NCBI GenBank assembly: GCA_008632985.1
Contig: QPGO01000060.1
Location: 62,001 to 126,000 of the forward strand
Source of the DNA: Psammoneis japonica
Taxonomy: Eukaryota
DNA length: 64,000 bases
Direction of reading: 5' to 3'
A model generated the notes under the pieces. That model searched no databases, was not told the origin of the DNA, and saw only the letters and a list, made by a program, of their open reading frames with translations. This document shows, piece after piece, positions 1-64,000 of this stretch (position 1 is the first letter of the stretch; each line of letters starts with the position of its first letter). Made by a program: the position numbers and the translations under genes.

Positions 1-256
1 CATGAAACAAGAAAACGTGACGCCAGAGTCGGACAGCACAACCGCAGCGCGAGGTCTTCTTCAGATTCCCGGCGAAGCAACAACCTCAAAAACTGCAGAC
101 AGCAGTGCCACTGTTTGTGAAGAAACAACTGCTGCGTCTCACAAGAATCTCGCATCGGATGATCATGAGGAGCAGACGAAGCAAGAAAACCATCTACCAC
201 CAAGTGGCTCCGAGGAGTGCCCCATTGTAGTCCTCTCGGATTCTGACTCTGATTGA
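1..256 (+). CDS. 3' end of a gene entering from the left; low-complexity acidic/Ser-Thr C-terminus
   Basis: Open frame from the window edge to TGA at 254-256. Ends in PIVVLSDSDSD, which resembles a SUMO-interacting motif. Normal TA/CG content. Confidence 0.55.
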   Translation, partial: MKQENVTPESDSTTAARGLLQIPGEATTSKTADSSATVCEETTAASHKNLASDDHEEQTKQENHLPPSGSEECPIVVLSDSDSD

Positions 257-556
257 ATGAAACAATGAAATGACGGATGAAGCTGCGTGGACGGGACTCT
301 CTGTGTGGTGCTGACTTGTGACGCGCTTCTATTATTCTAAGGAAAAACATAGTACGTAGCATCGCCTTCGGGCAATCAAAAACACAAAGCGCCTTCAGAT
401 TACCAAAAAATTGTTTCAAAGTACCGTCGTCTATGAACTGTCTTTGCACTAACAGCCGCGTTGAACTAGATGGAGTTCACTCCCATCCTGAAAGGTAGAT
501 CTTAGTCTCATACTCTACAATGTGACCCAACTTCGGAGGAAGCGACCATTATGCAC

Positions 557-2129
557 CTACTTGTTGTAGGGCTTTACACTAGTACGTCGAAAGCAAAAGG
601 AAAACTTGAATGAGCAAAAATGACACGTTTTTAGGCAGCCTTAACTGCATCCAAGGAAAAGACATCAGCGAGTGTCACGTACTCGACGATTTTGTGGTCA
701 ATAACATGGTTCGTCTCTTTTAAGGCACTGTCGGCATCACATGGGTTCTTATAGAAAACAAATCCAAAGCCACGACCATGCATGACGTATACTGAGTTCA
801 GTGGCCCAAACTGTTTGAAGTAAGACCTCATGCTATCCTCCGTGGTTTGCCACGCTAATCCGCCAACAAATAACTTGCCGTTGTGATGTTTTTCTCCACT
901 AACATGGCCGCCCGATGAAGAGGAAGTAACTGAAGCATCTGCCGTCTCCTGACGCACCAGCTTGCTTTGGAACCTCGTAGGTAACACAGTCGTCCAGTCC
1001 CCTTCTTTGGCAGCAACATTGGGCTTTAGTACGGCCAAACCAGAGTACGTCAATCGCACGTAAGATTCAAGCGACAAACCCACGGCTCTATCATCCCGAT
1101 CCTTAACTTTGATCACAGGCTTATCCGGCGCTGAGAGGTTGCGCCTTCCCCATTCTATGAAGTTTTTCTGTGTTGCTAAGGTACGGATATCCTGATAGCT
1201 CTTGCGATCTTTCGCTCCAACCTTTTCATAAAAATTATGAGCCATGTTCGCCTCGTCAGCCCAGCTCGAGTAGACACTAATGCCTTCAACAACATTGCGA
1301 TACTGAGCATTCAACACTACACTGCAAAATAAGGCAAACTTCCCACGAGTCTGAAGGTCCGGCTGCTTTACAACCACTTTGGACTCATCATACTCTTGCT
1401 TTGTAGTAGCTGAACTATCCTCCCTTTCCTCAGCCGATGGAGTTGAAATGCTATCATCCTCCTCATCGTGACTTCCTGGTGGCCCGCCAAGAACATCGAA
1501 CTCCAAGACATGACAACGTTTGCATTGTCAATCAGGACTTTCGCAACCACATCAGGGCGATAAATGATGACGGTAAATACACCGATGTCCCGCAGACGTG
1601 CCAACGCGTAACTATAATCACCGTCCGATGTGATCAAAACCACACACGCCTTCTCTCCTCTAGCCGCACGTTCCCACGCAAAGCAGAGAACATCCACGAT
1701 TAATTTCTTGTCGAGAGTTTCTTTTCGATTCCGACTCGGACAATCAACCAGCGTGAATCCGCTTAGATCGAGATCTGAGCGCGGTGCAGATAATTCAGCA
1801 GGCTGTCTTGAGTCATAGTACAGTCTTTTCTCCACGATTCGTCCGTATTTCGCTACCTTGCTACGGATGCTCTCTGACGCTGTCGTTGCTGGGCACCAAA
1901 CTGGGATTCTCACATTTTCAAAGTCCCAAAAAACAGCAACGTCGGCTGATCCGACAGATGGAAAGTCCGTGGCATTGAAAGGCTGTGATATCTGCTGTAT
2001 GTTATCCTCGGAAACGGTGGAGGCCTTTACCCGAAGCTTCAACCGGCCTTGTGCCCTTATTTGCTGCTGTTGCAAGACAGTCCCCAGTGCTTGGTTTTGG
2101 AATGAACATTGTCCTCGTAGCTGTCGACT
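557..2129 (-). CDS. NYN (Limkain-b1/MARF1-type) nuclease domain plus C-terminal RRM; apparent 1-nt frameshift near 1503; start unresolved
   Basis: NYN motifs VAVFWDFENV, KETLDKKL and VVLITSDGDY in ORF 1368-2075. RRM motifs KLFVGGL and RGFGFVFY in ORF 631-1506. A GT-AG intron 682->579 gives the C-terminus DHKIVDVKPYNK* (stop 557-559). No in-frame ATG is seen between the upstream stop (2130-2132) and the domain. Confidence 0.8.
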
Positions 2130-2337
2130 TTAGATCATGTCCTCTAGTGGAAACACGAATACCAAGCACCTAGTATGGCTCACACCGTGCAGCGTGTCAG
2201 TTTCCCACAAAAAGTTGGAGTTTTCCCGATCCCACACGTTGATTGGTCAGCGAAATTTTCAGAGTAGTATTGAGCCACGCTGAGAGCACATCATTTTCAG
2301 TACGTCACGGAGTAGTACTGCTATTCTTATCCCGAAT

Positions 2338-3281
2338 TTAACAGTGATGCTGTTTTCCGGCGTTCATAACAAAAAAAATTATAAATTCGCGCCAAGGAAA
2401 ATTTCCGTGTTGGTGGCACCACAAATGCATTGATCTGGCAATGCCATAACCTATAACCTGCGGTATCACACGACGTTGTAAGCGTGATTGCCAAAAAGAC
2501 AACATCCTTGCAAATGGCATCCAGAGACTTTTGGGCATGGGAGTTGTGTACTTGGCTTCGTGCGTATTTCCAAAATGCCACCAGGAGTCTTGGGCGTAAG
2601 TCCCCGACAGAGAAAGAGGGTAAGGCAGATTTATTGTGAGATTCTCTTTAGCGGAATGCAGATCACTTAGAAGGTTTTGTCTTATCTCACAAGTCTCGGA
2701 ATTGGCAAGAAGCGCTAGACAAGGAAACAAAATTCTTGGCTTGAGAGGGTGGCAAAAACAAAACAACCGTTTTCGTATCTGGTGAATGAGCATACGGGTT
2801 GTGTACAACTGGCTTCTCATTTTGATTGACTTGACGATTCTGGGGGTCTTGAATTTCGTGCTTTGTTTCTTTGAAAATATCATCCCGCCATTCAGTTGAG
2901 CTTTCAATTCTTCATTGTCGTTGTTACTGTCTTCTGCTTGAGGTTTTCTTGCAAACGACGATGTACTCGAAAGGCTCGTGCGGCGGCACGAGGGGGTATT
3001 GTAAGGATTTTGAGGTTTCGAGGTTGAGCTGCTTTGCGAACTAGTCGTTCAATTGCATCGAGGTGTGGCAGTGCCAGTTGTTCGCATTGCTGTAGCTTGT
3101 TCCAGATCATCTTCGCTATCGCATAAGTCAACCACTTCAGAGGTATCGACTTTGCTTAAGACACACATGCAGTAGCAGTCTAGCTTTCTGCAGAAACAGA
3201 CGTGGACGACGGTCTTCCCTGTTCTTCATCTTTACCAGCTTCCTCTTCACCGTCATCATGTTCTTGTACTTGTACTCCCAT
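2338..3281 (-). pseudogene. Degraded gene of unknown function
   Basis: One frame from an ATG at ~3281 (MGVQVQEHDDGEEE...LVDLCDSEDD...) runs into ORF 2338-2907 but is broken by in-frame TAG, TAA and TGA. Confidence 0.35.
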
Positions 3282-3727
3282 ACTTCTGCATGTACCAATT
3301 GCCTAGTTTGCTATACCTTCCAAAGGTAGATGCCACCGATGATCATCCTGTTGCTTCACTTTAGCAATTTCATAAACCGCTTCTGGGGTAATAGTTCACT
3401 TCTCCATACCCGACGCTTGCTTGACAAGCCAAGACGTTTGGAGGAGATCTCACTTGAAACATAAAGGTTCGATCCGACATGGCTGACAGTAAAACACCCA
3501 ACGGAGTGCCTCGTTTGCACTTGTCGGCTTGTCGGGTGTTGCGTCGTTGAATTGCTCGCAAAACTAGAGCCATGTTGAATGTTGATGCCGAGCGGTCCCA
3601 AGGCCTAGCCAATCGCAGGACCAGGTTTTTGCAGCACCAGCTGGAACACGGAGCTAAACATGATGAACAAATGACATGCTTAGAATTGAAACAGTTGCTG
3701 TCGTAAGAACTCTCTAGGATTACCGTA

Positions 3728-5127
3728 GGGTTTTAGGGGGGAGATTTCATTGACCACTCGGTGGTTGGTGATTGCAGACTTTTTCGTGTCAGTCAGTCAG
3801 TCAGTCAGTCAGTCAGTGGGTGGGTGGGTGGGTCGGTCGGTCGGTCGGTCGGTCGGTCGGTGGGTGGGTCGGTCGGTCGGGATGTCGGCAATTGAAAGTG
3901 TGTCCCTCGGTGTTCGAAACGGCATGGTTTGTTTAGTACATGTGTGTTATTCGCATTGTTAGAATGATCGTTAGGGACATTGGGTCTCGCGAGGACTTCC
4001 TAAAAAAGCGACAAAATCCCTACGATGGGTGTGTGGCGCACGGTTTTTTCGGAAGAGCTCGAAACTGTAGTCAGACAGGGATTGCCGGCGTGTGGTGGTG
4101 AAGATTCACACGGCTGTCAAGAGATGTAAATTTTCGTGAATTGTACGCTACACTGTTGCATTGGAAAAACACATCGAACAACAAGAGAGTTTGTGCGATG
4201 CGCCATTTGGGCGGTAAATTGGACAAAAAAGAGTGTCCGTGGGCCTCGTTGCAGCCCCTGAAAATGGCATGAACCATAAAATTCAATGGACTTTTTCATG
4301 TCAGTCAGTCAGTCAGTCAGTCAGTCAGTGGGTGGGTGGGTCGGTCGGTTGGTGGGTGGGTCGGTCGGGATGTCGGCGATTGAGAGTGTGTCCCTCGGCA
4401 TTCGAAACGGCATGGTTTGTTTGGCACAGGTGTGTCACTCGCGTTGTTAGAATGATCGTTGGGGACATTGGGTTTCGCGGGGACTTCCTAAAAAAGCAAT
4501 AAATTCCCTGCAACGGGTGCGTGGTGCGGTTTTTCGGAAGAGCTCGAATCTGCGGTAAAATTGGGATTGCCGGCGTGGGATGTTCGACGACACATGCAGT
4601 TCTTGACAGATGTTGTTTTTAGTGAGTTGTACGCGAAACGGTCACATTGGAAAAAACATGTTGAACAACAAGAAGGTTTGTGCGATGCACTGTTTCGGCG
4701 GTGAATTGGACAAAAAAGAGTGTCCCTGCACCTTGCTGCAGCCCCAAAAATGGCATGAGCCACAAAGCACAATGGCCACACCGCACAACATCCGCGCCAC
4801 CGGTGCGGTGGCCACGCCACCCTGCCTGCCGCCACAATGCCAGCCCCGGCGGTGGGGCCCTGCGTACGTGCAGGCAATGCTGCATGCAACGGCACACACC
4901 CACACCCACAAAGAAAGACAAGTGGTCAATGCTCCTCGCAGGCTGGTTTTTTTTAATTGTGATGGGGAGTCCCCCCCTGGAAATCAAAAGCGCGGGAACG
5001 GGGGGCCCATTTGGCTCGATGTGCACCACATGTAGTACAGTAGGTAGCAACCACGTAATAGAAGCGGCTCATGACCCATTTCTTCAGACAAAATAAACTG
5101 GGGGCCCCCCTGTCCTCCTAAAAACCC
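3728..5127. mobile_element. Non-autonomous TIR element (~1.4 kb) with an internal ~510-bp tandem duplication and microsatellites
   Basis: Imperfect terminal inverted repeats GGGTTTTAGG at 3728 and CCTAAAAACCC ending at 5127, each flanked by TA. No credible coding region. Confidence 0.55.
3775..4760. repeat. Two tandem ~510-bp units, each starting with (GTCA)n then (GGGT)n/(GGTC)n
   Basis: Microsatellites at 3787-3880 and 4300-4369, followed by alignable unique sequence (e.g. agaatgatcgtt, ggaagagctcgaa and aattggacaaaaaagagtgtcc occur in both units). Confidence 0.9.
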
Positions 5128-6717
5128 TAAATCGGATGTTGGATGTGATGGATGTGGGATATGTGATCTAATAAAGGCACCCATGCTAAATCTCTATTGC
5201 GAATGCGCGCATTACGGTAGTGCGCGCCTCTCATCCGTCACGATGAGCGATGATAAGGCGAGAGGCGATGAAAGATGATACCATAGGGAGAAATGATGAT
5301 CGGCGATCAACGCCGATGTGAAGATGATGTTGCTGCTTGTGGCGAGGGCAGTTCTCTCGACATTGTGAAGATCTCCTCTTCTACGAGTGACGACAACAAC
5401 GAGTGGAGTAGCACAGCAATGCATTCAGACTGTGACGCCACAACAGAGCGATTGCGAGAATCATGCGCTGTGTTCATAGAAAAGGAAGAAGTGATTGTCG
5501 GACGACTCGTTGACAACCTTTCCGATATCCAACAGGACCCATTGCAATGTGACGTCAATTGTCACAACAATTTCTTGAAGTGATCTCTCCAATGTGATGA
5601 GCAGAACCGCTGCGGTGAAGGATGAGATATTCTTCTAGATGCGGATCGAGATGAGAAAATTGCAGAAAAGCTAATTCGGAATTTTCAGAAAAGAGGCTCA
5701 GAAAGCAGGAGCAACGCGGGTGCAACATGTCTCGGGCCATCAAAAAGAGGGCAAACGAGAACCAAACTGAATATGATGGCACTGCGAAAAGATTTTGTAT
5801 TTGCTGTGGACGGGTGCGTGGAGGCATACTGCTGTCTGTGGATACTCAATACGGTATTGTGAGTACTGTATTGTGATACCAGTTCTTTGAAGTTTAGTCT
5901 AGAACCTGAACAGAGCAACGAAGGTTCAATCAAGAGACAAATACTTGGAAGCTTGATCTCATGCTGTGAAGCTTTGACTTTTGATTTGATCGAGAAACAA
6001 TCGCTTTCCACGAATGCCAGTCGAAAACTGTTCCCAAACCTCCATGGGGCCACGGTCGTGGCAAGTTGGGATGCTCCAATGCTTTCACTCACTTTTTGTC
6101 CCAGCTTAGAGAAAGAACAGTCTCCCACGTCCCCAGCACCATCCCTTTTATCATGATGAACGACGACGCCAGTGTCATGTCCCATACGAGCGCTCGAACG
6201 ATCAAGGCATCCAACGTGAGCGCCGCGGCAAAGAAGGTGAGTTTGATGTATTCGTTTTATTCAGGGCTCTTTCCGACATTGCCATGCCTTTACATACAAT
6301 CAAAAACATTGTGAGCGACTCGCTACGTGATTTGCGTTCAATGGAGGGGTTGCGTGTAGTTCTTGAGTTGTGCTTCTTGTACCGTAGTGACGCTGCAGCG
6401 GCCGAGACGCATTGGCTTGGAACGCTTTTCGCATTGCTCTTCTTGGAGTCTTCCGTTACTGCCTTGGTCATAGGCTTGGGTACAAGTTCTACGCGACAGC
6501 CGTTTTCATTTGGAGAACGTTGATGGATTGCATTTTTCCGTTACGTTCTGGGGTCGTAGACTAGGGTACTAATTCTACGCGACAACCATTTCAGACAGGG
6601 TCAACCACCCCAAAAAGCGGCTTCCCGTGTCTTGTCATTTCTTCTCATACACGTCGTTGTTTCCTCTCCACTTTGTTTCAATAGAAAGCGAAAGCACGAT
6701 TACGAAGGAAAGCCATC

Positions 6718-7952
6718 ATGGCATCGGACAGTGACGTATCTATTGCTCGAACGGGTGAGTTCCAACCGACTTGCTGGTTGTTGTCGCTAATTATTCCGTA
6801 TATCAGACGACTCATTTTCCTTGTGATTTTGCCGTTACAGCAGATGTGGTACCGGTAAAACTCATAGCAGAGATCTGTCAAACCTTTGTCAAGCTCCAGG
6901 AGACCGATGTAAACGATGCCGAAGTCTCTTGTCGGTACATTGAACGTTTCCAAAAGCTTGTCGATCGCCTTCCTCGAGAGTTGCAGACGTCATTTCTGTT
7001 GCAGCTCTCCTCCCATAAGAATCATCGCCTTCGGTTGATGGATGTCGATCACTTTGAGGAGGTAGCTCGAGAAAGTGAAGAGCGTCGCAAGGAGGAAGCT
7101 CGGGAAAGTGAAGAGCGTCGCAAGGAGGAAGTTCGGGAAAGTGAAGAGCGTCGCAAGGAGGAGGCTCAGAAAAGTGAAGAGCGTTGCAAGGAGGAGGCTC
7201 AAGCAAGTGAAGAGCGTCGCAAGGAGGAGGCTCGGAAAAGCGAAGAGCTTGTAGAACAAAGGGAAACCGAGGTCCGTGCTGGCATCGTCAAAGTGCTCAG
7301 CGAGCTTCAAGATGTTGCTCGCGAGGAACTCCTAGCAAGTCAAAAGCGAGAGTGCGAAAACCAGAGGAAGGCTCGATCTGCTCTTTGCCTTGAATCAAAG
7401 GACGACGTCAGTCCTGATGAGGCAATCTCGCCTGATAAGAGGCAGCTCGGCAGCCCGAACCATTCGTCTTCGCCGAGAAGCAACAGCTCTTCCAGCTCGG
7501 CAGCCTCCGCGCGTACCAAAGCTGGTGGTGATCTTCTTGATATGGAAGTCTTCGTTTACAAGAACTTTGCTAACGACGGAACTGCGATATCTCTCTCCGA
7601 CTCTGCCGTCGAAGGGATTCATCAGTTGGTTGAGAATACGAACGACAAGCAAGAGCTCACCGATAGTCTGAAGAAGTTCTTTAATCAAGGGGGGATCATG
7701 GTTGGCAACTGCGGACCACGAGATCTTGCCATCAGTCTTTGCAAGGGCTCCAAGAAGGAACGCGATTCACATTTAAGATTGGTTACGATTTTGGATAACC
7801 TTCAGACCCAGGCTCACAAGGAGCTTCAAGCGAGTCGAAAGCGATTGCGCGAGACAAAGAACCAGGCTCGACGAGTTTTGGGTCGTAAGTCGAAGAAAGA
7901 CGAAGATCCGGATCGAGTCACACCTCCTGGCAAAAGGATCCGCGCCAACTAA
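6718..7952 (+). CDS. Hypothetical coiled-coil protein with 11-aa repeats; 2 exons (6718-6754, 6841-7952)
   Basis: ATG at 6718. The GTGAGT...TTACAG intron 6755-6840 joins in frame to ORF 6771-7952. Normal dinucleotide composition. Confidence 0.7.
7057..7250 (+). repeat. 33-bp coding tandem repeat, about 6 copies (EEARESEERRK)
   Basis: Repeated gaggaagctcgggaaagtgaagagcgtcgcaag with variants. Confidence 0.95.
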
Positions 7953-8162
7953 CATGCTTCTTCGATCGAATGGGATTTGTTCGAAGCTTTGAAATCCCCA
8001 CTTGTAGATTTTGGGACTTGTAGTGAAAGATTGCAGTAGCAGCACTGCGAAGTAACAAGAAACATTGATATAAAATAATTGCATCTTGAAAAAGTCAGTG
8101 CTGTACGTTCAATTGAAAAGTGAATTCATCCGTAGAGATCAGACTCGGTTTACGCTTGCAGG

Positions 8163-8575
8163 CATTCTCTGTGCAGGGACACTGTTGGATGTATTTCAGC
8201 AGAAGGAGAGCAGCATTGAATTTTGTCCATTGCAGTGTTTTCATGTGTCTGCAACATGCAGGTGCCCCCTTGTGCTTGATGCATGGAATTGCACCCTTCA
8301 AGCAAATCAATGCCCTCTGAATCCCAACAGGCTCTTAATGTGGTCAGACCACATTTGAAGTTTGAAGCACAAATGTTCTGCAGGGACACTGTTGGATGAA
8401 TTTCAGCAGAAGGAGAGCAGCATTGAATTTTGCCCATTGCAGTGATTTCACATGTCTGCAACATGCAGGCACACAACCTTGTGTTTGATGCATGGAATGC
8501 CATCCTTCGAGCAAAAACCAATGCCCTCCAAATCCCAACAGGCTCTCAGTGTGGTCAGACCACACTTGAAGCACA
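8163..8575. repeat. ~210-bp tandem duplication at the left edge of a TA-depleted block
   Basis: tgcagggacactgttggatg...tgtggtcagaccaca occurs twice (from ~8172 and ~8379). Confidence 0.9.
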
Positions 8576-8579
8576 AACA

Positions 8580-10840
8580 TTGGTGAAGTGAAGCAGAGCA
8601 GCTCATCACAACCAATTTAGAATGAGCGGGTCCACTCAGGCCGATCGCACAATGACAGCTTGTCCAGCCAACCAGTTTTTCAATGTTTGGTGCTGCATTT
8701 GAAGTGCCACCCATGCATGTCATTCCCTGCACTCAGACCATGAAACCAAATTTCCACAGCCACAGGTGATGAAACAAATGATGCTTGTGCAATTCAAGTC
8801 AAAAATCACAGGACCAAAGCACTCTGAGAGCTTTGCAGCTCAGATTGACACAACAAGCAAGGGGGCAACAATGTCCTGTGCTGACAACAGCATGTTTGGC
8901 ACCCTGTGCAATCTAGCCAGTGCTGCAAGAGCAAGCAAGAAGCATTGGGAGCCTTGTGTGCAGTGCCCTGTGCATGGACCCCATGAATCCTGCAGTTGCA
9001 AGCAATGCCAGATAAAGAAAACCCAAGCACAAGAAGCAGAAAAGTGATTTCATGGGATGGCAGCAAAAGATGCAGCAAACCATGTGTGCTCCCCCTGTGA
9101 ATGATCACAAAGACAACCTGTCTGCACTCCATTCTAACCAAAAGCTGCAAGCAAAGCATTTTCTGCTGGCTGTTTTGAAGCTGGTGTGAGCAAAAGTTTC
9201 ATGGAAGAAGATGAAGACACACACAACGCTTTTGCTGCAAATTGTTGTGTGCCACTCAACAGCCCAACGGCCCAATTCTTCCCTTTTTCCAATGCCTCTG
9301 TCTCTTAAATCCAAACAAATGCATGCAAAATTGCAAGTGGGCCCAGAGCAGAATGGCTCAGAAGGCAACACCAAAAATGCACCCTGCCACCTCAACCACA
9401 ATGCATTTGTGTTTGTGCAATGCTGCTCAGCATGTGCTGCAGCTTTGCAGCCACACAGCAAAGTGCGACATTGTGAGATGAGCATTTTTTTTTTTCACAG
9501 ACAAGACACAACAACTGCAAAGTAGTGCCAAGCACAAGCTGGGCATGCATGTGCAACAATGTTGAGTTTTGCATCATTGTGCATCTTCTGCCTGTGAGAG
9601 AAGACATGCATCTGTTGCTGTGGTTGTGGAGTGACATGGTTGTGAAGGGCTGGTTCATGAAAGAGCAGCATTCTCTTGCACACTCAACCACCAGATCAAT
9701 TGCCATTGCCATGCCTTGTTTGGCACCTCATTTCTGTGCTTCAATGAGCCTGGCTGGTTTTTGCTGTGGCGCAGCCCTTGATGAAATGATGCCTCATTGA
9801 GCCTGGAGGGGGCATGTCCTGCACCAAATTGGTCCATTCCCTGTGCAGTTCTTTGCAGTGAGTCAAAACAGAAGTTCCAGCTGTCATCTCAAAAGCACAC
9901 CTTTGGTGTGGTGAGCCCAGCTGGGCTTTTGTGGACCAGCTGGCATGGCAGCAGTGGCCTGGCACAACTGGCAAAGGCTGCTCAGTTGGGTCAAGCGCAG
10001 TTTCTTCAGCCACTGCCGCTTGGGTCCCATTGTTTGCAGCATGCCATTTGCCACATCATTGTTGTCAGGGGTCATCACTTTGCAGCCTTTGCACAGACGT
10101 GCAGCGCAGCATCCACCCCCGCCACTGCCTTTGCAGTCTGTTGAGCTGTCTTGCTCCATCACATGGCAAACGGCCAAGTTTGCAGTGCATTGTTTGTGCC
10201 TGTCCACACTTGAAGTTTTTGGCAATCCTCCTGCCCTGCACCATTCACAAGACACTTGGGAATGGCGCAAAAGAAAAAAATGCAAAAAGTTCTTGAATGG
10301 ATCGCCCAACAATTGCACCACAAAATGATGCAATGTTCCACCAAAGTCACACAGACATGTGTGTGAGCAACATGTGGCATGATCCAAAAAACTGTCAATG
10401 TCACAGTTCAGGAGTGTGAGGTCCCACCTGCTGGAGAGCTGGAATGCATCTTGATTTGGTTTAGAAACTGCCACTTGTGTCTGTGCTCCCAAACTCCCTC
10501 AAGCACAGGCATGAAGAACACCATCTTAAATTCTGGCCTCAAGAGAGACACAGCATTCAGTCAGAGACTGAGGGAAGTTCTAAAAAAGGTCCTTTCTTTG
10601 TCTCCTGACAAGTCTGAATTTCCCAATCACTGTCATTTTTTGTGTTGCTTCATAAAATTTCTGCAATGACTTTGCACATGGAACATTCATGGTGAGAAAA
10701 AAAATTGGTGCTTTCCAAATCATCACCAATTTCTTTGTGCTCCATGCGGCAGCACAGCTGCACAAAATGCAAAAAAACTGCCACCAAGCAAGGTGACATC
10801 TTGGTTGTTGAGATCCCTCCAGAACACAGTGTGTGGCATC
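8580..10840. mobile_element. Heavily mutated sequence of unresolved class (probably a decayed element)
   Basis: Near absence of TA and CG, with dense spurious C/H-rich ORFs. No motif I can assign with confidence. Confidence 0.35.
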
Positions 10841-10844
10841 TCTC

Positions 10845-12745
10845 ATCTGCATCCTCAAATGCCGCAGCTCTCTCTGGTGCCTTTGCCTTCATCAGCCTTG
10901 ATGACAATCCTTCCATGCAGCCTGAAGTTACAACTGGAACTCACTTTCTTGAACAGCCTGTTGGATCTCCATCCTTCACTTCCAACTTTCTTGAAGCCAA
11001 GATCTCATCATCTGTCAAAGCCCTTCAAAATCTCACCACTCATCTTAAAGACAAGCAAACTCAAAGTTGTCTCTTCCACCACTGTGCCATCCCCTCCATT
11101 GCCCACTTGCTTGCAGCCAACAATGCATGTCATGAGTTCAACCCTTCAACCCATTTGATTCCCCAGACCTCTTCCACTGGGCTTCTCAACTCACCAATGC
11201 TGTCATTGGCTGTTCTCTCTACTTCCTCTCCTGCCTTGCAGCCGCCCCTCTTCTGCTCCTGACTTCTGCCCTCCTCATCACCTTCCTCCCCACTCCCCTT
11301 GGCAGTGTTGCTGGTTGCCGTGATGCACCTGCTTCTGCCATCTTGTCATTCCTCTCCTCTCTCATGTGCTCTTTCCACTTCACAAAACATGGCATTTCTT
11401 TGGTTGGATGCCAATGCTTTCACCTCCCACCCAGCTGCTCTGCTGCTCTTTCCTTGTGGTCTGACCCATGCTCCACCATGTGCCTCTGCACCATCTTTCA
11501 CCACCTTGCCCCCACAACCCTCTTCTCTCTTGACTCTCCTGCCCTCAGCTCCCTCCCCTCTGCTGTGTGTGACCACAATGTGCCCACTTGCACCACCACC
11601 AACGTGACACTCTCTTGCTCCTCCAAAGCCACCAAGACCTTTGCCACATCCTCCCTTCCCTTCTGTCACTCCTTGCAGGTCTTTGCCTTCACCCCCTCTC
11701 CCGCTTGAACCATCCAACTGCCCCTCTTCTGCTTGCTTCACCCTCCTCCTCTGAAAACTTCATCTCCCTGTCTTTCCTCTCAATCTTTGCCAACTGCCAG
11801 GCCCACGTGGTTGCTGCATCCCTGATCCCTGTGGTGACCATGCCTTTGCCTGCTCCAAAATGTGCAAAGGCCCTCTTTCCAATCACATGCATGACGCCAT
11901 CCACGCTGTCATCAAAGCCCTTGGCTGGTGCCCCATCTGGCCTTTGTCACTCTCAACAACACATTTTCCTTAAGCCTGTTGGCCTTCTCCTTGTTTTCCC
12001 ACTAAAACAACCTGCTGACATGATGGTGCCTAACTCGCCACTGGCTCCACCCCTCCCAACACCCATCTGTGCACAACTTTCTCGCCACCAATGTCACAGC
12101 ACCTCTGGCTCCTCCTCAGCCTGCATCTGGTTTGCCTGCCCCCCCCCACTGGCCTCCTGTCCAAGGCTCACCTCAGCAGTGTTTGGGAAAAGCTCATTGG
12201 CAGTTGCAAAACTTCTTCCTCATGTGGCTCCTTCATTGTCTCCTTGTCCATCAACCAAGCTGGCATCTTTCTCCCTCCACTCGCCCTTGGCCATCTGGGT
12301 GGAGCTGGGCACCACTTCCACATCCTTTCTTTTTGGCCATCACTCTCATGCTGCTGCTGCTGCCTACCCCCTCCACCCAAGCCACCTTGGACTTCCCCTG
12401 CTGATTTCTCTCACTCCCAAGTTTCCCACTCTGCTTTCCAACCCTCGCTCCTCGCCCCTGTTAACCTCCTTCTTCTCGACCACGCCAATGTTGCCTCCTG
12501 GAAACAACTGTCTCCCAACCGCTTTGGTTCCTCCTATTTCTGCTCTACCCCCCAACCTTGGGTCACCCAACTCCTCAGCCTCAACATTGGATTGGCTCTC
12601 TCCAGCCATCCATCCACATGCGAATCCTTTCTTTTCTGCCGTCGATCGATCGCTCGCCACTTCTTCCCGCCCGTCTGTCCGCACCACCGGCCCTGCCTTT
12701 TTCAACGCCATCCCGCACTATCCTTCCGCCCTTTTCCGCATCAAA
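10845..12745 (+). mobile_element. 5'-truncated, decayed CRE-like non-LTR retrotransposon (RT C-terminus, CCHC knuckle, restriction-like endonuclease)
   Basis: DDNPSMQPEVTTGTHFLEQPVGSPSF...KDKQTQSCLFHHCAIPSIAHLLAAN aligns with DDPTLHPKITTGLCFLGQPIGSPAF...HDTQTKSSLCRTCAIPSLLHLLASN in the 53-kb element. DPCGDHAFAC at ~11820 and KQPAD at ~12005. Confidence 0.8.
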
Positions 12746-12758
12746 ATGTCCATTGACC

Positions 12759-14660
12759 ATGGGGAGCGGCACGACCTTTTCTCAATACAACAACGGCAGA
12801 CGGTTCCTATTTGTCTTTTTGTTGTTTGTAGTTACTCTGGTATTGAGAATTGCCGTAAATGTTCCAGGTGGCAGCAGCAGCGTCTCTCCAAGCAACGCGA
12901 AAAACGAAAGTACTATTGATTCGTCGGCTTGGAAGTACACAGGCGACGATGATCCGACCTTACCCAAGCCGTGGGTAGCGTCTGCCACCAAGTGGTGGAA
13001 TGTGCACAATACTCTTGTTCAAGAAGTAAAATCATCATCATCATTGAATCATCCAGAGCTGATTTTCTATGGCGATAGCATTACCGAGTCTTGGAGAGGA
13101 CAGACCTTTGGCAGTCTTCCCGGTCCGGGGAGAAAGTGGAAGCCAGGTGAAGCGCAGCAGATTCGCGACATTTTCAAAAAATACTTTGGAAATGCATTAG
13201 CTCTTGGTATTAGTGGAGATCAGACGCAGCACTTGTTGTGGAGAATGCAAAATGGAGAGTTTCCAGACTTCAATTCTACTCAAAAAAAGGTCTTTGTTGT
13301 CATGATTGGAACAAACAATATCGGTGGCGGGACTTTACCAGATGACACGGTTCGTGGCATTGATGCGGTTGGTCAGTATATTTTAGAAAAGGGTGACCAT
13401 GATTTGCTGCTGAACCAAGTCTTGCCTCGCTATGATTCTCAACGTGTCCAACGGCTTTGCCCGCCACGGTGCAACAAGAACGGAGATCCCTTCCAGTCAT
13501 TTTTGCCTGCAATTCATAAAGTCAATGATGCTCTGCCAACTTTGGTGGAAAGGTGGAGAGAGGATTACAACAATAAGGATCAGCGGATTGCAGTATCGTC
13601 GTGTGGATCAAACATTTTCACACCCGACGCCGTGGAACAAGTCATGCCGGATCACTTGCATCCAAACTCACAAGGGCATGAATTATGGGCAAAGTGTCTG
13701 TCCAAGCACATTGCAATGCTTAAATCAAACAACTCTCTTCCATTGGTGTTGACAGAGGATGGGGGCGATGACAAGAAGAAACGAGATTCACTGCCGACAA
13801 CAATGACAAGGCATGATCGGTGGTACGAGCTACATGACTCGTTGGTAAAAGAAGTGGAGGCATCAGACAAGGCAATAGAAAAGGAGGCAGACGGACCACC
13901 ACAGCTTGTGTTTTACGGCGACAGCATAACAGAGTCTTGGAGGGGAACAGGATTTGGCAGTCTCCCGGGCCCATCGCGACAATGGCATCCGGGCGAGGAT
14001 GACGAGATTCGACAGGTATTTTCGAACTACTTTACCAACATAACGTTTGGCAAAAATGAAGAATCCAACTCGGCGCCACTTGTACTGGCAATTGGTGGAG
14101 ATCGAATTCATCAGTTGCTCTACAGAATGAAACACGGAGAGTTCCCTACTTCCAACAGGACTCGAATTTTCATCGTTTTGATTGGAACCAACGACTTGAG
14201 TAGAGGCATGCTGCCTTCCAAGACGGTTGAAGGCATTCGTGACGTGGGCCAGTACATTTTAGAGCGAGACGGACAATCTCATTTGTTGCTTTGCGAATTG
14301 CTTCCTCGATTTGACTCGTACATTGTCAAGGGCGTCTGTCCACCACTTTGTGACAAGGATGGAAGGCCCTTTCGATCCTACACACCTGTCATTAAACAAG
14401 TCAATGATCAACTTGCAGGTCTCGTGAAACAATGGAGACAGAGCTTGGACACTAAGATTCAAAGAATTGCTGTTTCATCTTGTGGATCTTCTATTTTCAC
14501 CCAGGACAACATGGAACAAGTCATGCCGGACAGATTACACCCGAATGCTCGTGGACTCGAACTATGGGCTCAGTGTCTTTCCAAACATTTAATTCGTCTC
14601 GTGATGCAAGATCCTTTGCCATTGGTTCTATTCAACGACAACAAAACCCGAGCGAGATAA
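12759..14660 (+). CDS. Membrane-anchored protein with two tandem SGNH/GDSL hydrolase domains (PAF-acetylhydrolase IB-like)
   Basis: Probable ATG at 12759 followed by a hydrophobic stretch. Two complete motif sets: FYGDSITE, G(I)SGD/GGD, IGTN and MPDxLHP. Confidence 0.92.
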   Translation: MGSGTTFSQYNNGRRFLFVFLLFVVTLVLRIAVNVPGGSSSVSPSNAKNESTIDSSAWKYTGDDDPTLPKPWVASATKWWNVHNTLVQEVKSSSSLNHPELIFYGDSITESWRGQTFGSLPGPGRKWKPGEAQQIRDIFKKYFGNALALGISGDQTQHLLWRMQNGEFPDFNSTQKKVFVVMIGTNNIGGGTLPDDTVRGIDAVGQYILEKGDHDLLLNQVLPRYDSQRVQRLCPPRCNKNGDPFQSFLPAIHKVNDALPTLVERWREDYNNKDQRIAVSSCGSNIFTPDAVEQVMPDHLHPNSQGHELWAKCLSKHIAMLKSNNSLPLVLTEDGGDDKKKRDSLPTTMTRHDRWYELHDSLVKEVEASDKAIEKEADGPPQLVFYGDSITESWRGTGFGSLPGPSRQWHPGEDDEIRQVFSNYFTNITFGKNEESNSAPLVLAIGGDRIHQLLYRMKHGEFPTSNRTRIFIVLIGTNDLSRGMLPSKTVEGIRDVGQYILERDGQSHLLLCELLPRFDSYIVKGVCPPLCDKDGRPFRSYTPVIKQVNDQLAGLVKQWRQSLDTKIQRIAVSSCGSSIFTQDNMEQVMPDRLHPNARGLELWAQCLSKHLIRLVMQDPLPLVLFNDNKTRAR

Positions 14661-14841
14661 TGCAATGCTCGCGGAAGTGGTCCCCAGAACTTAGCATGCT
14701 GAGCATGATGCGATGTCAACAAAGCTTAGATGCCTTTAATGCCAAATGACTGTTGGAATCTTTAAACTTAAACTGTAGTAAAACTGCAATAGGAGAAGCA
14801 AGGAAACACCAGTTTCTTCTGATCAAAAGTTGTCCTCGGTT

Positions 14842-17300
14842 CTAGTTCTCCTCCATGGGTGCGTTGTTCGCGAACGGCAGTTGGGTTTGGAAGTTTTCGA
14901 TGACTCACTGTCGGGTGAATTCGAAAGGGGAAGGGGCAGCATTCGAAGCTCGCAGTGAGTGTAAGTCGCCACTCCGATGCGACAGAGGAAATGCGATGGC
15001 TCGATTCATTTCACAGGTTTCGCGTCTTCAGGCATCAAGATGAGCCGTCAGTTGCTCCCAAGGCCATTTTGGAAAAGGGACATGGCCCTGGCTCATTGTT
15101 GATGATCTCAATTTATTCCGATTGCTCATTCCAAGGATTCTTCATTTGAATGACTTGACGAGCGTGATGACATCAGCGACACATCGAGTGACAATGCAGA
15201 CATCTCAGGGTCTTGAGGAGCATCAACAGCTTTCGCACCATTCACAGCTGTTGGCAAGGTGCAGGTGGCTTCATCAGACTTGGCTTTTGCAATTGGAGCC
15301 CCTGTGACTCCGATGTGACCAACCTTTTGGCTGGCACCATCTGCAGCCCAGCTGCAATGGTGGATCCCATGTGTCAAGACTTGTTTCTTAAATATTGCTT
15401 GAGGGCCCGACAAACCTTCGGTCCCACAATCGCCAGCAGACTGGCAGTTGAGAAGATCCAGATCAACAACGTGTGCCCAAAATGCATGGCATCAACCAGC
15501 GAGTCATCAAGAATTGTCAACACAAGAACAGCAACACCGATTGCATGTGCTTGAATTTGAGCACAAATCACAAACAAAATGTTGTGTGGGGCTGTGTTGC
15601 TCAAAAGCTTGTGCCAGATGTCAATTGTTTTGAAAGAACACCATGCTGCCACCAGTGCTTCTGCAAATGTGAGAAGCCCAATCCAAGAACCAAGTGAAGC
15701 CCATGTGTGATCACTGGTGCATTCTCCATGTGCTTCAGAAGTTACTTCTGAGATCTGTGCATGCTCCCACATCCACAGATCAACAGCTGCCCACAGAATT
15801 AAACAATGATTGCTGTGACAAAAACAATGAGTGGGTTCATCAGCTGCTTGTCAGTGGGCTTTGTGTTCACTAAAATTAAAGCAACTGGTTGAGTGGCAAG
15901 GCCTTGGTCACAAGTGCCATGAATGCAACAATGTCAACAATGTGGCTGACAAAGAAAAACCAAGGTGCCCCCATGGATGCTGCATCAAGCTAACTGTCTG
16001 ATGCTCCCACGTTTTCATCACACGATGGCCTGAAAATCATGGCTGGGTTTGTGATGAGCAAACCCATGTGCAAAAGGAAGAAAAAGAAGAATGGCTGTTT
16101 TTTGCTGACCAAAGCCACTCCATTTGGTCAAACACCAATGCCCCTGTTGACAGCCTGTCCAAGGAAGATCCTTCCTCCACCTCATCAAACAAGTCATTGA
16201 GTCAATGGCCCACATGAAGAGGAGCTTGTTTTGGCAAGATGATGCAGAGGCAAGCTTCTCTCAGTGGGTCTTGCCCCATTGAGTGCTTCAGCCACATTGT
16301 CCAACACTTTCAGACATGATGGTGGAAGTTCAAAATGACAGTCACAACACCTGTCTGCCAAAGGCTTCTTGCCACAGCTGCACTTGCATGTCTTCCCTCT
16401 TTTTCAAAGGTTCACACCAAAAAAGTTGGAGTTTTTGTCCACAATTTTGACTGGCTCTTTTGCCAAATCACTCAAGCTGTCATGACCACAATTTGCAACA
16501 GTGACAAAGTGCCACCCCTCTCATTGGAGAAGCTTCTCCATCACCTTTATTTGGCCTTCAGCAACAACACTGTGGAAATGACCTTGTCTCCATCATTGGT
16601 GAATTTGTCAAGTTCTGTGGCACAAAACAAGAGGTTGGTTTCAAGAGCTCTGCCATCCCAAGCAGGGTTTGCAATTGACATGTGTGGCTTGACTCCTCCA
16701 ACATGGAAAAAGCTGCAAACAGCCCTGCAAATGTTGTTGTTGTGTGAAGTTGTTGGGGTTGTGTTTTTCCACACAGAAACTTGCCTTTCCACAATGTCGG
16801 CGCCATTTGACCTCAAAGGCTTGTCATTGAGATCAACAAAAACATAAAATCATTGGGATGCTCCTCCAAAAAGCATTTGCAAAAAAGCCCCCCCTTGTTC
16901 TCCTTAGCTGAGCAGGTTGCTTACATTGTTTGCCAGGATGGAAGCATTGAAAGCTTCACAAAGTTTTGAGTGGAATGTTTCTACAACAAATTTATTTTGC
17001 TTGGAAATTGCAATGGCATTGGGGATGGAAAGTGTTTTCACATTGTGCAATTGCACAATGCATTCAAGTTGCCTGAAGACAGACAAGAAATTTGCTGAAA
17101 CCAGAAACACAATGAGAACAATTGGTGCTGTCAGTTTCAGAGTCGGCAGCTTTTGCTCTTTAGCAGCCTCACTCATCATTGCATTGCTTTTCCTCCCTTT
17201 GATCACCTCAATCCAATCACACTGCAAGCTTTTGGGGCTTGGTCAGAAATCAAATCATTCAGAATTGAGTTGCACTGCAGTTTGAGTCATGAAATTGTTG
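14842..17300 (-). pseudogene. Hypermutated class C (GABA-B-like, 7tm_3) GPCR pseudogene; ends approximate
   Basis: Fragments in the expected order: QPFFFFFLLHMG...SCDENVGASDS*LDAA, PWFFFVSHI...ALVTK, WEHAQISEVTSEAHGECTSDH and FGHTLLIWIFSTASLLAIVGPKV. Stops, frameshifts and no Tyr. Family recognised from memory, not by a search. Confidence 0.7.
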
Positions 17301-20300
17301 AAAATGCCACCCCCCAATTGGAGCACATTGCAATGGCAACCAGGGACACAAATGTCCCTGGACGGCAACAACAGCCAGCAGACAGTCAAAAGAGTGGAAA
17401 GACTGCAGGAGCCACATGACTTGTCCTTGGAGCTGCAAAAGCTGGACACATCTGTGGGAGCACCCCCAGCAGCCCCAGCAACAACCACAACAACCTGTGC
17501 CAGGCGCAGGCAGTGCAGCCATTGCTGGCACAGTGGCAGCCACCTTCACAGAGCCAACACCACCGCTGACAGCACAGCCAGCATTTTGACCAGTGGTGTT
17601 TCATGGCCAAGTCACTGTGTGCCACCAGCTTTTTGCTGACACCACTGCAAAGACCCCTCAAAGGATCAGTGTCTAGCCCAGCAGTGTGTGCAGCCCATGA
17701 GGAGGCCCCACTCAAAGGGAGTGCACCCCGAGGAGCTGGCACTCAGTCATGGCATGTGACATGCCAGCACACCCATGCAACAAAATTTGCTTGAGGAAGA
17801 ACAAAGCACACCCACATGTGTGCATCATTGGGAAGGTGCAGCTGAGCATGGTGCCATTGCCTTTCAATGGAAGTGTGTGCTTGTGAAAGATGTGTGCAGC
17901 AGGCAAGCCCTGCAAGCCATGGCATGGCCCCAGGATGCGCACCACACATCATCAATGCCACACAAGCACTCTTGCCACAGTTGTTTTGATCAGCTGCCAG
18001 TGGTGGACCTGGCACTGGCGACAGTTGAGCTCTTCTTTGAAAAATTCATGTCTGGAAAGCCCCCATGCTTCCACCAAACAAGTGCTGTCTGCTGTTGTTT
18101 GGCACAGGGATGCTGTCACAAAGGCCAGCAAGGGAGAGAATTGGAAGAGCCTTTGCAAGTGAAGACTGGGCTGCTGACCATCTCAGCCCCTTCATTGACT
18201 GACTCTGATGTGCACCCACCTGCCACCCAGCAAAAGCCAGCAACCAGCCTTTGGTCCACCCACCTGTGTCACCTCCCATTGTGGCACCCTTGTTGGACAC
18301 ACAAGCTTTCAGTGCATGCTGGTGTGTGTGCTGATTGTCAGAGATCTGCCAGATCTTGCCACCATGTGGTTCTTGCAGCAGGAGTCCAGCAGATTGCAGC
18401 AGGCCCAAACACACTTGTTGCAGACACATGTGCTGCCCAATTTCAGGAAAAGACCAACAATGATGGGGGCATGAGTGAAGTCATGCACCAACGGTTCACT
18501 GCAGCTGCAGAGGCAGATGCATGCACCACAGTCAGGCAGCATGGGGACAAGACCTCCTGCCAGCACACATGGCAGCTGTGGGCATGCACCAAGAAGGGTG
18601 GCACCCATGCTGCCATGCAGACACATGTGCAGGGCACCTGTGAGCAGCTGGGGTGCCCGCATTTCACCATCAGGATTTTGTCCACATCACCAAAGAAGGC
18701 AACTGAAGTGCATCTCAGCTTGCCACTGCCAGACAACTTGCCAGAGGGGATCAAACCGTGCGTTGTTGGCTGTGTCAGCCAAAGCTTGGTGGCACCAAGT
18801 GTCACAGTCATGCAGACCACATGGGGTCCTCCACAAGTGATGTGGCCATGCTGCTGTGCAAGCAAAGACCACTTGCCAGTGGGCATGAGCCCCGTGGGTG
18901 ACACCACTGGGAGCATGCTGTCCAGCAGAGTTGAAGTGGGCATGCCCCAGGCAAACGGCATTGCAGCACCTCACCCCATGCTGCTCTTTGTTTGAGAGAC
19001 ACAGCTGTTCACAAATGGCTGGTTCTTGTGAGCAGCAAATGGATTTGCTGGCTCCAGCCTCCATTCCTCCACATGTTGGCAGAGCATGACATTGCACATG
19101 TGGGCACTCCCACTGTTGTGAAAGAAGGCATCATTTTCCCAAAACATTGTCCAAGAAACAGGAAAGCACTGAGTTGTTGACACAAATGACAAGACTGTTT
19201 TGGCAGCATGCACAAGTTGTGCCCCAGCCATCCTTCAGGCACTCCTCATCCTCAGGCATGGATTTTGAATGCTGTCATGATGCTTGAATTGCAGCTTTGA
19301 AATGTGACCAAGTGAGTGTGGGATGAGGGTCACAGTTTGGCTGCAGTGGGGCTTCTGGTTTGATCAAAAATTGATGCCTGCAATGTGATGACTGCCACAA
19401 ACATGTCTGACCCACGGTGTGACAGGTTAGAAAGAGACAAGGGCACACTTTCTGTTGCTGAAGAAAAAGTGCCATCTGCCTCAGTCATGATCACAATGAT
19501 GACTGATTGTTCCAAAGCATCTTTGCAGTTTGACAACAAGCATGAATCAAGTGCTTCTTTGACAATAAATGAATGAAGCAGCCTTCCACATCCTCACCAC
19601 AATGGTGCAATTGCAATTGAAGTTTCATCAAAATTCAATGCAAGAGGACACAAACAATGCAGCTGCACCTCCCAGCACAGCTGCAGTTCCTGAAACACAA
19701 CCAGCAATCTCAGAGGATCCACATGGAGCTTCACTCCACCACACATTCCATCTCTGTGGCACTTGCTTTGCTGGTGAAAGACAGCCAAAGCATGAAGGCC
19801 AAAGCTCTGGAAGAGTGATTTCAACAAATCAAAGACATGTTGACAGACATGCAGCAGCAACCAAACAAAGATTCATCAGACACTGCCACAGCCACCTCTT
19901 CCACACCAGAGAATGCCTGGCAAACTCAAGATGAAGCTTCATGCCCTGGTTTTCTTTCTCAATGCCTTGAGTCTGTCAGATCAAGAAATGTGACAACAAG
20001 CTCTGAGCAGTGGCATCTTGAGCCACCTGTGGAGAATCCAAGTCTCTTGAGAGGGGCTTCTTCTTGTTTTCAGGACCCACCTGCCAGTGGCAACAGGTCT
20101 TGGGAGAAGGATCCTAGAAGTGATGAGCAGACAATCAGCGATGCAAAAGACTGGAAACTGTCATGCAGGAGCACCAACTCCACTGTGGAAGAAACTCAAG
20201 ACAAGGCAGTGGAGGTAGAGAATGGCTCTTTTGAGCATGCCAAAACAAGAAAACTTTCTGTCAGTTCTGGTGTCACATTCTCTGGTGAGGATCCCATGGA

Positions 20301-20328
20301 AATTCTTGTTCGCCAGTTTGACAAATGA
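17300..20328 (+). pseudogene. Hypermutated former coding sequence(s) of unknown identity
   Basis: Long Tyr-free frames (17775-18995, 19837-20328) with protein-like stretches inside the TA/CG-depleted block. Confidence 0.3.
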
Positions 20329-20329
20329 A

Positions 20330-23300
20330 CCCTTCACCATGACATCGAACCACATTCTCCATGTGCAAAGGTGAGTGTAAAACATGCTGTGATCACACAC
20401 ACTAGAGAAAGACTGGAAGAAAGCATGTGACATCATGTCACTGCATTCAAGAAGTGAGCACACCCTGTGGGCAACATTGAATGTTCCTCATCAAAAATTC
20501 CTTGTTCAACTTACAAATTCTTTTAAGCTAATTTCACAAGGTAAATTCTTCAGTTCCCTCAAGTTGATGAGGTGAATGTCAAATCAGCTTGACTGAATTT
20601 ACACTCTGGCCACATTCAGGTGCTCAAATGCAACAAGGGAACCCCAACAACCTTCTGCAAACCCAATGGGACAAGGGAACCAGATTGGTTGTGCCACAAA
20701 CTTGGCTCCAAAGACCAAGGTTTCAATGGCACTTTGTCATTTGGAAACCACCGTGACCAGGTGCAGAACAACCTCCTTGCCTGGGGGTTTTGGTGCATTG
20801 TCGGGGACTGTGCCTCCTTGACATCCCCACAATGTGACTTCCAGTCACATTCTTTGAAGTCGGACATGTCCATCTCTGGAGGCATTGGATCAAACACCAA
20901 CCTTGCATCATGTCTGGCCTTGAGGTGTCTGCAGCACACATGTGGGATGGCTTCGAGGTGGCCCTCCCTTGGCATGGTGTGAGGGAGGAGGCAAGCTTGG
21001 AAACCTCAGTGATGAGATCTGTGCATCCAAGTTCAATGATCCAGTGCAGGACACCTGCCTGTGACAGGCAAAACTGAGCCTTGTCTGCATCAAGCTCAGG
21101 TGTGGCATCAATTTTGGGATGACAGTCACAGAGGAAGGCACCATTGCCCTGCGGGGCAAGGTCTGTCCCAGTCTCTTTTCAGCTGAGTGCACCTTGACAT
21201 TCCTGATGGCCTGCTGGATGCACTTGCTGGAGCTCATGCCCCAAGCGTGGACACCATTTGGCAACTGCACTTTGTGCACCTTGGCTCTAAAATGCATCTC
21301 AGGTTTGCCAATCAAGCCAGCCTTCTTCGTGAAGTAATGGCCCATCTCTTTTAAGGCACATGTGGCATCATGGTGCACCATCGTCAACATGCAACAATGC
21401 ATGGGCATGGCATCAAAACCTGCCATTGGGTCTCACTTCCTCCTTCATCCAGACATTGTGATCTGCCAGACATGGTGGCCATCCCAACAAGTGCTGCATG
21501 CATGAGGCCAAATGGTTTCTGAAGGATGCACCAGCACACTCTTTGGACCATGTGGAGCATGCTTGATGATTGCTTTCTTCCCTGCATTGTGGGGCCGAAC
21601 TCTGGGCCTGGAGTTGTGGTGATCTTTTTGCTGTTTGGAGCAGTGACACCTGCGTTCTTGATGTCCACTGCTTTAAGTAACCTCAAGGTTGTTGAGGGCA
21701 GCAAGGGTGAATGCAATCCTGATGCTCTTGTGAGATGCAACACTGGTGCATGTCACCGCAGCTGGGGGCTCAGTGGTGTGACCTCCCACAATGCAGCAAG
21801 CCTTTTGCCTGAAGTCCTGAAGCTTGATGTTGAAGACCAAGTGACATCAGATGTGCTGGTGGCCTGCTGGCATTTCATTGTCATCTGTGACCACAAAGGC
21901 CTTCTTGACAATGCCCATCTCCTTGTCAATGGTGTCCTGCAATTGGTGGTCCCTGTTTGCCTTGTCAATCTGCACTGCTCAATCACAAGTTTTGGGAACA
22001 TGCACCCCCCTCCCCACTTGTGAGTTTGCTTGTGGCAATGCTTGTTAACCATGGCAACCATTTGTTTGTGCTTCTTGAAGGCACACAGGACCCACCAGGC
22101 AAGAAAGGCAGGCTCATCTTCAACACATTGTGCCCTGGCATGTTCAGCCAGTTCTGTTGGGTTTGACTCCTTCAAATCTGCAAGCCGTTCCCATGAAGTG
22201 GCACTGTCCCTCCAACGCACACAGAGGTGCCACCCTTTGGTTGTCTTTCATGTGAATCAGTGTCCTCTGCTGTCTTGAGAGACAGCATCTGCCTTCTGGC
22301 CCACGTGTCCATCACTTTTGTGGTCCATGATGGCATCCAGCAGCAGATGCTGATTGCCTTCATTGTCACACTGGGTGATCATGTTTTCAGTTGTGATGTT
22401 GGCTGCCAACTCAGTCTCCTGATCATCAGGGAACTCCGCCTCATGGACTCTGGCATCTGGGATGGGATTGGTGTTGGCCAGTCCTGCTGGTGTGCCATCT
22501 GGGTTGAGCTTCTGCCATTTGACCTCACCAGTCTGGTGAGTGTCCCCGCAGGGTGGCAACACCTCAGCATTCACATGGATGTTGTAAGCTGCATCTGGCA
22601 GTGCATCCTTGTCCAGGGCACTGGATGCAGAACATCTTTTTCAGAATCATCCTTGCATGGGTCAAAGGTGGGTGCAACAGCATTGGGGTCATCTGTGCCA
22701 TCAACGGTCATTCCAGGGCCGAACTTGGCTTGTACAACAGCATTGAACTCACCCCACAATGCCATTCCTTGGGGTTGATGGGCCCACAGGATGATCTGTG
22801 GACAACCTGTCTGTTCTCCTTGAGCATCTTTGCGGCTGTTGCTGGTCCTGCATCCCTGCTTGGGCCTGAGCACCTCCCTGAGACTCCTTTGTCTTTGGGG
22901 AACAGGACAGCCGTGTCCCCAAACATGACCCAGTCATGCCATCCAACCTTGCACATGTGCAAAATGTCAGTGGTCTGTCATGACACAGCTGTCTCCGCAC
23001 TTTGCCATCAAGCTCATGAAATTCATGCATGGCATTGGACAGGATCAGAGCTTCAAGTTCAAGGCAATCATCTCAAAGACATTTGGGTGCTTGAGTCTTG
23101 ACCATCTTGCATCCCATCCCATGCTTGAGTTCAAGGACAGTGCCCTCAGCAAAGTTAGACCAAGGGGTGTGCAATTTGGTCTGTCAAGTGTGACAGTTGG
23201 CCTCCCTGGCCTTTGTCTCAAATTGACCAAACGTCTCTTCTTTTGTGCCATCTGCAATCATTGTGTCAGACACCCCATCCTGGGTGAAGAACAGGGACAG

Positions 23301-26300
23301 CGCTTCATGAGCAAGCCCATTGGATCTCATGGGGGTGCACACATTGCCATGTCTTGACTTGACAGAAGAGAACATGGTGTCAGAGCACATCTCCTTCACA
23401 ATGTGCCTGTGACAAAGTTGGCAGTCATTTGTGTGGAGTTAGCATGACAGCATCGGGTGCAACACAGTCCAGGTCTCACAATGAGTGGCAACCTTGACCA
23501 TGTTCTCCATGTCTTTGAGGCTGATTGACCAGTTCTTGACAAATTTCTCAGTGTCCACCTTCAAGCCCCATCTTGTTGTCTTGAGCAAAGAGAGGCTGAT
23601 AGAGGCAAGGAGCACACAATCATTGCACATGTTTGCGATGTCTTGAAGCAGCTTGTTGCCCAGAGCATCTGAGGTTGCTTGTGCCAGTGCATTGTGCAAG
23701 AGCTTTGCACTCACACATGATGCCCCTTTGAGGACTTACATTGTCCCCAGTCTCGGGTACGTGGCCAAGGGGATTTGTCATGGAGTTCTCCCTGGCATGG
23801 CAGTCTGAGTCCTGGGATCCCATTTGGGGGACTCATGGATGAGGTTGTCTGCTGTGCTGTCTTGCACAGCAGCCTCACATTCAGAAACAGCGGGTTTCAC
23901 AGTGGGAAAGTAACTCACAACTCTGTGGAGCTCAAGTGGGGTCAACAGTTGGTTGTCATCCACATCCTTGAGTGTTGCTGCATGTGACAAACTGTCAGGC
24001 CATGTCAGCAGGAACTTCAGTTTTAAGTTCAGACCTGCATCATTCAGCCACAACTGCATGGGACACAGAAGGTTGTGCTCTGGGTGAAGCACATGAACAG
24101 CTTGGTGTGCAACCAAAATGTGATGTTGGCCTGTGGCAGGGTCATCCGTGTGCATCACAGTGCCTCTGACAGTGTGCAAGCTTTTGCTGGCACCCAAGTC
24201 TGGGTCTCAACCTGTGACATCCACTGGATGATCATGATTGAGTGGCATCAATGTGTGTTCACCCCATGTGCTCCTGTCTGCATGACTGTCTGTCTCAGTC
24301 CAAGATTCCTTGTGCTCGACTTCATCACGGCAGTCTGAGTCAGGTGCAAAGTCTGAAGCAGGCTGAGATGCTGCATGACCCCGGAGGATCATTCCTTCTT
24401 CCATCCAGGCTTAAGGCCACCATTCTTGTCATGCCTGTTCTTGGCCATGGTGTCTTTGAGGAGAGCAAAGTCATCCCAATTGCGGCACTGCTTGACAGCA
24501 GGTGGCTTTTTGGCTTCATTGCCATCAGAATCACTGATGGTGTTGTCCTGACCCTCAAGGTGGGCTGAAACAGCAGCTGCAGACTGAGTGAGGGCCTTGA
24601 CTTGCTTGGCAGCATCAGACTTAACATCACTGCGGGCATCACAGAGGGACTTCGGCCACAATCCTTGTTGGGACAGCACTTGTCCTCAATGTCCTCTGCA
24701 TGGGGATGACGTTGTCATGCTTGCATTTGCCAGTCTTTGGAGCTGCACAAGGATTGGTTGACTTCCTTGGCAGACTTGGACTGCTTGATGAAGTCCTTGC
24801 ACAGGACGACACATGCATCAAAGTTGCTGCACAGCATGGGGCCAGCCACAATTGGTGTCTTAATTAGATTGATTGTCAACACTGGCACAGCTGCACTCCT
24901 TGAGGCCTTCAAGGATTGTGTGTTGCTCAACACGAATGTGGACGCAGTGCTTGAAATTCCAATTGCGCCGCCACTTGCCATGGTGAGAAAGGCCTGCCAG
25001 GTGCTTTTTGGCCACATGGGCCACATGATTGTTCATGTTCTTAGGGCCCAGGAAATGGTTGCACAGGTTGTGACAGGCAGCCAGTCCTGCCATCCTGTGC
25101 ATGTTTGGCAGACTTGACACAAGCCCAGCATGAGTGCTTCCTGGTGACACCCGCCATGATGTGCCAAACCTTGTGGTTGTTGGAGACAAAGGTTTCAGTG
25201 GGCTGGGGGTTTGCTCCGGCAGTCACATGGGGTGCTTGAGCAATCATCTCAACAATGGCATCCCTGCTGGAGTTGTCCTGATCATCTCCGGCCTTGGGTG
25301 GAACAGCTGGGTCATCATGGATGACACAAGCAAGCAACATCTTGGTCTCTCCCCAACAAGCATGCAGGTGCTCCAAAATGGACTCGGTGGTCTTGGGCCA
25401 GTCCTTTTTGATGATGGCTGGCAAGGTTTCTGGAACTTTGTAGGAAGCTTTGGAGAGGTGGTGGTGTCCCCTGATGTGGTTGAGGACAATGTCAATCAGA
25501 CAGAGAGTTCAGGAGATGCATGCATGGTGTCGAGCAGCACAGGCGGCAAGCTTGAGATTTGTCTTGGCACGCAGAGAGATGGCAGCACCCAAACCAGGTT
25601 GGGGTGCAGCTTCTGGGTCTGCTGGAGGTGCAGCACCACTGGGTCTGCAAACAAACTTGCACAAGAATTTGACCTCATGGTCATCTAAATGAGACAGTTC
25701 ATTGACTGAGTTGATTCTCTGCTCATTGGGCAAGGCTGCAGACCCTCCATCTGTGAAGTCTGGCTGGTGGCATGCGGCGTGCATTGCTGCAACAGCCACC
25801 ATGGTGGTGCAGAAGTGGTTGCAATTTGTCCAAGTGGACAAAAATCTCACTTTTGTGTGAAAAGTGAGAACGATGTGCAAACTTTGCATTGCTTTTTCAT
25901 TGTTGCATGTGTTCCGTCAGTTTTGCTTGGCCGGTGTGTCCACAATGAGACATGGGTGGCTTAACAACTGTGTGTGTTCCTGCGATCCACTTGATCAACA
26001 TTGATGGTGAGGATTGAGCACCATGTGGTGGATTGCACTGCGTGATCATTCCATGAACCAAGCACATCGGCATGCCTTGTTGCTGGCTGTGCACTGAAGT
26101 TGAGGTTTTGGAGATCAAGATTGATCCTGTCAGCTCTGCTGCACAGCTCGATGACCGGTTTGCTAAAGGATTGACCACTGATCTATTCCGCATTGGTCAT
26201 AAAGCCCTTGTGGGCTGGTGACTGTTTGGCCTCCTTCTCTTTTTGGTTGAGAGGGAGAGTGACAAATCAAATGCCGAGTCTGATTCACGGATGGCGCTTC
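20330..26300 (-). mobile_element. Old, heavily mutated Ty1/Copia (CoDi-like) LTR retrotransposon; 5' LTR not found, both ends approximate
   Basis: Gag (AISLRAKTNLKLA, KKDWPKTTESI) from ~25803; HNLLCPMQL; integrase region; WRDSATSWERLADLKESNPTELAEHA; RT remnants PREGHLEA and LVFDP. PPT-like GAGGGAAC followed by TG at 20560-20551. Confidence 0.85.
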
Positions 26301-29300
26301 TGGTCATCAATCTCTGCTTCCAGAAGAAATGTCCGTTGAGTCACAGCGACAGCAATCAGAGTGACACAACCGACCATTGGGTCAACATGTCATCTCCAAA
26401 CCACCGTGAGATCTTCTCACAATTTGCATCTTTGGAGCATCTTGTTGTCCCCTGCAGCTGTTCATCATCCTCTGCACGCACTGTGCAACCTCAAGCTCCA
26501 CTCTCCCCTTACACTGTGTGTTGTTGCATCCCAATTGCACCCCAAGTGGGGCAGGATGTCCTCTCCACACAAACACTCTTGACAAGACCAAGAAGAGAAG
26601 TGGTGGCATGCAACCTGTCATGACCAGCAACTTGATGATGCTGCAAGAACAACAGCTCGGGAATTCTGCAGCACCAGTTGTTCCCATGTTCAAGCCCATC
26701 ATGATCCCTGAGGTGCCACTCAATGGGATCCACATGGCAATGCCAAAAAATCATCTGTTTGGGCATTTGGCCATTCCGGTTGGTCATCTGACAGATTCTC
26801 AGAGGATTGCAGGTCCTTGCCACATGTGTGCTCCCCTGAAGAGCAAGAAGAGAGCCCACATGGATCCTTTCATTGTAAGGGCTGTGCTGGAACCATGAAA
26901 TTGGCTGCTCGGAAAATTTGCCATCAACCTGCCCAAGCCCAGTGTGTGGCTCCCACTCTGCTGCTGGACAAAGCCCACACAATGATGCTGTGAAGTCAAC
27001 AGCTCAGGGATCCAAATGATCCACAAAGCTTGCTGGCTGCCTGGTGGCTCCCCAAGAAACAGCATGTCCATGGCACAGGCACACTCTCACAAATGTGAGA
27101 CAGAAGAGAAACCGCACCCGTCCTTTGACAATTTTGCAGACCAACCTCCATGAGTCAGCACATCAAGAACACAGATGCAAAGGATGATCACAGATGCAAA
27201 GGACAATTCTTCCATCACAGCCAACAAAGCAAAGGGCAAATCCCAAGATTTTCTCTGAGAAACCACCAGGTGGGGGTCACGCAACAGCGGCAACATCCTG
27301 GTCCAAACCATGACTTCCATCTGTGACAAAGTCGACCAACAGGAAGAAATGCTGAAGACTGTGGAAGCTGCACTGCAGACCAGAGCCGTGATGACGACTC
27401 TGCCTGTGGGGGGCAGCACACACCAAGAAGAGCAAAGAGTTGGCTGACATCAAAGTGTCGTGCCCCACACCAATGGGGCACACAACTCTAAAAAAACGGT
27501 GAGTCCAACAAAGGGCGATGCCAGTGAAGCAGGCACAGGGCAGGCACAACAGACAATGAAGCATGCTGCAAAAACAAGGCTCATGACTTTGAAAAAGAAA
27601 GACTTGCCAAAAGATCATCAAACATCCAGCCTGATGCCAAGAGAGAGGGCAAGTCTGATGGAGACAATTGCAACAATGACGACAACAATTTGACATCTGT
27701 GTTGACCACCCCACCTCATCGTGCAGTCCACAATGACTCTGAGGGTACATCTCAACCTGCAAGGGACAGCGGGTGTGCCCTACCCAGTGCTTTTGTTGCC
27801 AGTGGCGGCACCGGCTGAGTGATGCTGTGCTCCCAACAAGCAATGGCCGGGTCAAATGAATGGCAAAATGCCGTTGTTGGTGATTCCAGCATTTTGGCAC
27901 CAGACCAGAACACAATCTCTGGAGCCAACTGAGGCCTGTGCAGTTGTTGCCAATGATCATGGCATGAGGCTGGAAAGGCTGAAGGAAGCTGTCAAGTTGT
28001 TACAACTGAGCCAAGCCATCGTCGACGCTGCCAACATTCAAAGGCAGCCAAACCTGCAGCCAGCACCAATGTGGCTGCCAACATTCAAAGTGCAGCCAAG
28101 CCTGCAGCCACCACCAAACATGGTGGGTTTGGCAAAGCATTTTCATTTTTTGGTCATTCAGAAAGTTGCAAGAAAAACAGAGGGCTGTTCTGGCATGGAT
28201 GGCTGGGGAGGCTTGCCATTTTGAGTTGCCATTGTTGGAGACAGGAGCTTCAGTGCAAAGCTCCCTGTCTCATTCCTGCAGCCCTGCACCCCCACAAAGG
28301 CTTCATTGCATTCCAGCAGTGAATGGCATGGGACAAGAGTCCAACATTTTGGTTTTGTGCACACAATTTTCACAATTTGAGCTCTGCCACTTTAGGTTCT
28401 TCCATGTTTCCTGCTGCGTCTTTTGTGGCACAAACCTGCTTCGATTCTCTGAGGCACTTGGCTGCTGCATTGGTGGTTGCCACTTGAGCGTGGATGAATG
28501 AAGGTCAAGGGCACCCATGATGGAAAAGGTGGGGGTGCACATTTCATCTCAAGACAGTCATTGTGAAGCTCAATTTTCTGAGCGAGAACCCAACGTCGAC
28601 CGCACAACCTGAGAGCATCAATGCAGTGATGCAAGGACTTGCACTGCTGCTCCCCACAACAAGCACGGGTGGTTGAAACTGCCCCACACCCCACAACAAA
28701 CCTGTGTTTGTTGTTTCTTCATTTGCGATGTTGGGTGTTGGTTGCATGTTGCACACCACAGGCTGATTGAGGACCTTTCTTATTTTGTGTGAACTGGGTT
28801 GGGAAAGCACCTCCATGAAAAAGACAAGCCCAGAACCTTGGTGGTGCACCAAGCAAACAACAGGCCCCTTGGTTGGGAAAGCACCAAGCCAACAAAGCCC
28901 CAAGTTTATCATGTCACTCATCAAAAAGCGTTGAGTGTGGCCATTGCAAGAGCTGGTGGACCAACAACACAGAAGCGCAATGACCTTGTTTTGGTGGACA
29001 CTCCAAGGCTTCACACTGTGTGCCGCATGATGTTTGGTTTTTGCTTTTGCACAGCCTTTCTTGTGTCTTTTCCACACCCCTCAAAGACCCCCACATGGCA
29101 AGGTTTTCTCACCTGTGGGCATGACGACAGCAAACACACACAACACATTCGCGCTGTGCGCATTTCTGACAGACTGCGCTGATGTTTGCTGCTCTCAAAG
29201 CACAAAGCACACACTTTAACACACAGTTTGGGACTCGGCAAAACATCTTCTGCAACCATCTTCTGACTTCTGAAGGTGCAGAGAGAGCAGCGAACGGTCA

Positions 29301-29329
29301 TTTCTCATTTCATTTGCAGTGAGCAGTGA

Positions 29330-30892
29330 ATGGCCACTTCATTGACTGCATCTCGACAAAAAACAATGTCAAAGTTCTTTGATGCCACCAAGCACCATGG
29401 CGGTGGCCGCAAGATTGATCAAAACTGCATGCTGAAGGAAGCATTTGCAAAAGCTCGAGCCAACAATGAGCAGCCCTGATTCAAAACAATGACCTGGCTC
29501 ATCGCAGATGTGCATGGCCAAGGCCACCACTCCATCTCCCAGGCCAAATGCCACCACCGGAAGGCTGCTGGACACTTCGACGAACCTCACGATCAAATGC
29601 GAAAGTTGAGATCAGTTGCCATTGTTCTCACCAAGGAGCAGTTGGAGGCTCGAGGTGGAGCAACTTTGACTGAGCAGCAAGTCAACCACGGATTTGCTCC
29701 TGCTGCTCTGGCTTCTCTGTGCCGGGTGTTGACCATTTCTGTCTTTTGCGGTCAGCAGTGGAAGCAACCATGGAAGGTCAGCACCCAGGTGATGGAGGTG
29801 CCCACAATGTGGAAGAAAGCTGGGGCATGGAAACCCTGCTTGGGTCGGATTCAACTGGTCTGTTGGTTGCACCATTGTGCATCTGGGTTGTTGGGTGCTG
29901 GCAGTGCCATTTTGCCTCGCGACCGCATCGGGGTGTGGAAGTGCATGTCAAGTGTCAAGAGTGTCATCGCCAATCGCCTGCACACCAAGCATGACATCAT
30001 CAAGCAGTGGTGCGTGACAGAGCCAACAAACGAAGAAATGCACACCCGTGCAGGCGCTGCTCTGCTTCCTCCAACAGACAATGGGAACGATGACAGCACT
30101 GGTGTCATGGTGCCCCACAATCCATGTGCTCAGTTGGATTGTCAGGAGCTGCTTTGACAGGCGAGAGCCCATGAACAGCAGGTGAATTTGTGTGAAGAAC
30201 GTGCACACGTGGAGAAGAAAATGCGCTTCAAGGAGAAGAAAATGGAGCACCAGCGGGCCGTGGCATTTCACAGAGTTTTTCAACAACAACAGGTTGTGTT
30301 GCTCAGCGGCGCAAGCGCTGGAACCACTGTGGCCGCAGCGAGCACTTCAGTGACCAGCAGCAACAACGCCGTTGCGACTCCTGCTCCTTTGTCAGCGACC
30401 GGCAATGCCGTTGACGGAACTGCTGCAAATCGGTCTCCTGCTCCTTTGGCGACCGGCAACGCCATTGTGGGAACTGCGAATCGGGCTCCTGCTCCTTTGG
30501 CGACCAACAACGCCATTGCTGGAACTGCAAACCGGGCTCCTGCTCCTTTGGAGACTGGCAATGCTGTTGTTGCTGGAGCTGCTCTGGCTGCCAAGGGCAA
30601 CAATGGATTGGCCGCAGCGGCGGCTTTGGTGTCCGGCAGCAACAACAACGGGTTGGAAGCTCCGGCAACTGATGTCAAGATTGAGTTGGAAGCTCTGACC
30701 ATCGGAACAAACAATGGGGTGGAAGCCCAGGTTGTCGAGGCCAAGATCAAGTTGGAAGCTCTGGTCGTCGATGCCAAGATTGAGTTGGAAGCTCCGATTG
30801 TTGAGACCAACTGCAGGCATGGCTTGTTGAAAGCAACAGAGGGGCATGCCAAGGAGGCGCTGGAAGCGGCAAGCGGCAGACCCACCCATTGA
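29330..30892 (+). pseudogene. Hypermutated ORF with coiled-coil segment and Ala/Asn/Thr-rich repeats; probably element-borne
   Basis: ORFs 29489-30157 and 30182-30892 lie in one frame separated by TGA. No Tyr. Confidence 0.45.
30380..30570 (+). repeat. ~51-54-bp coding tandem repeat, about 3.5 copies (PAPLATGNAIVGTANRA)
   Basis: cctgctcctttg recurs at ~30380, 30437, 30488 and 30539. Confidence 0.9.
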
Positions 30893-31192
30893 CGAGCCGT
30901 TGAAAGTTTCGCCGGAAGTGGCACCTGTCCACGAGCAGTTGGAAGCTGGGCCCGCCTTGTTGGACACGGAAGCGTCATGTGGCTTGGTTGCAGGCTGCCG
31001 CGCACGTGACCACAACGGGTGCACCGGAGCTTTTGTCAACATGTCAGCCACTGGGAAAGCCGTTTGGCAGTTCCCTGGCAGTTGCCACACGTTGTTGTGT
31101 CTTTTTCAAAATGAATGGTTGCCAAGCACTTTGTTCAAAGGGCAGGGACTTTTGTCCTTGTTGAGCCATTTGCGGCTGCATTTCCTGCAAGA

Positions 31193-31564
31193 AGCTCGGG
31201 TTTTCATTTTCTGTCTTTCAACTTGGCCTGCACAAATCAACACGCAGTGTCATTTTTCACCACTCGAAACTTTGCACACGCCTCCCTCCAAAAATCACAA
31301 TTGAAAAACCAGAAAACATTTGGGGCTCTGCACAGCGTCAAATTCATGCGAAAAATGGTGAAAATTCAATGGGGCAAGAGCTCGGGTTTTCATTTTCTGT
31401 CTTTCAACTTGGCCTGCACAAATCAACACGCAGTGTCATTTTTCACCACTCGAAACTTTGCACATGCCTCCCTCCTAAAATCACAGTTGAAAAACCAGAA
31501 AACATTTGGGGCTCTGCACAGCATCAAATTCATGTGAAAAATGGTGAAAATTCAATGGGGCAAG
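31193..31564. repeat. 186-bp near-perfect tandem duplication
   Basis: cactcgaaac at 31261 and 31447; tggggctctg at 31321 and 31507. Confidence 0.95.
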
Positions 31565-31772
31565 ACCAAAAAGGACTGAAAGCAGTGAGCGCCTTTTTCT
31601 TCTCCTGCACTCCAACTGCACAGCAGCATCCAGGCAGCGGGTTCAGCCAAGTGCTTGTTGCACATCTGATGTGGCAGTGGGTTTGGCCACCATGTGCTTG
31701 CACAGTTCTTAAATGTCCTGAGACCACTGTGGCAGTGGGTTTGGCTGTGTGCTCGCACAATTCTTTTTAAAA

Positions 31773-34280
31773 GTCCTGAGATGACCAGTTCTTCAAAATG
31801 CCCCAAAAAGATCCTCTTTCACAACATTGTTGTAGTGAACCCAAGCTTGAGCATTTTATAAAGTCTCATTCATGATGAGGAATTCTTCAAAACTTGGACT
31901 CTAGGGCTGCCTTGCCTCCTTGCCTTTGATTCGTCTTTAGCTTGAATCTGGCAGAAAAATGGCGTCTTTTCCTTTTGTTTTTGTCTCATCTTCTTACAGC
32001 AAATTGAACAGGTTCATTCTATGTGAGGTGAAGTTGAGTAAAAAATGCAAGGGCTCGTCACGTATGTACGTGCGGCTACGCAATTGGCATTGCAAATGGT
32101 CGAAACTCGCACAGATTCTCCTTTTTTGCTTAAAAACACGATTTCCCGCAGACCCTTATGGTTCTTCAATGACAATGTCCTGAGATGACCAGTTAGTTCT
32201 TCAAACAGCCAAAAATATCCTTTTCTAAGAATTTATTGCAGTGGACCTCAGCTTGAGTGGTTCTTTTAAAGAGGGTATGAGACGAAAATTGTGAGGACTT
32301 TCTTCAGGTATGATTTCTACACAAAATTATGGTTTCCTTCAACCAAGTGTCCTGCATTCTTAATTAGTTTCTCCTTGACTTAGTGCAAGCTCCAAAGATT
32401 TTTTATCAACAAGACATTACAGTTAGCAAAAATGATCGTGTTTTTTTTTGCCCTAAATTTTTGAACGGGCTACTTAGGTGGGAAAAGGTATCGTAAGGTG
32501 CAGTTTCTTTCACTCAATAGTTAGCTAAGACAGTAGAGGAAATGTCGGCGTGCTTGAATTCAAAGAGGCGATTAATGAGCTATCGCCAAAAGGGAATTTC
32601 CGTTGAGCGACACACTTTACTTGTAAGTACGTATGCGCATGCCGACCACACATGTGGTTCGTTAAAAAAATACAATGCTTTTATCTGACGACGAATTCCT
32701 GATTCCAATGATTTTCACTGAAAATGCGAGCAGAAACGATTTTCACAATTTTCGTCACCTTAGTCCCATGACGAGCAGTTATTCAAACATTAAGCTCAAG
32801 GGCTCATAAAATAAACAAAATCTCAGTGCTACCTTGCTTCCGTGCCTTCGGTGATGCGAGAATGTCAAATGTCCTAATTTGTACGTTGGCTGTCATTTGG
32901 ACAGTGATTTGCAAATCGATTTTAGGTTTTGGTGTAGTCAAAGTTGACATCATTATCGTCCATTCATTCTTTGTAGTGCATCATAGGAGCTGGCCAATGA
33001 GAAAACTCCTAAGATACACAAGCGGCTGATTCATGAGTACTTTTATATATTTTTGATGGTTGCTTTGTATGCATGCATTGTTTCTATTCCACTTCTTTGT
33101 GGATGTGTCAACACAATGCACCATGCCTGAATAACAGACTGAACAGAAGAAAACAAACGATGATGGTATGGTGTGTGAACATAAAAAGGAGATCGTGAAA
33201 CATTGACAATTATGGCAGAATTGTTTTGCATTTATGGATTGTCTTCACTCTCGGGTTCGCCGATTACGTGAATAACAGAATTTTCTGCGTTTTCGGTCAT
33301 GACACAAAATTATTGTGAGAACACAGTTTTTCACTTCATTGAAATGTTTGTTTCCTGCACAGTTGTTATATATTAGTACCTGCGCACATTGCATTTTGAT
33401 GTGAACGTTTCCCGCAGATCGGGCACGACACACCTGCACCGTCCGAGAATATTCATTATGAAGGTGTTCATTCACATTTTCGAAATCTGAGCAGAAAAAT
33501 GTTAAGAGATAAACAACTGTCGTCTGTTGGAATCACGAAAAGAAAGTATCCAAAAAATTGACAAATCAAAATCGTAACAAAAACCACGATAAGATAAATA
33601 AAAATAGTGACAAAAATTATGATAAATAATACAAAAAAAGTTAAAAGTCGTGACTATAAGGAGACTTATCTAGCTAGCTTCCGTTATCGGCATATAAAGA
33701 CATTCATCCATCAAGGATCGCGGACGGTGCTAGAACACTGACGAAACTGTCGCCACTGTTGCCAAAAGGGTGCTAATTCTACTGGAGTTGGAATCAACTC
33801 TGACGATCAATAGTTTTCAGTGGTGATTATTATTTATGAACATGTCGAGTGTGGCAAAGAAAAAGGAGTGTCTCAAGCATACTCACAGGGGGGAAAGTTG
33901 GATGGTGTTGCTTGCTGAGGCGCAGGTGACTGTCACAATCCGTCTTCCATGATTTTGTCCATCCATTCGCCATTTTTGTTGTGTTCAGGAAAGCAGGGTC
34001 AAGCGTGTCGTTTGTGGAAACATGTCCTGAGATGACCAGTTCTTCAAAACAACCCAAAAAGATCCTCTTTCACAACATAACATTGTTGCAGTGAACCCAA
34101 GCTTGAGTATTTTAAGTCTCATTCATGATGAGGAATTCTTCAAATATTGGACTCTAGGGCTGCCTTGCCTCCTTGCCTTTGATTATCCTTAGCTTGAATC
34201 TGGCGGAAAAATGGCGTCTTTTCCTTTTTTTTTGTCTCATCTTCTTACAGCAAATTGAACAGGTTCATTCTATGTGAGGA
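31773..34280. repeat. ~255-bp dispersed direct repeat (31773-32030 and 34024-34280) with a partial third copy at ~32175-32260
   Basis: gtcctgagatgaccagttcttcaaaa...ggttcattctatgtgagg is alignable in both full copies. Confidence 0.9.
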
Positions 34281-34729
34281 TATCTCAAAAAAGATCAATT
34301 GAAAGGATTTGAATGCTCTGCTGAGAAAAAGGTGAGTTGGACAGTGTAGTATTTGGCACACTGCGGGTGGAGAATCTAAATCAGTTTGACTTGATGTTCA
34401 TTTTGAATTACATTTGTTCACTTCTTGCTAGACTGACTCGTGACATTCAGTGAAAGCTGGAAAAATCTTTGTGACTGACATATTTCACCTATCAAACATT
34501 GAATGGCGGAGTAACACAGTGGAAGTTGGTCAATTTTGGCGAGAATTATTACGTAGAATTAACGTCTGAGCCGCTGAAGTTTCTAGAACCTCATTTCAGT
34601 ATGACATAGATAGCAGTGTCTCAATACTAATTTATACAATTATTGATCTACGTGTTGTCTACGTGAATCGCTGAATCTCATTACAAGTGTACCACAGAAT
34701 GTTCACATACATACAAATAAAAATGATGT

Positions 34730-35960
34730 GCTTCTTCATTCTTTGTACAGCCTTGGAACAAATGCAAAAACAAAAGGTGAGCTAAAGTCCATAGCTTACT
34801 GTCTTTTTGTGTGTTGGGTAACACTGCCTATCTCAGGACATTCAGTGGAAGCTATGCCTCTTTCAACACACCAAACCATGCATCCAATCCCCCCCCCCCC
34901 TTGCCACTACCGCAGCATCCAATCAAATGGGGTGCTGATGCAAAGTTCTTTACTCTCTCTGTCATACTTTTCTTTTCTTGCTGCTGGATAAGGATCTGCC
35001 ACAAAAAATTGACAGGCATCATGTCCAACTTTCCAGCAGCTTCAAAACTCTTCTGAATATTGAGCATTATCATGGGGACATCTGGTTCAGGGGATTGGGG
35101 CCAGGCGCTGCTGTCAACGACAAACTTCTCAGTTTTCTGTGTCAACTTTAAAGTTCACTGCATGAGGTGATCTGTCAGACGATGGCAAACTCCGTCAGTC
35201 CCCATCACCTTAGCATCTTCAATTTTTCCAGTGACTGACATGGTGAAGGGTCGCTGTGCTTCTTTATTCTTTTTGCAGCCTTGAAAAATATAAATCAAAA
35301 GGCAAGCCAATGTGGAAACTGGGGTTCACAGTGCCCATCTCAGGACATTCAGTAAAAATTGAAAGAAATTTGCCACCACAGAAGTGCCTAAGAGAAATGT
35401 TAAACAAAACTTAAACCTTGAGTGTTCACACAAATTTTAAATAAAAAATGCTTTGGTTATTCATTCTTGTACAGCTTGGTTGGAAAAAATGTAAAAACAA
35501 AATGCGAACCAACATGAAAGCGCTTAAGAAAAGTCAATGCCTCACTGGTTTTTTTGTGCTGGTGAACACAGCGCCTATCTCAGGACATGTGGGGTAAACT
35601 GAAAAAGTTTTTTGCAACCGCACGCCTTTCATTCTTGTACAGCTTGGTCGGAACACAAAACAAAAGGCGAGACAACGTGAAAGTGCATAAGAAAAGTAGT
35701 CAAGGCCTCACTGCCTTTCATTCTTGTACATCTAGCTTGGTTGGAACAAATGTAAAAACAAAAGGCGAGCCAACGTGAAAGCGCCTAAGAAAAGTCAATG
35801 ACTCACCGTTTTTTTTTCTTGTGTTGGGGAACACAGTGACTATCTCAGGACATTTAGCGAAAGCGGAAAGAATTTTTTGCAACCACATGCCTTTCAATGC
35901 ACCACCCAACCATGGCATCCAATTACCCACCTGCTCTACTGCCACAGCATCCAATCAGAT
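34730..35960. repeat. Cluster of degenerate direct repeats (ttcattcttgtacagcttgg... and atctcaggacat)
   Basis: Motifs recur at ~34735, 35460, 35627 and 35716, and at 34830, 35337, 35577 and 35842. Confidence 0.75.
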
Positions 35961-36159
35961 GAGTTGCTGGTGCAAGGATCATTGTCTCTGTCATATCAAT
36001 CCGGAAAATGAATACCCAGATAACGTTTGGTCTATTATATGGTCCAACATGCGTTCCTGCTCTACTATCGCATCATCTGCGAGGGGCTTCAAGGCATCCC
36101 GAGCTGCAGGCACAGGTGAATGCCTCGCTATGCAGCAGTGGGAAGGAGAAAAATATTTT

Positions 36160-36772
36160 GAAAACTTCCACACAACCAACATGCGCTACACTTTTATATG
36201 TACACTGCACCGAACAACATGGCCTAGAGTGGCAAGATGAAGGAAAACACCCTCAAAGTCACTCGAGACAACAACACCTAGTCTAGAGAAAGGATGTTCG
36301 GCATGATGAATAGAGGCAATCGTGCAAAGTTATCCTAAGAATTCACTCGAGACAACAACACCTAGAGAAAGGATGCTCAGCATGATGAATAGAGGCAATC
36401 GTGCGAAGTTAACCCTAAGAATAGACCACCTTCCACACCGAACAACATGGCCTAGTGTCAAGATGAAGGACAAACGTCCTTTAAAGTCACTTGAGGACAC
36501 CTCTAGAGAGAAAGGATGTTTGGCATAATGAATAGATGCAATCGTGCAAAGAACATGAAACGTGAAGCTATGACAGCATTTCGAAAACTTCCACACATCC
36601 AACATGCACTATAGTTATATGTAATTTGAATAGACCACCTTCACCGAACAACATGGCCCAGTGTCAAGACGAAGGACAAACATCCTCAAAGTCACTCGAG
36701 GACACCGAGAGAAAAAAGGATGCTTGGCATGATGAATAGATGCACTCGTGCAAAGAACATGAAATGTGAAGC
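36160..36772. repeat. Three degenerate ~200-230-bp tandem units downstream of the Argonaute gene
   Basis: caccgaacaacatggcc at ~36208, 36436 and 36642, each followed by aaggatg...gatgaataga...cgtgcaaag. Confidence 0.85.
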
Positions 36773-36871
36773 GATAAATCGTGTACACAGGAAAAGCAGC
36801 TTCGCCAGCTGCATCATAAACAAGCCCAACGGAGATGGGGTGAAAGCGGAATCGCTCCCTTGGTTTCCACT

Positions 36872-39800
36872 TTAGGCAGAAATGTGGGGGTGGAAGTGAA
36901 AGCCTTGCAACACCTTGCCAAGCTTAGTCACATCCTCATCTTCACCGTTGCCATCCCTCTAGCAGAGTAAACAACATGCAAATGTTAGAAGATTTCGCAA
37001 TGCCAAAACTGCAAGAGTCACAATGGCAGCACATCGGAGAGACTCACTGGATCTTTTCGCGAATATTGGAAAAAGGTGTCGTCTTGTTTTCCGGCTCGAG
37101 GATCGTCGCTGATCTCTGTTGCTTTGAGACGTTCAAGTGATTCCGACCCCATTCCATCACCACGCATGTCTGCAAGAATGAACGACACAAGGGACAGCTG
37201 TGTGTGAGGCAAGCCATCTCCAAACCATTTCAATTGCAAATTCTGAAATGGTGTGGCACTCACATTTAACGTAGGTTGAAGCACCAGTGGCAAGCCTTCT
37301 ACTGTAGTTAACCACAGGGACACTTCGCACGGCCTTTGTTGCGGTGCCATACTGAAAACTCATTTCGTAGATACACTGTTGAAGCTTTTCTTTTGTCAAC
37401 TCGGTTGTAGAGCTTCTGGGCTTCCAAAATCCATTCTCGTTGACTACTGTGCGATAAAGCACAGGTCTAGAAGTGCCTTTCAAACCTCCTTGAGCGGTCA
37501 ACAAGAAGTCGTATCCCCCGCAACCTGCATCCTCGAAAACCATGATTGATCCCTCTGGCTTCTCTTTCACTGTTGGAATGTGCCAAGTCACAGAGCCACA
37601 ATCAATGGCCATGATCCTTTCATCGTCTACGCAAGTTCCGCTTGGAACATTCTTGTCCCTGCCGGGCGGATCATGCAGCGGTGTCACTCTGATGCCGTGA
37701 TCATTCTGAGAGACCACCAATGTGATAGGTGGGGTGCAAAAGAGACACCCGCCGCTACAGTTGGCGGCATTCGGGCAAGAGAAATCAGTGCGTGTCCCTT
37801 GCAACTCATGAAAAGCCGGCCGAATGCTTTGAAGCTCGATTCTGACCAAGCGATCAAAATCTCCATCAGGAACGCCATCACGAATCACCAACACCCGTTC
37901 AGGAGGCATCCGATTGACCTTGGCAAACCTGAAAGCAACATTCTGATGGGTTGGACATCCACGAGGGTGAGCCTGAAGACAAGATGCAAAAATCATCAAA
38001 AGGGGAATTGGCTTCACACACACCTGCATCATCTGTTTGAGGATGGAACCGGCCACGATCGTGCATTTCGTCTGGATGCGAACCTACGTTTTATTTTGGT
38101 TTTAAAACACATTTGAATTTGATGAGGCACACAGCAGACACGAGAATAATTCAGCAGTTCCCACGCACCTCTTGAGTCATTTCCATGCAACCCTCGGCAA
38201 GACAAGCAGACAGGGCTACAACAGTTACAGGATTTCGCCCTTTTCCCGATTCTAGAGTTCAGAGAGACAGACCCATTGATTCGTTTGTTTGTTCGAGAGA
38301 GAGAAGTGTGTCAATCACAATGTGGTAAAGAGCGCGCGATGCAGAAACAATGTCGAAGGCCCTCGCGACTTACCATGAGACAGAGCAATGCCAACAACAA
38401 GGGTGGGAGCCTCTTTCACCCACGTCACGCCGTCTACCACACTTGCATCACAAAACGAAGTCCATGCTCGTGCTTTGTTTGAAGAGTTGTAAAGCTTCGT
38501 ATTGATTTTTAGAGCCACATTTGCGAGACTACGGTAGCAGCACAAAAATGAGAGAAACAATGAGATAGGAAAACGGAAAAAGGAACAAAGAACACCTGTG
38601 CCGGGACCGCTCACTCACTATTGTGCTGGATTCCTGTTGGACTTGAACTTCTCCTTGATGATGCATTGGGTCTGAACTCCACACTCATACTGAGCCATGT
38701 ACTTCACAACATCGTACCAGTCACGGGATCCTTCACTTAAGTAAACGTAGACCATCGCCGGGCATTCTAGCTTGGACACGCAAAACTCATGATACGGATG
38801 CACATTCTCGCAATTGTTCAACTCCACCATTTCCCCATTTTCTAGCAACATGACCAAACGATAGCTAGGATCAGAACAACGGGTCCAAACCCCATTGGCC
38901 ATCTTCTCAAGGTGTCTACCGCCATGAGCTAAGATCGTGTCAAAGCGAACAACACTGTTAGAATTCGCCGCAAACAGAAGAGCCATCACATTGGCAATCC
39001 CTACCTGTGGACCAGCGGAGATCGAACAAATCCACATATCGATTGCCAACAACAGCCATGATTCGGGCCTTCAATTCTTGTCCGGTAGAAAGCATCGCAT
39101 GGTGCGAAAACCTGGCCACGTCCTCTTTGAACACCAGATTAGGCTGAAGTGTTTTGTCTTTACCATTTTGCAAATAGATGACAAGACAATCATGAGTTGA
39201 GTCGTCGTTTTCGTCCACGCAGTGAGTTCGAAACCAACTTCCGGATTGACCAAAGATGCCTTCTCCATCATAAATAAAGACACGCTTTGCTTCTTCAACT
39301 GCATCATGAAAACCTCTCGCCACCTGCAACCACAAGGTGGCATTGATTAAGATGCAATTGGTGTGGCAGTAAAACAACGAGGGTGTCTAAGACAAAAGGC
39401 CTCTTACCATGTCAAAGTTTAAACTGCCACCATCCAGAGTTTGAGTTAACCTTTCGACAAGCAATGCGGAGTTCACGTTGTACGGGAGAGTGACCCCGTG
39501 ACTCTCGAGTGCTCCAAGCATCTGATGCATGAATTCACTGCTTCCTCCAGCTAGATCTAAAACGGCAAATGAAGTCATATCTGCAGGTCTGTAGGTGACA
39601 AATAAAAAGTCGTTCGCAAAGGATGAGAGCAGCGGCAGGACGATGCAACAACTGGGTTGAGAGTTGGACGTACCTGGCAAACTTATCAAGAAGACGAAAT
39701 GAGCCATTCTTAATCTGGGCCTTTTCTCTATTTCCAAACTCAATTCTTGGCTCCTTGAGAAGGGAGGCTTGAAGTCTCATGGGTTCAGGTTCAACGACAA

Positions 39801-41749
39801 CACCAAACTGATTTAAAATGTCACCAGCTCTAACTCCGTAGGTGGTTTGCAACCCTTCAACGAATTGTTTGAATTGTTTGATGTGCTCGATTCGTTGACA
39901 GGCATTTTTTTCATCATTGAACCCAAGAACTTGCTTTGTATGGAAAGGAGAGTTCGCTTCCTTCGTCTTGTGAAACGATTGGTAAATGAATTCAAGAGGG
40001 AAAACACCCTGGGATGTGTTGACTAAAGGCATGTTTGGGTATTTCAACTTAATGCCATATTGCACCTGGTAGTGCTCCGCGACGGTCCTGACGACAGTCT
40101 TGACATCGACATCATCAGCCGTAGGGCGGGACTTGACTTCAAATGTGTATTCTTCTGGATTAAAATATATCCCTGTGCCATCCTGGGACATCTTGAGCTT
40201 CATGTTCTTAACCACCCTCCTGTTGTTGCGTCGAGCTTTTATAACAACTTCTTGACGTGTGTGGCCTTTTGCAAGTTGTTCTACAATTGAATTTGAATGA
40301 AAGTGTGAGTGTACAAAAAAAAAACGCTCGTTCAACTTCATGTGCAGTGCAATCGAAGCCACGCTTACTTTGGATGTACTCTTCTGAACTTTTCTGTCGC
40401 TCGTACATGATGTCGAATTTCAACTTGGAGAGGTTCTTCCAGATTTCGTCCTGGATTCTTTTGTCTGTTATTTTGCTGTGGAAATCTCGAACTCGAACGC
40501 CGGCAACAGTGAATTTCCCATCATCCAAAATGGGAACCTTGGCTCTATTGAAGAAGTTCACCGTGGTGTCGTAGATCATATACCGCTTTTGTTGGAGACA
40601 AAAGCGCGCGACTTGCATCATTCCCCCCAAAGGAAATTCGGTCTAAACGGGACAAAATGCAACAAAATGAAAAGAGATAAGGAAACATCCCCATCTGGAC
40701 CAAAACATAGAGAAGCTGGCGAACGGTAAGCTCACATTGCGACTTCCGAACAGTCTTGACAGACCGTTGCCGAGGAGGTGAGTGTTGTGGGACTGGTCTT
40801 CGGGTTTCAAATAAAAGAAACGAGGCGATCTTCCTTCCGAATGCAGAGTCCCCATGATTGAACTCTTGGCGATTGTTTCTACGGCCTGTCGCGCACGCAT
40901 TTCGTCCTTTTCAAAGTTCACCGGTCCAGCTTCGGTGAGAAACACCGCAAACCACAGATTCTTTGTCTCGCAATAACGTGGTATGTTCACGTAGTAGCAC
41001 TTCTGGTTAATTTGCTTTTGCTGCGGCGGATGAGGTGCACTCACATCCGCGCCTCCGTAAATTCCAGGTGATGGCTGGCCGGTGCTGGTCTCCGGAAGTG
41101 GTTCGGCGGCTTCTGCGTCTTGCACCGTAGGTTCAAAAAGCCGCCCATGACAATACGCACTCTGGCTTCCGTCAGTCTGAAATGAAATAAAAAAGAAAGA
41201 ATTAAAAATGATCGGCAAAAAAGACACATCTTGAGCTTGATGCAGCACCCTTACCGCAAGCATTTTTCCCTCTTTCTGGTAAATCGTGGTGGAGAGTCGC
41301 TCAAGAATTCGGCGTGACAATTCGCTGTCGCCCAGGTTCAAATCAACTGTGCGATCCTCTCCGTCTCTGCGAGACTTGGGGACAAACTGCAGAACAGGCT
41401 TTCCTTGTTCATCCAACATCACGTTATCGTTCTCATCTCTCGTTTTTCTCCTACGTAGTGAATCATAAAGAACATGAGAATTACATCACGCAAAATGTTT
41501 CCGAGACACCATCATCTCGACTCACCTCTCAACTTGCAGGATTGACACATGATATTGCGTAACCCATGGCTCATCTGGATCAACATTTTTAAGCTTTGAT
41601 GGTTCAAACCTCAGCTGAAACAGGTTTGTAATGACATTGTATGTCTCCGGCCGCGAAGAACCGCCGCCGCGATGCACCATTTGACGCTTGCTCCCGCGAT
41701 TGTTCCAATCAGGCGGGCCGTGCCTCATGCCGCTTTGACGGTATGACAT
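36872..41749 (-). CDS. AGO: Argonaute (N, PAZ, MID, PIWI); multi-exon; predicted non-slicing; apparent frameshift near 39015
   Basis: ATG at 41749 then VITNLFQL. PAZ: TVAEHYQVQYGIKLKYPNMPLV...FPLEF. MID: VKYMAQYECGVQTQCI. PIWI: NVALKINTKL, IRDGV, VPSGTCVD, GLKGTSRPVLY. More than ten GT-AG introns traced by eye. C-terminus FHPHISA* with stop at 36872-36874. Confidence 0.95.
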
Positions 41750-42091
41750 GGTTGACGGACCCTGAATGACAGCAGTTGCTTGGTACCTTGAAACTGTTGC
41801 TCTATGCAGCAACGAGGGCTACCGGTACGAGTGTAGAAAGTGTCACGTCGCTGATTTTCGCTCTGCTTTTTTGGAGTGTTTGCTGTGCGATTTGCACGTA
41901 CCGGTAGGCCATTGCATGTACTACATACGAAGTACAGTACATCCACGCACAGCCCTGCCGCTACGTACGTACTCCGAGTAGGACCCTAGCTACTTTACCG
42001 GTAGCTACTAGAGGTACAGTGCTCGTCGTATGGTGCTGCACATCGTGGAGAGTTTGGATCTTTGGTCTCTGGTCATCTGTCTTGAACAGAT

Positions 42092-42276
42092 GTGAATGAG
42101 ATAGGCACATGTACTTTATGACCAAGTGTGCCCTCTCTGACACATGTATGCTAACTAACGTATTAGACATTCAGGAAGCCGTTAGAAGTGTGTTCTCCGA
42201 TCAGCGATTGAGCTGATCGGGTCCCTTCTCGGTTCTCCCACAACTTTTATCAAGTCATCTCAAGCTAGATCTTGCA
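42092..42276 (+). repeat. Gypsy 5' LTR
   Basis: Gap-free alignment to 47552-47736 with 18 mismatches by my count. Confidence 0.95.
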
Positions 42277-42652
42277 CTGTAATTGCAGTGCGTTGTTGCA
42301 GCTTGTTCATTTTATTGTCAACTTTATGACAATGCGAAGAGTGTTGTCGAGAAGAGAGAAAATTTATTTGGCTCGTGCAGAAAATTTCATTCGAAGTCGA
42401 TCAGAAATGCAGCGCAATTACACTCATGAAATTGGCGATTCGGAGCAGCATTTGTTTGAACTCGAATCTCGCACCACTGCTCTTGAATTCGTTGTTGTTT
42501 GGTCATTGATTGTTCTCGTTGTGTGGATCAATTGGGAACGTTTTATTTCGTTCATCTTGTGGATTGTTGATTGTTTGATCGCTGAAGTTGTTCATCGCCA
42601 TGTGTCAAGAAGCCTTGGAGAAAGCGTGCATTGAATGTAAAACCAAAAATTC

Positions 42653-43873
42653 GTGGATTCTGAGCTGCAGGAAGTGAAGCTCACTCAAACCTTCGATGAT
42701 GGCACTGAACTTTCAAAAATGTGTCCCATTTTCACAGGAGAGCATGGAATTGAATCATCACTGCATGTGGAGGACAGGTTCCGGAAGGTGGCAAGACAGC
42801 TAGATTGTGACACCGGAATGGAGTCATTTGATGCTTTCAAGGATTGTCTCCAAGGAACTGCGGAGGCAAAATGGCAGAATGTTGCCACGGGTGTCCCACA
42901 GAATCAACGGACGGCAGCTCGATTTGATCAGGCCATCTCAGCCTGTTGTCTGCGCCATGTGAAACCAACAGCTCGCGACACGATGAAGATGCATTTGCCT
43001 GCTTGCAAAAAGCCTTACTCAGCGGAATCTGAAACTCACATTGATCGCATGGAGACGTTGTTTCATCATGCCAACCATTTGCCTGGTGCCGTTCCTGCAC
43101 TTACAGAGCAGGAGCAGAAGAACATCATCTTTTACACCTTCCCTTTGACCTGGCAGCAGTCCCACATTCGTGCGGGCAAGAACCTTGTTGCGGATTCTAT
43201 GGTGGATGTCCAAGCCTGCATGAGCAACGAGAAAGTGTTTGCCGACGGTCAAGACAACAAGAAGCTCAAGTCCAGCAATGGCAACGGAGGGAACTCCAGC
43301 AACAAAAAGGGAAACCGTGACAAGAAGGACAGTGAGGGCCAACCGAAGGCAGGTGATCCGTGTCCGGTCCTGTGGCACCATGGAAGGCACATGTGGGGCC
43401 AATGTTGTGACAATCCAAACAACCCTAACTTTCGTGGGCCTCAGAACCGTGGCGGTCAAGGAGGAGGCCATGGCGGTGGAGGTCGAGGCAGAGGTCGTTT
43501 CCAAGGAGGCCGTGGTCAAGGCCGTGGAGGCGGTGGACGCTTTGGTGGTCATGGCAACCAGAACCAAGGAGGTCGTGGCACCTGTCACAACAACAACAAC
43601 AACGGAAATCAAAATGACAATGGCAACCAAGGTGGTGGTCAACATCACCACAATGAAAACAACAACCGTGGAGGCCAAGGACAGGCCGACGGATGTGCTG
43701 CTCAAGCAGACAATGTGAACAATGACAACCAGGCTCGAGAAGCTCCTCGTGGTGATGTGCACCATTTCGATGTGATCGGACGAGGCCCTCCACGATGCGG
43801 AGGTGTGGTGAGGTTTCAGCCGGACGGGCAGTTTCCTGGCAGTTCTGAGAAGAAGGAGCTGAATGCTCCGTAG
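42653..43873 (+). pseudogene. gag: Gypsy gag (true start slightly uncertain)
   Basis: Long ORF with CPIFTG, a Cys/His knuckle (CPVLWHHGRHMWGQC) and a Gly/Arg/Asn-rich tail. Confidence 0.85.
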
Positions 43874-44099
43874 CTGAATGCTCCCAATTGCCTGTGAGAG
43901 AAGCATTTGTTGAAGAAAATGATTGTGTTTTGCCTGAATGAAATGATGAATGTTTTGCTTTTGATTGTTTTGAAAATCCTGACGAATTGTCACCTGTTGA
44001 ATTTGAAAATGCCACAGAAAATTGCATGAATGAAGAGGGGGATGTGTTTGATCAAGATGCATTTGAACACAACACTCCTCTCCCCAAAATGAGTTCGCA

Positions 44100-47000
44100 A
44101 GTCTCGCGCACCGCATTGGTTCCATCTACACTGCTTGTTGCAAAATCAATTCAACGGCATGAGTCAAATCGTGTGATGCATGCATTTGTTTGATTCGGGT
44201 GGTTCTCACACTGTGATTTTGTCCCAAGTTTTACCTCGAGGAGCCACACCATCTGTTGACGAACATGGAGTCCGAGCGTTTCAAACCGTGGCAGGTCCTT
44301 TCCAATCGGGTCATTGGGCAGCCTTGAGCGATGTCGTGTTGCCGGAATTCAACAAAACTGGGAGGATTGACGGCTGTGTGGCTCACGCGTTCGATGCTCC
44401 GTGTGCGTGTGACATCATTTTGGGTGAGATTTCTTGGACAAGATTGGTCTCAACCTGAACTACGACATGAGGACACTGCGATGGCTGGACCGTGTGATCC
44501 CAATGAAGGAGCCTCGTCATTGGTCCAAATCTCACAACTGGCATGTGGCTTTAGATCGAATGGATGAATTTGATGAAGAGTGTGAAGACGAGTCAGACTG
44601 TGGATGCGATGATGGATGTGACAACTGTGTGCTCAACGCCAAGCATGAAGCAACGGATCCAGCGGAAGTGGTTCGGAACTTAGATCATCTCACGGAGGAG
44701 CAAAAGAAGAAGCCATTGGCGGTGTTAGAAAAATGTTCAACCTTGTTTGACGGAACTTTGGGGCACTGTCCTCATGAAAAGGCACACCTCGAAGTGGATG
44801 AAAATGCTGTTCCACATCACTCAAAACCGTTTCCTGTTGCTCGAGTCAATGAAGAGGCGTTCAAAAAGGAATTGAAGCATTTGGTGAATCTTGGCGCACT
44901 TCGACCATGTGGACCTACGGAATGGGCAGCCGGTGCCTTTGTTGCTCCAAAAAAGGACGGCCGAGTACGATGGGCATCCGATTTTTGGGAGCTCAACAAG
45001 GTCCTCAAACGAAAAGCATGTCCTCTGCCAGTTGTTCAAGATGTGTTGCAGCGGAGAGCGGGCTACAAGTTCTTCACGAAATTAGATCTCATGATGTTCT
45101 ACTACAATTTGGAGTTGGACAATGAAAGCAAGGAGCTCGCTACGATTGCAACCCCGCACGGGAAGTTCCAGTGTTGTCGTGTGGCTGTGGGATTGAAGCC
45201 AGCTCCAGACATTGCTCAGTCCATCATTAAAAAGATCCCACATGGTTTGGATGTGGAAACTCACATTGATGACATTGGCGCATTTGACACTGACTTTGAT
45301 TGCCATCTCTCTTGTCTTGACAAGGTGCTGCATCGTCTCAAGGAGAATGGTTTGAAAGTTAATCCGTTGAAGTGCGAGTGGTGTGTCCAAGAAACTGATT
45401 TCCCAGGGCATTGGCTCACTCCAACTGGCATCAAACCGTGGAAAAAGAAGGTCGAGGTGATCCTGCGAATGCAACCTCCACGGGATGCCACTCAGCTCCG
45501 GTCGTTTCTCAGTGCAGCAACTTGTTGTCGTAACATGTGGCCTTGCCGTTCTCACCTGCTTGCACCTCTGACTGAATTGACAGGCAAGAGTCAGTTCCAA
45601 TGGACAGAGTCATGTCAGAAAGCGTTCAAGGAGATGAAGGCAGCAATCGCGGCGGAAGCGTTGATGGCCTGCCCTGACCACAACCTGCCATTCCATGTCT
45701 GCACCGATGCATCAGACCACCAGATGGGTGCCGCTGTCATTCAAGATGGTAAACCTGTGGCGCATTGGTCTAAGAAGCTCTCGGCGGCTCAACGAAATTG
45801 CTCAACAATGAAAAAAGAACTCCTGGCCGTCGTCATGTGCTTCAAGGAATTCCGCTCAATGTTGCTCGGTGCTGACATTGCTGTTCATGCTGATCACAAA
45901 AATCTCACCTTTCGCAATTTGAACACGCAGCGCGTCCTTTGTTGGCGACCATTCCTCGAAGATTTCGCACCCACCTTCAAGTGCTCGCCGATTGTTTTTC
46001 TCGACTCCCACGCATGGATCCGCCTTCGGAGGGGAAGAGCCTTGGGCCAAGTGGCAAACGCAAAGGAAAAATTGTTCATTTTGAAAAGTTGGATTCCAAG
46101 GAACTGAGCAAAGCCGAGGAAGAGGAAGATTTGGAGTTGGGTGCTTGTAGGTTCAAGTGTTGCCGTGCTCCAGTTGATCCTTCTGATGAGTCTCACGCTG
46201 CCTTTTCCTCTCTGCTTGATGAGCCTGAATTGTTTGAATGCTTTTTGAATTGCCCGACGCTGGACGAAATGCCAAATCCCACTGAGACACTGAGGATGCA
46301 ACAGCTCCAGTTCGAAGACCTCCAACTGAACCAGCAAAGACAACAAAATCCGCAGCAGTTCGTGGTCAAGATTGTGAATCATCGCCCCCTGATTTGTTGT
46401 TGTTTGCATCTGAATGATCCGCCTGGAGCCTGGAAAATTTGCATTCCTGCTGCGTTGTTGCCGGATGCCATTGCATGGTGCCATCGCGTGTTGGGCCATT
46501 GTGGAGTCGTGCGATTGCATGAAAGCATTCGGACTCATGTGTGTCATCCTGCATTGCGTCGACGTTGTAACAAATTTGTTTGCGATGCGTGTCAACGATT
46601 TAAACAACTGGGTCCTGGACATGGAGAATTGCCTCAACGTCAAGCACCTTTGGCTCTGTGGACGGAAGCAGCGGTTGATCTCATTGGACCGTGGAAAATG
46701 CCAATTCAAGACCAAGAGATTGAATGCAGCGCTCTCACTTGTGTTGACACTGTCACTGGATTGACTGAACTCGTGCGCATTGACAACAAAACTTCTCAGC
46801 ATGTGACCAACAAGTTTCGCAACCTTTGGTTGGCTCGTTGTCCCAGACTGAATCAATGCATCCATGACAATGGTGGAGAGTTCATTGGTTGGGAGTTTCA
46901 AATGCTGCTAAATCAAGCGGGTGTTGCTGATGTGCCGACGACGTCTCGAAATCCCACAGCCAACTCCATTTGTGAACGAATGCACCAGACGGCAGCTGAC

Positions 47001-47444
47001 ATCACACGCACTGTGGTTGTCGCTGACCCACCTTTAAATGTTCAACAGGCTGAGCAGATTGTGGACGATGCCCTTGCTGCAGCCTCTTGTGCTTTGCGAT
47101 GCTCCCACTCAAGGTCTGTGGGTGTTTCAAGTGGAGCTCTGGTGTTTCAACGTGATGTGATTTTGGACTCACCTGTTGTCTCCAACCTTGCTGCGATGCA
47201 TGCCAACTGACAAGTGTTGATTGATGAGAATCTACGATGACAGAATGCGAAGCGCCATTCCTGCGATTGTCCAGTTGGTCAAGATGCATTGATCAAGTCG
47301 GTGGATCCTTCAAAGTTGGAAGAACGAGCCTGTGGTCCATTTCGAATTGTGCAAGTCCATGCCAACGGGACTGTTTTGGCACTGCAAGCACCGCACGTCA
47401 TTGAGCGAATTAACATTCGCCGCGTGGTGCTGCATCGGAGTTGA
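44100..47444 (+). pseudogene. pol: Gypsy pol (PR, RT, RNase H, IN) with frameshifts and TGA stops
   Basis: DSG; PKKDGRVR; FFTKLDL; HIDD in place of YIDD; TDASD; DHKNL; VDLIGPW; HDNGGEF; NSICERMH; GPF near the C-terminus. Confidence 0.93.
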
Positions 47445-47551
47445 GGGTTTCTTCCCAACGTCTGGGTTCCCTTCTCCGTGCGCATTGGGTTTTGAATTTT
47501 AGTCAAGTGGTTCCAATGGTGCGCGTGTTCCTTGCACCATGGAGGGGAAGA

Positions 47552-47736
47552 GTGAATGAGACAGGCACATGTGCTTTATGACCAAGTGTGCCCTCTCTGA
47601 CATGTGCACATTAACTGACGCATTAGATGTTCAGGAAGCCGACAGAAGTGTGTTCTCCGATCAGCGATTGAGCTGATTGGGTCCCTTCTTGGTTCTCCCA
47701 CAACTTTTGTCAAGTCATCTCAAGCTGGATCTTGCA
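47552..47736 (+). repeat. Gypsy 3' LTR
   Basis: Follows the PPT and matches the 5' LTR. Confidence 0.95.
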
Positions 47737-48549
47737 AGATGCATGTGCAGTGACTTTGCGATCACAGCATGGTGAATTCCGGATTCCTTTCAATCTTCTT
47801 GTAGATCAAGTTGCGCGCAGACTTGGGTGGCCGCAGAGGGCATGGCACGGCAGGAATGCGCATGCGGGAGGAGGAGAAGAGGTGGGGGCAAGACGGGGTG
47901 GGCAGATTGACGGGCGAGATGGGGTGGACGGATTGACGGGCGGGTGCATGATGGGTGAGCAGCAGGGAGAAAGAATGTCCGGAATCACAGGCGATGATTT
48001 TTGATTGGTGGTGGTGCAGGAAACAGTTGCAAGGTGATGGCGATGTGTCAGTTAAAGTGATGAAAGGGGGAAAAAAAGGAAATGTTTTGCACGCAAAGCG
48101 GTGCAGTTGGCCAAAAAAAAAATTTAACAAGGGGAGAAAAATGTTGGGAAAGGGGATTTTCAAACAGGAGCCATGTGGAAAAGACATTGAGAACATTGCA
48201 TGTGTGTTGTTTTTCATGGTGGTGGAGCATCATTGCAAAAGCACTTGAGTGTGGGGTGTCACAATGAAAAATGTGCACGCGCAAGCAATCGTGAAAATGA
48301 TGGAGGGAAGTTTTGGTGTGTTTCGAAAAGCAAAGCACTGGAGTGTTTCTCAAAACAAACTTGCAGCAGTGTTTCTGATGATGACATGATGGAGAACAAC
48401 AGGGATGGACGAAACAAGGGAGAGAAGGATGAGAAGAGAGGAAGGGAGAGAAGGAAAAATGACGAAGAGATTGGGAGAACAAAAAAGGAGCAAAAGAGAG
48501 AGAGAGTGAGCGGGAAGAAAGGAAGGCACTGCCACTGGCTCTGATTCCG

Positions 48550-51487
48550 GTGATGCCCATTTTGCTGCATCCTGTTCAGATTGATGGGGTGTCATTGCAT
48601 GACGGAGTTCAAATGTTTGCAGAAGGATGGAACAAGCCCATTGTGTTTGGAGTGCAGTCGGTTTTGCCTGTGTTTGATCCGAAGCAAATGTCGAAACATG
48701 CCAGAGCAAAGTTCAAGATGCGTCAACATTGGCAAGAGGTGGTCTCAAAGAGGAAGAAGTTGAGAACTGAAATGCAAATTAAGAGAATGGAAAGTTCATT
48801 CAAAAAAGGAATTGAAGTGAAGAATGTGATGGGGAGCAGTGCTGAAAAAGGCGAAGGAAAAACCTGGAAATGCAGGAAGTGTTTTGTGAAGCAGCCGTGT
48901 GGTGTAGACGGAGTGAAGTTGTGTTGCATGTGCGATGGTGCAAAGGTGCAATGCAAGGCAGAAGCAAGGAAGAAAGTGGACATGTTTGATTTTGTGGATG
49001 ACAATGAAGGAGATGATGATGAGACGTGGATGCCGGAGGGCGATGCAAAGGAAATCAAAAGGAAGAAGGTTCTCAAACAAAAAAAGGATCAAAAGAGAAA
49101 GCCGTCGCAAAGAGAAAGGAAAGAAAAAGAAACAGGTCAATGCAACGGTTGCTGACAAGAAGATTTGGTGGGAAACAACAGCAAATGTAGAAGAGGCACT
49201 TGCCAAGGAAAGAATCGGTGGCTCAGAAGAAGCACGCAAATGGGGATTGGTTGTCTTTGTTCCTGAGGTTCTTGTGGTGACCCATTTTGTGCATCAAGAG
49301 AAGTGTTGCCTGCAGAGAAAGGAAGCAAGGGAAAAGCACATGGCTGTGGCAGTCTTTGTTCAATGAGCCAAATGCCAAACAGCGTCATCACCAAGATTGG
49401 ACACTGGTTGTCACGGAGCGTGTCCGATGGAAATGGCTGAGACAATGAGAGAAGCTTTTGAGGTGAAGGTCATGGCAATGAAGAACGATTCGAACCACAT
49501 GGTGGATGATGCAGATCCGATGGCATCAATTGCAATGAATGGCCATCCGAGGTTGGAAGAGATGTGGAAGAAAGCATTTGAATTGTTTTGGATGCACACG
49601 GAAGCAGCAACAGTCAATTTCGTGCACTGCAAAGAAAGGAACTTGATTCAAGAAAATTTTGGATTGAGTTGTCAACAAGCTCAGGCGATGTGTGAGTTTC
49701 AAGGGTTGATGCTTGCGGGTTTAGGGGCATCTGTGAAAAAGCACAAGACCAAGTTTTCACAGCTTGTTGGAGAGACAGCTGTCTTGATCTGGGATTTTGC
49801 AGTGGATGTTGTGTGCCGTGGTGATGATGTGAAGCACTTTCCCATTTCAGAAGAAAGAGACAAGCTTTTGGAGAAATTTGGGGATGTGCTGAATCTAAAG
49901 CATGCAAGAAACATGGTCCATTCGGCAGTGCACGTGCACGCTTCATGCCACACAAATCTTCATCTCGATGACAGAAATTCATCTGAAGAATCGGAGAGCA
50001 TGTCGACAGGATTGAACACGTTGTTGGACATGCATCAATGGTTTGAGGAAAAGAGGCAGCTTTTTGAGAGCAAGGGCTTGAAGGGAAGGTTTGTCAACAT
50101 TGGCGTTGCATGTTGTGGTTTGCAACATCTCACTGCATGACTCAAGTCATTGGAAAAAGAGAAGAATGCCAGTTTGTTGTTAAAGCAAGCATTGGATGCT
50201 GCTTTTGATGATCCAGATTGGCAAGACATAGACCCAACAAAGAATTGTCCGAATGCAGAAACGGAACAAAGATTCCACGATTGGTGCAAGATGCAAAAAC
50301 CTTTTGCTGACCCAGGGAACGGTGGCATGAAAATTTATGGTTCGGAATTGCTGGAGCAAATTACAAGAACATTTTGGCATGGGTGCATGTCAGACATGCT
50401 GTTTGGGTTTTTGCGTTGGTTGGGAGTGTGCCCAGCACATGTTGTTGTCACAAGCAAAGATGTTGTTCATTTGGAGTTGTTTGTGTGCCATGATTGTCAT
50501 GGACAGTGGACACCAGTTCACACATTGTGGAAGTTCATGAACAACGGGTTTCAAAGCGGCAGGATGACTTTTTTGGAGGCAATTGCGACAGAGAGGAACC
50601 TGTGTGTGTCATGTGGTGCAGAATTGCATTGCATCACATTCGGAGAGGAAATGCCTTTGGACAGGCCAATCCTGAGGAAGGGCAAGGATGTGAGACCAAA
50701 GTGTCTTGTGGGTGCTTGATGCAAAGCAGGCATGGCTCCGTTGGCACAATCCATTGATGACAAAGCGAAAGTGTTGCAAATGGGTGAACATGCAAAGACT
50801 CAGTTGGAGCATCTTTGGGTGAACACAAAGGTGATTCGGCCCAGTGCCAAGACGGTGCACACAAACATCAACAAGAGTGAGATGATGCACGGATTTGGTC
50901 ACTTGTCAACTGTGGATTTTGTGCGGATGAATGCGTTTGCTGGGTTGGTTCCATGCCCATGTGCTCTTGAGGCGTTCGTTTTGGAAAGCCCTGGGTTCGG
51001 TCCACATTCTTGGTTTCATGTACACGGGGGTGATTCTTGTTACGATGATGATGGCTGTGTGCTTTCGATGGAAAGACAATTCAACAATCTCATGCAAGAA
51101 GCCAAGGATTGCAGGAAGGAACATGTCAATGCCACGTCTGTGGAGCAGTTTGCATGTCCCAAAGGTTGGTCCTTCTGGAAGGCAGAGTTTCTCACCTTCA
51201 TCAAAAACCATCTGCAGACATTCATTCATGTGTTTTGTGCTCCGTCAAAGCACAAGTGTCATCACATGCTTCATGCAGAAGGGAAATGGGTTCTTTTTAG
51301 CAAGGTGACATGGACTGTCTGTCCCAGAACCAAAAAATGTGACGCTTCTTTCAAGGTGGAATTTCTTTGGACAGATGCAGATGGAAATGTTTGTTTTCCG
51401 CACGGGCACACCATTCCCAATGCCAAGGCACAATGTGATGCATTTGTGCGCAATGCATCAATTCATTGGTCATGGTGTTGCTGTTGA
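48550..51487 (+). pseudogene. Long hypermutated ORF of an unclassified element
   Basis: ORFs 49397-50140, 50150-50719 and 50732-51487 share one frame and are split only by TGA. A Lys/Glu-rich upstream ORF lies at 48550-49155. Confidence 0.6.
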
Positions 51488-51599
51488 CCATCACTGGCAC
51501 CACATGCAGTTCAACATAGATGAGTGCAACAGGCACAGCAGCAAACTGCTTTGGACAGAGTTCCGTCTTTTGTTGTGTTAAGTTCCGTCTTTCATTGTG

Positions 51600-54500
51600 T
51601 TGAGTTCAATGAAGCGGTTGCAGATCCAACCCCAGAGTGAACCCCGGCCGCTCCCAACCCCGCCACTCCTCCTCTGCATCCGCCAACTCCACATCCAACC
51701 CTCCATCCTGGACCCTCGTCAGCCACAAACGCCGCAACACTGACAGCACCCCACCTGGCCCCTTTGACACCATCCTCAATGCACCTGTCCCTCCATCCCA
51801 GCAAGACATTGATGGAGACTGTGTGTCCAATGATGCACGCATGGACAACCTCACCCTCTTCGGCAAAGACGATGACCCCAACGACAACACCGATGCCACG
51901 AATGTGATGTCACAATGTGACATCAACCACTGCGCCACCCTCACCACATGGGTCCACACCCATTGCCCTGAGTGCCTTTGAGAATGGAAGCGCATTAAAG
52001 CTCGGGCTGTTGAAGACAACACCGATCCGCAATCTTTCCACCAGCATCTCCAAGAGTGGAACCCCCAAGCACCATGTGTCTGGAGTGCCCACACTGTGAA
52101 TGGTCTCCACCAGAAAACACTGCCACCCAAGACCTCCCCAAGGCAGTCCGAGCTCACCTGTGGGCCAAGCATAAAACCCCAGACCAATGCTTTCTCCAAC
52201 AAGACTTCCTCTCCCAAGCCAACCCACACTCATGCCACATCTGCAACTCTGTGCCTGCGCCCTGGCAACCTGCGCAACCATGTTGCCCGCCATGACCCCC
52301 CCCCCCCCGCACTGAAGCAAACTCTGCTTTCTCTTTGAAGCACTTGTCCTTGCTCCGCCTCACTGCTCCCCCACCACAAACCCCAAACGCTGCCCACCCG
52401 CTTCCTCCGTTGCCTCAACATGCCTCAAACTCTTCCAACAAGGGTGCACCCGTGAACTGCATGACACAGCATGTGCCACCACCCCTCATTCAGCTCCCAA
52501 CACCAATGTCCCTGACTTCTCTGCTTCCACCTGCTGCCACGCAGCTCAAGCATCCGCAGACACTGACAACTTTGGTGCAGCTTACCGCCGCATCACCTCC
52601 AACCTCCCAGTTGCCACCATTGATGATGCCCACCTCCAGCTCATCCACAAACTGCACCCACCTCACGCACCACGCCCACCCCAAGTGCCCACCACCAACA
52701 CATGACACTCCACACCTCCCCCGTCCCCTCCATGCATCTCCGATGACCACCTCCTTGCTGCCCTCAGCAAGTGTAAACCCGGCACTGCCACCAGCCCGCA
52801 TGCTGACTCCACCGACCTCCTCAAAGGCCATGCCCTCTGCAAAACAAGCACCCCCACGAAGCCACAACTCCGCCCACACCTTGCCACCTTCAAAGAATTC
52901 TTGATGATCCTCCAAACCAATTCTGTCCCTCCTGACATCCAGCCACTCATTGCCGCCAACCACTTCATGGCACTCCACAAAGACCCCACCAACCTTGACA
53001 AGTTGCGACCCATCGGATGTGCAGTGCCACCATCCGAAGCATTGCCGACACCCTTGCGATGACCATCAATGCACCTGCCCTCAGGGAACACCTCCTCCCC
53101 AATGGACAATTTGGAACAGGTGTCAAAGGCGGCCTCGACTGCCTCATGCACGCCACTCACGCCAACGTCGAACACTGCCTCAACACTGCCACACCAACCC
53201 ATGCCTTCCTTGCTCTCGACCTGTTCAACTTCTTTAACGAATGCTCACGCAACACTTGTCGGGAATTCCTCAACAACACACCTGCCTTCAGACACCTTGT
53301 CCCCATCTTTGACCTCTGCTGCAACACGACAAACATGTGCTGGCACCGCGATCCAGATGGCAACTGGCGATTCTTCCTGCAACCCGAAGGCTTCTCTCAA
53401 GGATGCCCACTTGCTCCTCCGTTCTCCACTCTCATTTTAAGCATCATCCTCAAACAACTCAATGCTGAACTTTGCCAATGCCTCCCATCCTCCAATGTCA
53501 CATCAACTGCCTCCCTCATCGATGACACCAGCATTTGGCTCCCGCACACCAAACTGCCATGGTTCCCACAATGCCTCAAGGAATTGGGCCCTCAACATGG
53601 CGTCCGCCTCAATCGCTCCAAGACACACATGCTCACCTCCATCACCAGCACTGGGCCCTCACTGAACCTGCCCCCAGCAAGCGCTGACACCCTCTGCCAA
53701 GCCCTGTGCTTCCTTGACCCTGCTGACGACCCCACTCTGCACCCCAAAATCACCACTGGCCTCTGCTTCCTTGGCCAACCCATCGGCAGCCCTGCTTTTG
53801 CCCGCACCTGCCTTGAGCAAAAAGCCACCACCTTTCACACTAACCTCAACCGCCTCTCATCATGCCTGCATGACACCCAAACCAAAAGCTCCCTTTGCCG
53901 CACCTGTGCCATCCCATCACTTCTGCACCTTCTGGCATCCAATGTCCACTTCAACTTTGACCCAGACAACCACCACCCCTCACCTCCTGGACCTCACCTT
54001 TCCAACAAGAGGCCCAGTGCCACTGCGATGCCTGCCTGCAACATCTTACAGCACAACAACAGCCATTGCCACCATGCGCCATGCTCCTTGCTCACCTCCC
54101 CACATCCTCCGGCGGCATTGGCCACTGATCCACATCCACCTCCGCCATCCCCTTTCTTGTCTCTCAACTAGCCCGCTCCTTTCGACATGCAACACATGGA
54201 CCAACTGCAGGCAATGACGACTCCCTCAAACTCCCACCCTTCTGCGCTTGCTCCCTCCACACTTGGGCCACCTCCCGCCGCCCCCTGTGCCTTTGTCAAG
54301 CATTTCAGCACTGCAGAACAGCTGCCATAAACACCCTTGACCCTCCCCCACCCTCCCTCAAGGCCCTCATCAAAACACACCCGTTGCGCAACCTTTCCCA
54401 CACCCTGTGTCATGCACACTTCCAACTTTGTGCTCGAAGACCTCTAACTGCATGGACTGCCACACGTCACCCATGCACTCCCCTCCCTTCTCTCTCCACT

Positions 54501-55555
54501 TGCAAGTCTCACACTCCACTCCCTTGCCCGCTTGCTGCCCCAACACAATGCCTGAACCCTGAGCAGTTCCGCCTCGTGCTGCAACGCAAACTGCAGCTCC
54601 CCATCTCGCCCAACCAGCTAGAGTCCACCTCTTGCCCCTCTTGCTCTGGCACCACTGACCCATGCGGCAACCACGCCTTCTGCTGCCGATCACTCGGACA
54701 CAAAACAACCATGTCCAATGCCATCCATGATGGCCTGCATGCTGCTTTCCAAACATTTGCCCTGCTTTCCGGCATCTGTGCTGACTCTTCCGCCATGCAT
54801 CATGAACCAACAAACCTGATGCCTCATTCATCCCACAAACGCCCTGCTGATGCAGGCATGCAACTTGCCCCAGCCGCCTCTGCTGCCTCCCCTCTCGGCC
54901 ACCGACACCTCGCCATTGATGTCACCATCCCTGAACCTCCCCCATTGCCTGCTCCTGGCTTGCCTGCCCCCACCCTTGATCCTCACACCAAGGCACACCA
55001 TGCAAGCACAAAATGGAAGTTCAACAGAACCCATGAGACTCAAAATGAAGCAACCCTTGCATCCGCCCTTAACAACACCGGCATCCACCTCATTTCCTTC
55101 ACCATCGACCATCTGGGAGCCCCGGGCTGCTTCGCCCATCGCCTTCTTTTTGGCGCCAACCAAGACCACCCCATCCCTGCCCCACCTGCCCCACCCTGGA
55201 CCACTGAAACCTCCTTCATGCACCCAGCTGCTCACGTGGCTGCCTGTGCCTGCGCCCAACAATCCCCGTCCGACAACCTCCCTGCTGCCACTGCCACCTG
55301 GCAAACCATGATCTCTGCCGAACGCTTTGGCTTGACCCGCCAGCACTCTTCAACTCCATCACAATGGGGTGTTCAAAGCCTGAGCCTTGCTGTTGCCAAA
55401 TCGCTCGCTGACCAACTAACCCGCTGCTCCACCAAACTGCAATCTCAAACATCCAACCCCAACTCGAAATCCATCCCTTTTCCTGCCCACATGACTCAGC
55501 ACAGTTCCACCCTTGCTCCGCGTCTGTCCCTCCCCCATGCCACCAGGTGACGTTG
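51600..55555 (+). mobile_element. Near full-length CRE-like non-LTR retrotransposon (zinc fingers, RT, CCHC, restriction-like endonuclease), mutated
   Basis: C2H2 fingers CPHC...HLWAKH and CHIC...NHVARH. RT motifs LRPIG, QFGTGVKGG, LDLFNFFN, GFSQGCPL and LIDD. CPSC...DPCGNHAFCC. Endonuclease motifs KRPAD and AIDVT. Confidence 0.9.
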
Positions 55556-55565
55556 CACGTGAAAT

Positions 55566-55757
55566 CGAACAAATCTCAATGTAACAAAAGAACAAGCACG
55601 ACACCTTACGTCCAACAGAAAGTTGTGACACTGTCAATGCAAACCCAAACCTGATTAGATTGTGTGCGTGTTGCTAGAACACCACTCGATGCATGCATGT
55701 TGACCAGTCACCAATCACAACATTGTCCTCCCTTCCTTCTCCATCCAGATTCACTCG
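55566..55757 (-). repeat. Copia 3' LTR
   Basis: Aligns to 62105-62298 with 15 substitutions and one 2-bp indel by my count. Confidence 0.95.
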
Positions 55758-55920
55758 GTCCCCGCGAAACGGCAATGACAATGCCGATTTGTCTAAACCC
55801 ACAACATCCTCTCACAGAGAGGTAAACCACAAAACCCAAATTAAACCACCAGACATGCTGGCTTGGGAGGCCGAGACACGTGGGTGCAAGCCACAGGTGC
55901 CTGGCCTTGGTGTTGGAACA

Positions 55921-58900
55921 TTGCCAAAAGATGCACGAGCAAAGCTTCCATCGCCGCTCTCCTGCAACCATTTTTGCAAGTAGATCTGCCAAGTTTGTTT
56001 CCGTGTCCTCCTTGCCAACATGAACAATTCCCGACCGCTTCTCGCACAACATGGTGGTTGATGGCATCATGCTTCTCATGCAAAACCAACTCAGGCACAC
56101 TTGCATTCTTCACAACACCACGATCATCACAAAAGACACTTGCCGGTCCTTCAAGGGGAGCTCCAAACATGCAAAGCTTGTGATGCAAAGCGACAATCAA
56201 CTCCTTGCAAATCCGCATCGCAACCAATTCACTTCCAAACGTCGCCGATTCCACCGTGTTCTGCGGCTTGCTGAACCACACCACTGGTGCGTTGTTGACA
56301 AACATCAGAGTTCCGCTGTGCGACCTGCGAGTTACGACATTCCCTGCATGGTTAGCGTCAACAAATGCACAGATGTTTGCCGGGTTGCCACGAGGCTTCG
56401 GTGCCCATGGTGGCAGTTCCTCCTCAACGTCCCTCTAAAACTCGGTCCAGTCTGCATTCGAATTGAAAATGGATTCATCAATCACCGGTTCTTTCGGATC
56501 GAATCCAATGCGTCCAACGTTCTGGTGCTTCTTCACATGCGCAAATGCATGATGTGATGCTTCAAGGTGTCCTTTCCTTGGATTAGCTTGACATTGAGAT
56601 AGGATTGAAACCTCATGCAAGATGTCGGTGCGACCCAACTCGATCGCCCACCGACAAATCCCTGTCAACTGTAAATGCCTGTCCACCAAGTCGGGGCCTA
56701 GCTCGTCTGTCACGTCCAGTTCCGGTTTGTGCTTCAGGGGCAGTGGATCCTTTGCACTGTTCTTCAGAACTTCTCCATTGCCGTCTTCATCCAGCAGACC
56801 CTCCACAGTCTTAATTGCCGATTTGGCATATGACCTCGGTGAACTCACCCAGATTGTGCGCCCATCCTGAGTCTGAACCTTCTCAATGTTAGCTCCAAGA
56901 TGAACCTCTGGCTCTCCTTCGCTGCCGGGCTTCACAGCATGGTGCTCACCTGTTGCAGCAACAATGGACTTCCCTTGATGGGAAATGATTGGCACATCGT
57001 CAACATAAACCAAAAGCATTTCACAATGCTCATGCCCATCTTCACGAGTTGCCGCACGCAAGTGAACATCTGGATCCGCTCTCGTCGATTCAAAGCCTGA
57101 GTCACGTGGGACCGATGACAGTGCAGACCTCCAAGACCATCCCGAGCTCTTCAAGCCACATGACGCCCGAGTGACAACAAGCACCTTCCCTTCACACTCG
57201 CCGCATTCCTTTCCGCCTTCGAACCATGTCTTCTCTGCGCACGGTGCATTGAGACAAGCATTCTCCAGATCAACCACTGTGACATCGATTCCATTCAAAG
57301 CTGCCAGCAAGAACCCAAGTCGCACACTGTCTCTAGAAACCACGCTAGAACAAGCAATCGATGCCGGAGCCTCTGTCGTGTGGCCGCCAGCTACAAACCT
57401 TGCCTTTCTGGTGAAATCCATTTTAATGTCAAACACCATGTGGCTCCTGATCTCCTGACAACCACGCAAAGTTGCACCTTTGCTTTTGTCATCTCCTTGT
57501 TGATTGCACGAGCCCAACAGTCTGTCCCCATTTCCTGGTCTATCTGCAAAGCGTCCTCCATTGACTTGGGTGATCGGATGCCAAACTTGTGAGTCGTGCG
57601 CCAGTGCTTCTTCTCAACCTTGGATGCAATGCGATTCCGTTTGCGTGGGACATGCGTGACCCACCAAGCAAAAGCAGGCTCCTCAGTCAACCTGTTCGCA
57701 ACAGCACATTCAGCAACTTCAATTGGGTTAGAGTCCTTTAGATCTTTGAGTTTGACCCAAGATGAGCTGCCATCCTTCCATCTGACCAACAGTTTCCATC
57801 CTTTTGTCGTGATTTTCTTCTTCTCCTTCCCGTCAGTGGTTCGTACGGTGCCATCAGCAACCGACACTGCATCGTCACTTCTCTCGTGGTCCTGTATTTC
57901 GTGTAAGATGGAACACTGGTTGCCTTCGCTGTCGACCTGAGCGAACATGTTCTCGGCAATTACATTGGCTGTGTGCTTGTCTGTGGTGCCGTCGGTGCAT
58001 TCCACTTCGTGTTCGCGAGTGTCAAACAATGGGTTTTGATGCCGAGTCCCAATTGGACGTCCATCCTGTCCTCTTGCACGTTTCGTTACAACACCGCGTC
58101 GTTCACCGTCGGTTCCAACGTCAAACATGAGTTCCATTCCCAGGCATTGATCAATTGCCTGTTCGTCATCATCGTCCGGTCGTTCGTCGGGTGATGGCAT
58201 GTTGCCACATTCCTCGTCCTCAGGCATGATGCCACCCTCACATTCCACACCGGGGTTGCCGTCAATTGCAAGATTGTCCAACACGAATGCAGGTGCTGCT
58301 TCATCACCCTGCAAGACAAAGTTAGCATCATCCAATCGCTTTTCCAGCTGCTCATTAAAGTTGTCAATCTTAACGCGAACATCTGGTTGCACCACATCAG
58401 CCTGTGTCACGTGCTCAACGGATGTTTTGGAGACAATCTTCCCGCTTTCCGCAACAATCCAACAGCACGTGTCCGAGCCAACTTTGTGTGAGATGCCAAG
58501 CCACCGTCCAAGCCTTCGAGGGTCATCAGTTGCACTCGGCTTGTTGGGCCTGTCCCACCACCACACCATGTCGCAGAAACCAAAATCTAGATGCTCGCCT
58601 GTTTCTGGTGTCTGTCCAGTGACCTCTTCACATCTGGTCCTCTTGTCTCTGCCTCTTGCCATGCGCGACACTAATTCCGACTCACAAATGAGACCAAAAT
58701 CCCATGATCGTCTTGGCACCTTCTTCTTCATCATTCGCAGCTGCCAACACTTGGCCAAGAAACCAATTTTGCGCTCCGCTGCCTGGCTCTGGTTCTTCCG
58801 ACCCTGTTCCGATGTTCTCAACTGCATTCTCACATGTCGTGCATGCCTTGCAAACTCGGTGCTCTTTCCAGTGAACTCTCCTGCCCCATCCGACATGAGA

Positions 58901-61642
58901 TGTTCTGGTGCACCCACGTCGTCTGTGAATTCAACGAGAGACAAACCTGCTTCCGACCTTGTGGTCATCGGCACAACCTTCACGAATTTGCCCTGAGCAC
59001 AAACATTGGCACACGTGTCACCGAGTGGGGACTTCACCTTGGATGTCAAAGTGTCCACAAACCATGTTCCTTTCAGATGCTTCCGGTGCAAGTCGAGGTG
59101 ATCCACCCTGACTCTTCGTGACATCGGCTGGGTCGCCGTTCGCATGCCGCGCTGAGCAGCTACATTGAGGGTGTCTTTTGCCGTTTCCAAACCGACACTC
59201 CATTTTCGAGCCAACTCTTCAGCGTCAACTTTCAAGTGCCGATCCTTGCTGTGTGGCTCTTTGATTGCCCTCTGCCTTTTGTCCACGTTGTCGAGACACG
59301 TGCAAGCCACATTGACTGAGCTGATGAGCCTGTCACAAAACGATTGAAGTTGACAGATGGGGGACATAGATGACAGTTGCATTTCGACCTTGCCCCAGCG
59401 AGCTGCTTGGGACTTCGCCTTCTCGCTCCTTAATTCCGAGATCTGCTCTTGTCGCATGCCAGAGGTTGATGATCAAACAGTGCGCATCTCCGCCTGCTCT
59501 CTAGTGCGCTCCGGTGAGCCCACATCCATCTGTGCTGGATCCCATGCGTCACCTGTCAACAGCATAACCGGCAAGTTCTGCACTTCCCAATCCATCGGAA
59601 CACGAGACTTGAAAGACACAATTGTCCCCGTGGCATTAAAGGGGATGAAAGCTTCATCAGCTTCAATGCCAAATCCGTTTCGAGTGTCGTGAGGGTTGTC
59701 GTGTGCGGGCATGTTGTGCGCACGAAGTTGGTTGGGGTTCAAAAGCAAATGTTCCATGTTGGTTCCAAACCAGAGCATTTGGTCACCAACCAGCAGATGT
59801 TCACGAGTCGTTTCTGGATCTGTCCATGCCGTGCAACAACGTGCCACAGGAATCTGTTTGATCGGCTCATACGAGTCCAGAAACGGATGTACTTCGCACA
59901 CTTCATTTGTCATCTCCACAAGCTTCCAGTTCGCTCCAGCGCAACAGGTGTCCGCGTGAGTGTCACATTCATTTCGAGCAACAAACCGGGTGTCGTCAAA
60001 TTTGTCATCTGTGCGGAACTCGTCGATCGGATCACACGTTTTGATGTCACAGCAATGTGCCTCTTTGTCACCTTTTCTTTGAAACGAGATTTTGGGTGGG
60101 GTTTGGTCAACAGCAAGAAGAGCAACACAAGCAAAAACGACAAGTGCACCAAATGCGCCAATGCTCCAGTGGCTGTTGCCACCCCAAGAAGTCAGGTGGA
60201 ACCATCACAGGCTCCCCGGCCAAAGACACGTCCATTTCGTCCACCGCGATCACGGTCAGCACCGCGACCACGCCCACTGCTCCTTTGCTCCTGATCCTGT
60301 TGTTGGGTTTGGCCTTGGCCATCTTGACAAACTTGGGTTTCGGCTGCATGCCTGCCGCCCCCATCACGTCCTTGTTGACCTGCGGGAGGCCCACAGCCTC
60401 CACCGCGTCCATGTCCCATTCGTTCGCGAGCTTGGAAAACACAGCTGATCCCTCCATTAAACTGTGACTTTTCCCATTCTTGAGCACCAAAGCTCCTTGT
60501 TGGGTTGGATGCATCAACTCCATTGATCATTGCAGTGTGGTTGCCACCCCTGCCTTGGCGACCACCACCACATCCACGTCCACCCCAACGTCCAAATCTT
60601 CCTCCGCGACCACGACCTCGATGGAAGCCACGGCCACCGCCGCCACCACGGCTCATTTCAGAAATCTTGCGCTTCGAGCAATGCCGGGCTTCCAACTGAG
60701 CACCTGCATGTGAACGAGAGACTTCGGATGAGAAACAAGCATGTCAACTTTCCATTGTTCAGATTTGCAGTCATCCTGTGATTTGTTCAAAGTGGCAAAA
60801 GCATTGGCAAGTTTCTCATTGAACTTTTCAAACGGGAGTGATCCTTCCTTTTTGTAAAACAAGGTGTCAATGGTGGCCGCAGCCAGATGAATGCGCTTGC
60901 TCAACTCGCCCTGTCCGTTGCAATGGTCGACCCATGCATTGAATGCTCCATGTCCATCTTCTGTCACATCAAACGGTTTGATCCATGCCCATCCCGCTGT
61001 GTCGACCAAGTGTTCCTTCAACACACGACAAACGCTGCGGTTGTCCTCATCAAATTTGGCACCATTCAGTGGCATCTGGCACATGCGCTGCTGTTGAGCA
61101 TTTGTGAATGCAGCCGGAGCTGGCATCATCCTCACAACGTGGCGAAGGGGCTCTTTCAACATGCCAAACTTCTGTGCCAGGAGATTCAAGAAAGCGTCTT
61201 CGCACACATCAAAGTCATCAGACTCAAACTTTACGAGACCGCTCGCCGATGCGTCCGAGTCCGTGAGCTCCTTTTCGACACGTCTGCCATCTCGGGCCGC
61301 AGCCACAGCTGCCACATTAAAGTTTGCCGCAACCAATGCCTGATTCCGTTTGAGCAAATCCTGGCACCACCATGACAATGCCTGCAAGTTCTTGATTTGA
61401 ACAGTTCCAAGAGTTGCACGTCCGTCGGCTGCCGTGCGACGAGACGCCCTTTGCGCCATGTCTTCCACATCATGGTCACTTTCCATCACTGCGATGTTTT
61501 CTAAAGTCGCAAACCCTTCATAGAAAACCAACCTCGCCCTTGCGTTTTGGTCAGCAACACCACAAACTTGTAAAACTGCATCAACATCAGCTGCCGCGGC
61601 TGATGCCGCAAGTGCTGCTGCTGGTGCTGCCGCTGCTGCCAT
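55921..61642 (-). pseudogene. Copia gag-pol polyprotein with frameshifts and stops
   Basis: ATG at 61642 (MAAAAAP...); DTHADTCC; LLNPNQLR; SDGAGEF; KARFVAGGH; LVYVDD; QNTVESATFGSE; NLADLLAK. Confidence 0.92.
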
Positions 61643-62090
61643 CCCACAACAAAGAAAGGGCACAAAGGTCCCGCACCGGGAACACACAGTTGTGAGTCTG
61701 CATGGTCATGGAGGCCACACTTTCTCTATGTTGTGATGACGGGTTCACACAGCCACCCGACGTCAGGGTGATCAGTCCTGTGTCGTTCATGTCAACCGAC
61801 ATTGTTGGGCACACGCTCTCGGGCATGTCACCCAATGCCGCAGTCCCCTCACACCCGTTGTGCATGTGAGGATAGTGACTATCTTTGCGAGCATTGCCAT
61901 TGCAAGCTGTTTTTGTGGACATCATAATGAGCGACACGAGACGCATCTTCGTGCGCATCAATCCGAGTTCTGACGCATCGCGCACATTCCAGTGCCGTTT
62001 CTACAGCTGCACGTTCCATGCAAACAATGCAACAAACAATCGTCCATGACGAATTGTATTTGAAACCATTTCATTCTGTCTTATCGTCAT

Positions 62091-62102
62091 TGGCTCTGAT
62101 AA
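62091..62102 (-). promoter_or_regulatory. Primer-binding-site-like sequence of the Copia element
   Basis: The minus strand reads TTATCAGAGCCA immediately inside the 5' LTR, resembling the tRNA-iMet PBS TGGTATCAGAGC. Confidence 0.65.
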
Positions 62103-62104
62103 AG

Positions 62105-62298
62105 CGAATAAATCTCAATGTAACGAAAGAACAAGCACGATGCCTTACGTCTAATAGAAAGTTGTAACACTGTCAATGCGAACCTAAACCTGATTAGATT
62201 GTGTGCGTGTTGCTCTAGAACACCACTCGATACATATATGTTAACCAGTCACCAATAATAACATTGTCCTCCCTTCCTTCTCCATCCAGATTCACTCG
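62105..62298 (-). repeat. Copia 5' LTR
   Basis: Partner of 55566-55757, adjacent to the PBS. Confidence 0.95.
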
Positions 62299-62436
62299 AA
62301 ATCACGCGCGAAGTTTTAGAGGTGTGAAGAATGAAGCGAGCATGGCGGTGTGTTAGAGCATCTAGCTGATTACGCAACCTCCAATTTCACACAAGTCCAC
62401 GTTCAAAAGCATCATTTTACATCTTTCTGTGTTGTC

Positions 62437-64000
62437 ATGCCGATCTCTTCAAGGTCGCTCGTTGCATTTCTAGTGTTGATTTATGCATCCCATGAATGCC
62501 AATCGTTTGTTCCGTTGTCTCCAAGGAAATGGGGCAGCAACAACAAGTACAATGTAAACAAAAGAACTGGCGGTGGAAACTACAATGACAACAACAATAG
62601 TAATAATGGAAATGGCCCTCCAAGACATCCTGGTTTCAATTCAGGCTGGAATGATAACGATGATGAAAATCATTTCTCTGGAACGACTTTGTTCAGTGGT
62701 TTATTCTTTGCGACATGTCGATCGGAGAAAGAGCATAACCTACATGAATGGGCAATTCAAGATTGTAATATCCAAAACAAACATTCCGATGACGACGATT
62801 CAATATCGATACGAGGAGGAGATAGCACCACTCAAAGCACAAGTGTAAAAGAAAAGCCGTCCGGTTTGAAGGGCATTGTATCGTATTGGTCCACCGTGTT
62901 GAGTTCTGCCGGCTCCTCCTTGTTGAGTCCGTTTCGCTTTGTATCGTCCAAGGTCTCCTCCCTCTTTTCCCCAACGGCACGCAAGGAAAAAGCAATCAAG
63001 GACAAGCTTAATTCTGTACCGATTCAATCGGTAATTGTACGACAAAACTCAACTGTACTGCCACCCGAAATCGTCACGTCGGCCGCCCAACAATCTGGTC
63101 TCTTGGGCAATCCGATCTCGCCTGAAATCATTCAAGATGTGGCCATGTCATTGAAACGATGGTATGTCAATCAGGGCTATGTCTTGGCCACTGTAACAGG
63201 TGCCACGTTGGATGCTCCAAATGCCACGGCTGAAATTGAGGTGGAAGAACCGCTCGTGTCGGACATTCCCGTCAAAATTACATTTTTGAAGAAAATGATT
63301 GTGGACAAGCATGGTGAAGTCTTGACGTTTCGACAGTACAAGGAACAGCACTTGAAAGAATACGGACCCGCCGTACCGATCCAACGGAGCGCATTGAATA
63401 CAACCTATGTACCAACGTCTGGCAAAACAAGCCCCAAGCGCATCTCCAAGGCGCTCAATCTATTGCCTGGAAAACCCTTTCAATGGCAGGGAGAACGGTG
63501 GCAAACAGTCATGTCGAGTGGAGTCTTTAGCCAGATACTCGGTGCGAGTCCACAACGCATGGAGGATGGTACCGCTCAGCTGCACGTGCTCGTCACGGAA
63601 CGGCCTCCCCGAAATTTGGAATACGGCATGACGAAATCACTCTACACGGGTTCGTGGGAGGGTGAAGTGGATTTCGTCAATGGCAATTTGTTTGGTGGTG
63701 GTGAAGTCATTGGATTGATGGTACGTCGTGGTACCAGCGATGCCGAGACGAGTGCTAGACTGAGATTTAGTGACTCGAAATTTGGTCAAGCCGGCGGGTA
63801 CAATGTGGATGTGTTTAGTGAATTCATTGGAGATCAACTGCTACGCTCCGAGGGCAATGGCGTGACGGATTACAATCACGACACTCTACTATCACGCCGC
63901 GGAGCAACTGTACAATTCCAAAATCCAATTGATCCTAGTCGCATCAGAAACACGTTGGCAAGTGCCTCTTTGGAACGCACATCGACTCGGTCCGGACACC
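62437..64000 (+). CDS. Plastid Omp85/BamA/Toc75-family protein, truncated by the window edge (absent from the ORF track because no stop is reached)
   Basis: Continuous frame from ATG 62437: signal peptide MPISSRSLVAFLVLIYASHECQS|FVP (ASAFAP-like) and IRGG. POTRA-like LKRWYVNQGYVLATV and ALNLLPGKPF...SGVFSQI. Barrel start GNLFGGGE. Confidence 0.88.
   Translation, partial: MPISSRSLVAFLVLIYASHECQSFVPLSPRKWGSNNKYNVNKRTGGGNYNDNNNSNNGNGPPRHPGFNSGWNDNDDENHFSGTTLFSGLFFATCRSEKEHNLHEWAIQDCNIQNKHSDDDDSISIRGGDSTTQSTSVKEKPSGLKGIVSYWSTVLSSAGSSLLSPFRFVSSKVSSLFSPTARKEKAIKDKLNSVPIQSVIVRQNSTVLPPEIVTSAAQQSGLLGNPISPEIIQDVAMSLKRWYVNQGYVLATVTGATLDAPNATAEIEVEEPLVSDIPVKITFLKKMIVDKHGEVLTFRQYKEQHLKEYGPAVPIQRSALNTTYVPTSGKTSPKRISKALNLLPGKPFQWQGERWQTVMSSGVFSQILGASPQRMEDGTAQLHVLVTERPPRNLEYGMTKSLYTGSWEGEVDFVNGNLFGGGEVIGLMVRRGTSDAETSARLRFSDSKFGQAGGYNVDVFSEFIGDQLLRSEGNGVTDYNHDTLLSRRGATVQFQNPIDPSRIRNTLASASLERTSTRSGH

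Follow-up and report, generated by a model that had tools for sequence, protein, structure and literature searches.

The window analysed here is a stretch of 64,000 nucleotides from contig QPGO01000060.1 of Psammoneis japonica, in which three transposon-filled blocks, delimited by likelihood change points, lie between host genes (Table 1). A Gypsy element, two Copia copies and an element with an RVT_1-type reverse transcriptase (RT) are found inside the blocks, and GDSL, Argonaute and NYN/RRM genes outside. The closest named relatives of the GDSL/SGNH esterase are diatom proteins, and change points bound its island on either side. Block A showed no Pfam family in 23 scanned ORFs (at least 100 aa) and no tblastn match to Gypsy or Copia relatives, and block B no credible Pfam family in 68 scanned ORFs, the single HalOD2 line (E 0.0092, 16.3 bits) falling below the cut-off of 27. 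The summed read-contig depth of the Gypsy element is ~2,000–4,000, compared with ~60 for single-copy DNA.

Table 1. Features of the window, with strand and the basis for each assignment (o/e, observed/expected)
Feature	Position	Strand	Basis and composition
Block A	8193..12786		Change points and composition; TpA o/e 0.08, CpG o/e 0.18
Spared host island, GDSL/SGNH esterase gene	12787..14843	+	PF13472 and PF00657; TpA ~30 per kb (normal)
Block B, old degraded repeats	14844..31710		TpA o/e 0.06, CpG o/e 0.24
Old Copia pol remnant in block B	20683..24305	-	Best tblastn E 9e-67, queried with Copia relatives; unseen by Pfam
AT-rich 2.5-kb unit with 256-bp direct repeats, adjoining block B	31773..34279		Contrast case, not hypermutated
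Block C	42420..61873		Change points and composition; TpA o/e 0.10, CpG o/e 0.62
Gypsy LTR retrotransposon	42092..47736	+	LTR pair, Pfam; internal TpA o/e 0.12
Gypsy LTRs	42092-42276 (outer), 47552-47736 (inner)	+	LTR pair
Gypsy ORFs	RT/RNase H 44434-46107; integrase 45939-47210	+	Pfam
Unclassified repeats separating the Gypsy and Copia elements	47737..55561		TpA o/e 0.07
RVT_1-type RT ORF	52999-54168	+	390 residues, zero Tyr
Copia LTR retrotransposon	55562..62298	-	LTR pair, Pfam RVT_2, tblastn 55898-60057; internal TpA o/e 0.15
Copia LTRs	55562-55757 (inner), 62101-62298 (outer)	-	LTR pair
Copia RT ORF	56438-57613	-	Pfam RVT_2

The three blocks contain 208 TpA in 40,915 bp (5.1 per kb), whereas the rest of the window contains 831 in 23,085 bp (36.0 per kb); at the flank density, 1,473 would be expected in the blocks (Poisson P ~0). 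Per kb, the TpA o/e is 0.00–0.20 in 8–12, 15–32 and 43–62 kb and 0.26–0.63 elsewhere. The near absence of TpA from three regions with normal neighbouring genes, as originally predicted, is thus borne out by the per-kb ratios, the change points and the counts. Judged from composition, ~85–95% of TpA has been removed from the Gypsy element, both Copia elements, the other RT-bearing element and unclassified repeats, in line with the claim that several unrelated element classes are affected. Block C begins ~330 bp inward of the outer end of the Gypsy element and stops ~425 bp inward of that of the Copia element. The pattern supports a regional, sharp-bordered targeting that spares a 2-kb host gene island.

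When all 16 dinucleotides were compared between the blocks and the rest, the only decreases are in TA (o/e 0.08 vs. 0.49, a six-fold drop) and CG (0.41 vs. 0.89), and the only increases in TG (1.78 vs. 1.25) and CA (1.62 vs. 1.26). For the remaining 12, the blocks/rest ratios are 0.88–1.12, with AA, AT and TT flat at 1.02, 1.02 and 0.99. GC-biased gene conversion, raised earlier as a possible refutation, would turn AT into GC without neighbour dependence and is ruled out, since TA alone is affected among the A/T-only dinucleotides. Both these ratios and the replacement contexts described below confine the change to TpA.

The direction of the change can be read from conserved tyrosines. At 18 columns in which Tyr is conserved among 60 Gypsy relatives, the element has Cys at 9, His at 5, Phe at 1 and Tyr at 3, so that 14/18 are Cys or His, whereas only 26/562 control cells are Cys or His in 30 relatives (Fisher P 1e-14). 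The Copia RT has Cys or His at 10 of 13 aligned Tyr columns, and the old Copia remnant, at the Tyr cells of its relatives, has Tyr in 2%, His in 32% and Cys in 18%. In the three tblastn alignments, the share of retained cells is 12%, 7% and 2% for Tyr, compared with 59%, 41% and 35% for Phe. These columns support a change from TA to TG or CA in the Gypsy, the young Copia and the old Copia elements alike. Among the 56 Gypsy replacements relative to the consensus of the relatives, A:T to G:C is the largest class (26), and 25 of these inferred changes stand in a TpA context (11 of 12 without the Tyr codons): the A to G changes are preceded by T in 16 cases and by another base in 1, and the T to C changes are followed by A in 9 and by another base in none. 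Thus, the predicted direction, A:T to G:C at TpA, is upheld by the Tyr columns and the contexts together, and so is the involvement of both strands and both element orientations, the sense strand carrying both kinds of change. Fungal repeat-induced point mutation (RIP) was rejected as the cause because it would convert CpA to TpA and raise TpA, the opposite of the observed TAY to TGY/CAY conversion and TpA loss.

The coding consequences follow the same pattern, with Tyr codons becoming Cys or His codons (e.g., the RT motif YxDD becoming HIDD), and with TAA and TAG erased and no stops created. All seven motifs quoted in the original prediction (HIDD, CTDASDH, AHWSKKL, ASCGLK, ACLNA, AECA and AINHH) were located where expected, and a recount of the 557-aa Gypsy ORF gave the same 4 Tyr, with 25 Cys and 25 His. 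The asserted loss of TAA/TAG stops also holds, these two accounting for 29/212, 91/910 and 176/1,034 of all stop triplets in blocks A, B and C vs. 256/570 in positions 1–8000. However, the further statement that this loss fills all six frames with ORFs is only moderately true, the density of ORFs of at least 100 aa being 3.93 per kb in the blocks and 2.12 elsewhere.

The timing of the change is recorded in the LTR pairs, which are identical at integration. Of the mismatch columns, 16/18 in the Gypsy LTRs and 14/16 in the Copia LTRs (30/34 in total) belong to the TA/TG/CA/CG classes. At three Gypsy sites and one Copia site, one LTR has CA and its partner TG, which requires that an ancestral TA was hit twice, independently. 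Of 29 visible ancestral TpA, 22 are gone from the inner LTRs (kept: Gypsy 3/14, Copia 4/15), whereas only 4 are gone from the outer LTRs (kept: Gypsy 11/14, Copia 14/15), a strong asymmetry (Fisher P 3.5e-6). The inner LTRs have thereby lost 73–79% of visible TpA against a non-class divergence of ~1% per LTR pair; the rate in the LTRs would be roughly two orders of magnitude above background substitution, an estimate behind which stand only 2 non-class mismatches per pair. Since nearly all differences within each LTR pair lie at TA/TG/CA sites, the change occurred on chromosomal DNA after integration, which backs the earlier argument for a DNA-level process rather than RT error or RNA editing.

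The AT-rich unit beside block B behaves differently. Its direct repeats retain 9 and 10 TpA, and 5 of their 10 mismatches lie outside the TA/TG/CA/CG classes. The unit is at least as diverged, yet untouched, a selectivity that counts against the explanation favoured below.

The same LTR differences already contradict ADAR-like A-to-I editing of retrotransposon RNA prior to reverse transcription. Such editing would suit the retroelement targets and the favoured U before the edited A (cited in the Discussion of a Bigelowiella natans preprint, 10.64898/2026.01.13.699255). However, it does not fit a sense strand with 16 A to G and 9 T to C changes (Tyr to Cys 9, Tyr to His 5) or a depleted domain that ignores element borders. 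ADARs are not known outside animals, and we regard this explanation as highly improbable.

Alternatively, the families could have been poor in TpA before transposing, through amplification of hypermutated masters or counter-selection of UpA in RNA, so that the depletion would mostly not be local. Long ORFs do persist in mutated copies, no stop codons being created, and nearly all of the family depth has TG or CA at some sites where the window copy carries TA or the alternative product; codon 45718–45720, for example, a conserved Tyr, is CAC in the window and TGC in at least 92% of the family depth. Transitions account for 797 of 925 variable places in the Gypsy family contigs, and among the 40 best-supported, near-fixed places of these 925, the window has TG or CA against family TA in just 3 and TA against family TG or CA in 4. 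Part of the TpA loss may thus have come with the family rather than arisen at this locus. As the main source, however, inheritance is very unlikely: 11 and 10 visible ancestral TpA now distinguish the paired LTRs, with the inner/outer asymmetry above; the replacement of catalytic and conserved Tyr should disable the RT; unrelated classes and unclassified DNA are depleted as well, with the border inside the outer LTRs rather than at element ends; and among 31 related metagenomic Gypsy loci, none is TpA-depleted (o/e 0.48–0.98).

Long reads miscalling modified bases could also, in principle, produce an extreme depletion restricted to DNA that is probably modified and silenced. The contigs of accurate reads from run X1, at single-copy depth (59–68), show 0 differences over 47709–48155 (TpA o/e 0.12) and 49408–49700 (TpA o/e 0.00), and a 4,486-bp host contig of the same read set matches exactly. 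These accurate reads give TG or CA, not TA, in the blocks, answering the concern raised earlier about base calling. Run X1 rules out a long-read base-calling artefact, and may come from the assembly's own sample rather than from an independent culture. With changes that are coherent across codons and LTRs, and with the B. natans signature obtained from Illumina data (10.64898/2026.01.13.699255), a sequencing or assembly artefact is largely refuted and can be practically discounted.

A second feature, absent from the earlier description, is CpG depletion in the older blocks: the loss is strong in blocks A and B and weaker at 42–62 kb. Diatom transposons are CpG-methylated by DNMT5a (PMC9998398), and the known deamination of 5mC, present in blocks A and B, likewise feeds TpG and CpA. 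However, it cannot remove TpA, and the two are uncoupled in block C, where TpA is at 0.10 and CpG at 0.62; conversely, a CpG o/e of at most 0.22 coexists with normal TpA in 7 of the 31 metagenome loci. As the sole cause, 5mC deamination was rejected: the CpG loss is real, but it leaves the six-fold TpA drop unaccounted for. From these compositions, the decay of CpG to TpG/CpA is a separate, superimposed process, strongest in the older blocks.

The most probable explanation, at roughly four in five, is a targeted conversion of TpA to TpG or CpA on integrated DNA, the same as in B. natans and most likely adenine deamination in marked domains. A:T is changed to G:C strictly at 5′-TpA-3′ within transposon-filled domains of a diatom nuclear genome, with both strands of integrated chromosomal DNA as the substrate and domain borders sharp to a few hundred bases. 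Because every hit destroys its own target, no CG is produced and the process is self-limiting. The lesion would most likely arise when a deaminase, ADAT2/TadA-like or otherwise, converts adenine to hypoxanthine in the TpA context, possibly with a role in genome defence. The domain mark could be silencing chromatin, DNA methylation or small RNA, and such a mark would leave the outermost 300–400 bp of the transposon cluster under-exposed.

A lesion on A and one on its paired T give the same sequence outcome, so sequence alone cannot separate them. The same targeted process could thus start from thymine, through a TET/JBP-type dioxygenase or another T-modifier in silenced repeats, with 5hmU and further oxidised forms at TpA sometimes pairing with G to give T to C. 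The same base pair would be changed, and the CpG and TpA decays would both fall on the pyrimidine of a pyrimidine–purine step. In dinoflagellates, 5hmU made by a TET/JBP enzyme silences transposons, and older work cited in the same paper gives 5hmU a preference for TA and TC (PMC11572971). In the blocks, however, there is no TpC effect (TC o/e 1.00 vs. 1.14, CC nearly flat). 5hmU is not known to be strongly mutagenic, and we consider a thymine lesion unlikely.

If adenine (or thymine) editing is correct, it would constitute a natural DNA editor whose chemistry mirrors that of fungal RIP and by which transposons and viral inserts would be permanently disabled without new stop codons. More tentatively, diatoms and chlorarachniophytes may have in common an enzymatic defence of the genome that edits chromosomal double-stranded DNA at TpA under the guidance of chromatin or small RNA and is perhaps old within the SAR supergroup.

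The closest known system, which the original prediction did not mention, was described in 2026 in B. natans, where mutation-accumulation lines gained 231 mutations in two viral inserts, 230 of them A to G or T to C, all at TpA and at ~1000x the background rate, and where ADAT2 was named as a candidate enzyme (Mettrop et al., bioRxiv 10.64898/2026.01.13.699255). The process in the window is probably the one measured there in real time. Both consist exclusively of A:T to G:C at TpA, giving TpG or CpA by strand; both spare the flanks and hit only foreign or integrated DNA, with a rate excess of two to three orders of magnitude; and both leave clusters of TpA-poor, CpA+TpG-rich 1-kb windows, defined in the preprint as at least 3 consecutive windows with TpA o/e of at most 0.43 and CpA+TpG o/e of at least 1.52 (10.64898/2026.01.13.699255). 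The 8–12 and 15–32 kb regions lie within these cut-offs throughout; at 43–62 kb, TpA is always at most 0.20 and CpA+TpG is 1.48–1.79, six windows (1.48–1.50) being just below 1.52. RT elements are targeted here, and RT and DDE Pfam families are over-represented among the TpA-depleted coding sequences of B. natans.

We also note several differences between the two. First, the host is a diatom (stramenopile) here, whereas B. natans is a chlorarachniophyte (Rhizaria). Second, the targets are LTR retrotransposons and old repeats rather than NCLDV and virophage, and the depletion is near saturation (o/e 0.06–0.10 vs. 0.45 in the B. natans NCLDV region). Third, the process was watched in mutation-accumulation lines in B. 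natans and is inferred from sequence here. Fourth, CpG decay accompanies it here; the terms CpG, diatom and retrotransposon are absent from the main text of the preprint.

RIP in Neurospora and other fungi is likewise a post-integration, DNA-level, dinucleotide-specific set of transitions that inactivates repeats and fades at target edges. However, RIP changes C:G to T:A (CpA to TpA), raises TpA and creates stop codons, whereas the process here is its chemical reverse and cannot create them. DNMT4, a protein of unknown function that may be related to RID, occurs in many diatoms (PMC9998398). Animal ADAR and APOBEC enzymes share the deaminase-driven hypermutation of selfish nucleic acids and, for ADAR, the preferred U before the edited A, but act strand-asymmetrically on RNA or single-stranded cDNA before integration, whereas the present changes affect integrated DNA on both strands. 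Literature searches found no diatom report of TpA-erasing hypermutation, in agreement with the original prediction. By analogy, the TpA hypermutation described here would join the newly described B. natans kind and would be new for diatoms, the host genes here being diatom genes: in a host unrelated to B. natans, almost all TA steps of three transposon-filled blocks were changed to TG or CA after the elements had inserted, with the genes between them untouched.

The window records a post-integration, domain-restricted and self-limiting A:T→G:C change at TpA on both strands, on which ordinary CpG decay is superimposed. As the original prediction had claimed, TpA is nearly absent from three regions and normal beside them; the observed/expected ratio (o/e) in 1-kb windows is 0.00–0.20 in 8–12, 15–32 and 43–62 kb and 0.26–0.63 in the remaining window. 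Likelihood change points place the borders of these TpA-depleted blocks at 8193–12786 (block A), 14844–31710 (block B) and 42420–61873 (block C). Summed over the three blocks, 208 TpA were counted in 40,915 bp (5.1 per kb), where 1,473 would be expected at the density of the flanks, which hold 831 in 23,085 bp (36.0 per kb). Among the 16 dinucleotides, only TA (o/e 0.08 in the blocks vs. 0.49) and CG (0.41 vs. 0.89) are lowered and only TG and CA are raised, the remaining twelve showing block/flank factors of 0.88–1.12. The CpG depletion of the older blocks had been overlooked; the loss is strong in blocks A and B (CpG o/e 0.18 and 0.24) and mild in block C (0.62). In the 4001–5000 window, TpA o/e is lowish (0.28) without CpG loss.

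All four TAN contexts are strongly affected, with survival relative to the flanks of 0.04 for TAT, 0.11 for TAC, 0.16 for TAG and 0.25 for TAA, and the opposite strand shows the mirror pattern. The predicted loss of TAA and TAG stops is evident, since these make up 10–17% of stop triplets in the blocks vs. 45% in 1–8000. The accompanying claim that all six frames fill with ORFs describes a real excess, but only a moderate one (3.93 ORFs of ≥100 aa per kb in the blocks vs. 2.12 elsewhere). No flanking-base bias in the product (TG after TAY, CA before RTA) could be established, tetranucleotide gains being too noisy against the host-gene baseline, and Tyr-codon outcomes by flanking base gave a non-significant trend only. 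Strand bias between TG and CA follows the intrinsic GC skew and lies inside the range of host genes. This skew takes opposite signs within block C, +0.28 to +0.45 at 48001–50000 and −0.32 to −0.48 at 52001–56000; at 48–49 kb the TG/CA asymmetry accounts for only about a quarter of it, and the rest is therefore intrinsic to the unclassified repeats there.

Features of the window and their positions (blank cells: no entry)
Feature	Position	Strand	Remarks
NYN-domain and RRM-domain ORFs	634–2129	−	spared DNA; neighbouring ORFs
Tandem duplication, 500 bp	3777–4775		79% identity
(GTCG)n run	3788–3880		
In-frame repeat, 33 nt	7057–7248		5.8 copies; within ORF 6759–7949
GDSL esterase gene			2-kb spared island separating blocks A and B
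Old Copia pol remnant	20683–24305	−	block B; found by tblastn with relatives, missed by Pfam on ORFs
AT-rich unit, 2.5 kb	31773–34279		39% GC; flanked by 256-bp direct repeats, 92% identity; adjoins block B
Argonaute gene, PAZ and Piwi exons	37160–41818	−	spared island separating blocks B and C
Gypsy element	42092–47736	+	block C; 185-bp LTRs
Unclassified repeat DNA, 7.8 kb	between Gypsy and Copia		block C; holds an RVT_1-type ORF
Copia element	55562–62298	−	block C; 198-bp LTRs

A Pfam scan of 149 block ORFs gave no match in blocks A and B, in which no domain could be recognised apart from the Copia remnant; the RVT_1-type ORF of block C has no Tyr in 390 residues. In the spared DNA, the NYN and RRM ORFs are probably exons of one gene for an NYN/RRM RNA-binding protein. 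The Argonaute gene is represented by a spliced contig with four introns of 75–93 nt in X2, one of the read sets whose assembled contigs were compared with the window. X2 thus behaves like RNA; it has no cover over the transposon and carries no weight on transposon expression either way. The location of an Argonaute gene beside silenced transposon blocks is probably a coincidence. For the esterase, the Argonaute and the Gypsy pol alike, every closest named relative comes from a diatom (Cyclotella, Thalassiosira, Cyclostephanos, Chaetoceros, Dactyliosolen, Corethron, Stephanocyclus, Nitzschia, Cylindrotheca and Pseudictyota) at identities of only 32–63%, indicating that the host is not Bigelowiella but a diatom to which no sequenced species in the database is closely related. 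The AT-rich unit, in which no Pfam domain was found, keeps normal TpA, although the non-class mismatches of its repeats, i.e., those outside TA, TG, CA and CG (5/261), amount to a divergence at least that of the LTR pairs; thus, some repeats are not targets.

The direction of the change was read from conserved Tyr codons. The seven peptide strings quoted in the original prediction are all present where it had placed them, and the 557-residue Gypsy ORF has 4 Tyr, as claimed, along with 25 Cys and 25 His. This ORF was aligned with its 60 best relatives, and at the 18 columns with Tyr in ≥70% of them it carries Cys at 9, His at 5, Phe at 1 and Tyr at 3, whereas 30 control Gypsy relatives treated in the same way have Cys or His in 26 of 562 cells (Fisher P 1e-14). 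The Copia reverse transcriptase (RT), at 13 Tyr columns aligned across 94 relatives, shows Cys or His at 10, Met at 1 and Tyr at 2; its controls have Cys or His in 74 of 1,251 cells, 22 of these 74 lying in just two relatives, both of which lack Tyr as well. The polarity from Tyr to Cys or His was thus confirmed in both elements. Residue retention was further calculated from tblastn alignments, ten Tyr-poor relatives being excluded. For Gypsy, young Copia and old Copia, respectively, Tyr was kept at 12, 7 and 2% of positions and replaced by Cys or His at 58, 48 and 50%, while Phe was kept at 59, 41 and 35% and Trp at 81, 67 and 56%.

The sequence context was counted over Gypsy replacements explicable by one nucleotide change. 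A→G occurred 16 times after T vs. once in another context, and T→C 9 times before A vs. 0 elsewhere, so that 25 of 26 such changes lie in TpA. With Tyr codons excluded, 11 of 12 replacements are still in TpA context; they include Ile→Val, Thr→Ala and Met→Val, in which the T is the final base of the preceding codon. Generic GC-biased conversion is ruled out by this limitation to TpA, in agreement with the original prediction.

Both LTRs of a retrotransposon derive from one template and match each other fully when the element integrates. In block C, 16 of 18 mismatch columns between the Gypsy LTRs and 14 of 16 between the Copia LTRs fall in the TA/TG/CA/CG classes. At three Gypsy sites and one Copia site, CA in one LTR faces TG in the other, which requires that an ancestral TA was mutated twice, independently. 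Since the LTRs were identical at integration and now differ almost only at class sites, the change took place after integration, on chromosomal DNA and on both strands, which upholds the DNA-level action that had been proposed. Pre-integration editing of the ADAR/APOBEC type is ruled out by these LTR-pair differences together with the changes on both strands.

The LTR at the cluster edge (outer) and the LTR inside the cluster (inner) differ in what they have lost. Of 14 visible ancestral TpA in the Gypsy LTRs, the outer keeps 11 and the inner 3; of 15 in the Copia LTRs, the outer keeps 14 and the inner 4. Summed, TpA loss is 22/29 in the inner vs. 4/29 in the outer LTRs (Fisher P 3.5e-6), and the depleted domain of block C starts ~330 bp within one outer end and stops ~425 bp within the other. 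Hypermutation intensity is set by position in the transposon cluster, not by element identity. Divergence at non-class LTR sites is ~1% (2/185 in Gypsy, 2/198 in Copia) and inner LTRs have lost 73–79% of TpA; these few sites suggest, as a rough figure, a TpA rate excess of about two orders of magnitude.

A long-read base-calling artefact is excluded by exact matches in depleted stretches. The read set X1, possibly the sample behind the assembly itself, behaves as accurate DNA reads: one host contig of 4,486 bp, at word depth 59.7, has 0 differences. Its contigs at depth 59 and 68 likewise show 0 differences over 47709–48155 and 49408–49700, where TpA o/e is 0.12 and 0.00, respectively. X1 depth summed over Gypsy is ~2,000–4,000, which means a family of tens of copies, and 797 of the 925 variable places of this family are transitions. 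Evidence pointing in the opposite direction comes from the best-supported 40 of the 925 differences between the window copy and family contigs. CpG decay seen only in the window copy accounts for 10 of these and CG in the window vs. TG/CA in the family for 2, while 3 have TG/CA in the window vs. TA in the family, 4 have TA vs. TG/CA, and the other 21 fall outside these contexts. The conserved Tyr codon at 45718–45720 is CAC in the window and TGC in ≥92% of family depth, implying either a strong context bias in product choice or the descent of many copies from a source that had itself been mutated, so that some of the TpA depletion may be inherited.

The lesion is probably adenine deamination, and its targeting is probably through silencing chromatin, 5mC or small RNA. 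DNMT5a is reported to methylate the transposons of diatoms, and many diatoms are reported to have a RID-like DNMT4 with no assigned function (PMC9998398). Alternatively, thymine could be modified at TpA; dinoflagellate 5hmU is described as preferring TA and TC and as silencing transposons (PMC11572971). The two lesions are inseparable by sequence, because the same base pair changes.

Other relatives have been affected as well. Two of 120 Gypsy relatives (P0110, P0176) are Tyr-poor (0.8–1.1% Tyr), and P0110, whose choices differ from those of the window, has Cys or His at 14 of 19 Tyr columns. Tyr is ≤0.4% in 8 of 150 Copia cluster representatives (P0260, P0285, P0288, P0299, P0317, P0323, P0337, P0366). 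These ten Cys/His-rich relatives are 33–65% identical mutually and to the window, so that public data contain at least 10 more hypermutated lineages. A metagenome scan with P0110 gave 31 related Gypsy loci, P0110's own contig not among them, and 0 of the 31 are TpA-depleted (o/e 0.48–0.98). Seven of them, from other hosts (L009, L011, L012, L013, L017, L021, L031), show CpG decay (o/e 0.02–0.22) with normal TpA (0.62–0.79).

Diatoms are an ecologically dominant lineage, and a second, saturated case in a different major lineage means that the process is no peculiarity of Bigelowiella. Viral inserts are not its sole targets, LTR retrotransposons being affected strongly enough to erase Tyr codons. 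The search for the enzyme is now tractable, through genes common to both hosts compared with diatoms whose transposons retain TpA. Hypermutated blocks evade domain-based transposon annotation (Pfam is blank over 21 kb, Copia pol included), accumulate spurious Cys/His-rich ORFs and skew composition-based analyses. In addition, any natural system that edits A:T pairs at TpA would be of interest to the base-editing field.

In the literature searched, the signature was found only in one 2026 preprint on one alga, B. natans (bioRxiv 10.64898/2026.01.13.699255); full-text searches and diatom transposon papers yielded no diatom report of TpA hypermutation. The preprint reports that 231 of 302 new nuclear mutations in mutation-accumulation lines lay in integrated NCLDV and virophage, 230 of the 231 being A→G or T→C, every one of these at TpA, at ~6e-7 per site per generation or ~1000x background. 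It also describes 124 genomic clusters of TpA-poor, CpA+TpG-rich windows, an enrichment of RT and DDE domains in TpA-poor coding sequences, and an ADAT2 homologue as candidate deaminase. The window falls within its cluster cut-offs (TpA o/e ≤0.43 and CpA+TpG o/e ≥1.52 over ≥3 consecutive 1-kb windows), save six borderline 1-kb windows, and the process is probably the same. The original interpretation is therefore supported, but its claim to novelty is lowered because this kind of hypermutation is already in print.

Fungal RIP is functionally analogous, but its changes are C→T, opposite to the direction here, and generate stops; CpG decay is ordinary and distinct from the TpA loss, from which it is uncoupled in block C. 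While the process resembles that of B. natans, we note three differences, which are what is new here. First, the host is a diatom, a word that, like "CpG" and "retrotransposon", is absent from the main text of the preprint (10.64898/2026.01.13.699255). Second, the targets are LTR retrotransposons. Third, the depletion has reached a saturated state.

Follow-up and report, generated by a model that had tools for sequence, protein, structure and literature searches.

A probable TpA-erasing process acting on DNA in a repeat island of a diatom-like genome

The window analysed here, a stretch of 64,000 nucleotides, holds a 20-kb transposon island bounded by a Gypsy and a Copia element, whose TpA dinucleotides have very probably for the most part been turned into CpA or TpG, in that direction and in situ, after the elements had integrated. 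The two outer rims of the island, each formed by a spared LTR adjoining a host gene (on the Copia side a probable one), were left almost free of these changes. We have equally high confidence in the explanation as a whole, namely that a process erasing TpA from DNA operates in the repeat islands of this diatom-like genome. In a literature search, the described precedents came down to Bigelowiella natans alone, a chlorarachniophyte and distantly related alga (Mettrop et al., bioRxiv 10.64898/2026.01.13.699255, 2026, consulted in part), and a process of this kind in a diatom is new.

LTR pairs of the Gypsy and Copia elements

Since its AGATG target-site duplication shows one insertion event, the two LTRs of the Gypsy element were identical at integration. 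A sequence-only reading of this DNA had counted 18 mismatches between them in 185 bp, and we obtained the same number (42092-42276 vs 47552-47736, a direct repeat, 90% identical). The repeat given in that reading stands and its start does not, as the true LTRs, TG...CA, begin one base later (Table 1), the shared G being part of the AGATG duplication at 42092 and the last base of the polypurine tract at 47552. The rest of its tally was reproduced: eight sites have TA in the 5' LTR and CA or TG in the 3' LTR (42102, 42113, 42147, 42157, 42161, 42183, 42249 and 42267), TA exclusive to the 3' LTR is found at no site (8:0, p = 0.008), six mismatches form three adjacent CA/TG swaps (42143-4, 42149-50, 42168-9), CG in the 5' LTR faces TG in the 3' LTR at 42218 and 42230, and the two other changes are a transition at 42151 and a transversion at 42182. 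Pyrimidine-purine (YpR) steps contain 16 of the 17 transitions, compared with 49% of the LTR positions (binomial p = 9.8e-5). Measured against its twin, the 3' LTR now has CA or TG at 8 of 11 TA (four of each product) and TG at 2 of 6 CG.

The Copia element, 8 kb away and convergent with the Gypsy element at the opposite island end, repeats the pattern in mirror image. Between its LTRs (62101-62298 and 55562-55757), TA is present in one copy only at 10 sites vs 0, with six CA and four TG as products, and CG only in the TA-bearing copy at 2 vs 0; there are also one swap and two transversions, and all 14 transitions fall in YpR steps (p = 9.3e-5). We read 62101..62298 as the 5' LTR because TATCAGAGCC, a putative initiator-tRNA primer-binding site, adjoins 62101 on the minus strand. 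The 5-mer AAATC, found at 55562-55566 and 62299-62303 and making up the first 5 nt of 55562..55757, is probably the target-site duplication of this element. For both elements combined the TA asymmetry is 18:0 (p = 7.6e-6), the inner LTRs have lost 18 of 26 TA and 4 of 14 CG, and just four non-YpR mismatches occur in 380 bp. Both strands are affected, as CA and TG products are both present in the LTRs. The window has two LTR pairs, both in this one island, and in each element the spared LTR is both 5' and gene-proximal, so that the two properties are confounded. Among 11 LTR-like repeat pairs in contigs of other organisms no such TA asymmetry was found, which fits a lineage-specific process and also means that the pattern is not replicated beyond the window.

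The earlier claim that the gene-proximal Gypsy LTR is the spared one agrees with its place ~600 bp from the first exon of the Argonaute gene and with its TpA O/E of 0.79, the twin LTR having 0.24 and the element's interior 0.12. Inward of 42420, TA drops to ~1 per 200 bp, and the fall-off inside the 5' end is a gradient without a step at the LTR boundary; in the Copia element TA density is raised inward from the spared LTR to about 61870. That the changes are post-integration, as had also been proposed, is borne out by the intact AGATG and AAATC duplications and by the few non-YpR mismatches between LTRs.

These data also bear on a chimeric origin, in which recombination or gene conversion would have joined an unmutated LTR to the mutated body of another copy. 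Partners for ectopic exchange exist, the Gypsy family being abundant (summed depth about 3000 vs 65 in the flank), and a 10% LTR divergence is high beside 1% non-YpR divergence, but both elements have perfect 5-bp target duplications, TA density declines gradually, with no junction, across the 150-330 bp inward of the outer LTR, and the arrangement is found twice, each time at the island's outer edge, which makes such an origin highly improbable.

RNA editing before integration deserves as little credence. An ADAR-like enzyme would have edited UA in double-stranded retrotransposon RNA and reverse transcription would have fixed the edits; the targets are indeed retroelements, TG is slightly above CA on the sense strand (1.30 and 1.19), and animal ADAR hyperediting likewise changes A to G after a preceding U or T and targets repeats, the match of this 5'-U preference to the motif being discussed in the part of the preprint available to us (bioRxiv 10.64898/2026.01.13.699255). 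However, ADAR acts on RNA and cannot make the LTRs of one insertion differ: both are copied from the same template, yet the pairs are unlike at 8 and 10 TA sites although their target duplications are intact. In addition, both strands are changed, the old repeat tracts described below are hit too, and we know of no ADAR outside animals. RNA editing could at most be an addition to the in-situ process.

Table 1. Coordinates of features in the window (strand given where assigned).
Feature	Position	Strand	Evidence and remarks
Old tract nearly without TA and CG	15001..31500	.	Composition per kb; similar tract at 8001-12000
Host Argonaute gene beside spared Gypsy LTR	37157..41485	-	Piwi and PAZ domains
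Left target-site duplication AGATG, Gypsy	42088..42092	+	Same 5-mer at 47737-47741
Gypsy 5' LTR, TG...CA; outer, gene-proximal, spared copy	42093..42276	+	11 TA, 6 CG; TpA O/E 0.79
Inner portion of spared Gypsy rim	42277..42420	+	TA at 42280, 42313, 42325, 42365, 42419
Gag-like open frame, Gypsy	42641..43873	+	Open frame; without family match
Gypsy pol: protease-like stretch, reverse transcriptase, RNase H	44186..45981	+	Pfam RVT_1, RT_RNaseH, RT_RNaseH_2
Gypsy integrase, H2C2 zinc finger and rve core	45981..47438	+	Pfam
Polypurine tract GGAGGGGAAGAG, Gypsy	47541..47552	+	Sequence
Gypsy 3' LTR; inner, hypermutated copy	47553..47736	+	3 TA, 4 CG; TpA O/E 0.24
Right target-site duplication AGATG, Gypsy	47737..47741	+	Identical to left 5-mer
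Older repeat debris between elements	47742..55561	.	TpA O/E 0.07, CpG O/E 0.43
LINE-like reverse transcriptase within debris	52999-54171		RVT_1 match under Pfam cut-off
Copia 3' LTR; inner, hypermutated	55562..55757	-	4 TA; TpA O/E 0.27
Copia interior (RVT_2)	55758..62100	-	Pfam RVT_2 in 56435-57613; TpA O/E 0.15
Copia 5' LTR; outer, gene-proximal, spared	62101..62298	-	15 TA, 8 CG; TpA O/E 0.85, CpG O/E 1.08
555-codon open frame running off window	62335..63999	+	37 bp from spared Copia LTR

Conserved tyrosines and the direction of change

An LTR pair without an outgroup gives an asymmetry and not a direction. The direction can be read here because the coding interior was compared with conserved protein columns of relatives, a line of evidence lying beyond the LTR-pair data behind the sequence-only reading. 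Relatives conserve Tyr (TAY) at 16 columns of the Gypsy element, which keeps it at 3 and has Cys (TGY) or His (CAY) instead at 12; of 12 such columns in the Copia element, 2 keep Tyr and 9 have Cys or His; the Argonaute gene, used as control, retains 9 of 12 conserved Tyr and 200 of 244 conserved codons overall. Total retention at conserved codons is 299/362 for Gypsy and 169/197 for Copia, and by this comparison Tyr is the one residue lost in both elements. When Gypsy pol was aligned with 23 relatives, the 18 columns with Tyr in at least 60% of the relatives contained Tyr in 3 cases, Cys in 8, His in 5, and Trp and Phe in one each, and the 36 differences at 209 conserved columns included 20 single TA>CA/TG changes, 3-4 cases of CpG decay and one TG>TA.

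Larger sets of relatives gave the same picture. Against 120 relatives (tblastn), 63 of the 362 conserved Gypsy codons are altered, by TA>TG (19), TA>CA (10), CpG decay (7), TG>TA (1, at 45229), other changes (15) or more than one change (9), two being ambiguous. Against 150 relatives, 28 of the 197 conserved Copia codons are altered, by TA>TG (10), TA>CA (4), CpG decay (3), other changes (8) or more than one change (3), with no TG>TA. The 43 inferred single changes from TA to CA or TG, vs one in reverse, uphold the direction proposed earlier, which is the opposite of that of RIP.

In the Gypsy reverse transcriptase, the Tyr of the Y-x-D-D box is replaced by His (CAC at 45262). In the tblastn alignments of relatives, the pol frame changes near 44425 and 45981, and the in-frame stops reported are all TGA. 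Two TGA stops in the integrase (47208 and 47238) both stand opposite Arg in two relatives, 47208 standing opposite Asp in a third, and are compatible with CGA>TGA. The Gag-like frame should be viewed with care, since open frames are weak evidence where TAA and TAG have been erased.

Other family copies and composition of the window

Among sampled 31-mers of 38000-47800, 73% were found in the contigs of run X1, which means that the share present from within the Gypsy element must be roughly one half or more. A contig entering from the unique flank, where depth is about 65, covers 41800-42120 with 0 differences and confirms TA at 42102 and 42112. It could be argued that silenced repeats carry heavily modified bases at TpA and CpG that were misread strand by strand, which would yield either CA or TG, all the more as X1 has no recorded library type and the window may have been assembled from X1 itself. 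The exact 31-mers of the element in X1 contigs and the flank word depth fit accurate reads, however, in which base modifications are not known to leave a trace; 610 X1 contigs are at least 99% alike, and at sites of this sort other family copies differ from the window copy. In B. natans, moreover, Illumina data revealed the same signature in the form of genuine new mutations, according to the part of the preprint at hand. We thus regard an artefact as very unlikely, if slightly less so than the other rival readings.

States at the LTR sites in other copies come from 40 of 1326 variant rows and are thin outgroup data. At 42102-3, TA in the 5' LTR and CA in the 3' LTR correspond to TG in 3/3 other copies among the rows listed, and an ancestral TA is favoured because it needs the fewest changes. 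At 42112-3, 2/2 other copies among the rows listed have TG, like the 3' LTR, and TA is private to the window copy at 42313 and 45229, where, again among the rows listed, 16/16 contigs have CA and 19/19 TG, respectively. These three sites naively point towards TA; in our interpretation, they are explained by parallel hits elsewhere together with the spared rim. The family also varies at many non-YpR sites, and deep subfamily structure complicates the use of other Gypsy copies. A majority family consensus is unsafe for polarising LTR sites, since the majority of copies have been hit too and only two products are possible; with TG in both copies at 42112-3, a consensus test would wrongly be taken to refute the loss of TA.

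RIP of ascomycete fungi, with which the preprint on B. natans also draws a comparison, attacks C, makes TpA from CpA, hits both repeat copies and creates TAA and TAG stops. The process described here resembles it in being transition-only, dinucleotide-specific and exerted on DNA of repeated or foreign sequence, in wrecking transposon genes and in distorting LTR-based dating. Unlike RIP, it destroys TpA, attacks A:T, treats twin LTRs differently and erases TAA and TAG. A RIP-like history, with an inherently TA-poor family in which C>T changes at CpA brought TA into the outer LTRs after insertion, would account for the three sites just mentioned and for the one coding change TG>TA. It would not account for the conserved Tyr turned into Cys or His in both elements, and a His in the Y-x-D-D box is hardly tolerable in an active element. 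In addition, related Gypsy loci from metagenomes (n = 78) have TpA O/E 0.45-1.00, so that the value of the interior is derived and that of the spared LTR normal; RIP mutates both repeat copies, against an asymmetry of 18:0 here, and creates TA, though the old tracts are nearly without it. The Tyr test has largely refuted this history, to which we attach very little probability.

Loss of TpA is not confined to the two elements. TpA O/E is 0.00-0.15 in the repeat tracts, whereas genic DNA lies mostly at 0.4-0.6, with values per kb of 0.26-0.63; CA+TG O/E in depleted tracts rises up to 1.5-2.0, and TAA+TAG amount to 5.6-9.2 per kb vs 26-38 in genic DNA, TGA being unchanged. In the old tracts, where 19 open frames were tried with no Pfam match, the values per kb are TpA O/E 0.00-0.13, CpG O/E 0.02-0.69 (0.02-0.25 across most of their length) and CA+TG O/E up to 2.06. 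The neighbouring genes are different: the Argonaute gene, with 30-50% identity to diatom relatives, has normal composition (TpA 0.39, CpG 0.85), and the open frame 62335..63999, with no Pfam match, is probably a host gene, as its length is meaningful given its normal composition (TpA 0.50, CpG 1.04).

CpG decay accompanies the loss of TpA. Diatom transposable elements are CpG-methylated, and CA/TG swaps, which are present here, are a known mark of ancestral CpG. As in methyl-CpG deamination, CpG is lost to TpG or CpA in the same tracts and the same outer LTRs are spared (2:0 and 2:0), but this loss is minor (4/14 CG vs 18/26 TA) and cannot yield loss of TA. Methyl-CpG decay as the only cause would mean that every variable site started out as CpG when the element inserted, TG or CA arising by single and TA by double deamination. 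Such decay is real in the island, as seen in CG>TG at 42218 and 42230, the CGA>TGA stops and the CpG-poor old tracts. As sole cause, however, it would have to strike each of eight sites three times, and all double hits would lie in the one LTR that kept its other 6 CpG; once TG or CA has formed, no CpG target is left, and TA loss, Tyr>Cys/His and TA-free DNA are left unexplained, which makes it the least credible of the rivals. Diatom DNA methyltransferases are the subject of PMC9998398.

Proposed process and related systems

In the process that we propose, the A of 5'-TA-3' on either strand undergoes an A:T>G:C transition, by which TpA becomes CpA or TpG. Its rate exceeds background by roughly two orders of magnitude, and slower CpG>TpG/CpA decay goes on alongside. 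The Gypsy element arrived as a single insertion whose two LTRs were identical and normal in TA content; its interior and inner (3') LTR afterwards lost about 70-85% of TA, whereas hardly any change reached the outer (5') LTR and the 150-330 bp following it, which adjoin the Argonaute upstream region. As twin sequences met different fates, targeting is likely by position or chromatin domain and not by sequence homology alone, the target probably being the silenced domain with methylated cytosines in which CpG is lost as well. The chemistry may be the one put forward for B. natans, in which an enzyme deaminates adenine to hypoxanthine where it follows T; taken alone, this step is tentative, and we would put it somewhat short of an even chance.

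According to the part of the preprint available to us (bioRxiv 10.64898/2026.01.13.699255), mutation accumulation in B. natans exclusively gives TpA>CpA/TpG in integrated viral DNA, about 1000-fold faster than background, and its TpA-poor genes are enriched in reverse transcriptase and DDE domains. As far as this source goes, both systems share A>G and T>C solely at TpA, to TpG and CpA, on both strands, the restriction to certain parts of the genome that are foreign in origin, and a long-term trace of clusters in which TpA is depleted and CpA+TpG enriched. They differ in host (a diatom-like stramenopile here, a rhizarian there) and in targets, which are LTR retrotransposons and old repeat tracts here and giant-virus and virophage inserts there. 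Depletion is far deeper here (O/E 0.00-0.15 vs Rho 0.45 for the B. natans NCLDV region), and the CpG decay coinciding with it is absent from the Results and Discussion of the preprint. The B. natans evidence is experimental, from mutation-accumulation lines, whereas ours is comparative and from one window; the LTR twins add proof of post-integration action and the sparing of a 0.35-0.45 kb rim beside host genes.

Another SAR lineage offers a parallel in thymine. The 5-hydroxymethyluracil mark of dinoflagellates has a TpA preference. It marks transposable elements (PMC11572971) and is a thymine modification tied to transposon silencing, the start of that paper's abstract describing no mutational consequence like the one found here. 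A modified T mispairing with G would give T>C.

The two retrotransposons and their terminal repeats

The segments 42092-42276 and 47552-47736 form a direct repeat of 185 nt with 90% identity, and the element that they enclose has the hallmark of Ty3/Gypsy retrotransposons, i.e. paired direct LTRs with TG...CA ends and a short target-site duplication. The pol region presents the Ty3/Gypsy order of reverse transcriptase, RNase H and integrase, and relatives with the same order align across the entire pol. On inspection of the sequence alone, a tRNA-complementary primer-binding site is not recognisable 3' of the 5' LTR (CTGTAATTGCAGTGCG...). In the Copia element, the LTR at 62101-62298 is read as the 5' LTR because it is adjoined on the minus strand by TATCAGAGCC, a putative initiator-tRNA primer-binding site; the 3' LTR would then be that at 55562-55757. 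The two elements are convergent, and both 5' LTRs form the outer edges of a single 20-kb repeat island.

Features of the repeat island and its neighbours (window positions)
Feature	Position	Strand	Basis or remark
Gypsy LTRs	42093-42276 and 47553-47736	+	Ends TG...CA; perfect 5-bp target-site duplication AGATG on each side
Gypsy RVT_1 + RT_RNaseH	44428-46107	+	Pfam
Gypsy Integrase_H2C2 + rve	45939-47210	+	Pfam; downstream of reverse transcriptase/RNase H
Gypsy polypurine tract GGAGGGGAAGAG	47541-47552	+	Sequence; immediately 5' of the 3' LTR
Copia element	55562-62298	-	RVT_2; target-site duplication AAATC
Argonaute gene	37157-41485	-	PAZ and Piwi domains; ~600 bp from the Gypsy 5' LTR
555-codon open frame	Starts 37 bp beyond the Copia LTR 62101-62298 and runs off the window		Normal composition

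The closest named relatives of the Gypsy pol (~50%; best hits overall 61-63%) and of the Argonaute gene (30-50% identity) are diatom proteins, and the host is therefore diatom-like. The upstream region of the Argonaute gene abuts the spared Gypsy LTR, so that a gene of the small-RNA pathway lies beside silenced repeats, which is probably a coincidence.

The 18 mismatches that a sequence-only reading had counted in the Gypsy LTR pair were recovered exactly, site by site. Eight are TA in the 5' LTR and CA or TG in the 3' LTR, with no TA present in the 3' LTR alone, and the remainder comprises three swaps (adjacent CA/TG exchanges between the LTRs), two CG (5') to TG (3') differences, one other transition and one transversion. 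This pattern is not due to chance, since 16 of 17 transitions fall in pyrimidine-purine (YpR) steps, where 49% of the positions lie (p = 9.8e-5), and the TA asymmetry is 8:0 (p = 0.008). The Copia pair presents TA in the 5' (outer) LTR alone at ten sites to none and CG in the same LTR alone at two to none, besides one swap, two transversions and a 2-bp indel, with all 14 transitions in YpR steps (p = 9.3e-5). Pooling both pairs gives 18:0 for TA (p = 7.6e-6) and 22:0 when the CG sites are included.

The three Gypsy swaps fit either an ancestral TA struck in both LTRs or an ancestral CG. When they are counted as TA, 3 of 14 TA and 0 of 6 CG are changed in the outer LTR and 11 of 14 TA and 2 of 6 CG in the inner one; these rates are more coherent than those of the CG version, a consideration that does not decide between the two.

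As a baseline, the sole use made of them, 78 related metagenome Gypsy loci provided 11 LTR-like repeat pairs with mismatches and one long internal duplication, which have ordinary spectra, with transversions and no asymmetry. Another 12 terminal repeats, with 100% identity, and three with >99% were kept out of this tally; many of them (111-127 nt, at contig ends) are probably assembly overlaps.

Direction and timing of the substitutions

The differences within an LTR pair carry no polarity by themselves, and protein conservation was therefore used to establish their direction. In the 18 pol columns with Tyr in at least 60% of 23 relatives, the Gypsy copy has Tyr in 3, Cys in 8, His in 5, Trp in 1 and Phe in 1, and the Tyr of the Y-x-D-D box reads His. 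Across 209 conserved columns there are 36 differences, of which 20 correspond to exactly one TA>CA or TA>TG change, 3-4 to CpG decay and one to TG>TA. A tblastn comparison with 120 relatives gave 63 differing codons among 362 conserved ones (TA>TG 19, TA>CA 10, CpG decay 7, TG>TA 1, other 15, multiple changes 9, ambiguous 2), and an independent search with 150 relatives of the Copia element gave 28 of 197 (TA>TG 10, TA>CA 4, CpG decay 3, other 8, multiple changes 3). The polarised coding changes from TA to CA or TG, versus the reverse, thus number 29 versus 1 in Gypsy and 14 versus 0 in Copia. Tyr alone collapses, being kept in 3/16 (Gypsy) and 2/12 (Copia) cases, whereas all conserved codons are kept in 299/362 and 169/197; in the adjacent host Argonaute gene, taken as control, Tyr is kept in 9/12 and all conserved codons in 200/244. 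TGA accounts for all of the in-frame stops that the pol alignments report. From the changes at conserved codons and the loss of Tyr it follows that the change runs away from TA. Our own first reading, of CpG decay in both LTRs, was dropped on the basis of composition and of the conserved-Tyr alignment.

The intact target-site duplication of each element implies that each LTR pair was identical at the start. In the inner LTRs of both elements 18/26 TA and 4/14 CG were changed, compared with differences at 4/380 positions outside YpR steps, and therefore the process acted on DNA after integration, at roughly a hundred times the background per site (a rough ratio, of 1.18 substitutions per TA to 0.005 per site per lineage from the non-YpR mismatches). 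The sequence-only reading had proposed that the pair changed away from TA and did so after integration; the direction now has support from outside the LTR pair, and the timing is borne out by the intact duplications and the excess at TA. RNA editing ahead of reverse transcription was rejected, as it cannot make twin LTRs differ. The LTR products CA and TG are similar in number (4:4 in Gypsy, 6:4 in Copia), which indicates that both strands were struck. Dating by LTR divergence is here inflated about nine-fold (10% versus 1%).

Some further biases were observed, the first two not significant alone. The sense-strand TG/CA ratio is 1.30 in Gypsy (42500-47552) and 1.19 in Copia (55758-61800), and Tyr>Cys outnumbers Tyr>His by 15 to 6; a transcription-linked strand bias is a possible cause of both excesses. 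The 121 TA that survive in 42500-61800 are enriched in TTA/TAA and depleted in ATA/TAT contexts relative to genic TA (T-preceded 55/121 versus 103/383; T-followed 8/121 versus 99/383). The mutator may read beyond the dinucleotide, although this is suggestive only, as the composition of the surviving and genic TA classes differs.

Other copies of the family and known systems

No further copies of the Gypsy family were found within the window by blastn, and scans of viral and metagenome contigs with the Gypsy LTR pattern gave no match. The family is abundant in the contigs of three sequencing runs (X1-X3), where 3404 contigs at 80% likeness cover the element with a summed depth of ~3000, versus 65 in the flank, and 73% of sampled 31-mers of 38000-47800 are present in the X1 contigs. 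The variant places are mostly transitions (C>T 316, G>A 317, A>G 244, T>C 245; transversions 16-33 each), and among the 40 of 1326 variant places listed one lies inside an LTR (42168, T in 44% of depth). A TAG at 43871 that ends a gag-like frame is private to the Gypsy copy of the window, the first base being G (GAG) in 11/11 other contigs; being a transversion, this change has nothing to do with the loss of TA.

The LTR states of other copies derive from one loose end and from three junction strings, the latter giving the LTR starts. Position 42102-3 is TA in the 5' LTR, CA in the 3' LTR and TG in 3/3 other copies, for which an ancestral TA requires the fewest changes. At 42112-3 the other copies (2/2) have TG, as in the 3' LTR, and among the variant places listed the TA at 42313 and 45229 are private to the copy of the window; taken at face value, these observations point to a change towards TA. 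We attribute them instead to parallel hits and to the spared rim of the island, parallel hits being likely because only two products are possible and most copies have been struck. For the same reason polarisation with family consensuses, as put forward in the sequence-only reading, is unsafe.

A sequencing artefact, in which modified bases would be misread strand by strand and so mimic 'CA or TG', is very improbable. Contigs with a flank depth of ~65 contain exact 31-mers of the Gypsy element, likeness is 99% or more for 610 contigs, and one contig passes without any difference from the unique flank through nucleotide 28 of the 5' LTR; on the other side, X1, the run that supports these observations, has an unrecorded library type and may be the assembly's own data.

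In the literature searched, we found one description of a mutator that erases TpA, a 2026 bioRxiv preprint on Bigelowiella natans, and no equivalent report for diatoms. According to that preprint (10.64898/2026.01.13.699255), mutation-accumulation lines yielded 231 mutations in two integrated viral regions, of which 230 were A>G or T>C; all of these struck TpA, at ~1000x background and in some lines only. The genome has clusters poor in TpA and rich in CpA+TpG, reverse transcriptase and DDE domains are over-represented among TpA-poor genes, and the authors propose adenine deamination and indicate an ADAT2-like protein. As far as that description goes, the window shares with B. natans the A>G/T>C change on TpA to TpG/CpA (here 18 LTR sites and 43 coding changes), the confinement to foreign or repeated DNA (Tyr 3/16 and 2/12, versus 9/12 in Argonaute) and the clustered TpA depletion with CpA+TpG enrichment. 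It differs from what is described there in belonging to a different SAR lineage, in having LTR retrotransposons and old repeats as targets, and in a far more advanced signature, coupled to CpG decay. In addition, the LTR twins give in-situ timing and positional sparing beyond the mutation-accumulation data described, with action on integrated DNA and ~70% of TA removed at ~1% background divergence. An alternative chemistry would be thymine modification, by analogy with the 5-hydroxymethyluracil that reportedly marks silenced transposons in dinoflagellates (PMC11572971).

RIP is a functional analogue of this process, but neither of its defining traits was found. The RIP signature, C>T at CpA with a high TpA/ApT and a low (CpA+TpG)/(ApC+GpT), is absent from the Gypsy interior, where these indices (0.12 and 1.62, respectively) go the opposite way, and the mutation of both duplicate copies is not seen in the twin LTRs (18:0).

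Composition and the spared rim

The loss of TpA is confined to repeats, with an observed/expected ratio (O/E) of 0.00-0.15 in repeat tracts (up to 0.19 in the two old tracts described below) versus mostly 0.4-0.6 in genic parts (0.26-0.63 per kb; CpG 0.75-1.15). TpA and CpG O/E are 0.12 and 0.74 in the Gypsy interior, 0.15 and 0.80 in the Copia interior, and 0.07 and 0.43 in the DNA between them. The outer LTRs are genic-like (TpA O/E 0.79 in Gypsy, 0.85 in Copia) and the inner ones interior-like (0.24, 0.27); since the metagenome loci range over 0.45-1.00, a value of 0.12 is abnormal and 0.79 normal for such elements. Two further tracts, 8001-12000 and 15001-31500 (~20 kb), have TpA O/E of 0.00-0.19, CpG mostly 0.02-0.3 and CA+TG 1.6-2.06, including a full kilobase without any TA (18001-19000), and are presumably very old repeats in which the TA-loss process has run to its end. 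CA+TG O/E per kb is 1.5-2.06 wherever TpA O/E is <0.2, in runs of 4-17 kb.

TAA+TAG fall to 5.6-9.2 per kb in depleted tracts versus 26-38 in genic DNA, with TGA unchanged, which accounts for the many long open frames on both strands; such frames were thus rejected as a sign of element intactness. A Pfam search (E up to 0.1) of 28 open frames, aimed at the identity of the old TA-free tracts, gave no credible match, its four hits being all far under curated cut-offs; the 19 open frames searched in 8001-12000 and 15001-31500 had no match.

GC skew is very strong in the depleted tracts 52001-56000 (-0.45), 48001-50000 (+0.37) and 10001-12000 (-0.32), and 52999-55550 has 44 GT versus 229 AC; possible sources of the skew are a strand bias of mutation and the composition that the repeats had from the outset.

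That the gene-proximal LTR is the spared one, as proposed for Gypsy from the sequence alone, holds in both elements, the outer LTR being TA-rich in each. TA density does not drop at the Gypsy LTR boundary, with 11 TA in the 5' LTR and five more in the next 145 bp (42280-42419), and past 42419 a TA recurs roughly every 200 bp. In the Copia element TA density is raised from ~61870 to the LTR. The mutated domain thus ends, on both sides of the island, 0.35-0.45 kb before host DNA begins. CpG loss stops at the same border as TA loss (2:0 and 2:0), which weakly suggests that the TA process and cytosine methylation occupy one common domain. A transcription-linked cause of the sparing is possible, but the rim reaches past every position of the LTR at which transcription could start. 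Two identical sequences at a distance of 5.5 kb fared differently, and therefore homology alone cannot be the targeting signal; these unlike fates argue against purely homology- or RNA-guided targeting. The simplest reading is targeting by position or chromatin state, based on two LTR pairs of a single island, in both of which 'outer' is confounded with '5' LTR'.

We tentatively propose, with less than even confidence, that diatoms possess a mutator for genome defence, which deaminates the adenine of TpA in DNA. It would take its aim from the chromatin domain (a silenced, cytosine-methylated transposon island) and not from sequence homology, would end one or two nucleosomes before neighbouring active genes, and would be homologous to the process of B. 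natans, hence of great age and widely distributed within the SAR supergroup. In that case TA-free tracts could be read as a fossil record of silenced chromatin, and the ages of diatom transposons derived from their LTRs would be several-fold too high. The same signature in a diatom-like genome suggests a defence common to distant marine protists, beyond one alga, and bears on genome defence and mutation in protists through a kind of process described only very recently, in B. natans. For annotation, family consensus sequences are skewed towards CA/TG, open reading frames in TA-depleted tracts are uninformative because two of the three stop codons are erased, and the systematic rewriting of Tyr, Ile, Leu and Val codons makes homology searches miss old copies.

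Elsewhere in the window, a tandem duplication (3812-4263 and 4300-4750, ~84% identity) in otherwise genic-looking DNA shows a milder asymmetry, with TA in the first copy alone at 6 sites versus 1 and CG at 9 versus 4, six CA/TG swaps, 20 other transitions and 31 transversions; TpA O/E is 0.28 in kilobase 4001-5000 versus 0.53-0.61 in the adjacent ones. Finally, a 33-bp tandem repeat at 7024-7281, with six overlapping 93-nt copies at 33-bp spacing, sits in a 397-codon open frame (6759-7952) and encodes a Glu/Lys/Arg-rich repeat.

What the first reader, a model, noticed from the sequence alone, without database searches (positions are those of the whole stretch)
55566..62298. Copia LTR pair independently shows the same polarity
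Seen: of 15 substitutions, 10 are TA in the right LTR versus CA/TG in the left (e.g. gatacatatatgttaacc vs gatgcatgcatgttgacc). Two are CG->CA, two form one reciprocal TG/CA pair and one is TA->TC. The spared LTR is again the gene-proximal one, 139 bp from the Omp85 ATG. The RNase H frame reads ...IFWQ at ~55921, possibly a TAA stop turned into CAA (inference). Caveat: in both elements the spared LTR is also the 5' LTR.
Basis: partly seen in the sequence, partly recalled or inferred. Interest (0 to 1): 0.8.

Follow-up and report, generated by a model that had tools for sequence, protein, structure and literature searches.

The report
TpA hypermutation of diatom retrotransposons
The two end-repeats of a jumping gene in a diatom differ because a process that turns TA into CA or TG has eroded a whole 20-kb transposon cluster except its outermost few hundred bases beside normal genes; such TA-specific erosion of foreign DNA has so far been reported only from one unrelated alga.

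Summary
The copia LTRs (55567-55757 and 62106-62298, 5-bp target duplication AAATC) differ at 15 substitution columns. Ten are TA in the right LTR against CA/TG in the left, never the reverse. In the element's interior, 12 of 14 conserved Tyr columns of the RT read His (CAY) or Cys (TGT). Of 42 Tyr in an intact relative's polyprotein, 29 read Cys or His. The pol stop position reads CAA. CA-versus-TG dinucleotides between LTRs fit only an ancestral TA hit in both copies. The element is one of three retroelements in a single TpA-depleted domain (about 42.3-62.1 kb; TpA o/e 0.04-0.2, CpA+TpG o/e 1.5-1.8). The two TA-rich LTRs are the domain's two outer edges, each facing a gene. They are also both 5' LTRs, so the confound remains. 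Gene homologues point to a diatom. The same TpA-only A->G/T->C hypermutation was described in a 2026 preprint for integrated viruses of Bigelowiella natans, and my searches found nothing for diatoms. New here are post-insertion proof from LTR pairs, a flank preference (TAY > TAG >> TAA), CpG decay in the same LTR, and edge sparing.

The parts
55567..62298 (-). Degenerate Ty1/copia LTR retrotransposon (E2), about 6.7 kb
   Evidence: LTR pair. RVT_2 hit E 1e-10. 55-71% aa identity over four aligned segments to an intact 1437-aa copia polyprotein from a metagenome contig, L003. In-frame stops and frame changes.
55562..55566 (.). Target-site duplication AAATC, left copy
   Evidence: Identical 5-mer directly outside both LTRs.
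62299..62303 (.). Target-site duplication AAATC, right copy
55567..55757 (-). 3' LTR, inner and TA-poor (4 TA, TpA o/e 0.27, CpA+TpG o/e 1.64)
   Evidence: An X1 contig of 300 nt (55458-55757) matches it and its flank with 0 differences.
62106..62298 (-). 5' LTR, outer, gene-side and TA-rich (15 TA, TpA o/e 0.86)
62092..62101 (-). PBS-like TATCAGAGCC just inside the 5' LTR
   Evidence: The likeness to the copia tRNA-iMet primer site is recalled, not tested.
56438..57613 (-). RT ORF (RVT_2) in which 12 of 14 conserved Tyr are His/Cys
57394..59472 (-). ORF upstream of the RT, 59% identical to the L003 polyprotein, no Pfam hit, Tyr 0%
55921..55923 (-). CAA codon at the position of the pol stop codon of the closest relatives
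   Evidence: 20 of 41 aligned homologue C-termini end at the preceding W codon 55924-55926.
42300..62050 (.). Continuous TpA-depleted, CpA/TpG-enriched transposon island holding E1, an RVT_1 remnant and E2
   Evidence: Per-kb o/e, 250-bp and 100-bp profiles, inward gradients from both edges.
42092..47736 (+). Ty3/gypsy element E1. Outer 5' LTR 42092-42276 has 11 TA, inner 3' LTR 47552-47736 has 3 TA. 4-bp AGAT on both sides.
   Evidence: 2 of 11 conserved Tyr columns kept, 5 Cys, 2 His.
52999..54168 (+). Weak RVT_1 ORF, remnant of a third retroelement between E1 and E2
   Evidence: Pfam E 1.7e-6, below the curated cut-off.
62437..63999 (+). Start of an Omp85/BamA-family gene, TA-normal, running off the window
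   Evidence: 113 homologues. The named ones are diatoms, and precomputed domains are PF01103/PF08479. TpA o/e 0.53-0.55.
8250..12250 (.). Second TpA-depleted domain (TpA o/e 0.06-0.19, CpG o/e 0.09-0.17)
15000..31750 (.). Third TpA-depleted domain (TpA o/e 0-0.13, CpG o/e mostly 0.02-0.3). No Pfam match with E at or below 0.001 in 24 ORFs of 150 aa or more (one chance-level hit, E 0.009).

Best explanation
The LTR asymmetry is the local trace of a regional, TpA-specific hypermutation of integrated retroelements. After insertion, TA dinucleotides inside a transposon island are converted to TG or CA, that is A->G on one strand or the other, at a rate far above background. CpG sites in the same DNA decay to TG/CA. 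The process covers the whole island of three unrelated retroelements (about 42.3-62.1 kb) and fades over the last 200-800 bp at both edges, where the island meets TA-normal genic DNA. So the outer LTR of each flanking element keeps its TAs while its inner twin loses about 70-80% of them. Shown: the dinucleotide specificity, the direction, action after insertion, action on both strands, regional confinement and a flank preference. Inferred: the chemistry (adenine deamination in 5'-TA-3' by a TadA/ADAT2-like enzyme acting on DNA, as proposed for Bigelowiella natans), the targeting (silent, methylated chromatin rather than homology), and the cause of the sparing (distance from the island edge or an active promoter, rather than 5'-LTR identity).
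For: Specificity and polarity: 10/10 and 8/8 TA-type differences have the TA in the outer LTR. Non-TA, non-CpG differences number only 1-2 per pair. By inference, taking unseen same-product double hits as equal in number to the visible CA/TG reciprocals, the copia inner LTR lost about 12 of about 17 ancestral TA and the outer LTR about 2. Direction: Tyr->His/Cys in the copia RT (12 of 14 conserved columns), across the copia polyprotein (29 of 42, 4 kept) and in the gypsy RT-RNase H (7 of 11, 2 kept). Also Leu->Pro via CCA, Ile->Thr via ACA, the lost stop TAA->CAA and the reciprocal CA/TG dinucleotides. Post-insertion: both pairs have intact target duplications, so the two LTRs of each pair started identical (established for LTR elements). 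Both strands: in the inner LTRs, CA:TG products are 6:4 and 4:4. Tyr->His:Cys is 7:5. CA and TG are roughly equal per kb in depleted DNA. Regional: TA is 5.1 per kb in 40.4 kb of depleted DNA against 35.6 per kb in 22.3 kb of normal DNA. [quoted passage not shown] Pfam-recognisable host genes lie in TA-normal parts and RT domains in depleted parts. Not intrinsic to the family: 80 related copia loci have TpA o/e 0.51-0.93 against 0.15 here. 120 RT homologues have Tyr 2.5-5.7% and at most 3 His/Cys in the 14 columns. Edge gradient: TA per 200 bp going inward is 12,4,2,1,1 for E1 and 16,4,3,3,1,1,0 for E2. Against homology targeting: the inner LTRs are also ends of their own families' homology, yet they are mutated. 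Flank preference: TA survival is 0.01 (ATAC/GTAT), 0.03 (ATAT), 0.04 (GTAC), 0.13 (CTAG), 0.27 (CTAA/TTAG) and 0.46 (TTAA). The 7 TA left in the inner LTRs are GTAA, TTAC, TTAG, CTAG, TTAT, TTAA and TTAG. Real sequence: contigs of a public DNA run reproduce the TA-poor LTR and its flank exactly, and 303 of its 2040 contigs laid on the stretch are at least 99% alike. Precedent: mutation-accumulation lines of B. natans gain A->G/T->C only at TpA, in integrated virus DNA, about 1000-fold above background (bioRxiv 10.64898/2026.01.13.699255; Results, Discussion and dinucleotide Methods read).
Against: No outgroup exists for the LTR sites themselves, so their direction rests on parsimony with the interior and on the reciprocal and CpG sites. 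There are only two LTR pairs, and in both the outer LTR is also the 5' LTR. Edge position and 5' identity are therefore fully confounded, and the gradient argument assumes an even ancestral TA density. Part of the interior depletion could have been inherited from source copies that were already mutated. The family has tens of copies by summed contig depth. Run X1 is probably the sample the assembly came from, so it rules out a long-read basecalling artefact only if it is short-read data, and its library type is not on record. X1 contigs did not cover 62209-63000, so the TA-rich LTR is not independently confirmed. No enzyme, methylation or chromatin data could be examined because no genome is held. 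One of the two peptide patterns used to fetch the 80 relatives contains Tyr, which biases that set against hypermutated copies.
Confidence: 0.75

Rival explanations
1. The asymmetry is a property of LTR identity, not position. Either the 5' LTR is protected (for example as the element's promoter), or the 3' LTR is preferentially exposed, for example by editing of reverse-transcription intermediates or by transcription through U3.
For: In both elements the TA-rich LTR is the 5' LTR. The drop in TA density lies within about 0-100 bp of the inner LTR boundary in both.
Against: Both strands are hit about equally in the 3' LTRs (6:4 and 4:4), unlike single-strand editing of a cDNA. CpG decay has the same polarity (4 of 4), which fits a chromatin domain in situ. 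DNA outside the elements but inside the island (47.7-55.6 kb) is equally depleted. TA density stays above the deep-interior level for a further 200-600 bp inside the 5' LTRs. In B. natans the process acts on resident DNA.
Confidence: 0.17
2. RIP-like C->T mutation at CpA made the outer LTRs TA-rich, so the TA-poor LTR is ancestral.
For: The CA/TG<->TA class is that of Neurospora RIP (recalled). Diatoms carry a DNMT4 class related to RID (recalled). The outer LTRs have more TA per kb (about 60-76) than TA-normal DNA (35.6).
Against: The interior outgroup tests give the opposite direction. The reciprocal CA/TG dinucleotides cannot arise by C->T alone. TpA/ApT in the elements is 0.04-0.23 and (CpA+TpG)/(ApC+GpT) is 1.4-1.7, the reverse of RIP indices. 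The outer LTR TpA o/e values of 0.79-0.86 lie within the 0.51-0.93 of unmutated relatives. It would need CpG gain, or CpG loss in the other LTR.
Confidence: 0.02
3. Artefact: a modified base at TpA (or 5mC at CpG) in silent chromatin is misread during sequencing or polishing, so the 'mutations' are epigenetic marks.
For: TA and CG both collapse to CA/TG in the same domains. Systematic miscalls at methylated motifs are known for long-read consensus (recalled).
Against: Contigs built from a public run reproduce the TA-poor LTR and flank with 0 differences in 300 nt. 303 contigs are at least 99% alike across the element. The family's other copies differ from this one mainly by transitions (433 of 488 listed places), as expected if each copy mutated on its own. 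The same signature was verified by Illumina mutation accumulation in B. natans.
Confidence: 0.04
4. The TA poverty was inherited from source copies that were TA-poor, and the LTR differences are ordinary divergence.
For: Multi-copy family. Part of the interior depletion may well be inherited.
Against: LTRs are identical at insertion, yet 10 of 15 and 8 of 18 differing columns are TA-type and all polarised (p=1e-5 and 6e-4). The control repeat has 1 of 22. Three unrelated elements and two further domains share the signature.
Confidence: 0.02

Closest known systems
TpA-specific hypermutation of integrated NCLDV/virophage DNA in Bigelowiella natans (Mettrop et al., bioRxiv 10.64898/2026.01.13.699255, 2026)
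   Same: Only TpA is hit, and the products are TpG and CpA (A->G / T->C on either strand). The process is confined to stretches of foreign DNA. The long-term signature is TpA depletion with CpA+TpG enrichment in clusters of 1-kb windows. RT and DDE domains are enriched in TpA-depleted CDS.
   Different: The host is a diatom (stramenopile), not a chlorarachniophyte (rhizarian). The targets are LTR retrotransposons in a transposon island, not giant-virus or virophage insertions. Depletion here is far deeper (o/e 0.0-0.2 against 0.45 for their NCLDV region). Here there is no real-time rate, only LTR pairs as a natural clock. A flank preference, co-polarised CpG decay and edge sparing are described here and do not appear in the sections I read. 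Their supplements were not available to me.
Repeat-induced point mutation (RIP) of Neurospora and other fungi
   Same: Regional hypermutation of repeats and transposons through transitions in one dinucleotide class, which ruins coding capacity. It may work like a genome defence.
   Different: The chemistry and direction are opposite (RIP: C->T, CpA->TpA, making DNA AT-rich; here A->G, TpA->CpA/TpG, making DNA GC-richer and erasing TAA/TAG stops). RIP is homology-triggered and premeiotic, whereas here the inner and outer copies of the same repeat fare differently. The RIP details are recalled.
Methylation-driven CpG decay of silenced transposons
   Same: It occurs in the same domains and the same LTRs (CpG o/e 0.02-0.3 over most of 8-29 kb and 0.4-0.9 in the 43-62 kb island; 4 of 4 LTR CpG differences are lost in the inner LTR).
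   Different: It cannot remove TpA. It accounts for only 2 of 15 and 2 of 18 LTR differences.
Deaminase editing of retroelements (APOBEC3 on cDNA; ADAR or fungal TAD2/TAD3 A-to-I on RNA)
   Same: Clustered transitions in retroelements. A-to-I enzymes of the ADAT lineage prefer U before the edited A (abstract start of PMC11156358 seen in the listing; the tRNA U33-A34 context is recalled).
   Different: Those act on single-stranded cDNA or on RNA and give strand-biased changes shared by both LTRs. Here both strands are hit, after integration, and the two LTRs differ.

Membership tests
TpA->CpA/TpG hypermutation of foreign DNA (B. natans type) | Changes fall on TpA and give TpG or CpA | tested here: met
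   18 polarised LTR sites plus 4 reciprocal dinucleotides. Tyr->His/Cys by CAY/TGY.
TpA->CpA/TpG hypermutation of foreign DNA (B. natans type) | Direction AT->GC, against the usual GC->AT bias | tested here: met
   Outgroup tests with 120 and 67 homologues and one intact relative. Stop position reads CAA.
TpA->CpA/TpG hypermutation of foreign DNA (B. natans type) | [quoted passage not shown] | tested here: met
   35 of 64 windows pass, in runs at 8-12, 15-32 and 46-55 kb. Thresholds taken from the preprint's Methods. My Rho formula may differ in detail because theirs is an image.
TpA->CpA/TpG hypermutation of foreign DNA (B. natans type) | Confined to DNA of foreign or mobile origin | tested here: met
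   RT domains lie in depleted DNA, while the RRM, NYN, GDSL lipase, Argonaute and Omp85 genes lie in TA-normal DNA. The 15-31.7 kb domain has no recognisable content.
TpA->CpA/TpG hypermutation of foreign DNA (B. natans type) | Measured de novo rate about 1000-fold above background | not testable with these tools
   Only indirect: in the copia pair 12 of about 17 TA were lost in the inner LTR against 1 other substitution column over about 190 bp.
TpA->CpA/TpG hypermutation of foreign DNA (B. natans type) | ADAT2-like deaminase candidate in the host | not testable with these tools
   No genome is held for this window.
Fungal RIP | C->T at CpA giving a high TpA/ApT and a low (CpA+TpG)/(ApC+GpT) | tested here: not met
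   TpA/ApT is 0.04-0.23 and the second index 1.4-1.7 in the elements. The direction is the opposite.
Fungal RIP | All copies of a repeat are mutated alike (homology trigger) | tested here: not met
   The two LTRs of one element differ 15 vs 4 and 11 vs 3 in TA.
Ty1/copia LTR retrotransposon (E2) | Direct LTRs with a 5-bp target duplication | tested here: met
   191/193-bp LTRs, AAATC on both sides.
Ty1/copia LTR retrotransposon (E2) | Copia-type RT (RVT_2) | tested here: met
   PF07727 E 1e-10, 42.1 bits against cut-off 31.6. All 120 listed homologues carry PF07727.
Ty1/copia LTR retrotransposon (E2) | Integrase upstream of RT | tested here: inconclusive
   No rve hit in E2 even at E up to 5, nor in the intact relative L003 at E up to 0.01. 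The 693-aa ORF upstream of the RT is 59% identical to L003.
Ty1/copia LTR retrotransposon (E2) | TG...CA LTR termini and a tRNA-iMet primer site | tested here: inconclusive
   In element orientation the termini read CGAG...GTTC. A PBS-like TATCAGAGCC lies 4 nt inside the 5' LTR. The tRNA match is recalled only.

The most novel reading that the evidence does not exclude
Diatoms, like the rhizarian Bigelowiella, run an enzymatic genome defence that deaminates adenine in 5'-TA-3' (best in TAY) on both strands of silenced, methylated transposon chromatin. It is a chemical mirror image of fungal RIP. It is bounded by active genes, so transposon ends that abut promoters escape and keep their regulatory sequence. 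If the two lineages share it by descent, the system is old and widespread in the SAR supergroup.
Probability: 0.4. Interest if true: 0.85.

Novelty: new member of a known kind. Interest (0 to 1): 0.72.

Why it matters
Until 2026, RIP in fungi was the only regional hypermutation known to act on resident mobile DNA (recalled). One preprint then reported a TpA-specific, AT->GC process in a chlorarachniophyte. This window shows the same signature, much more advanced, in a diatom, and on LTR retrotransposons, the dominant diatom transposons. LTR pairs date it to after insertion. The finding points to a second eukaryotic supergroup branch with this process. It gives a flank preference (TAY > TAG >> TAA) that any candidate deaminase must reproduce. 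It shows the process travels with CpG decay and stops within a few hundred bases of genes. There are practical consequences. LTR-divergence dating will overestimate ages in such genomes. TAA/TAG vanish, so depleted DNA is full of long false ORFs, and transposon proteins lose Tyr, so gene finders and Pfam miss or misread them. Here neither E2 nor its intact relative L003 gives an integrase hit.

Tried and rejected
The whole genome is not held, so no genome-wide LTR survey, family consensus or deaminase search was possible. A search for longer relatives of the Omp85 ORF found none; the length setting was a poor choice, and the search was repeated as 'near'. Earlier notes of this scan held nothing by place or by words. 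A conserved LTR motif had 0 matches in metagenome contigs. Sequencing runs: no RNA holder is listed. X2 and X3 laid next to nothing, and X1 contigs left 62209-63000 almost or wholly uncovered, which proves nothing. The read table showed only 40 of 489 differing places, none inside the LTRs, so it gave no LTR consensus. Of its 23 best-supported sites in the element, 9 are this copy's TG/CA against CG elsewhere and 2 are CA against TA. Pfam found no gag or integrase in E2 even at E up to 5, and nothing in the 8-12 kb domain. In the 15-31.7 kb domain it found only one chance-level hit (HalOD2, E 0.009, below cut-off). I tested whether the strong GC skew of 48-55.5 kb comes from strand-biased TA->CA. 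It does not: the skew is CC/GG tracts (176 vs 15 per kb). None of the 120 RT homologues or 80 related loci is itself hypermutated. Literature: searches combining diatom with TpA, hypermutation, CoDi or dinucleotide, and TA dinucleotide, A-to-G or genome defense, gave nothing on TpA loss in diatoms. Maumus 2009 (PMC2806351) has 0 occurrences of deamination, RIP, TpA or hypermut (term search only). PMC12344493 passages were irrelevant.
Full report
**1. The observation**

The repeat finder returns the pair 55562-55757 / 62101-62298. Reading both ends shows a perfect 5-bp direct repeat, AAATC, just outside the repeat. The LTRs are therefore 55567-55757 and 62106-62298, and they come from a single insertion.

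The alignments give 15 substitution columns and one 2-nt indel:
- 10 are TA in the right LTR against CA or TG in the left, with none the other way.
- 2 are CG (right) against CA (left).
- 2 form one CA (left) / TG (right) dinucleotide.
- 1 is a transversion.

The right LTR holds 15 TA (o/e 0.86) and the left holds 4 (o/e 0.27). The polarity has p=0.002. The concentration of differences on TA positions has p=1e-5. A repeat pair in ordinary DNA of the same window (35473-35896) has 1 TA-type change in 22 substitutions.

The other LTR pair of the window (42092-42276 / 47552-47736) behaves the same way. It has 8 TA-type sites, all with TA in the left LTR, 2 CpG sites retained in the left LTR, and 3 CA/TG reciprocal dinucleotides.

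**2. What the elements are**

- The element of the finding lies on the minus strand. It has an RVT_2 (copia-type RT) hit at 56438-57613, a PBS-like TATCAGAGCC next to the right LTR, and the end of pol near 55924. The right, TA-rich LTR is therefore the 5' LTR.
- The second element is a Ty3/gypsy on the plus strand (RVT_1, RNase H, integrase zinc and core domains). Its left, TA-rich LTR is also the 5' LTR.
- Between them, 52999-54168 carries a weak RVT_1 match.
- The ORF starting at 62437, 139 nt from the right LTR, has 113 homologues. The named ones are diatoms (Seminavis, Pseudo-nitzschia, Fistulifera, Cylindrotheca, Leptocylindrus; 39-61% identity across all hits), with PF01103/PF08479 and BamA/D15 names. 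The window therefore comes from a diatom or a close relative with no near neighbour among the named hits.

**3. The wider picture**

A per-kb dinucleotide table shows that the LTR asymmetry is a detail of something much larger.
- From about 42.3 to 62.1 kb, TpA o/e is 0.04-0.20, CpA+TpG o/e is 1.5-1.8 and CpG o/e is 0.4-0.9.
- Two further domains (8.25-12.25 kb and 15-31.75 kb) reach TpA o/e 0.00-0.19 and CpG o/e mostly 0.02-0.3.
- The flanking genic DNA has TpA o/e about 0.5-0.6.
- TA density is 5.1 per kb in 40.4 kb of depleted DNA against 35.6 per kb in 22.3 kb of normal DNA.
- 35 of 64 1-kb windows pass the thresholds that a recent preprint used to call such clusters.

The two TA-rich LTRs are exactly the two outer edges of the 42.3-62.1 kb domain.

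**4. Direction**

Four lines of evidence agree that TA is ancestral.
- In an alignment of the copia RT ORF with 120 homologues (44-67% identity), 14 columns have Tyr in at least 60% of homologues. The element keeps Tyr in 2, and has His (CAT/CAC) in 7 and Cys (TGT) in 5. Phe is kept in 10 of 10 columns, His in 6 of 6 and Asp in 17 of 18. Ile is kept in only 3 of 11 (three are Thr ACA), and Leu changes include Pro CCA and Ser TCA.
- Against the uninterrupted 1437-aa polyprotein of a related metagenome element (L003), 42 Tyr align to 4 Tyr, 16 Cys and 13 His.
- The gypsy RT-RNase H gives 2 Tyr kept of 11, with 5 Cys and 2 His (67 of 150 homologues usable).
- The C-termini of 20 of 41 homologues aligned there, the closest among them, end at the Trp codon 55924-55926.

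The CA/TG reciprocal dinucleotides between sister LTRs are explained by one hit in each copy of an ancestral TA, and by nothing simpler. They also show that the outer LTRs are not wholly spared. I take invisible same-product double hits to equal the visible ones (an inference). On that basis the inner copia LTR lost about 12 of about 17 TA and the outer LTR about 2.

The family is not TA-poor by nature. 80 related copia loci have TpA o/e 0.51-0.93 (median 0.70) against 0.15 here. One of the two search patterns contained Tyr, which biases that set. None of the 120 homologues has more than 3 His/Cys in the 14 columns.

**5. Is the sequence real?**

A public DNA run (coded X1, probably the source sample) was laid on 55000-63000 as contigs.
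- A 300-nt contig reproduces 55458-55757, which is the flank plus the TA-poor LTR, without a difference.
- 303 contigs are at least 99% alike.
- The summed depth of about 1000-2200, against about 40-60 for single contigs, shows a family of tens of copies.
- These copies differ from this one mostly by transitions (433 of 488 listed places).

The TA-rich LTR itself was not covered. That leaves it unconfirmed but argues for nothing.

**6. Properties of the process**

- It acts after insertion, because it produces differences between LTRs.
- It acts on both strands. CA:TG products are 6:4 and 4:4 in the inner LTRs, His:Cys is 7:5, and CA and TG are roughly equal per kb. This excludes RNA editing followed by reverse transcription and disfavours single-strand cDNA editing.
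- It has a flank preference. The share of TA surviving relative to normal DNA is 0.01 for ATAC/GTAT, 0.03 for ATAT, 0.04 for GTAC, 0.07-0.09 for ATAG, CTAC and ATAA, 0.13 for CTAG, 0.20 for GTAA, 0.27 for CTAA and 0.46 for TTAA. Read as an adenine target, this is T-A-(T or C) > T-A-G >> T-A-A. The TA left in the inner LTRs are of the resistant kinds.
- It travels with CpG decay. All 4 CpG differences are lost in the inner LTR.
- It fades at the island edges. TA per 200 bp going inward is 12, 4, 2, 1, 1 for E1 and 16, 4, 3, 3, 1, 1, 0 for E2.
- The inner LTRs are also ends of their families' homology and are mutated, so a purely homology-triggered mechanism with an edge effect does not fit. A domain defined at the level of the island does.

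**7. Comparison with the literature**

A full-text search found a 2026 preprint on Bigelowiella natans (10.64898/2026.01.13.699255). I read the abstract, Results, Discussion and the dinucleotide Methods. I did not see its supplements.
- In mutation-accumulation lines, 231 of 302 nuclear point mutations fall in two integrated virus regions.
- 230 of those 231 are A->G or T->C, and all of these fall on TpA.
- The rate is about 1000 times background.
- Genome-wide there are 124 TpA-depleted, CpA+TpG-enriched clusters, and RT and DDE domains are enriched in TpA-depleted CDS.
- The authors propose an ADAT2-like adenine deaminase.

The signature here is the same. The host lineage, the targets (LTR retrotransposons), the depth of depletion and the points under 6 differ or are additional. 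Further searches for diatoms gave nothing. Within the held library the phenomenon is therefore unreported for diatoms.

It is the chemical reverse of fungal RIP, and the RIP indices are inverted. It is not explained by CpG decay alone.

**8. What remains open**

The cause of the sparing is not settled. Both spared LTRs are island edges facing genes. One is 139 nt from the Omp85 start. The other is 1.7 kb from the PAZ-encoding ORF of an Argonaute-like gene on the minus strand, whose start I could not place. Both are also 5' LTRs. I favour the edge reading at roughly 3:1. My reasons are the co-polarised CpG decay, the depletion of inter-element DNA and the graded decline beyond the LTR. Only a genome-wide survey can decide. 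The enzyme and the targeting signal are inferences.

**9. Verdict**

The feature is a new member, in a diatom, of a kind of hypermutation described only very recently in an unrelated alga.

Noticed in passing
window 37160-40419 (minus strand): An Argonaute-like gene (Piwi domain in 37160-38083, PAZ in 39538-40419) lies in TA-normal DNA. Its PAZ ORF ends 1.7 kb from the left edge of the hypermutated transposon island, and its start was not located.
   Followed up: partly
window 15000-31750: A 16.7-kb domain has almost no TA (o/e 0.00-0.13) and very low CpG (o/e mostly 0.02-0.3). None of its 24 ORFs of 150 aa or more gave a Pfam match with E at or below 0.001. It is presumably very old or very heavily mutated mobile or viral DNA of unknown kind.
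   Followed up: partly
window 48000-55500: Extreme GC skew flips sign near 51 kb (+0.45 at 48-49 kb, -0.48 at 52-53 kb). It is caused by C-rich or G-rich tracts (CC 176 vs GG 15 per kb), not by CA/TG asymmetry. A weak RVT_1 ORF lies at 52999-54168.
   Followed up: partly
window 42400-62000 and the other depleted domains: TAA and TAG are nearly gone (87 against 427 TGA in 19.6 kb), so depleted DNA carries many long open frames on both strands (55 frames of 80 aa or more in 54-64 kb). These are not genes. The transposon ORFs have 0-0.7% Tyr.
   Followed up: yes
window 8172-8262 / 8379-8469: A 91-nt repeat pair at the left edge of the 8-12 kb depleted domain also shows a CA-vs-TG reciprocal dinucleotide among its 5 differing columns.
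   Followed up: partly
window 3812-4750: A diverged 488-bp tandem duplication (83-84% identity) lies in a partly TA-depleted kilobase (4001-5000, TpA o/e 0.28). It has 6 reciprocal CA/TG dinucleotides and 6:1 TA-type differences. This may be an older or weaker instance of the same process outside the main domains.
   Followed up: no
window 7024-7281: Six head-to-tail copies of a 33-nt unit lie inside the ORF 6759-7949 (+), encoding a Glu/Lys/Arg-rich repeat. The ORF has no Pfam family.
   Followed up: no
window 31193-31564: Two tandem copies of a 186-nt unit (97% identity) lie at the right edge of the 15-31.7 kb domain. Their 5 differences include 3 CpG sites kept in the first copy and lost in the second.
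   Followed up: partly
L003 778-5088 (metagenome contig): An apparently intact relative of the copia element has one 1437-aa open frame. It also gives no Pfam integrase or protease hit at E up to 0.01, so this diatom copia lineage is poorly covered by Pfam apart from RVT_2.
   Followed up: partly
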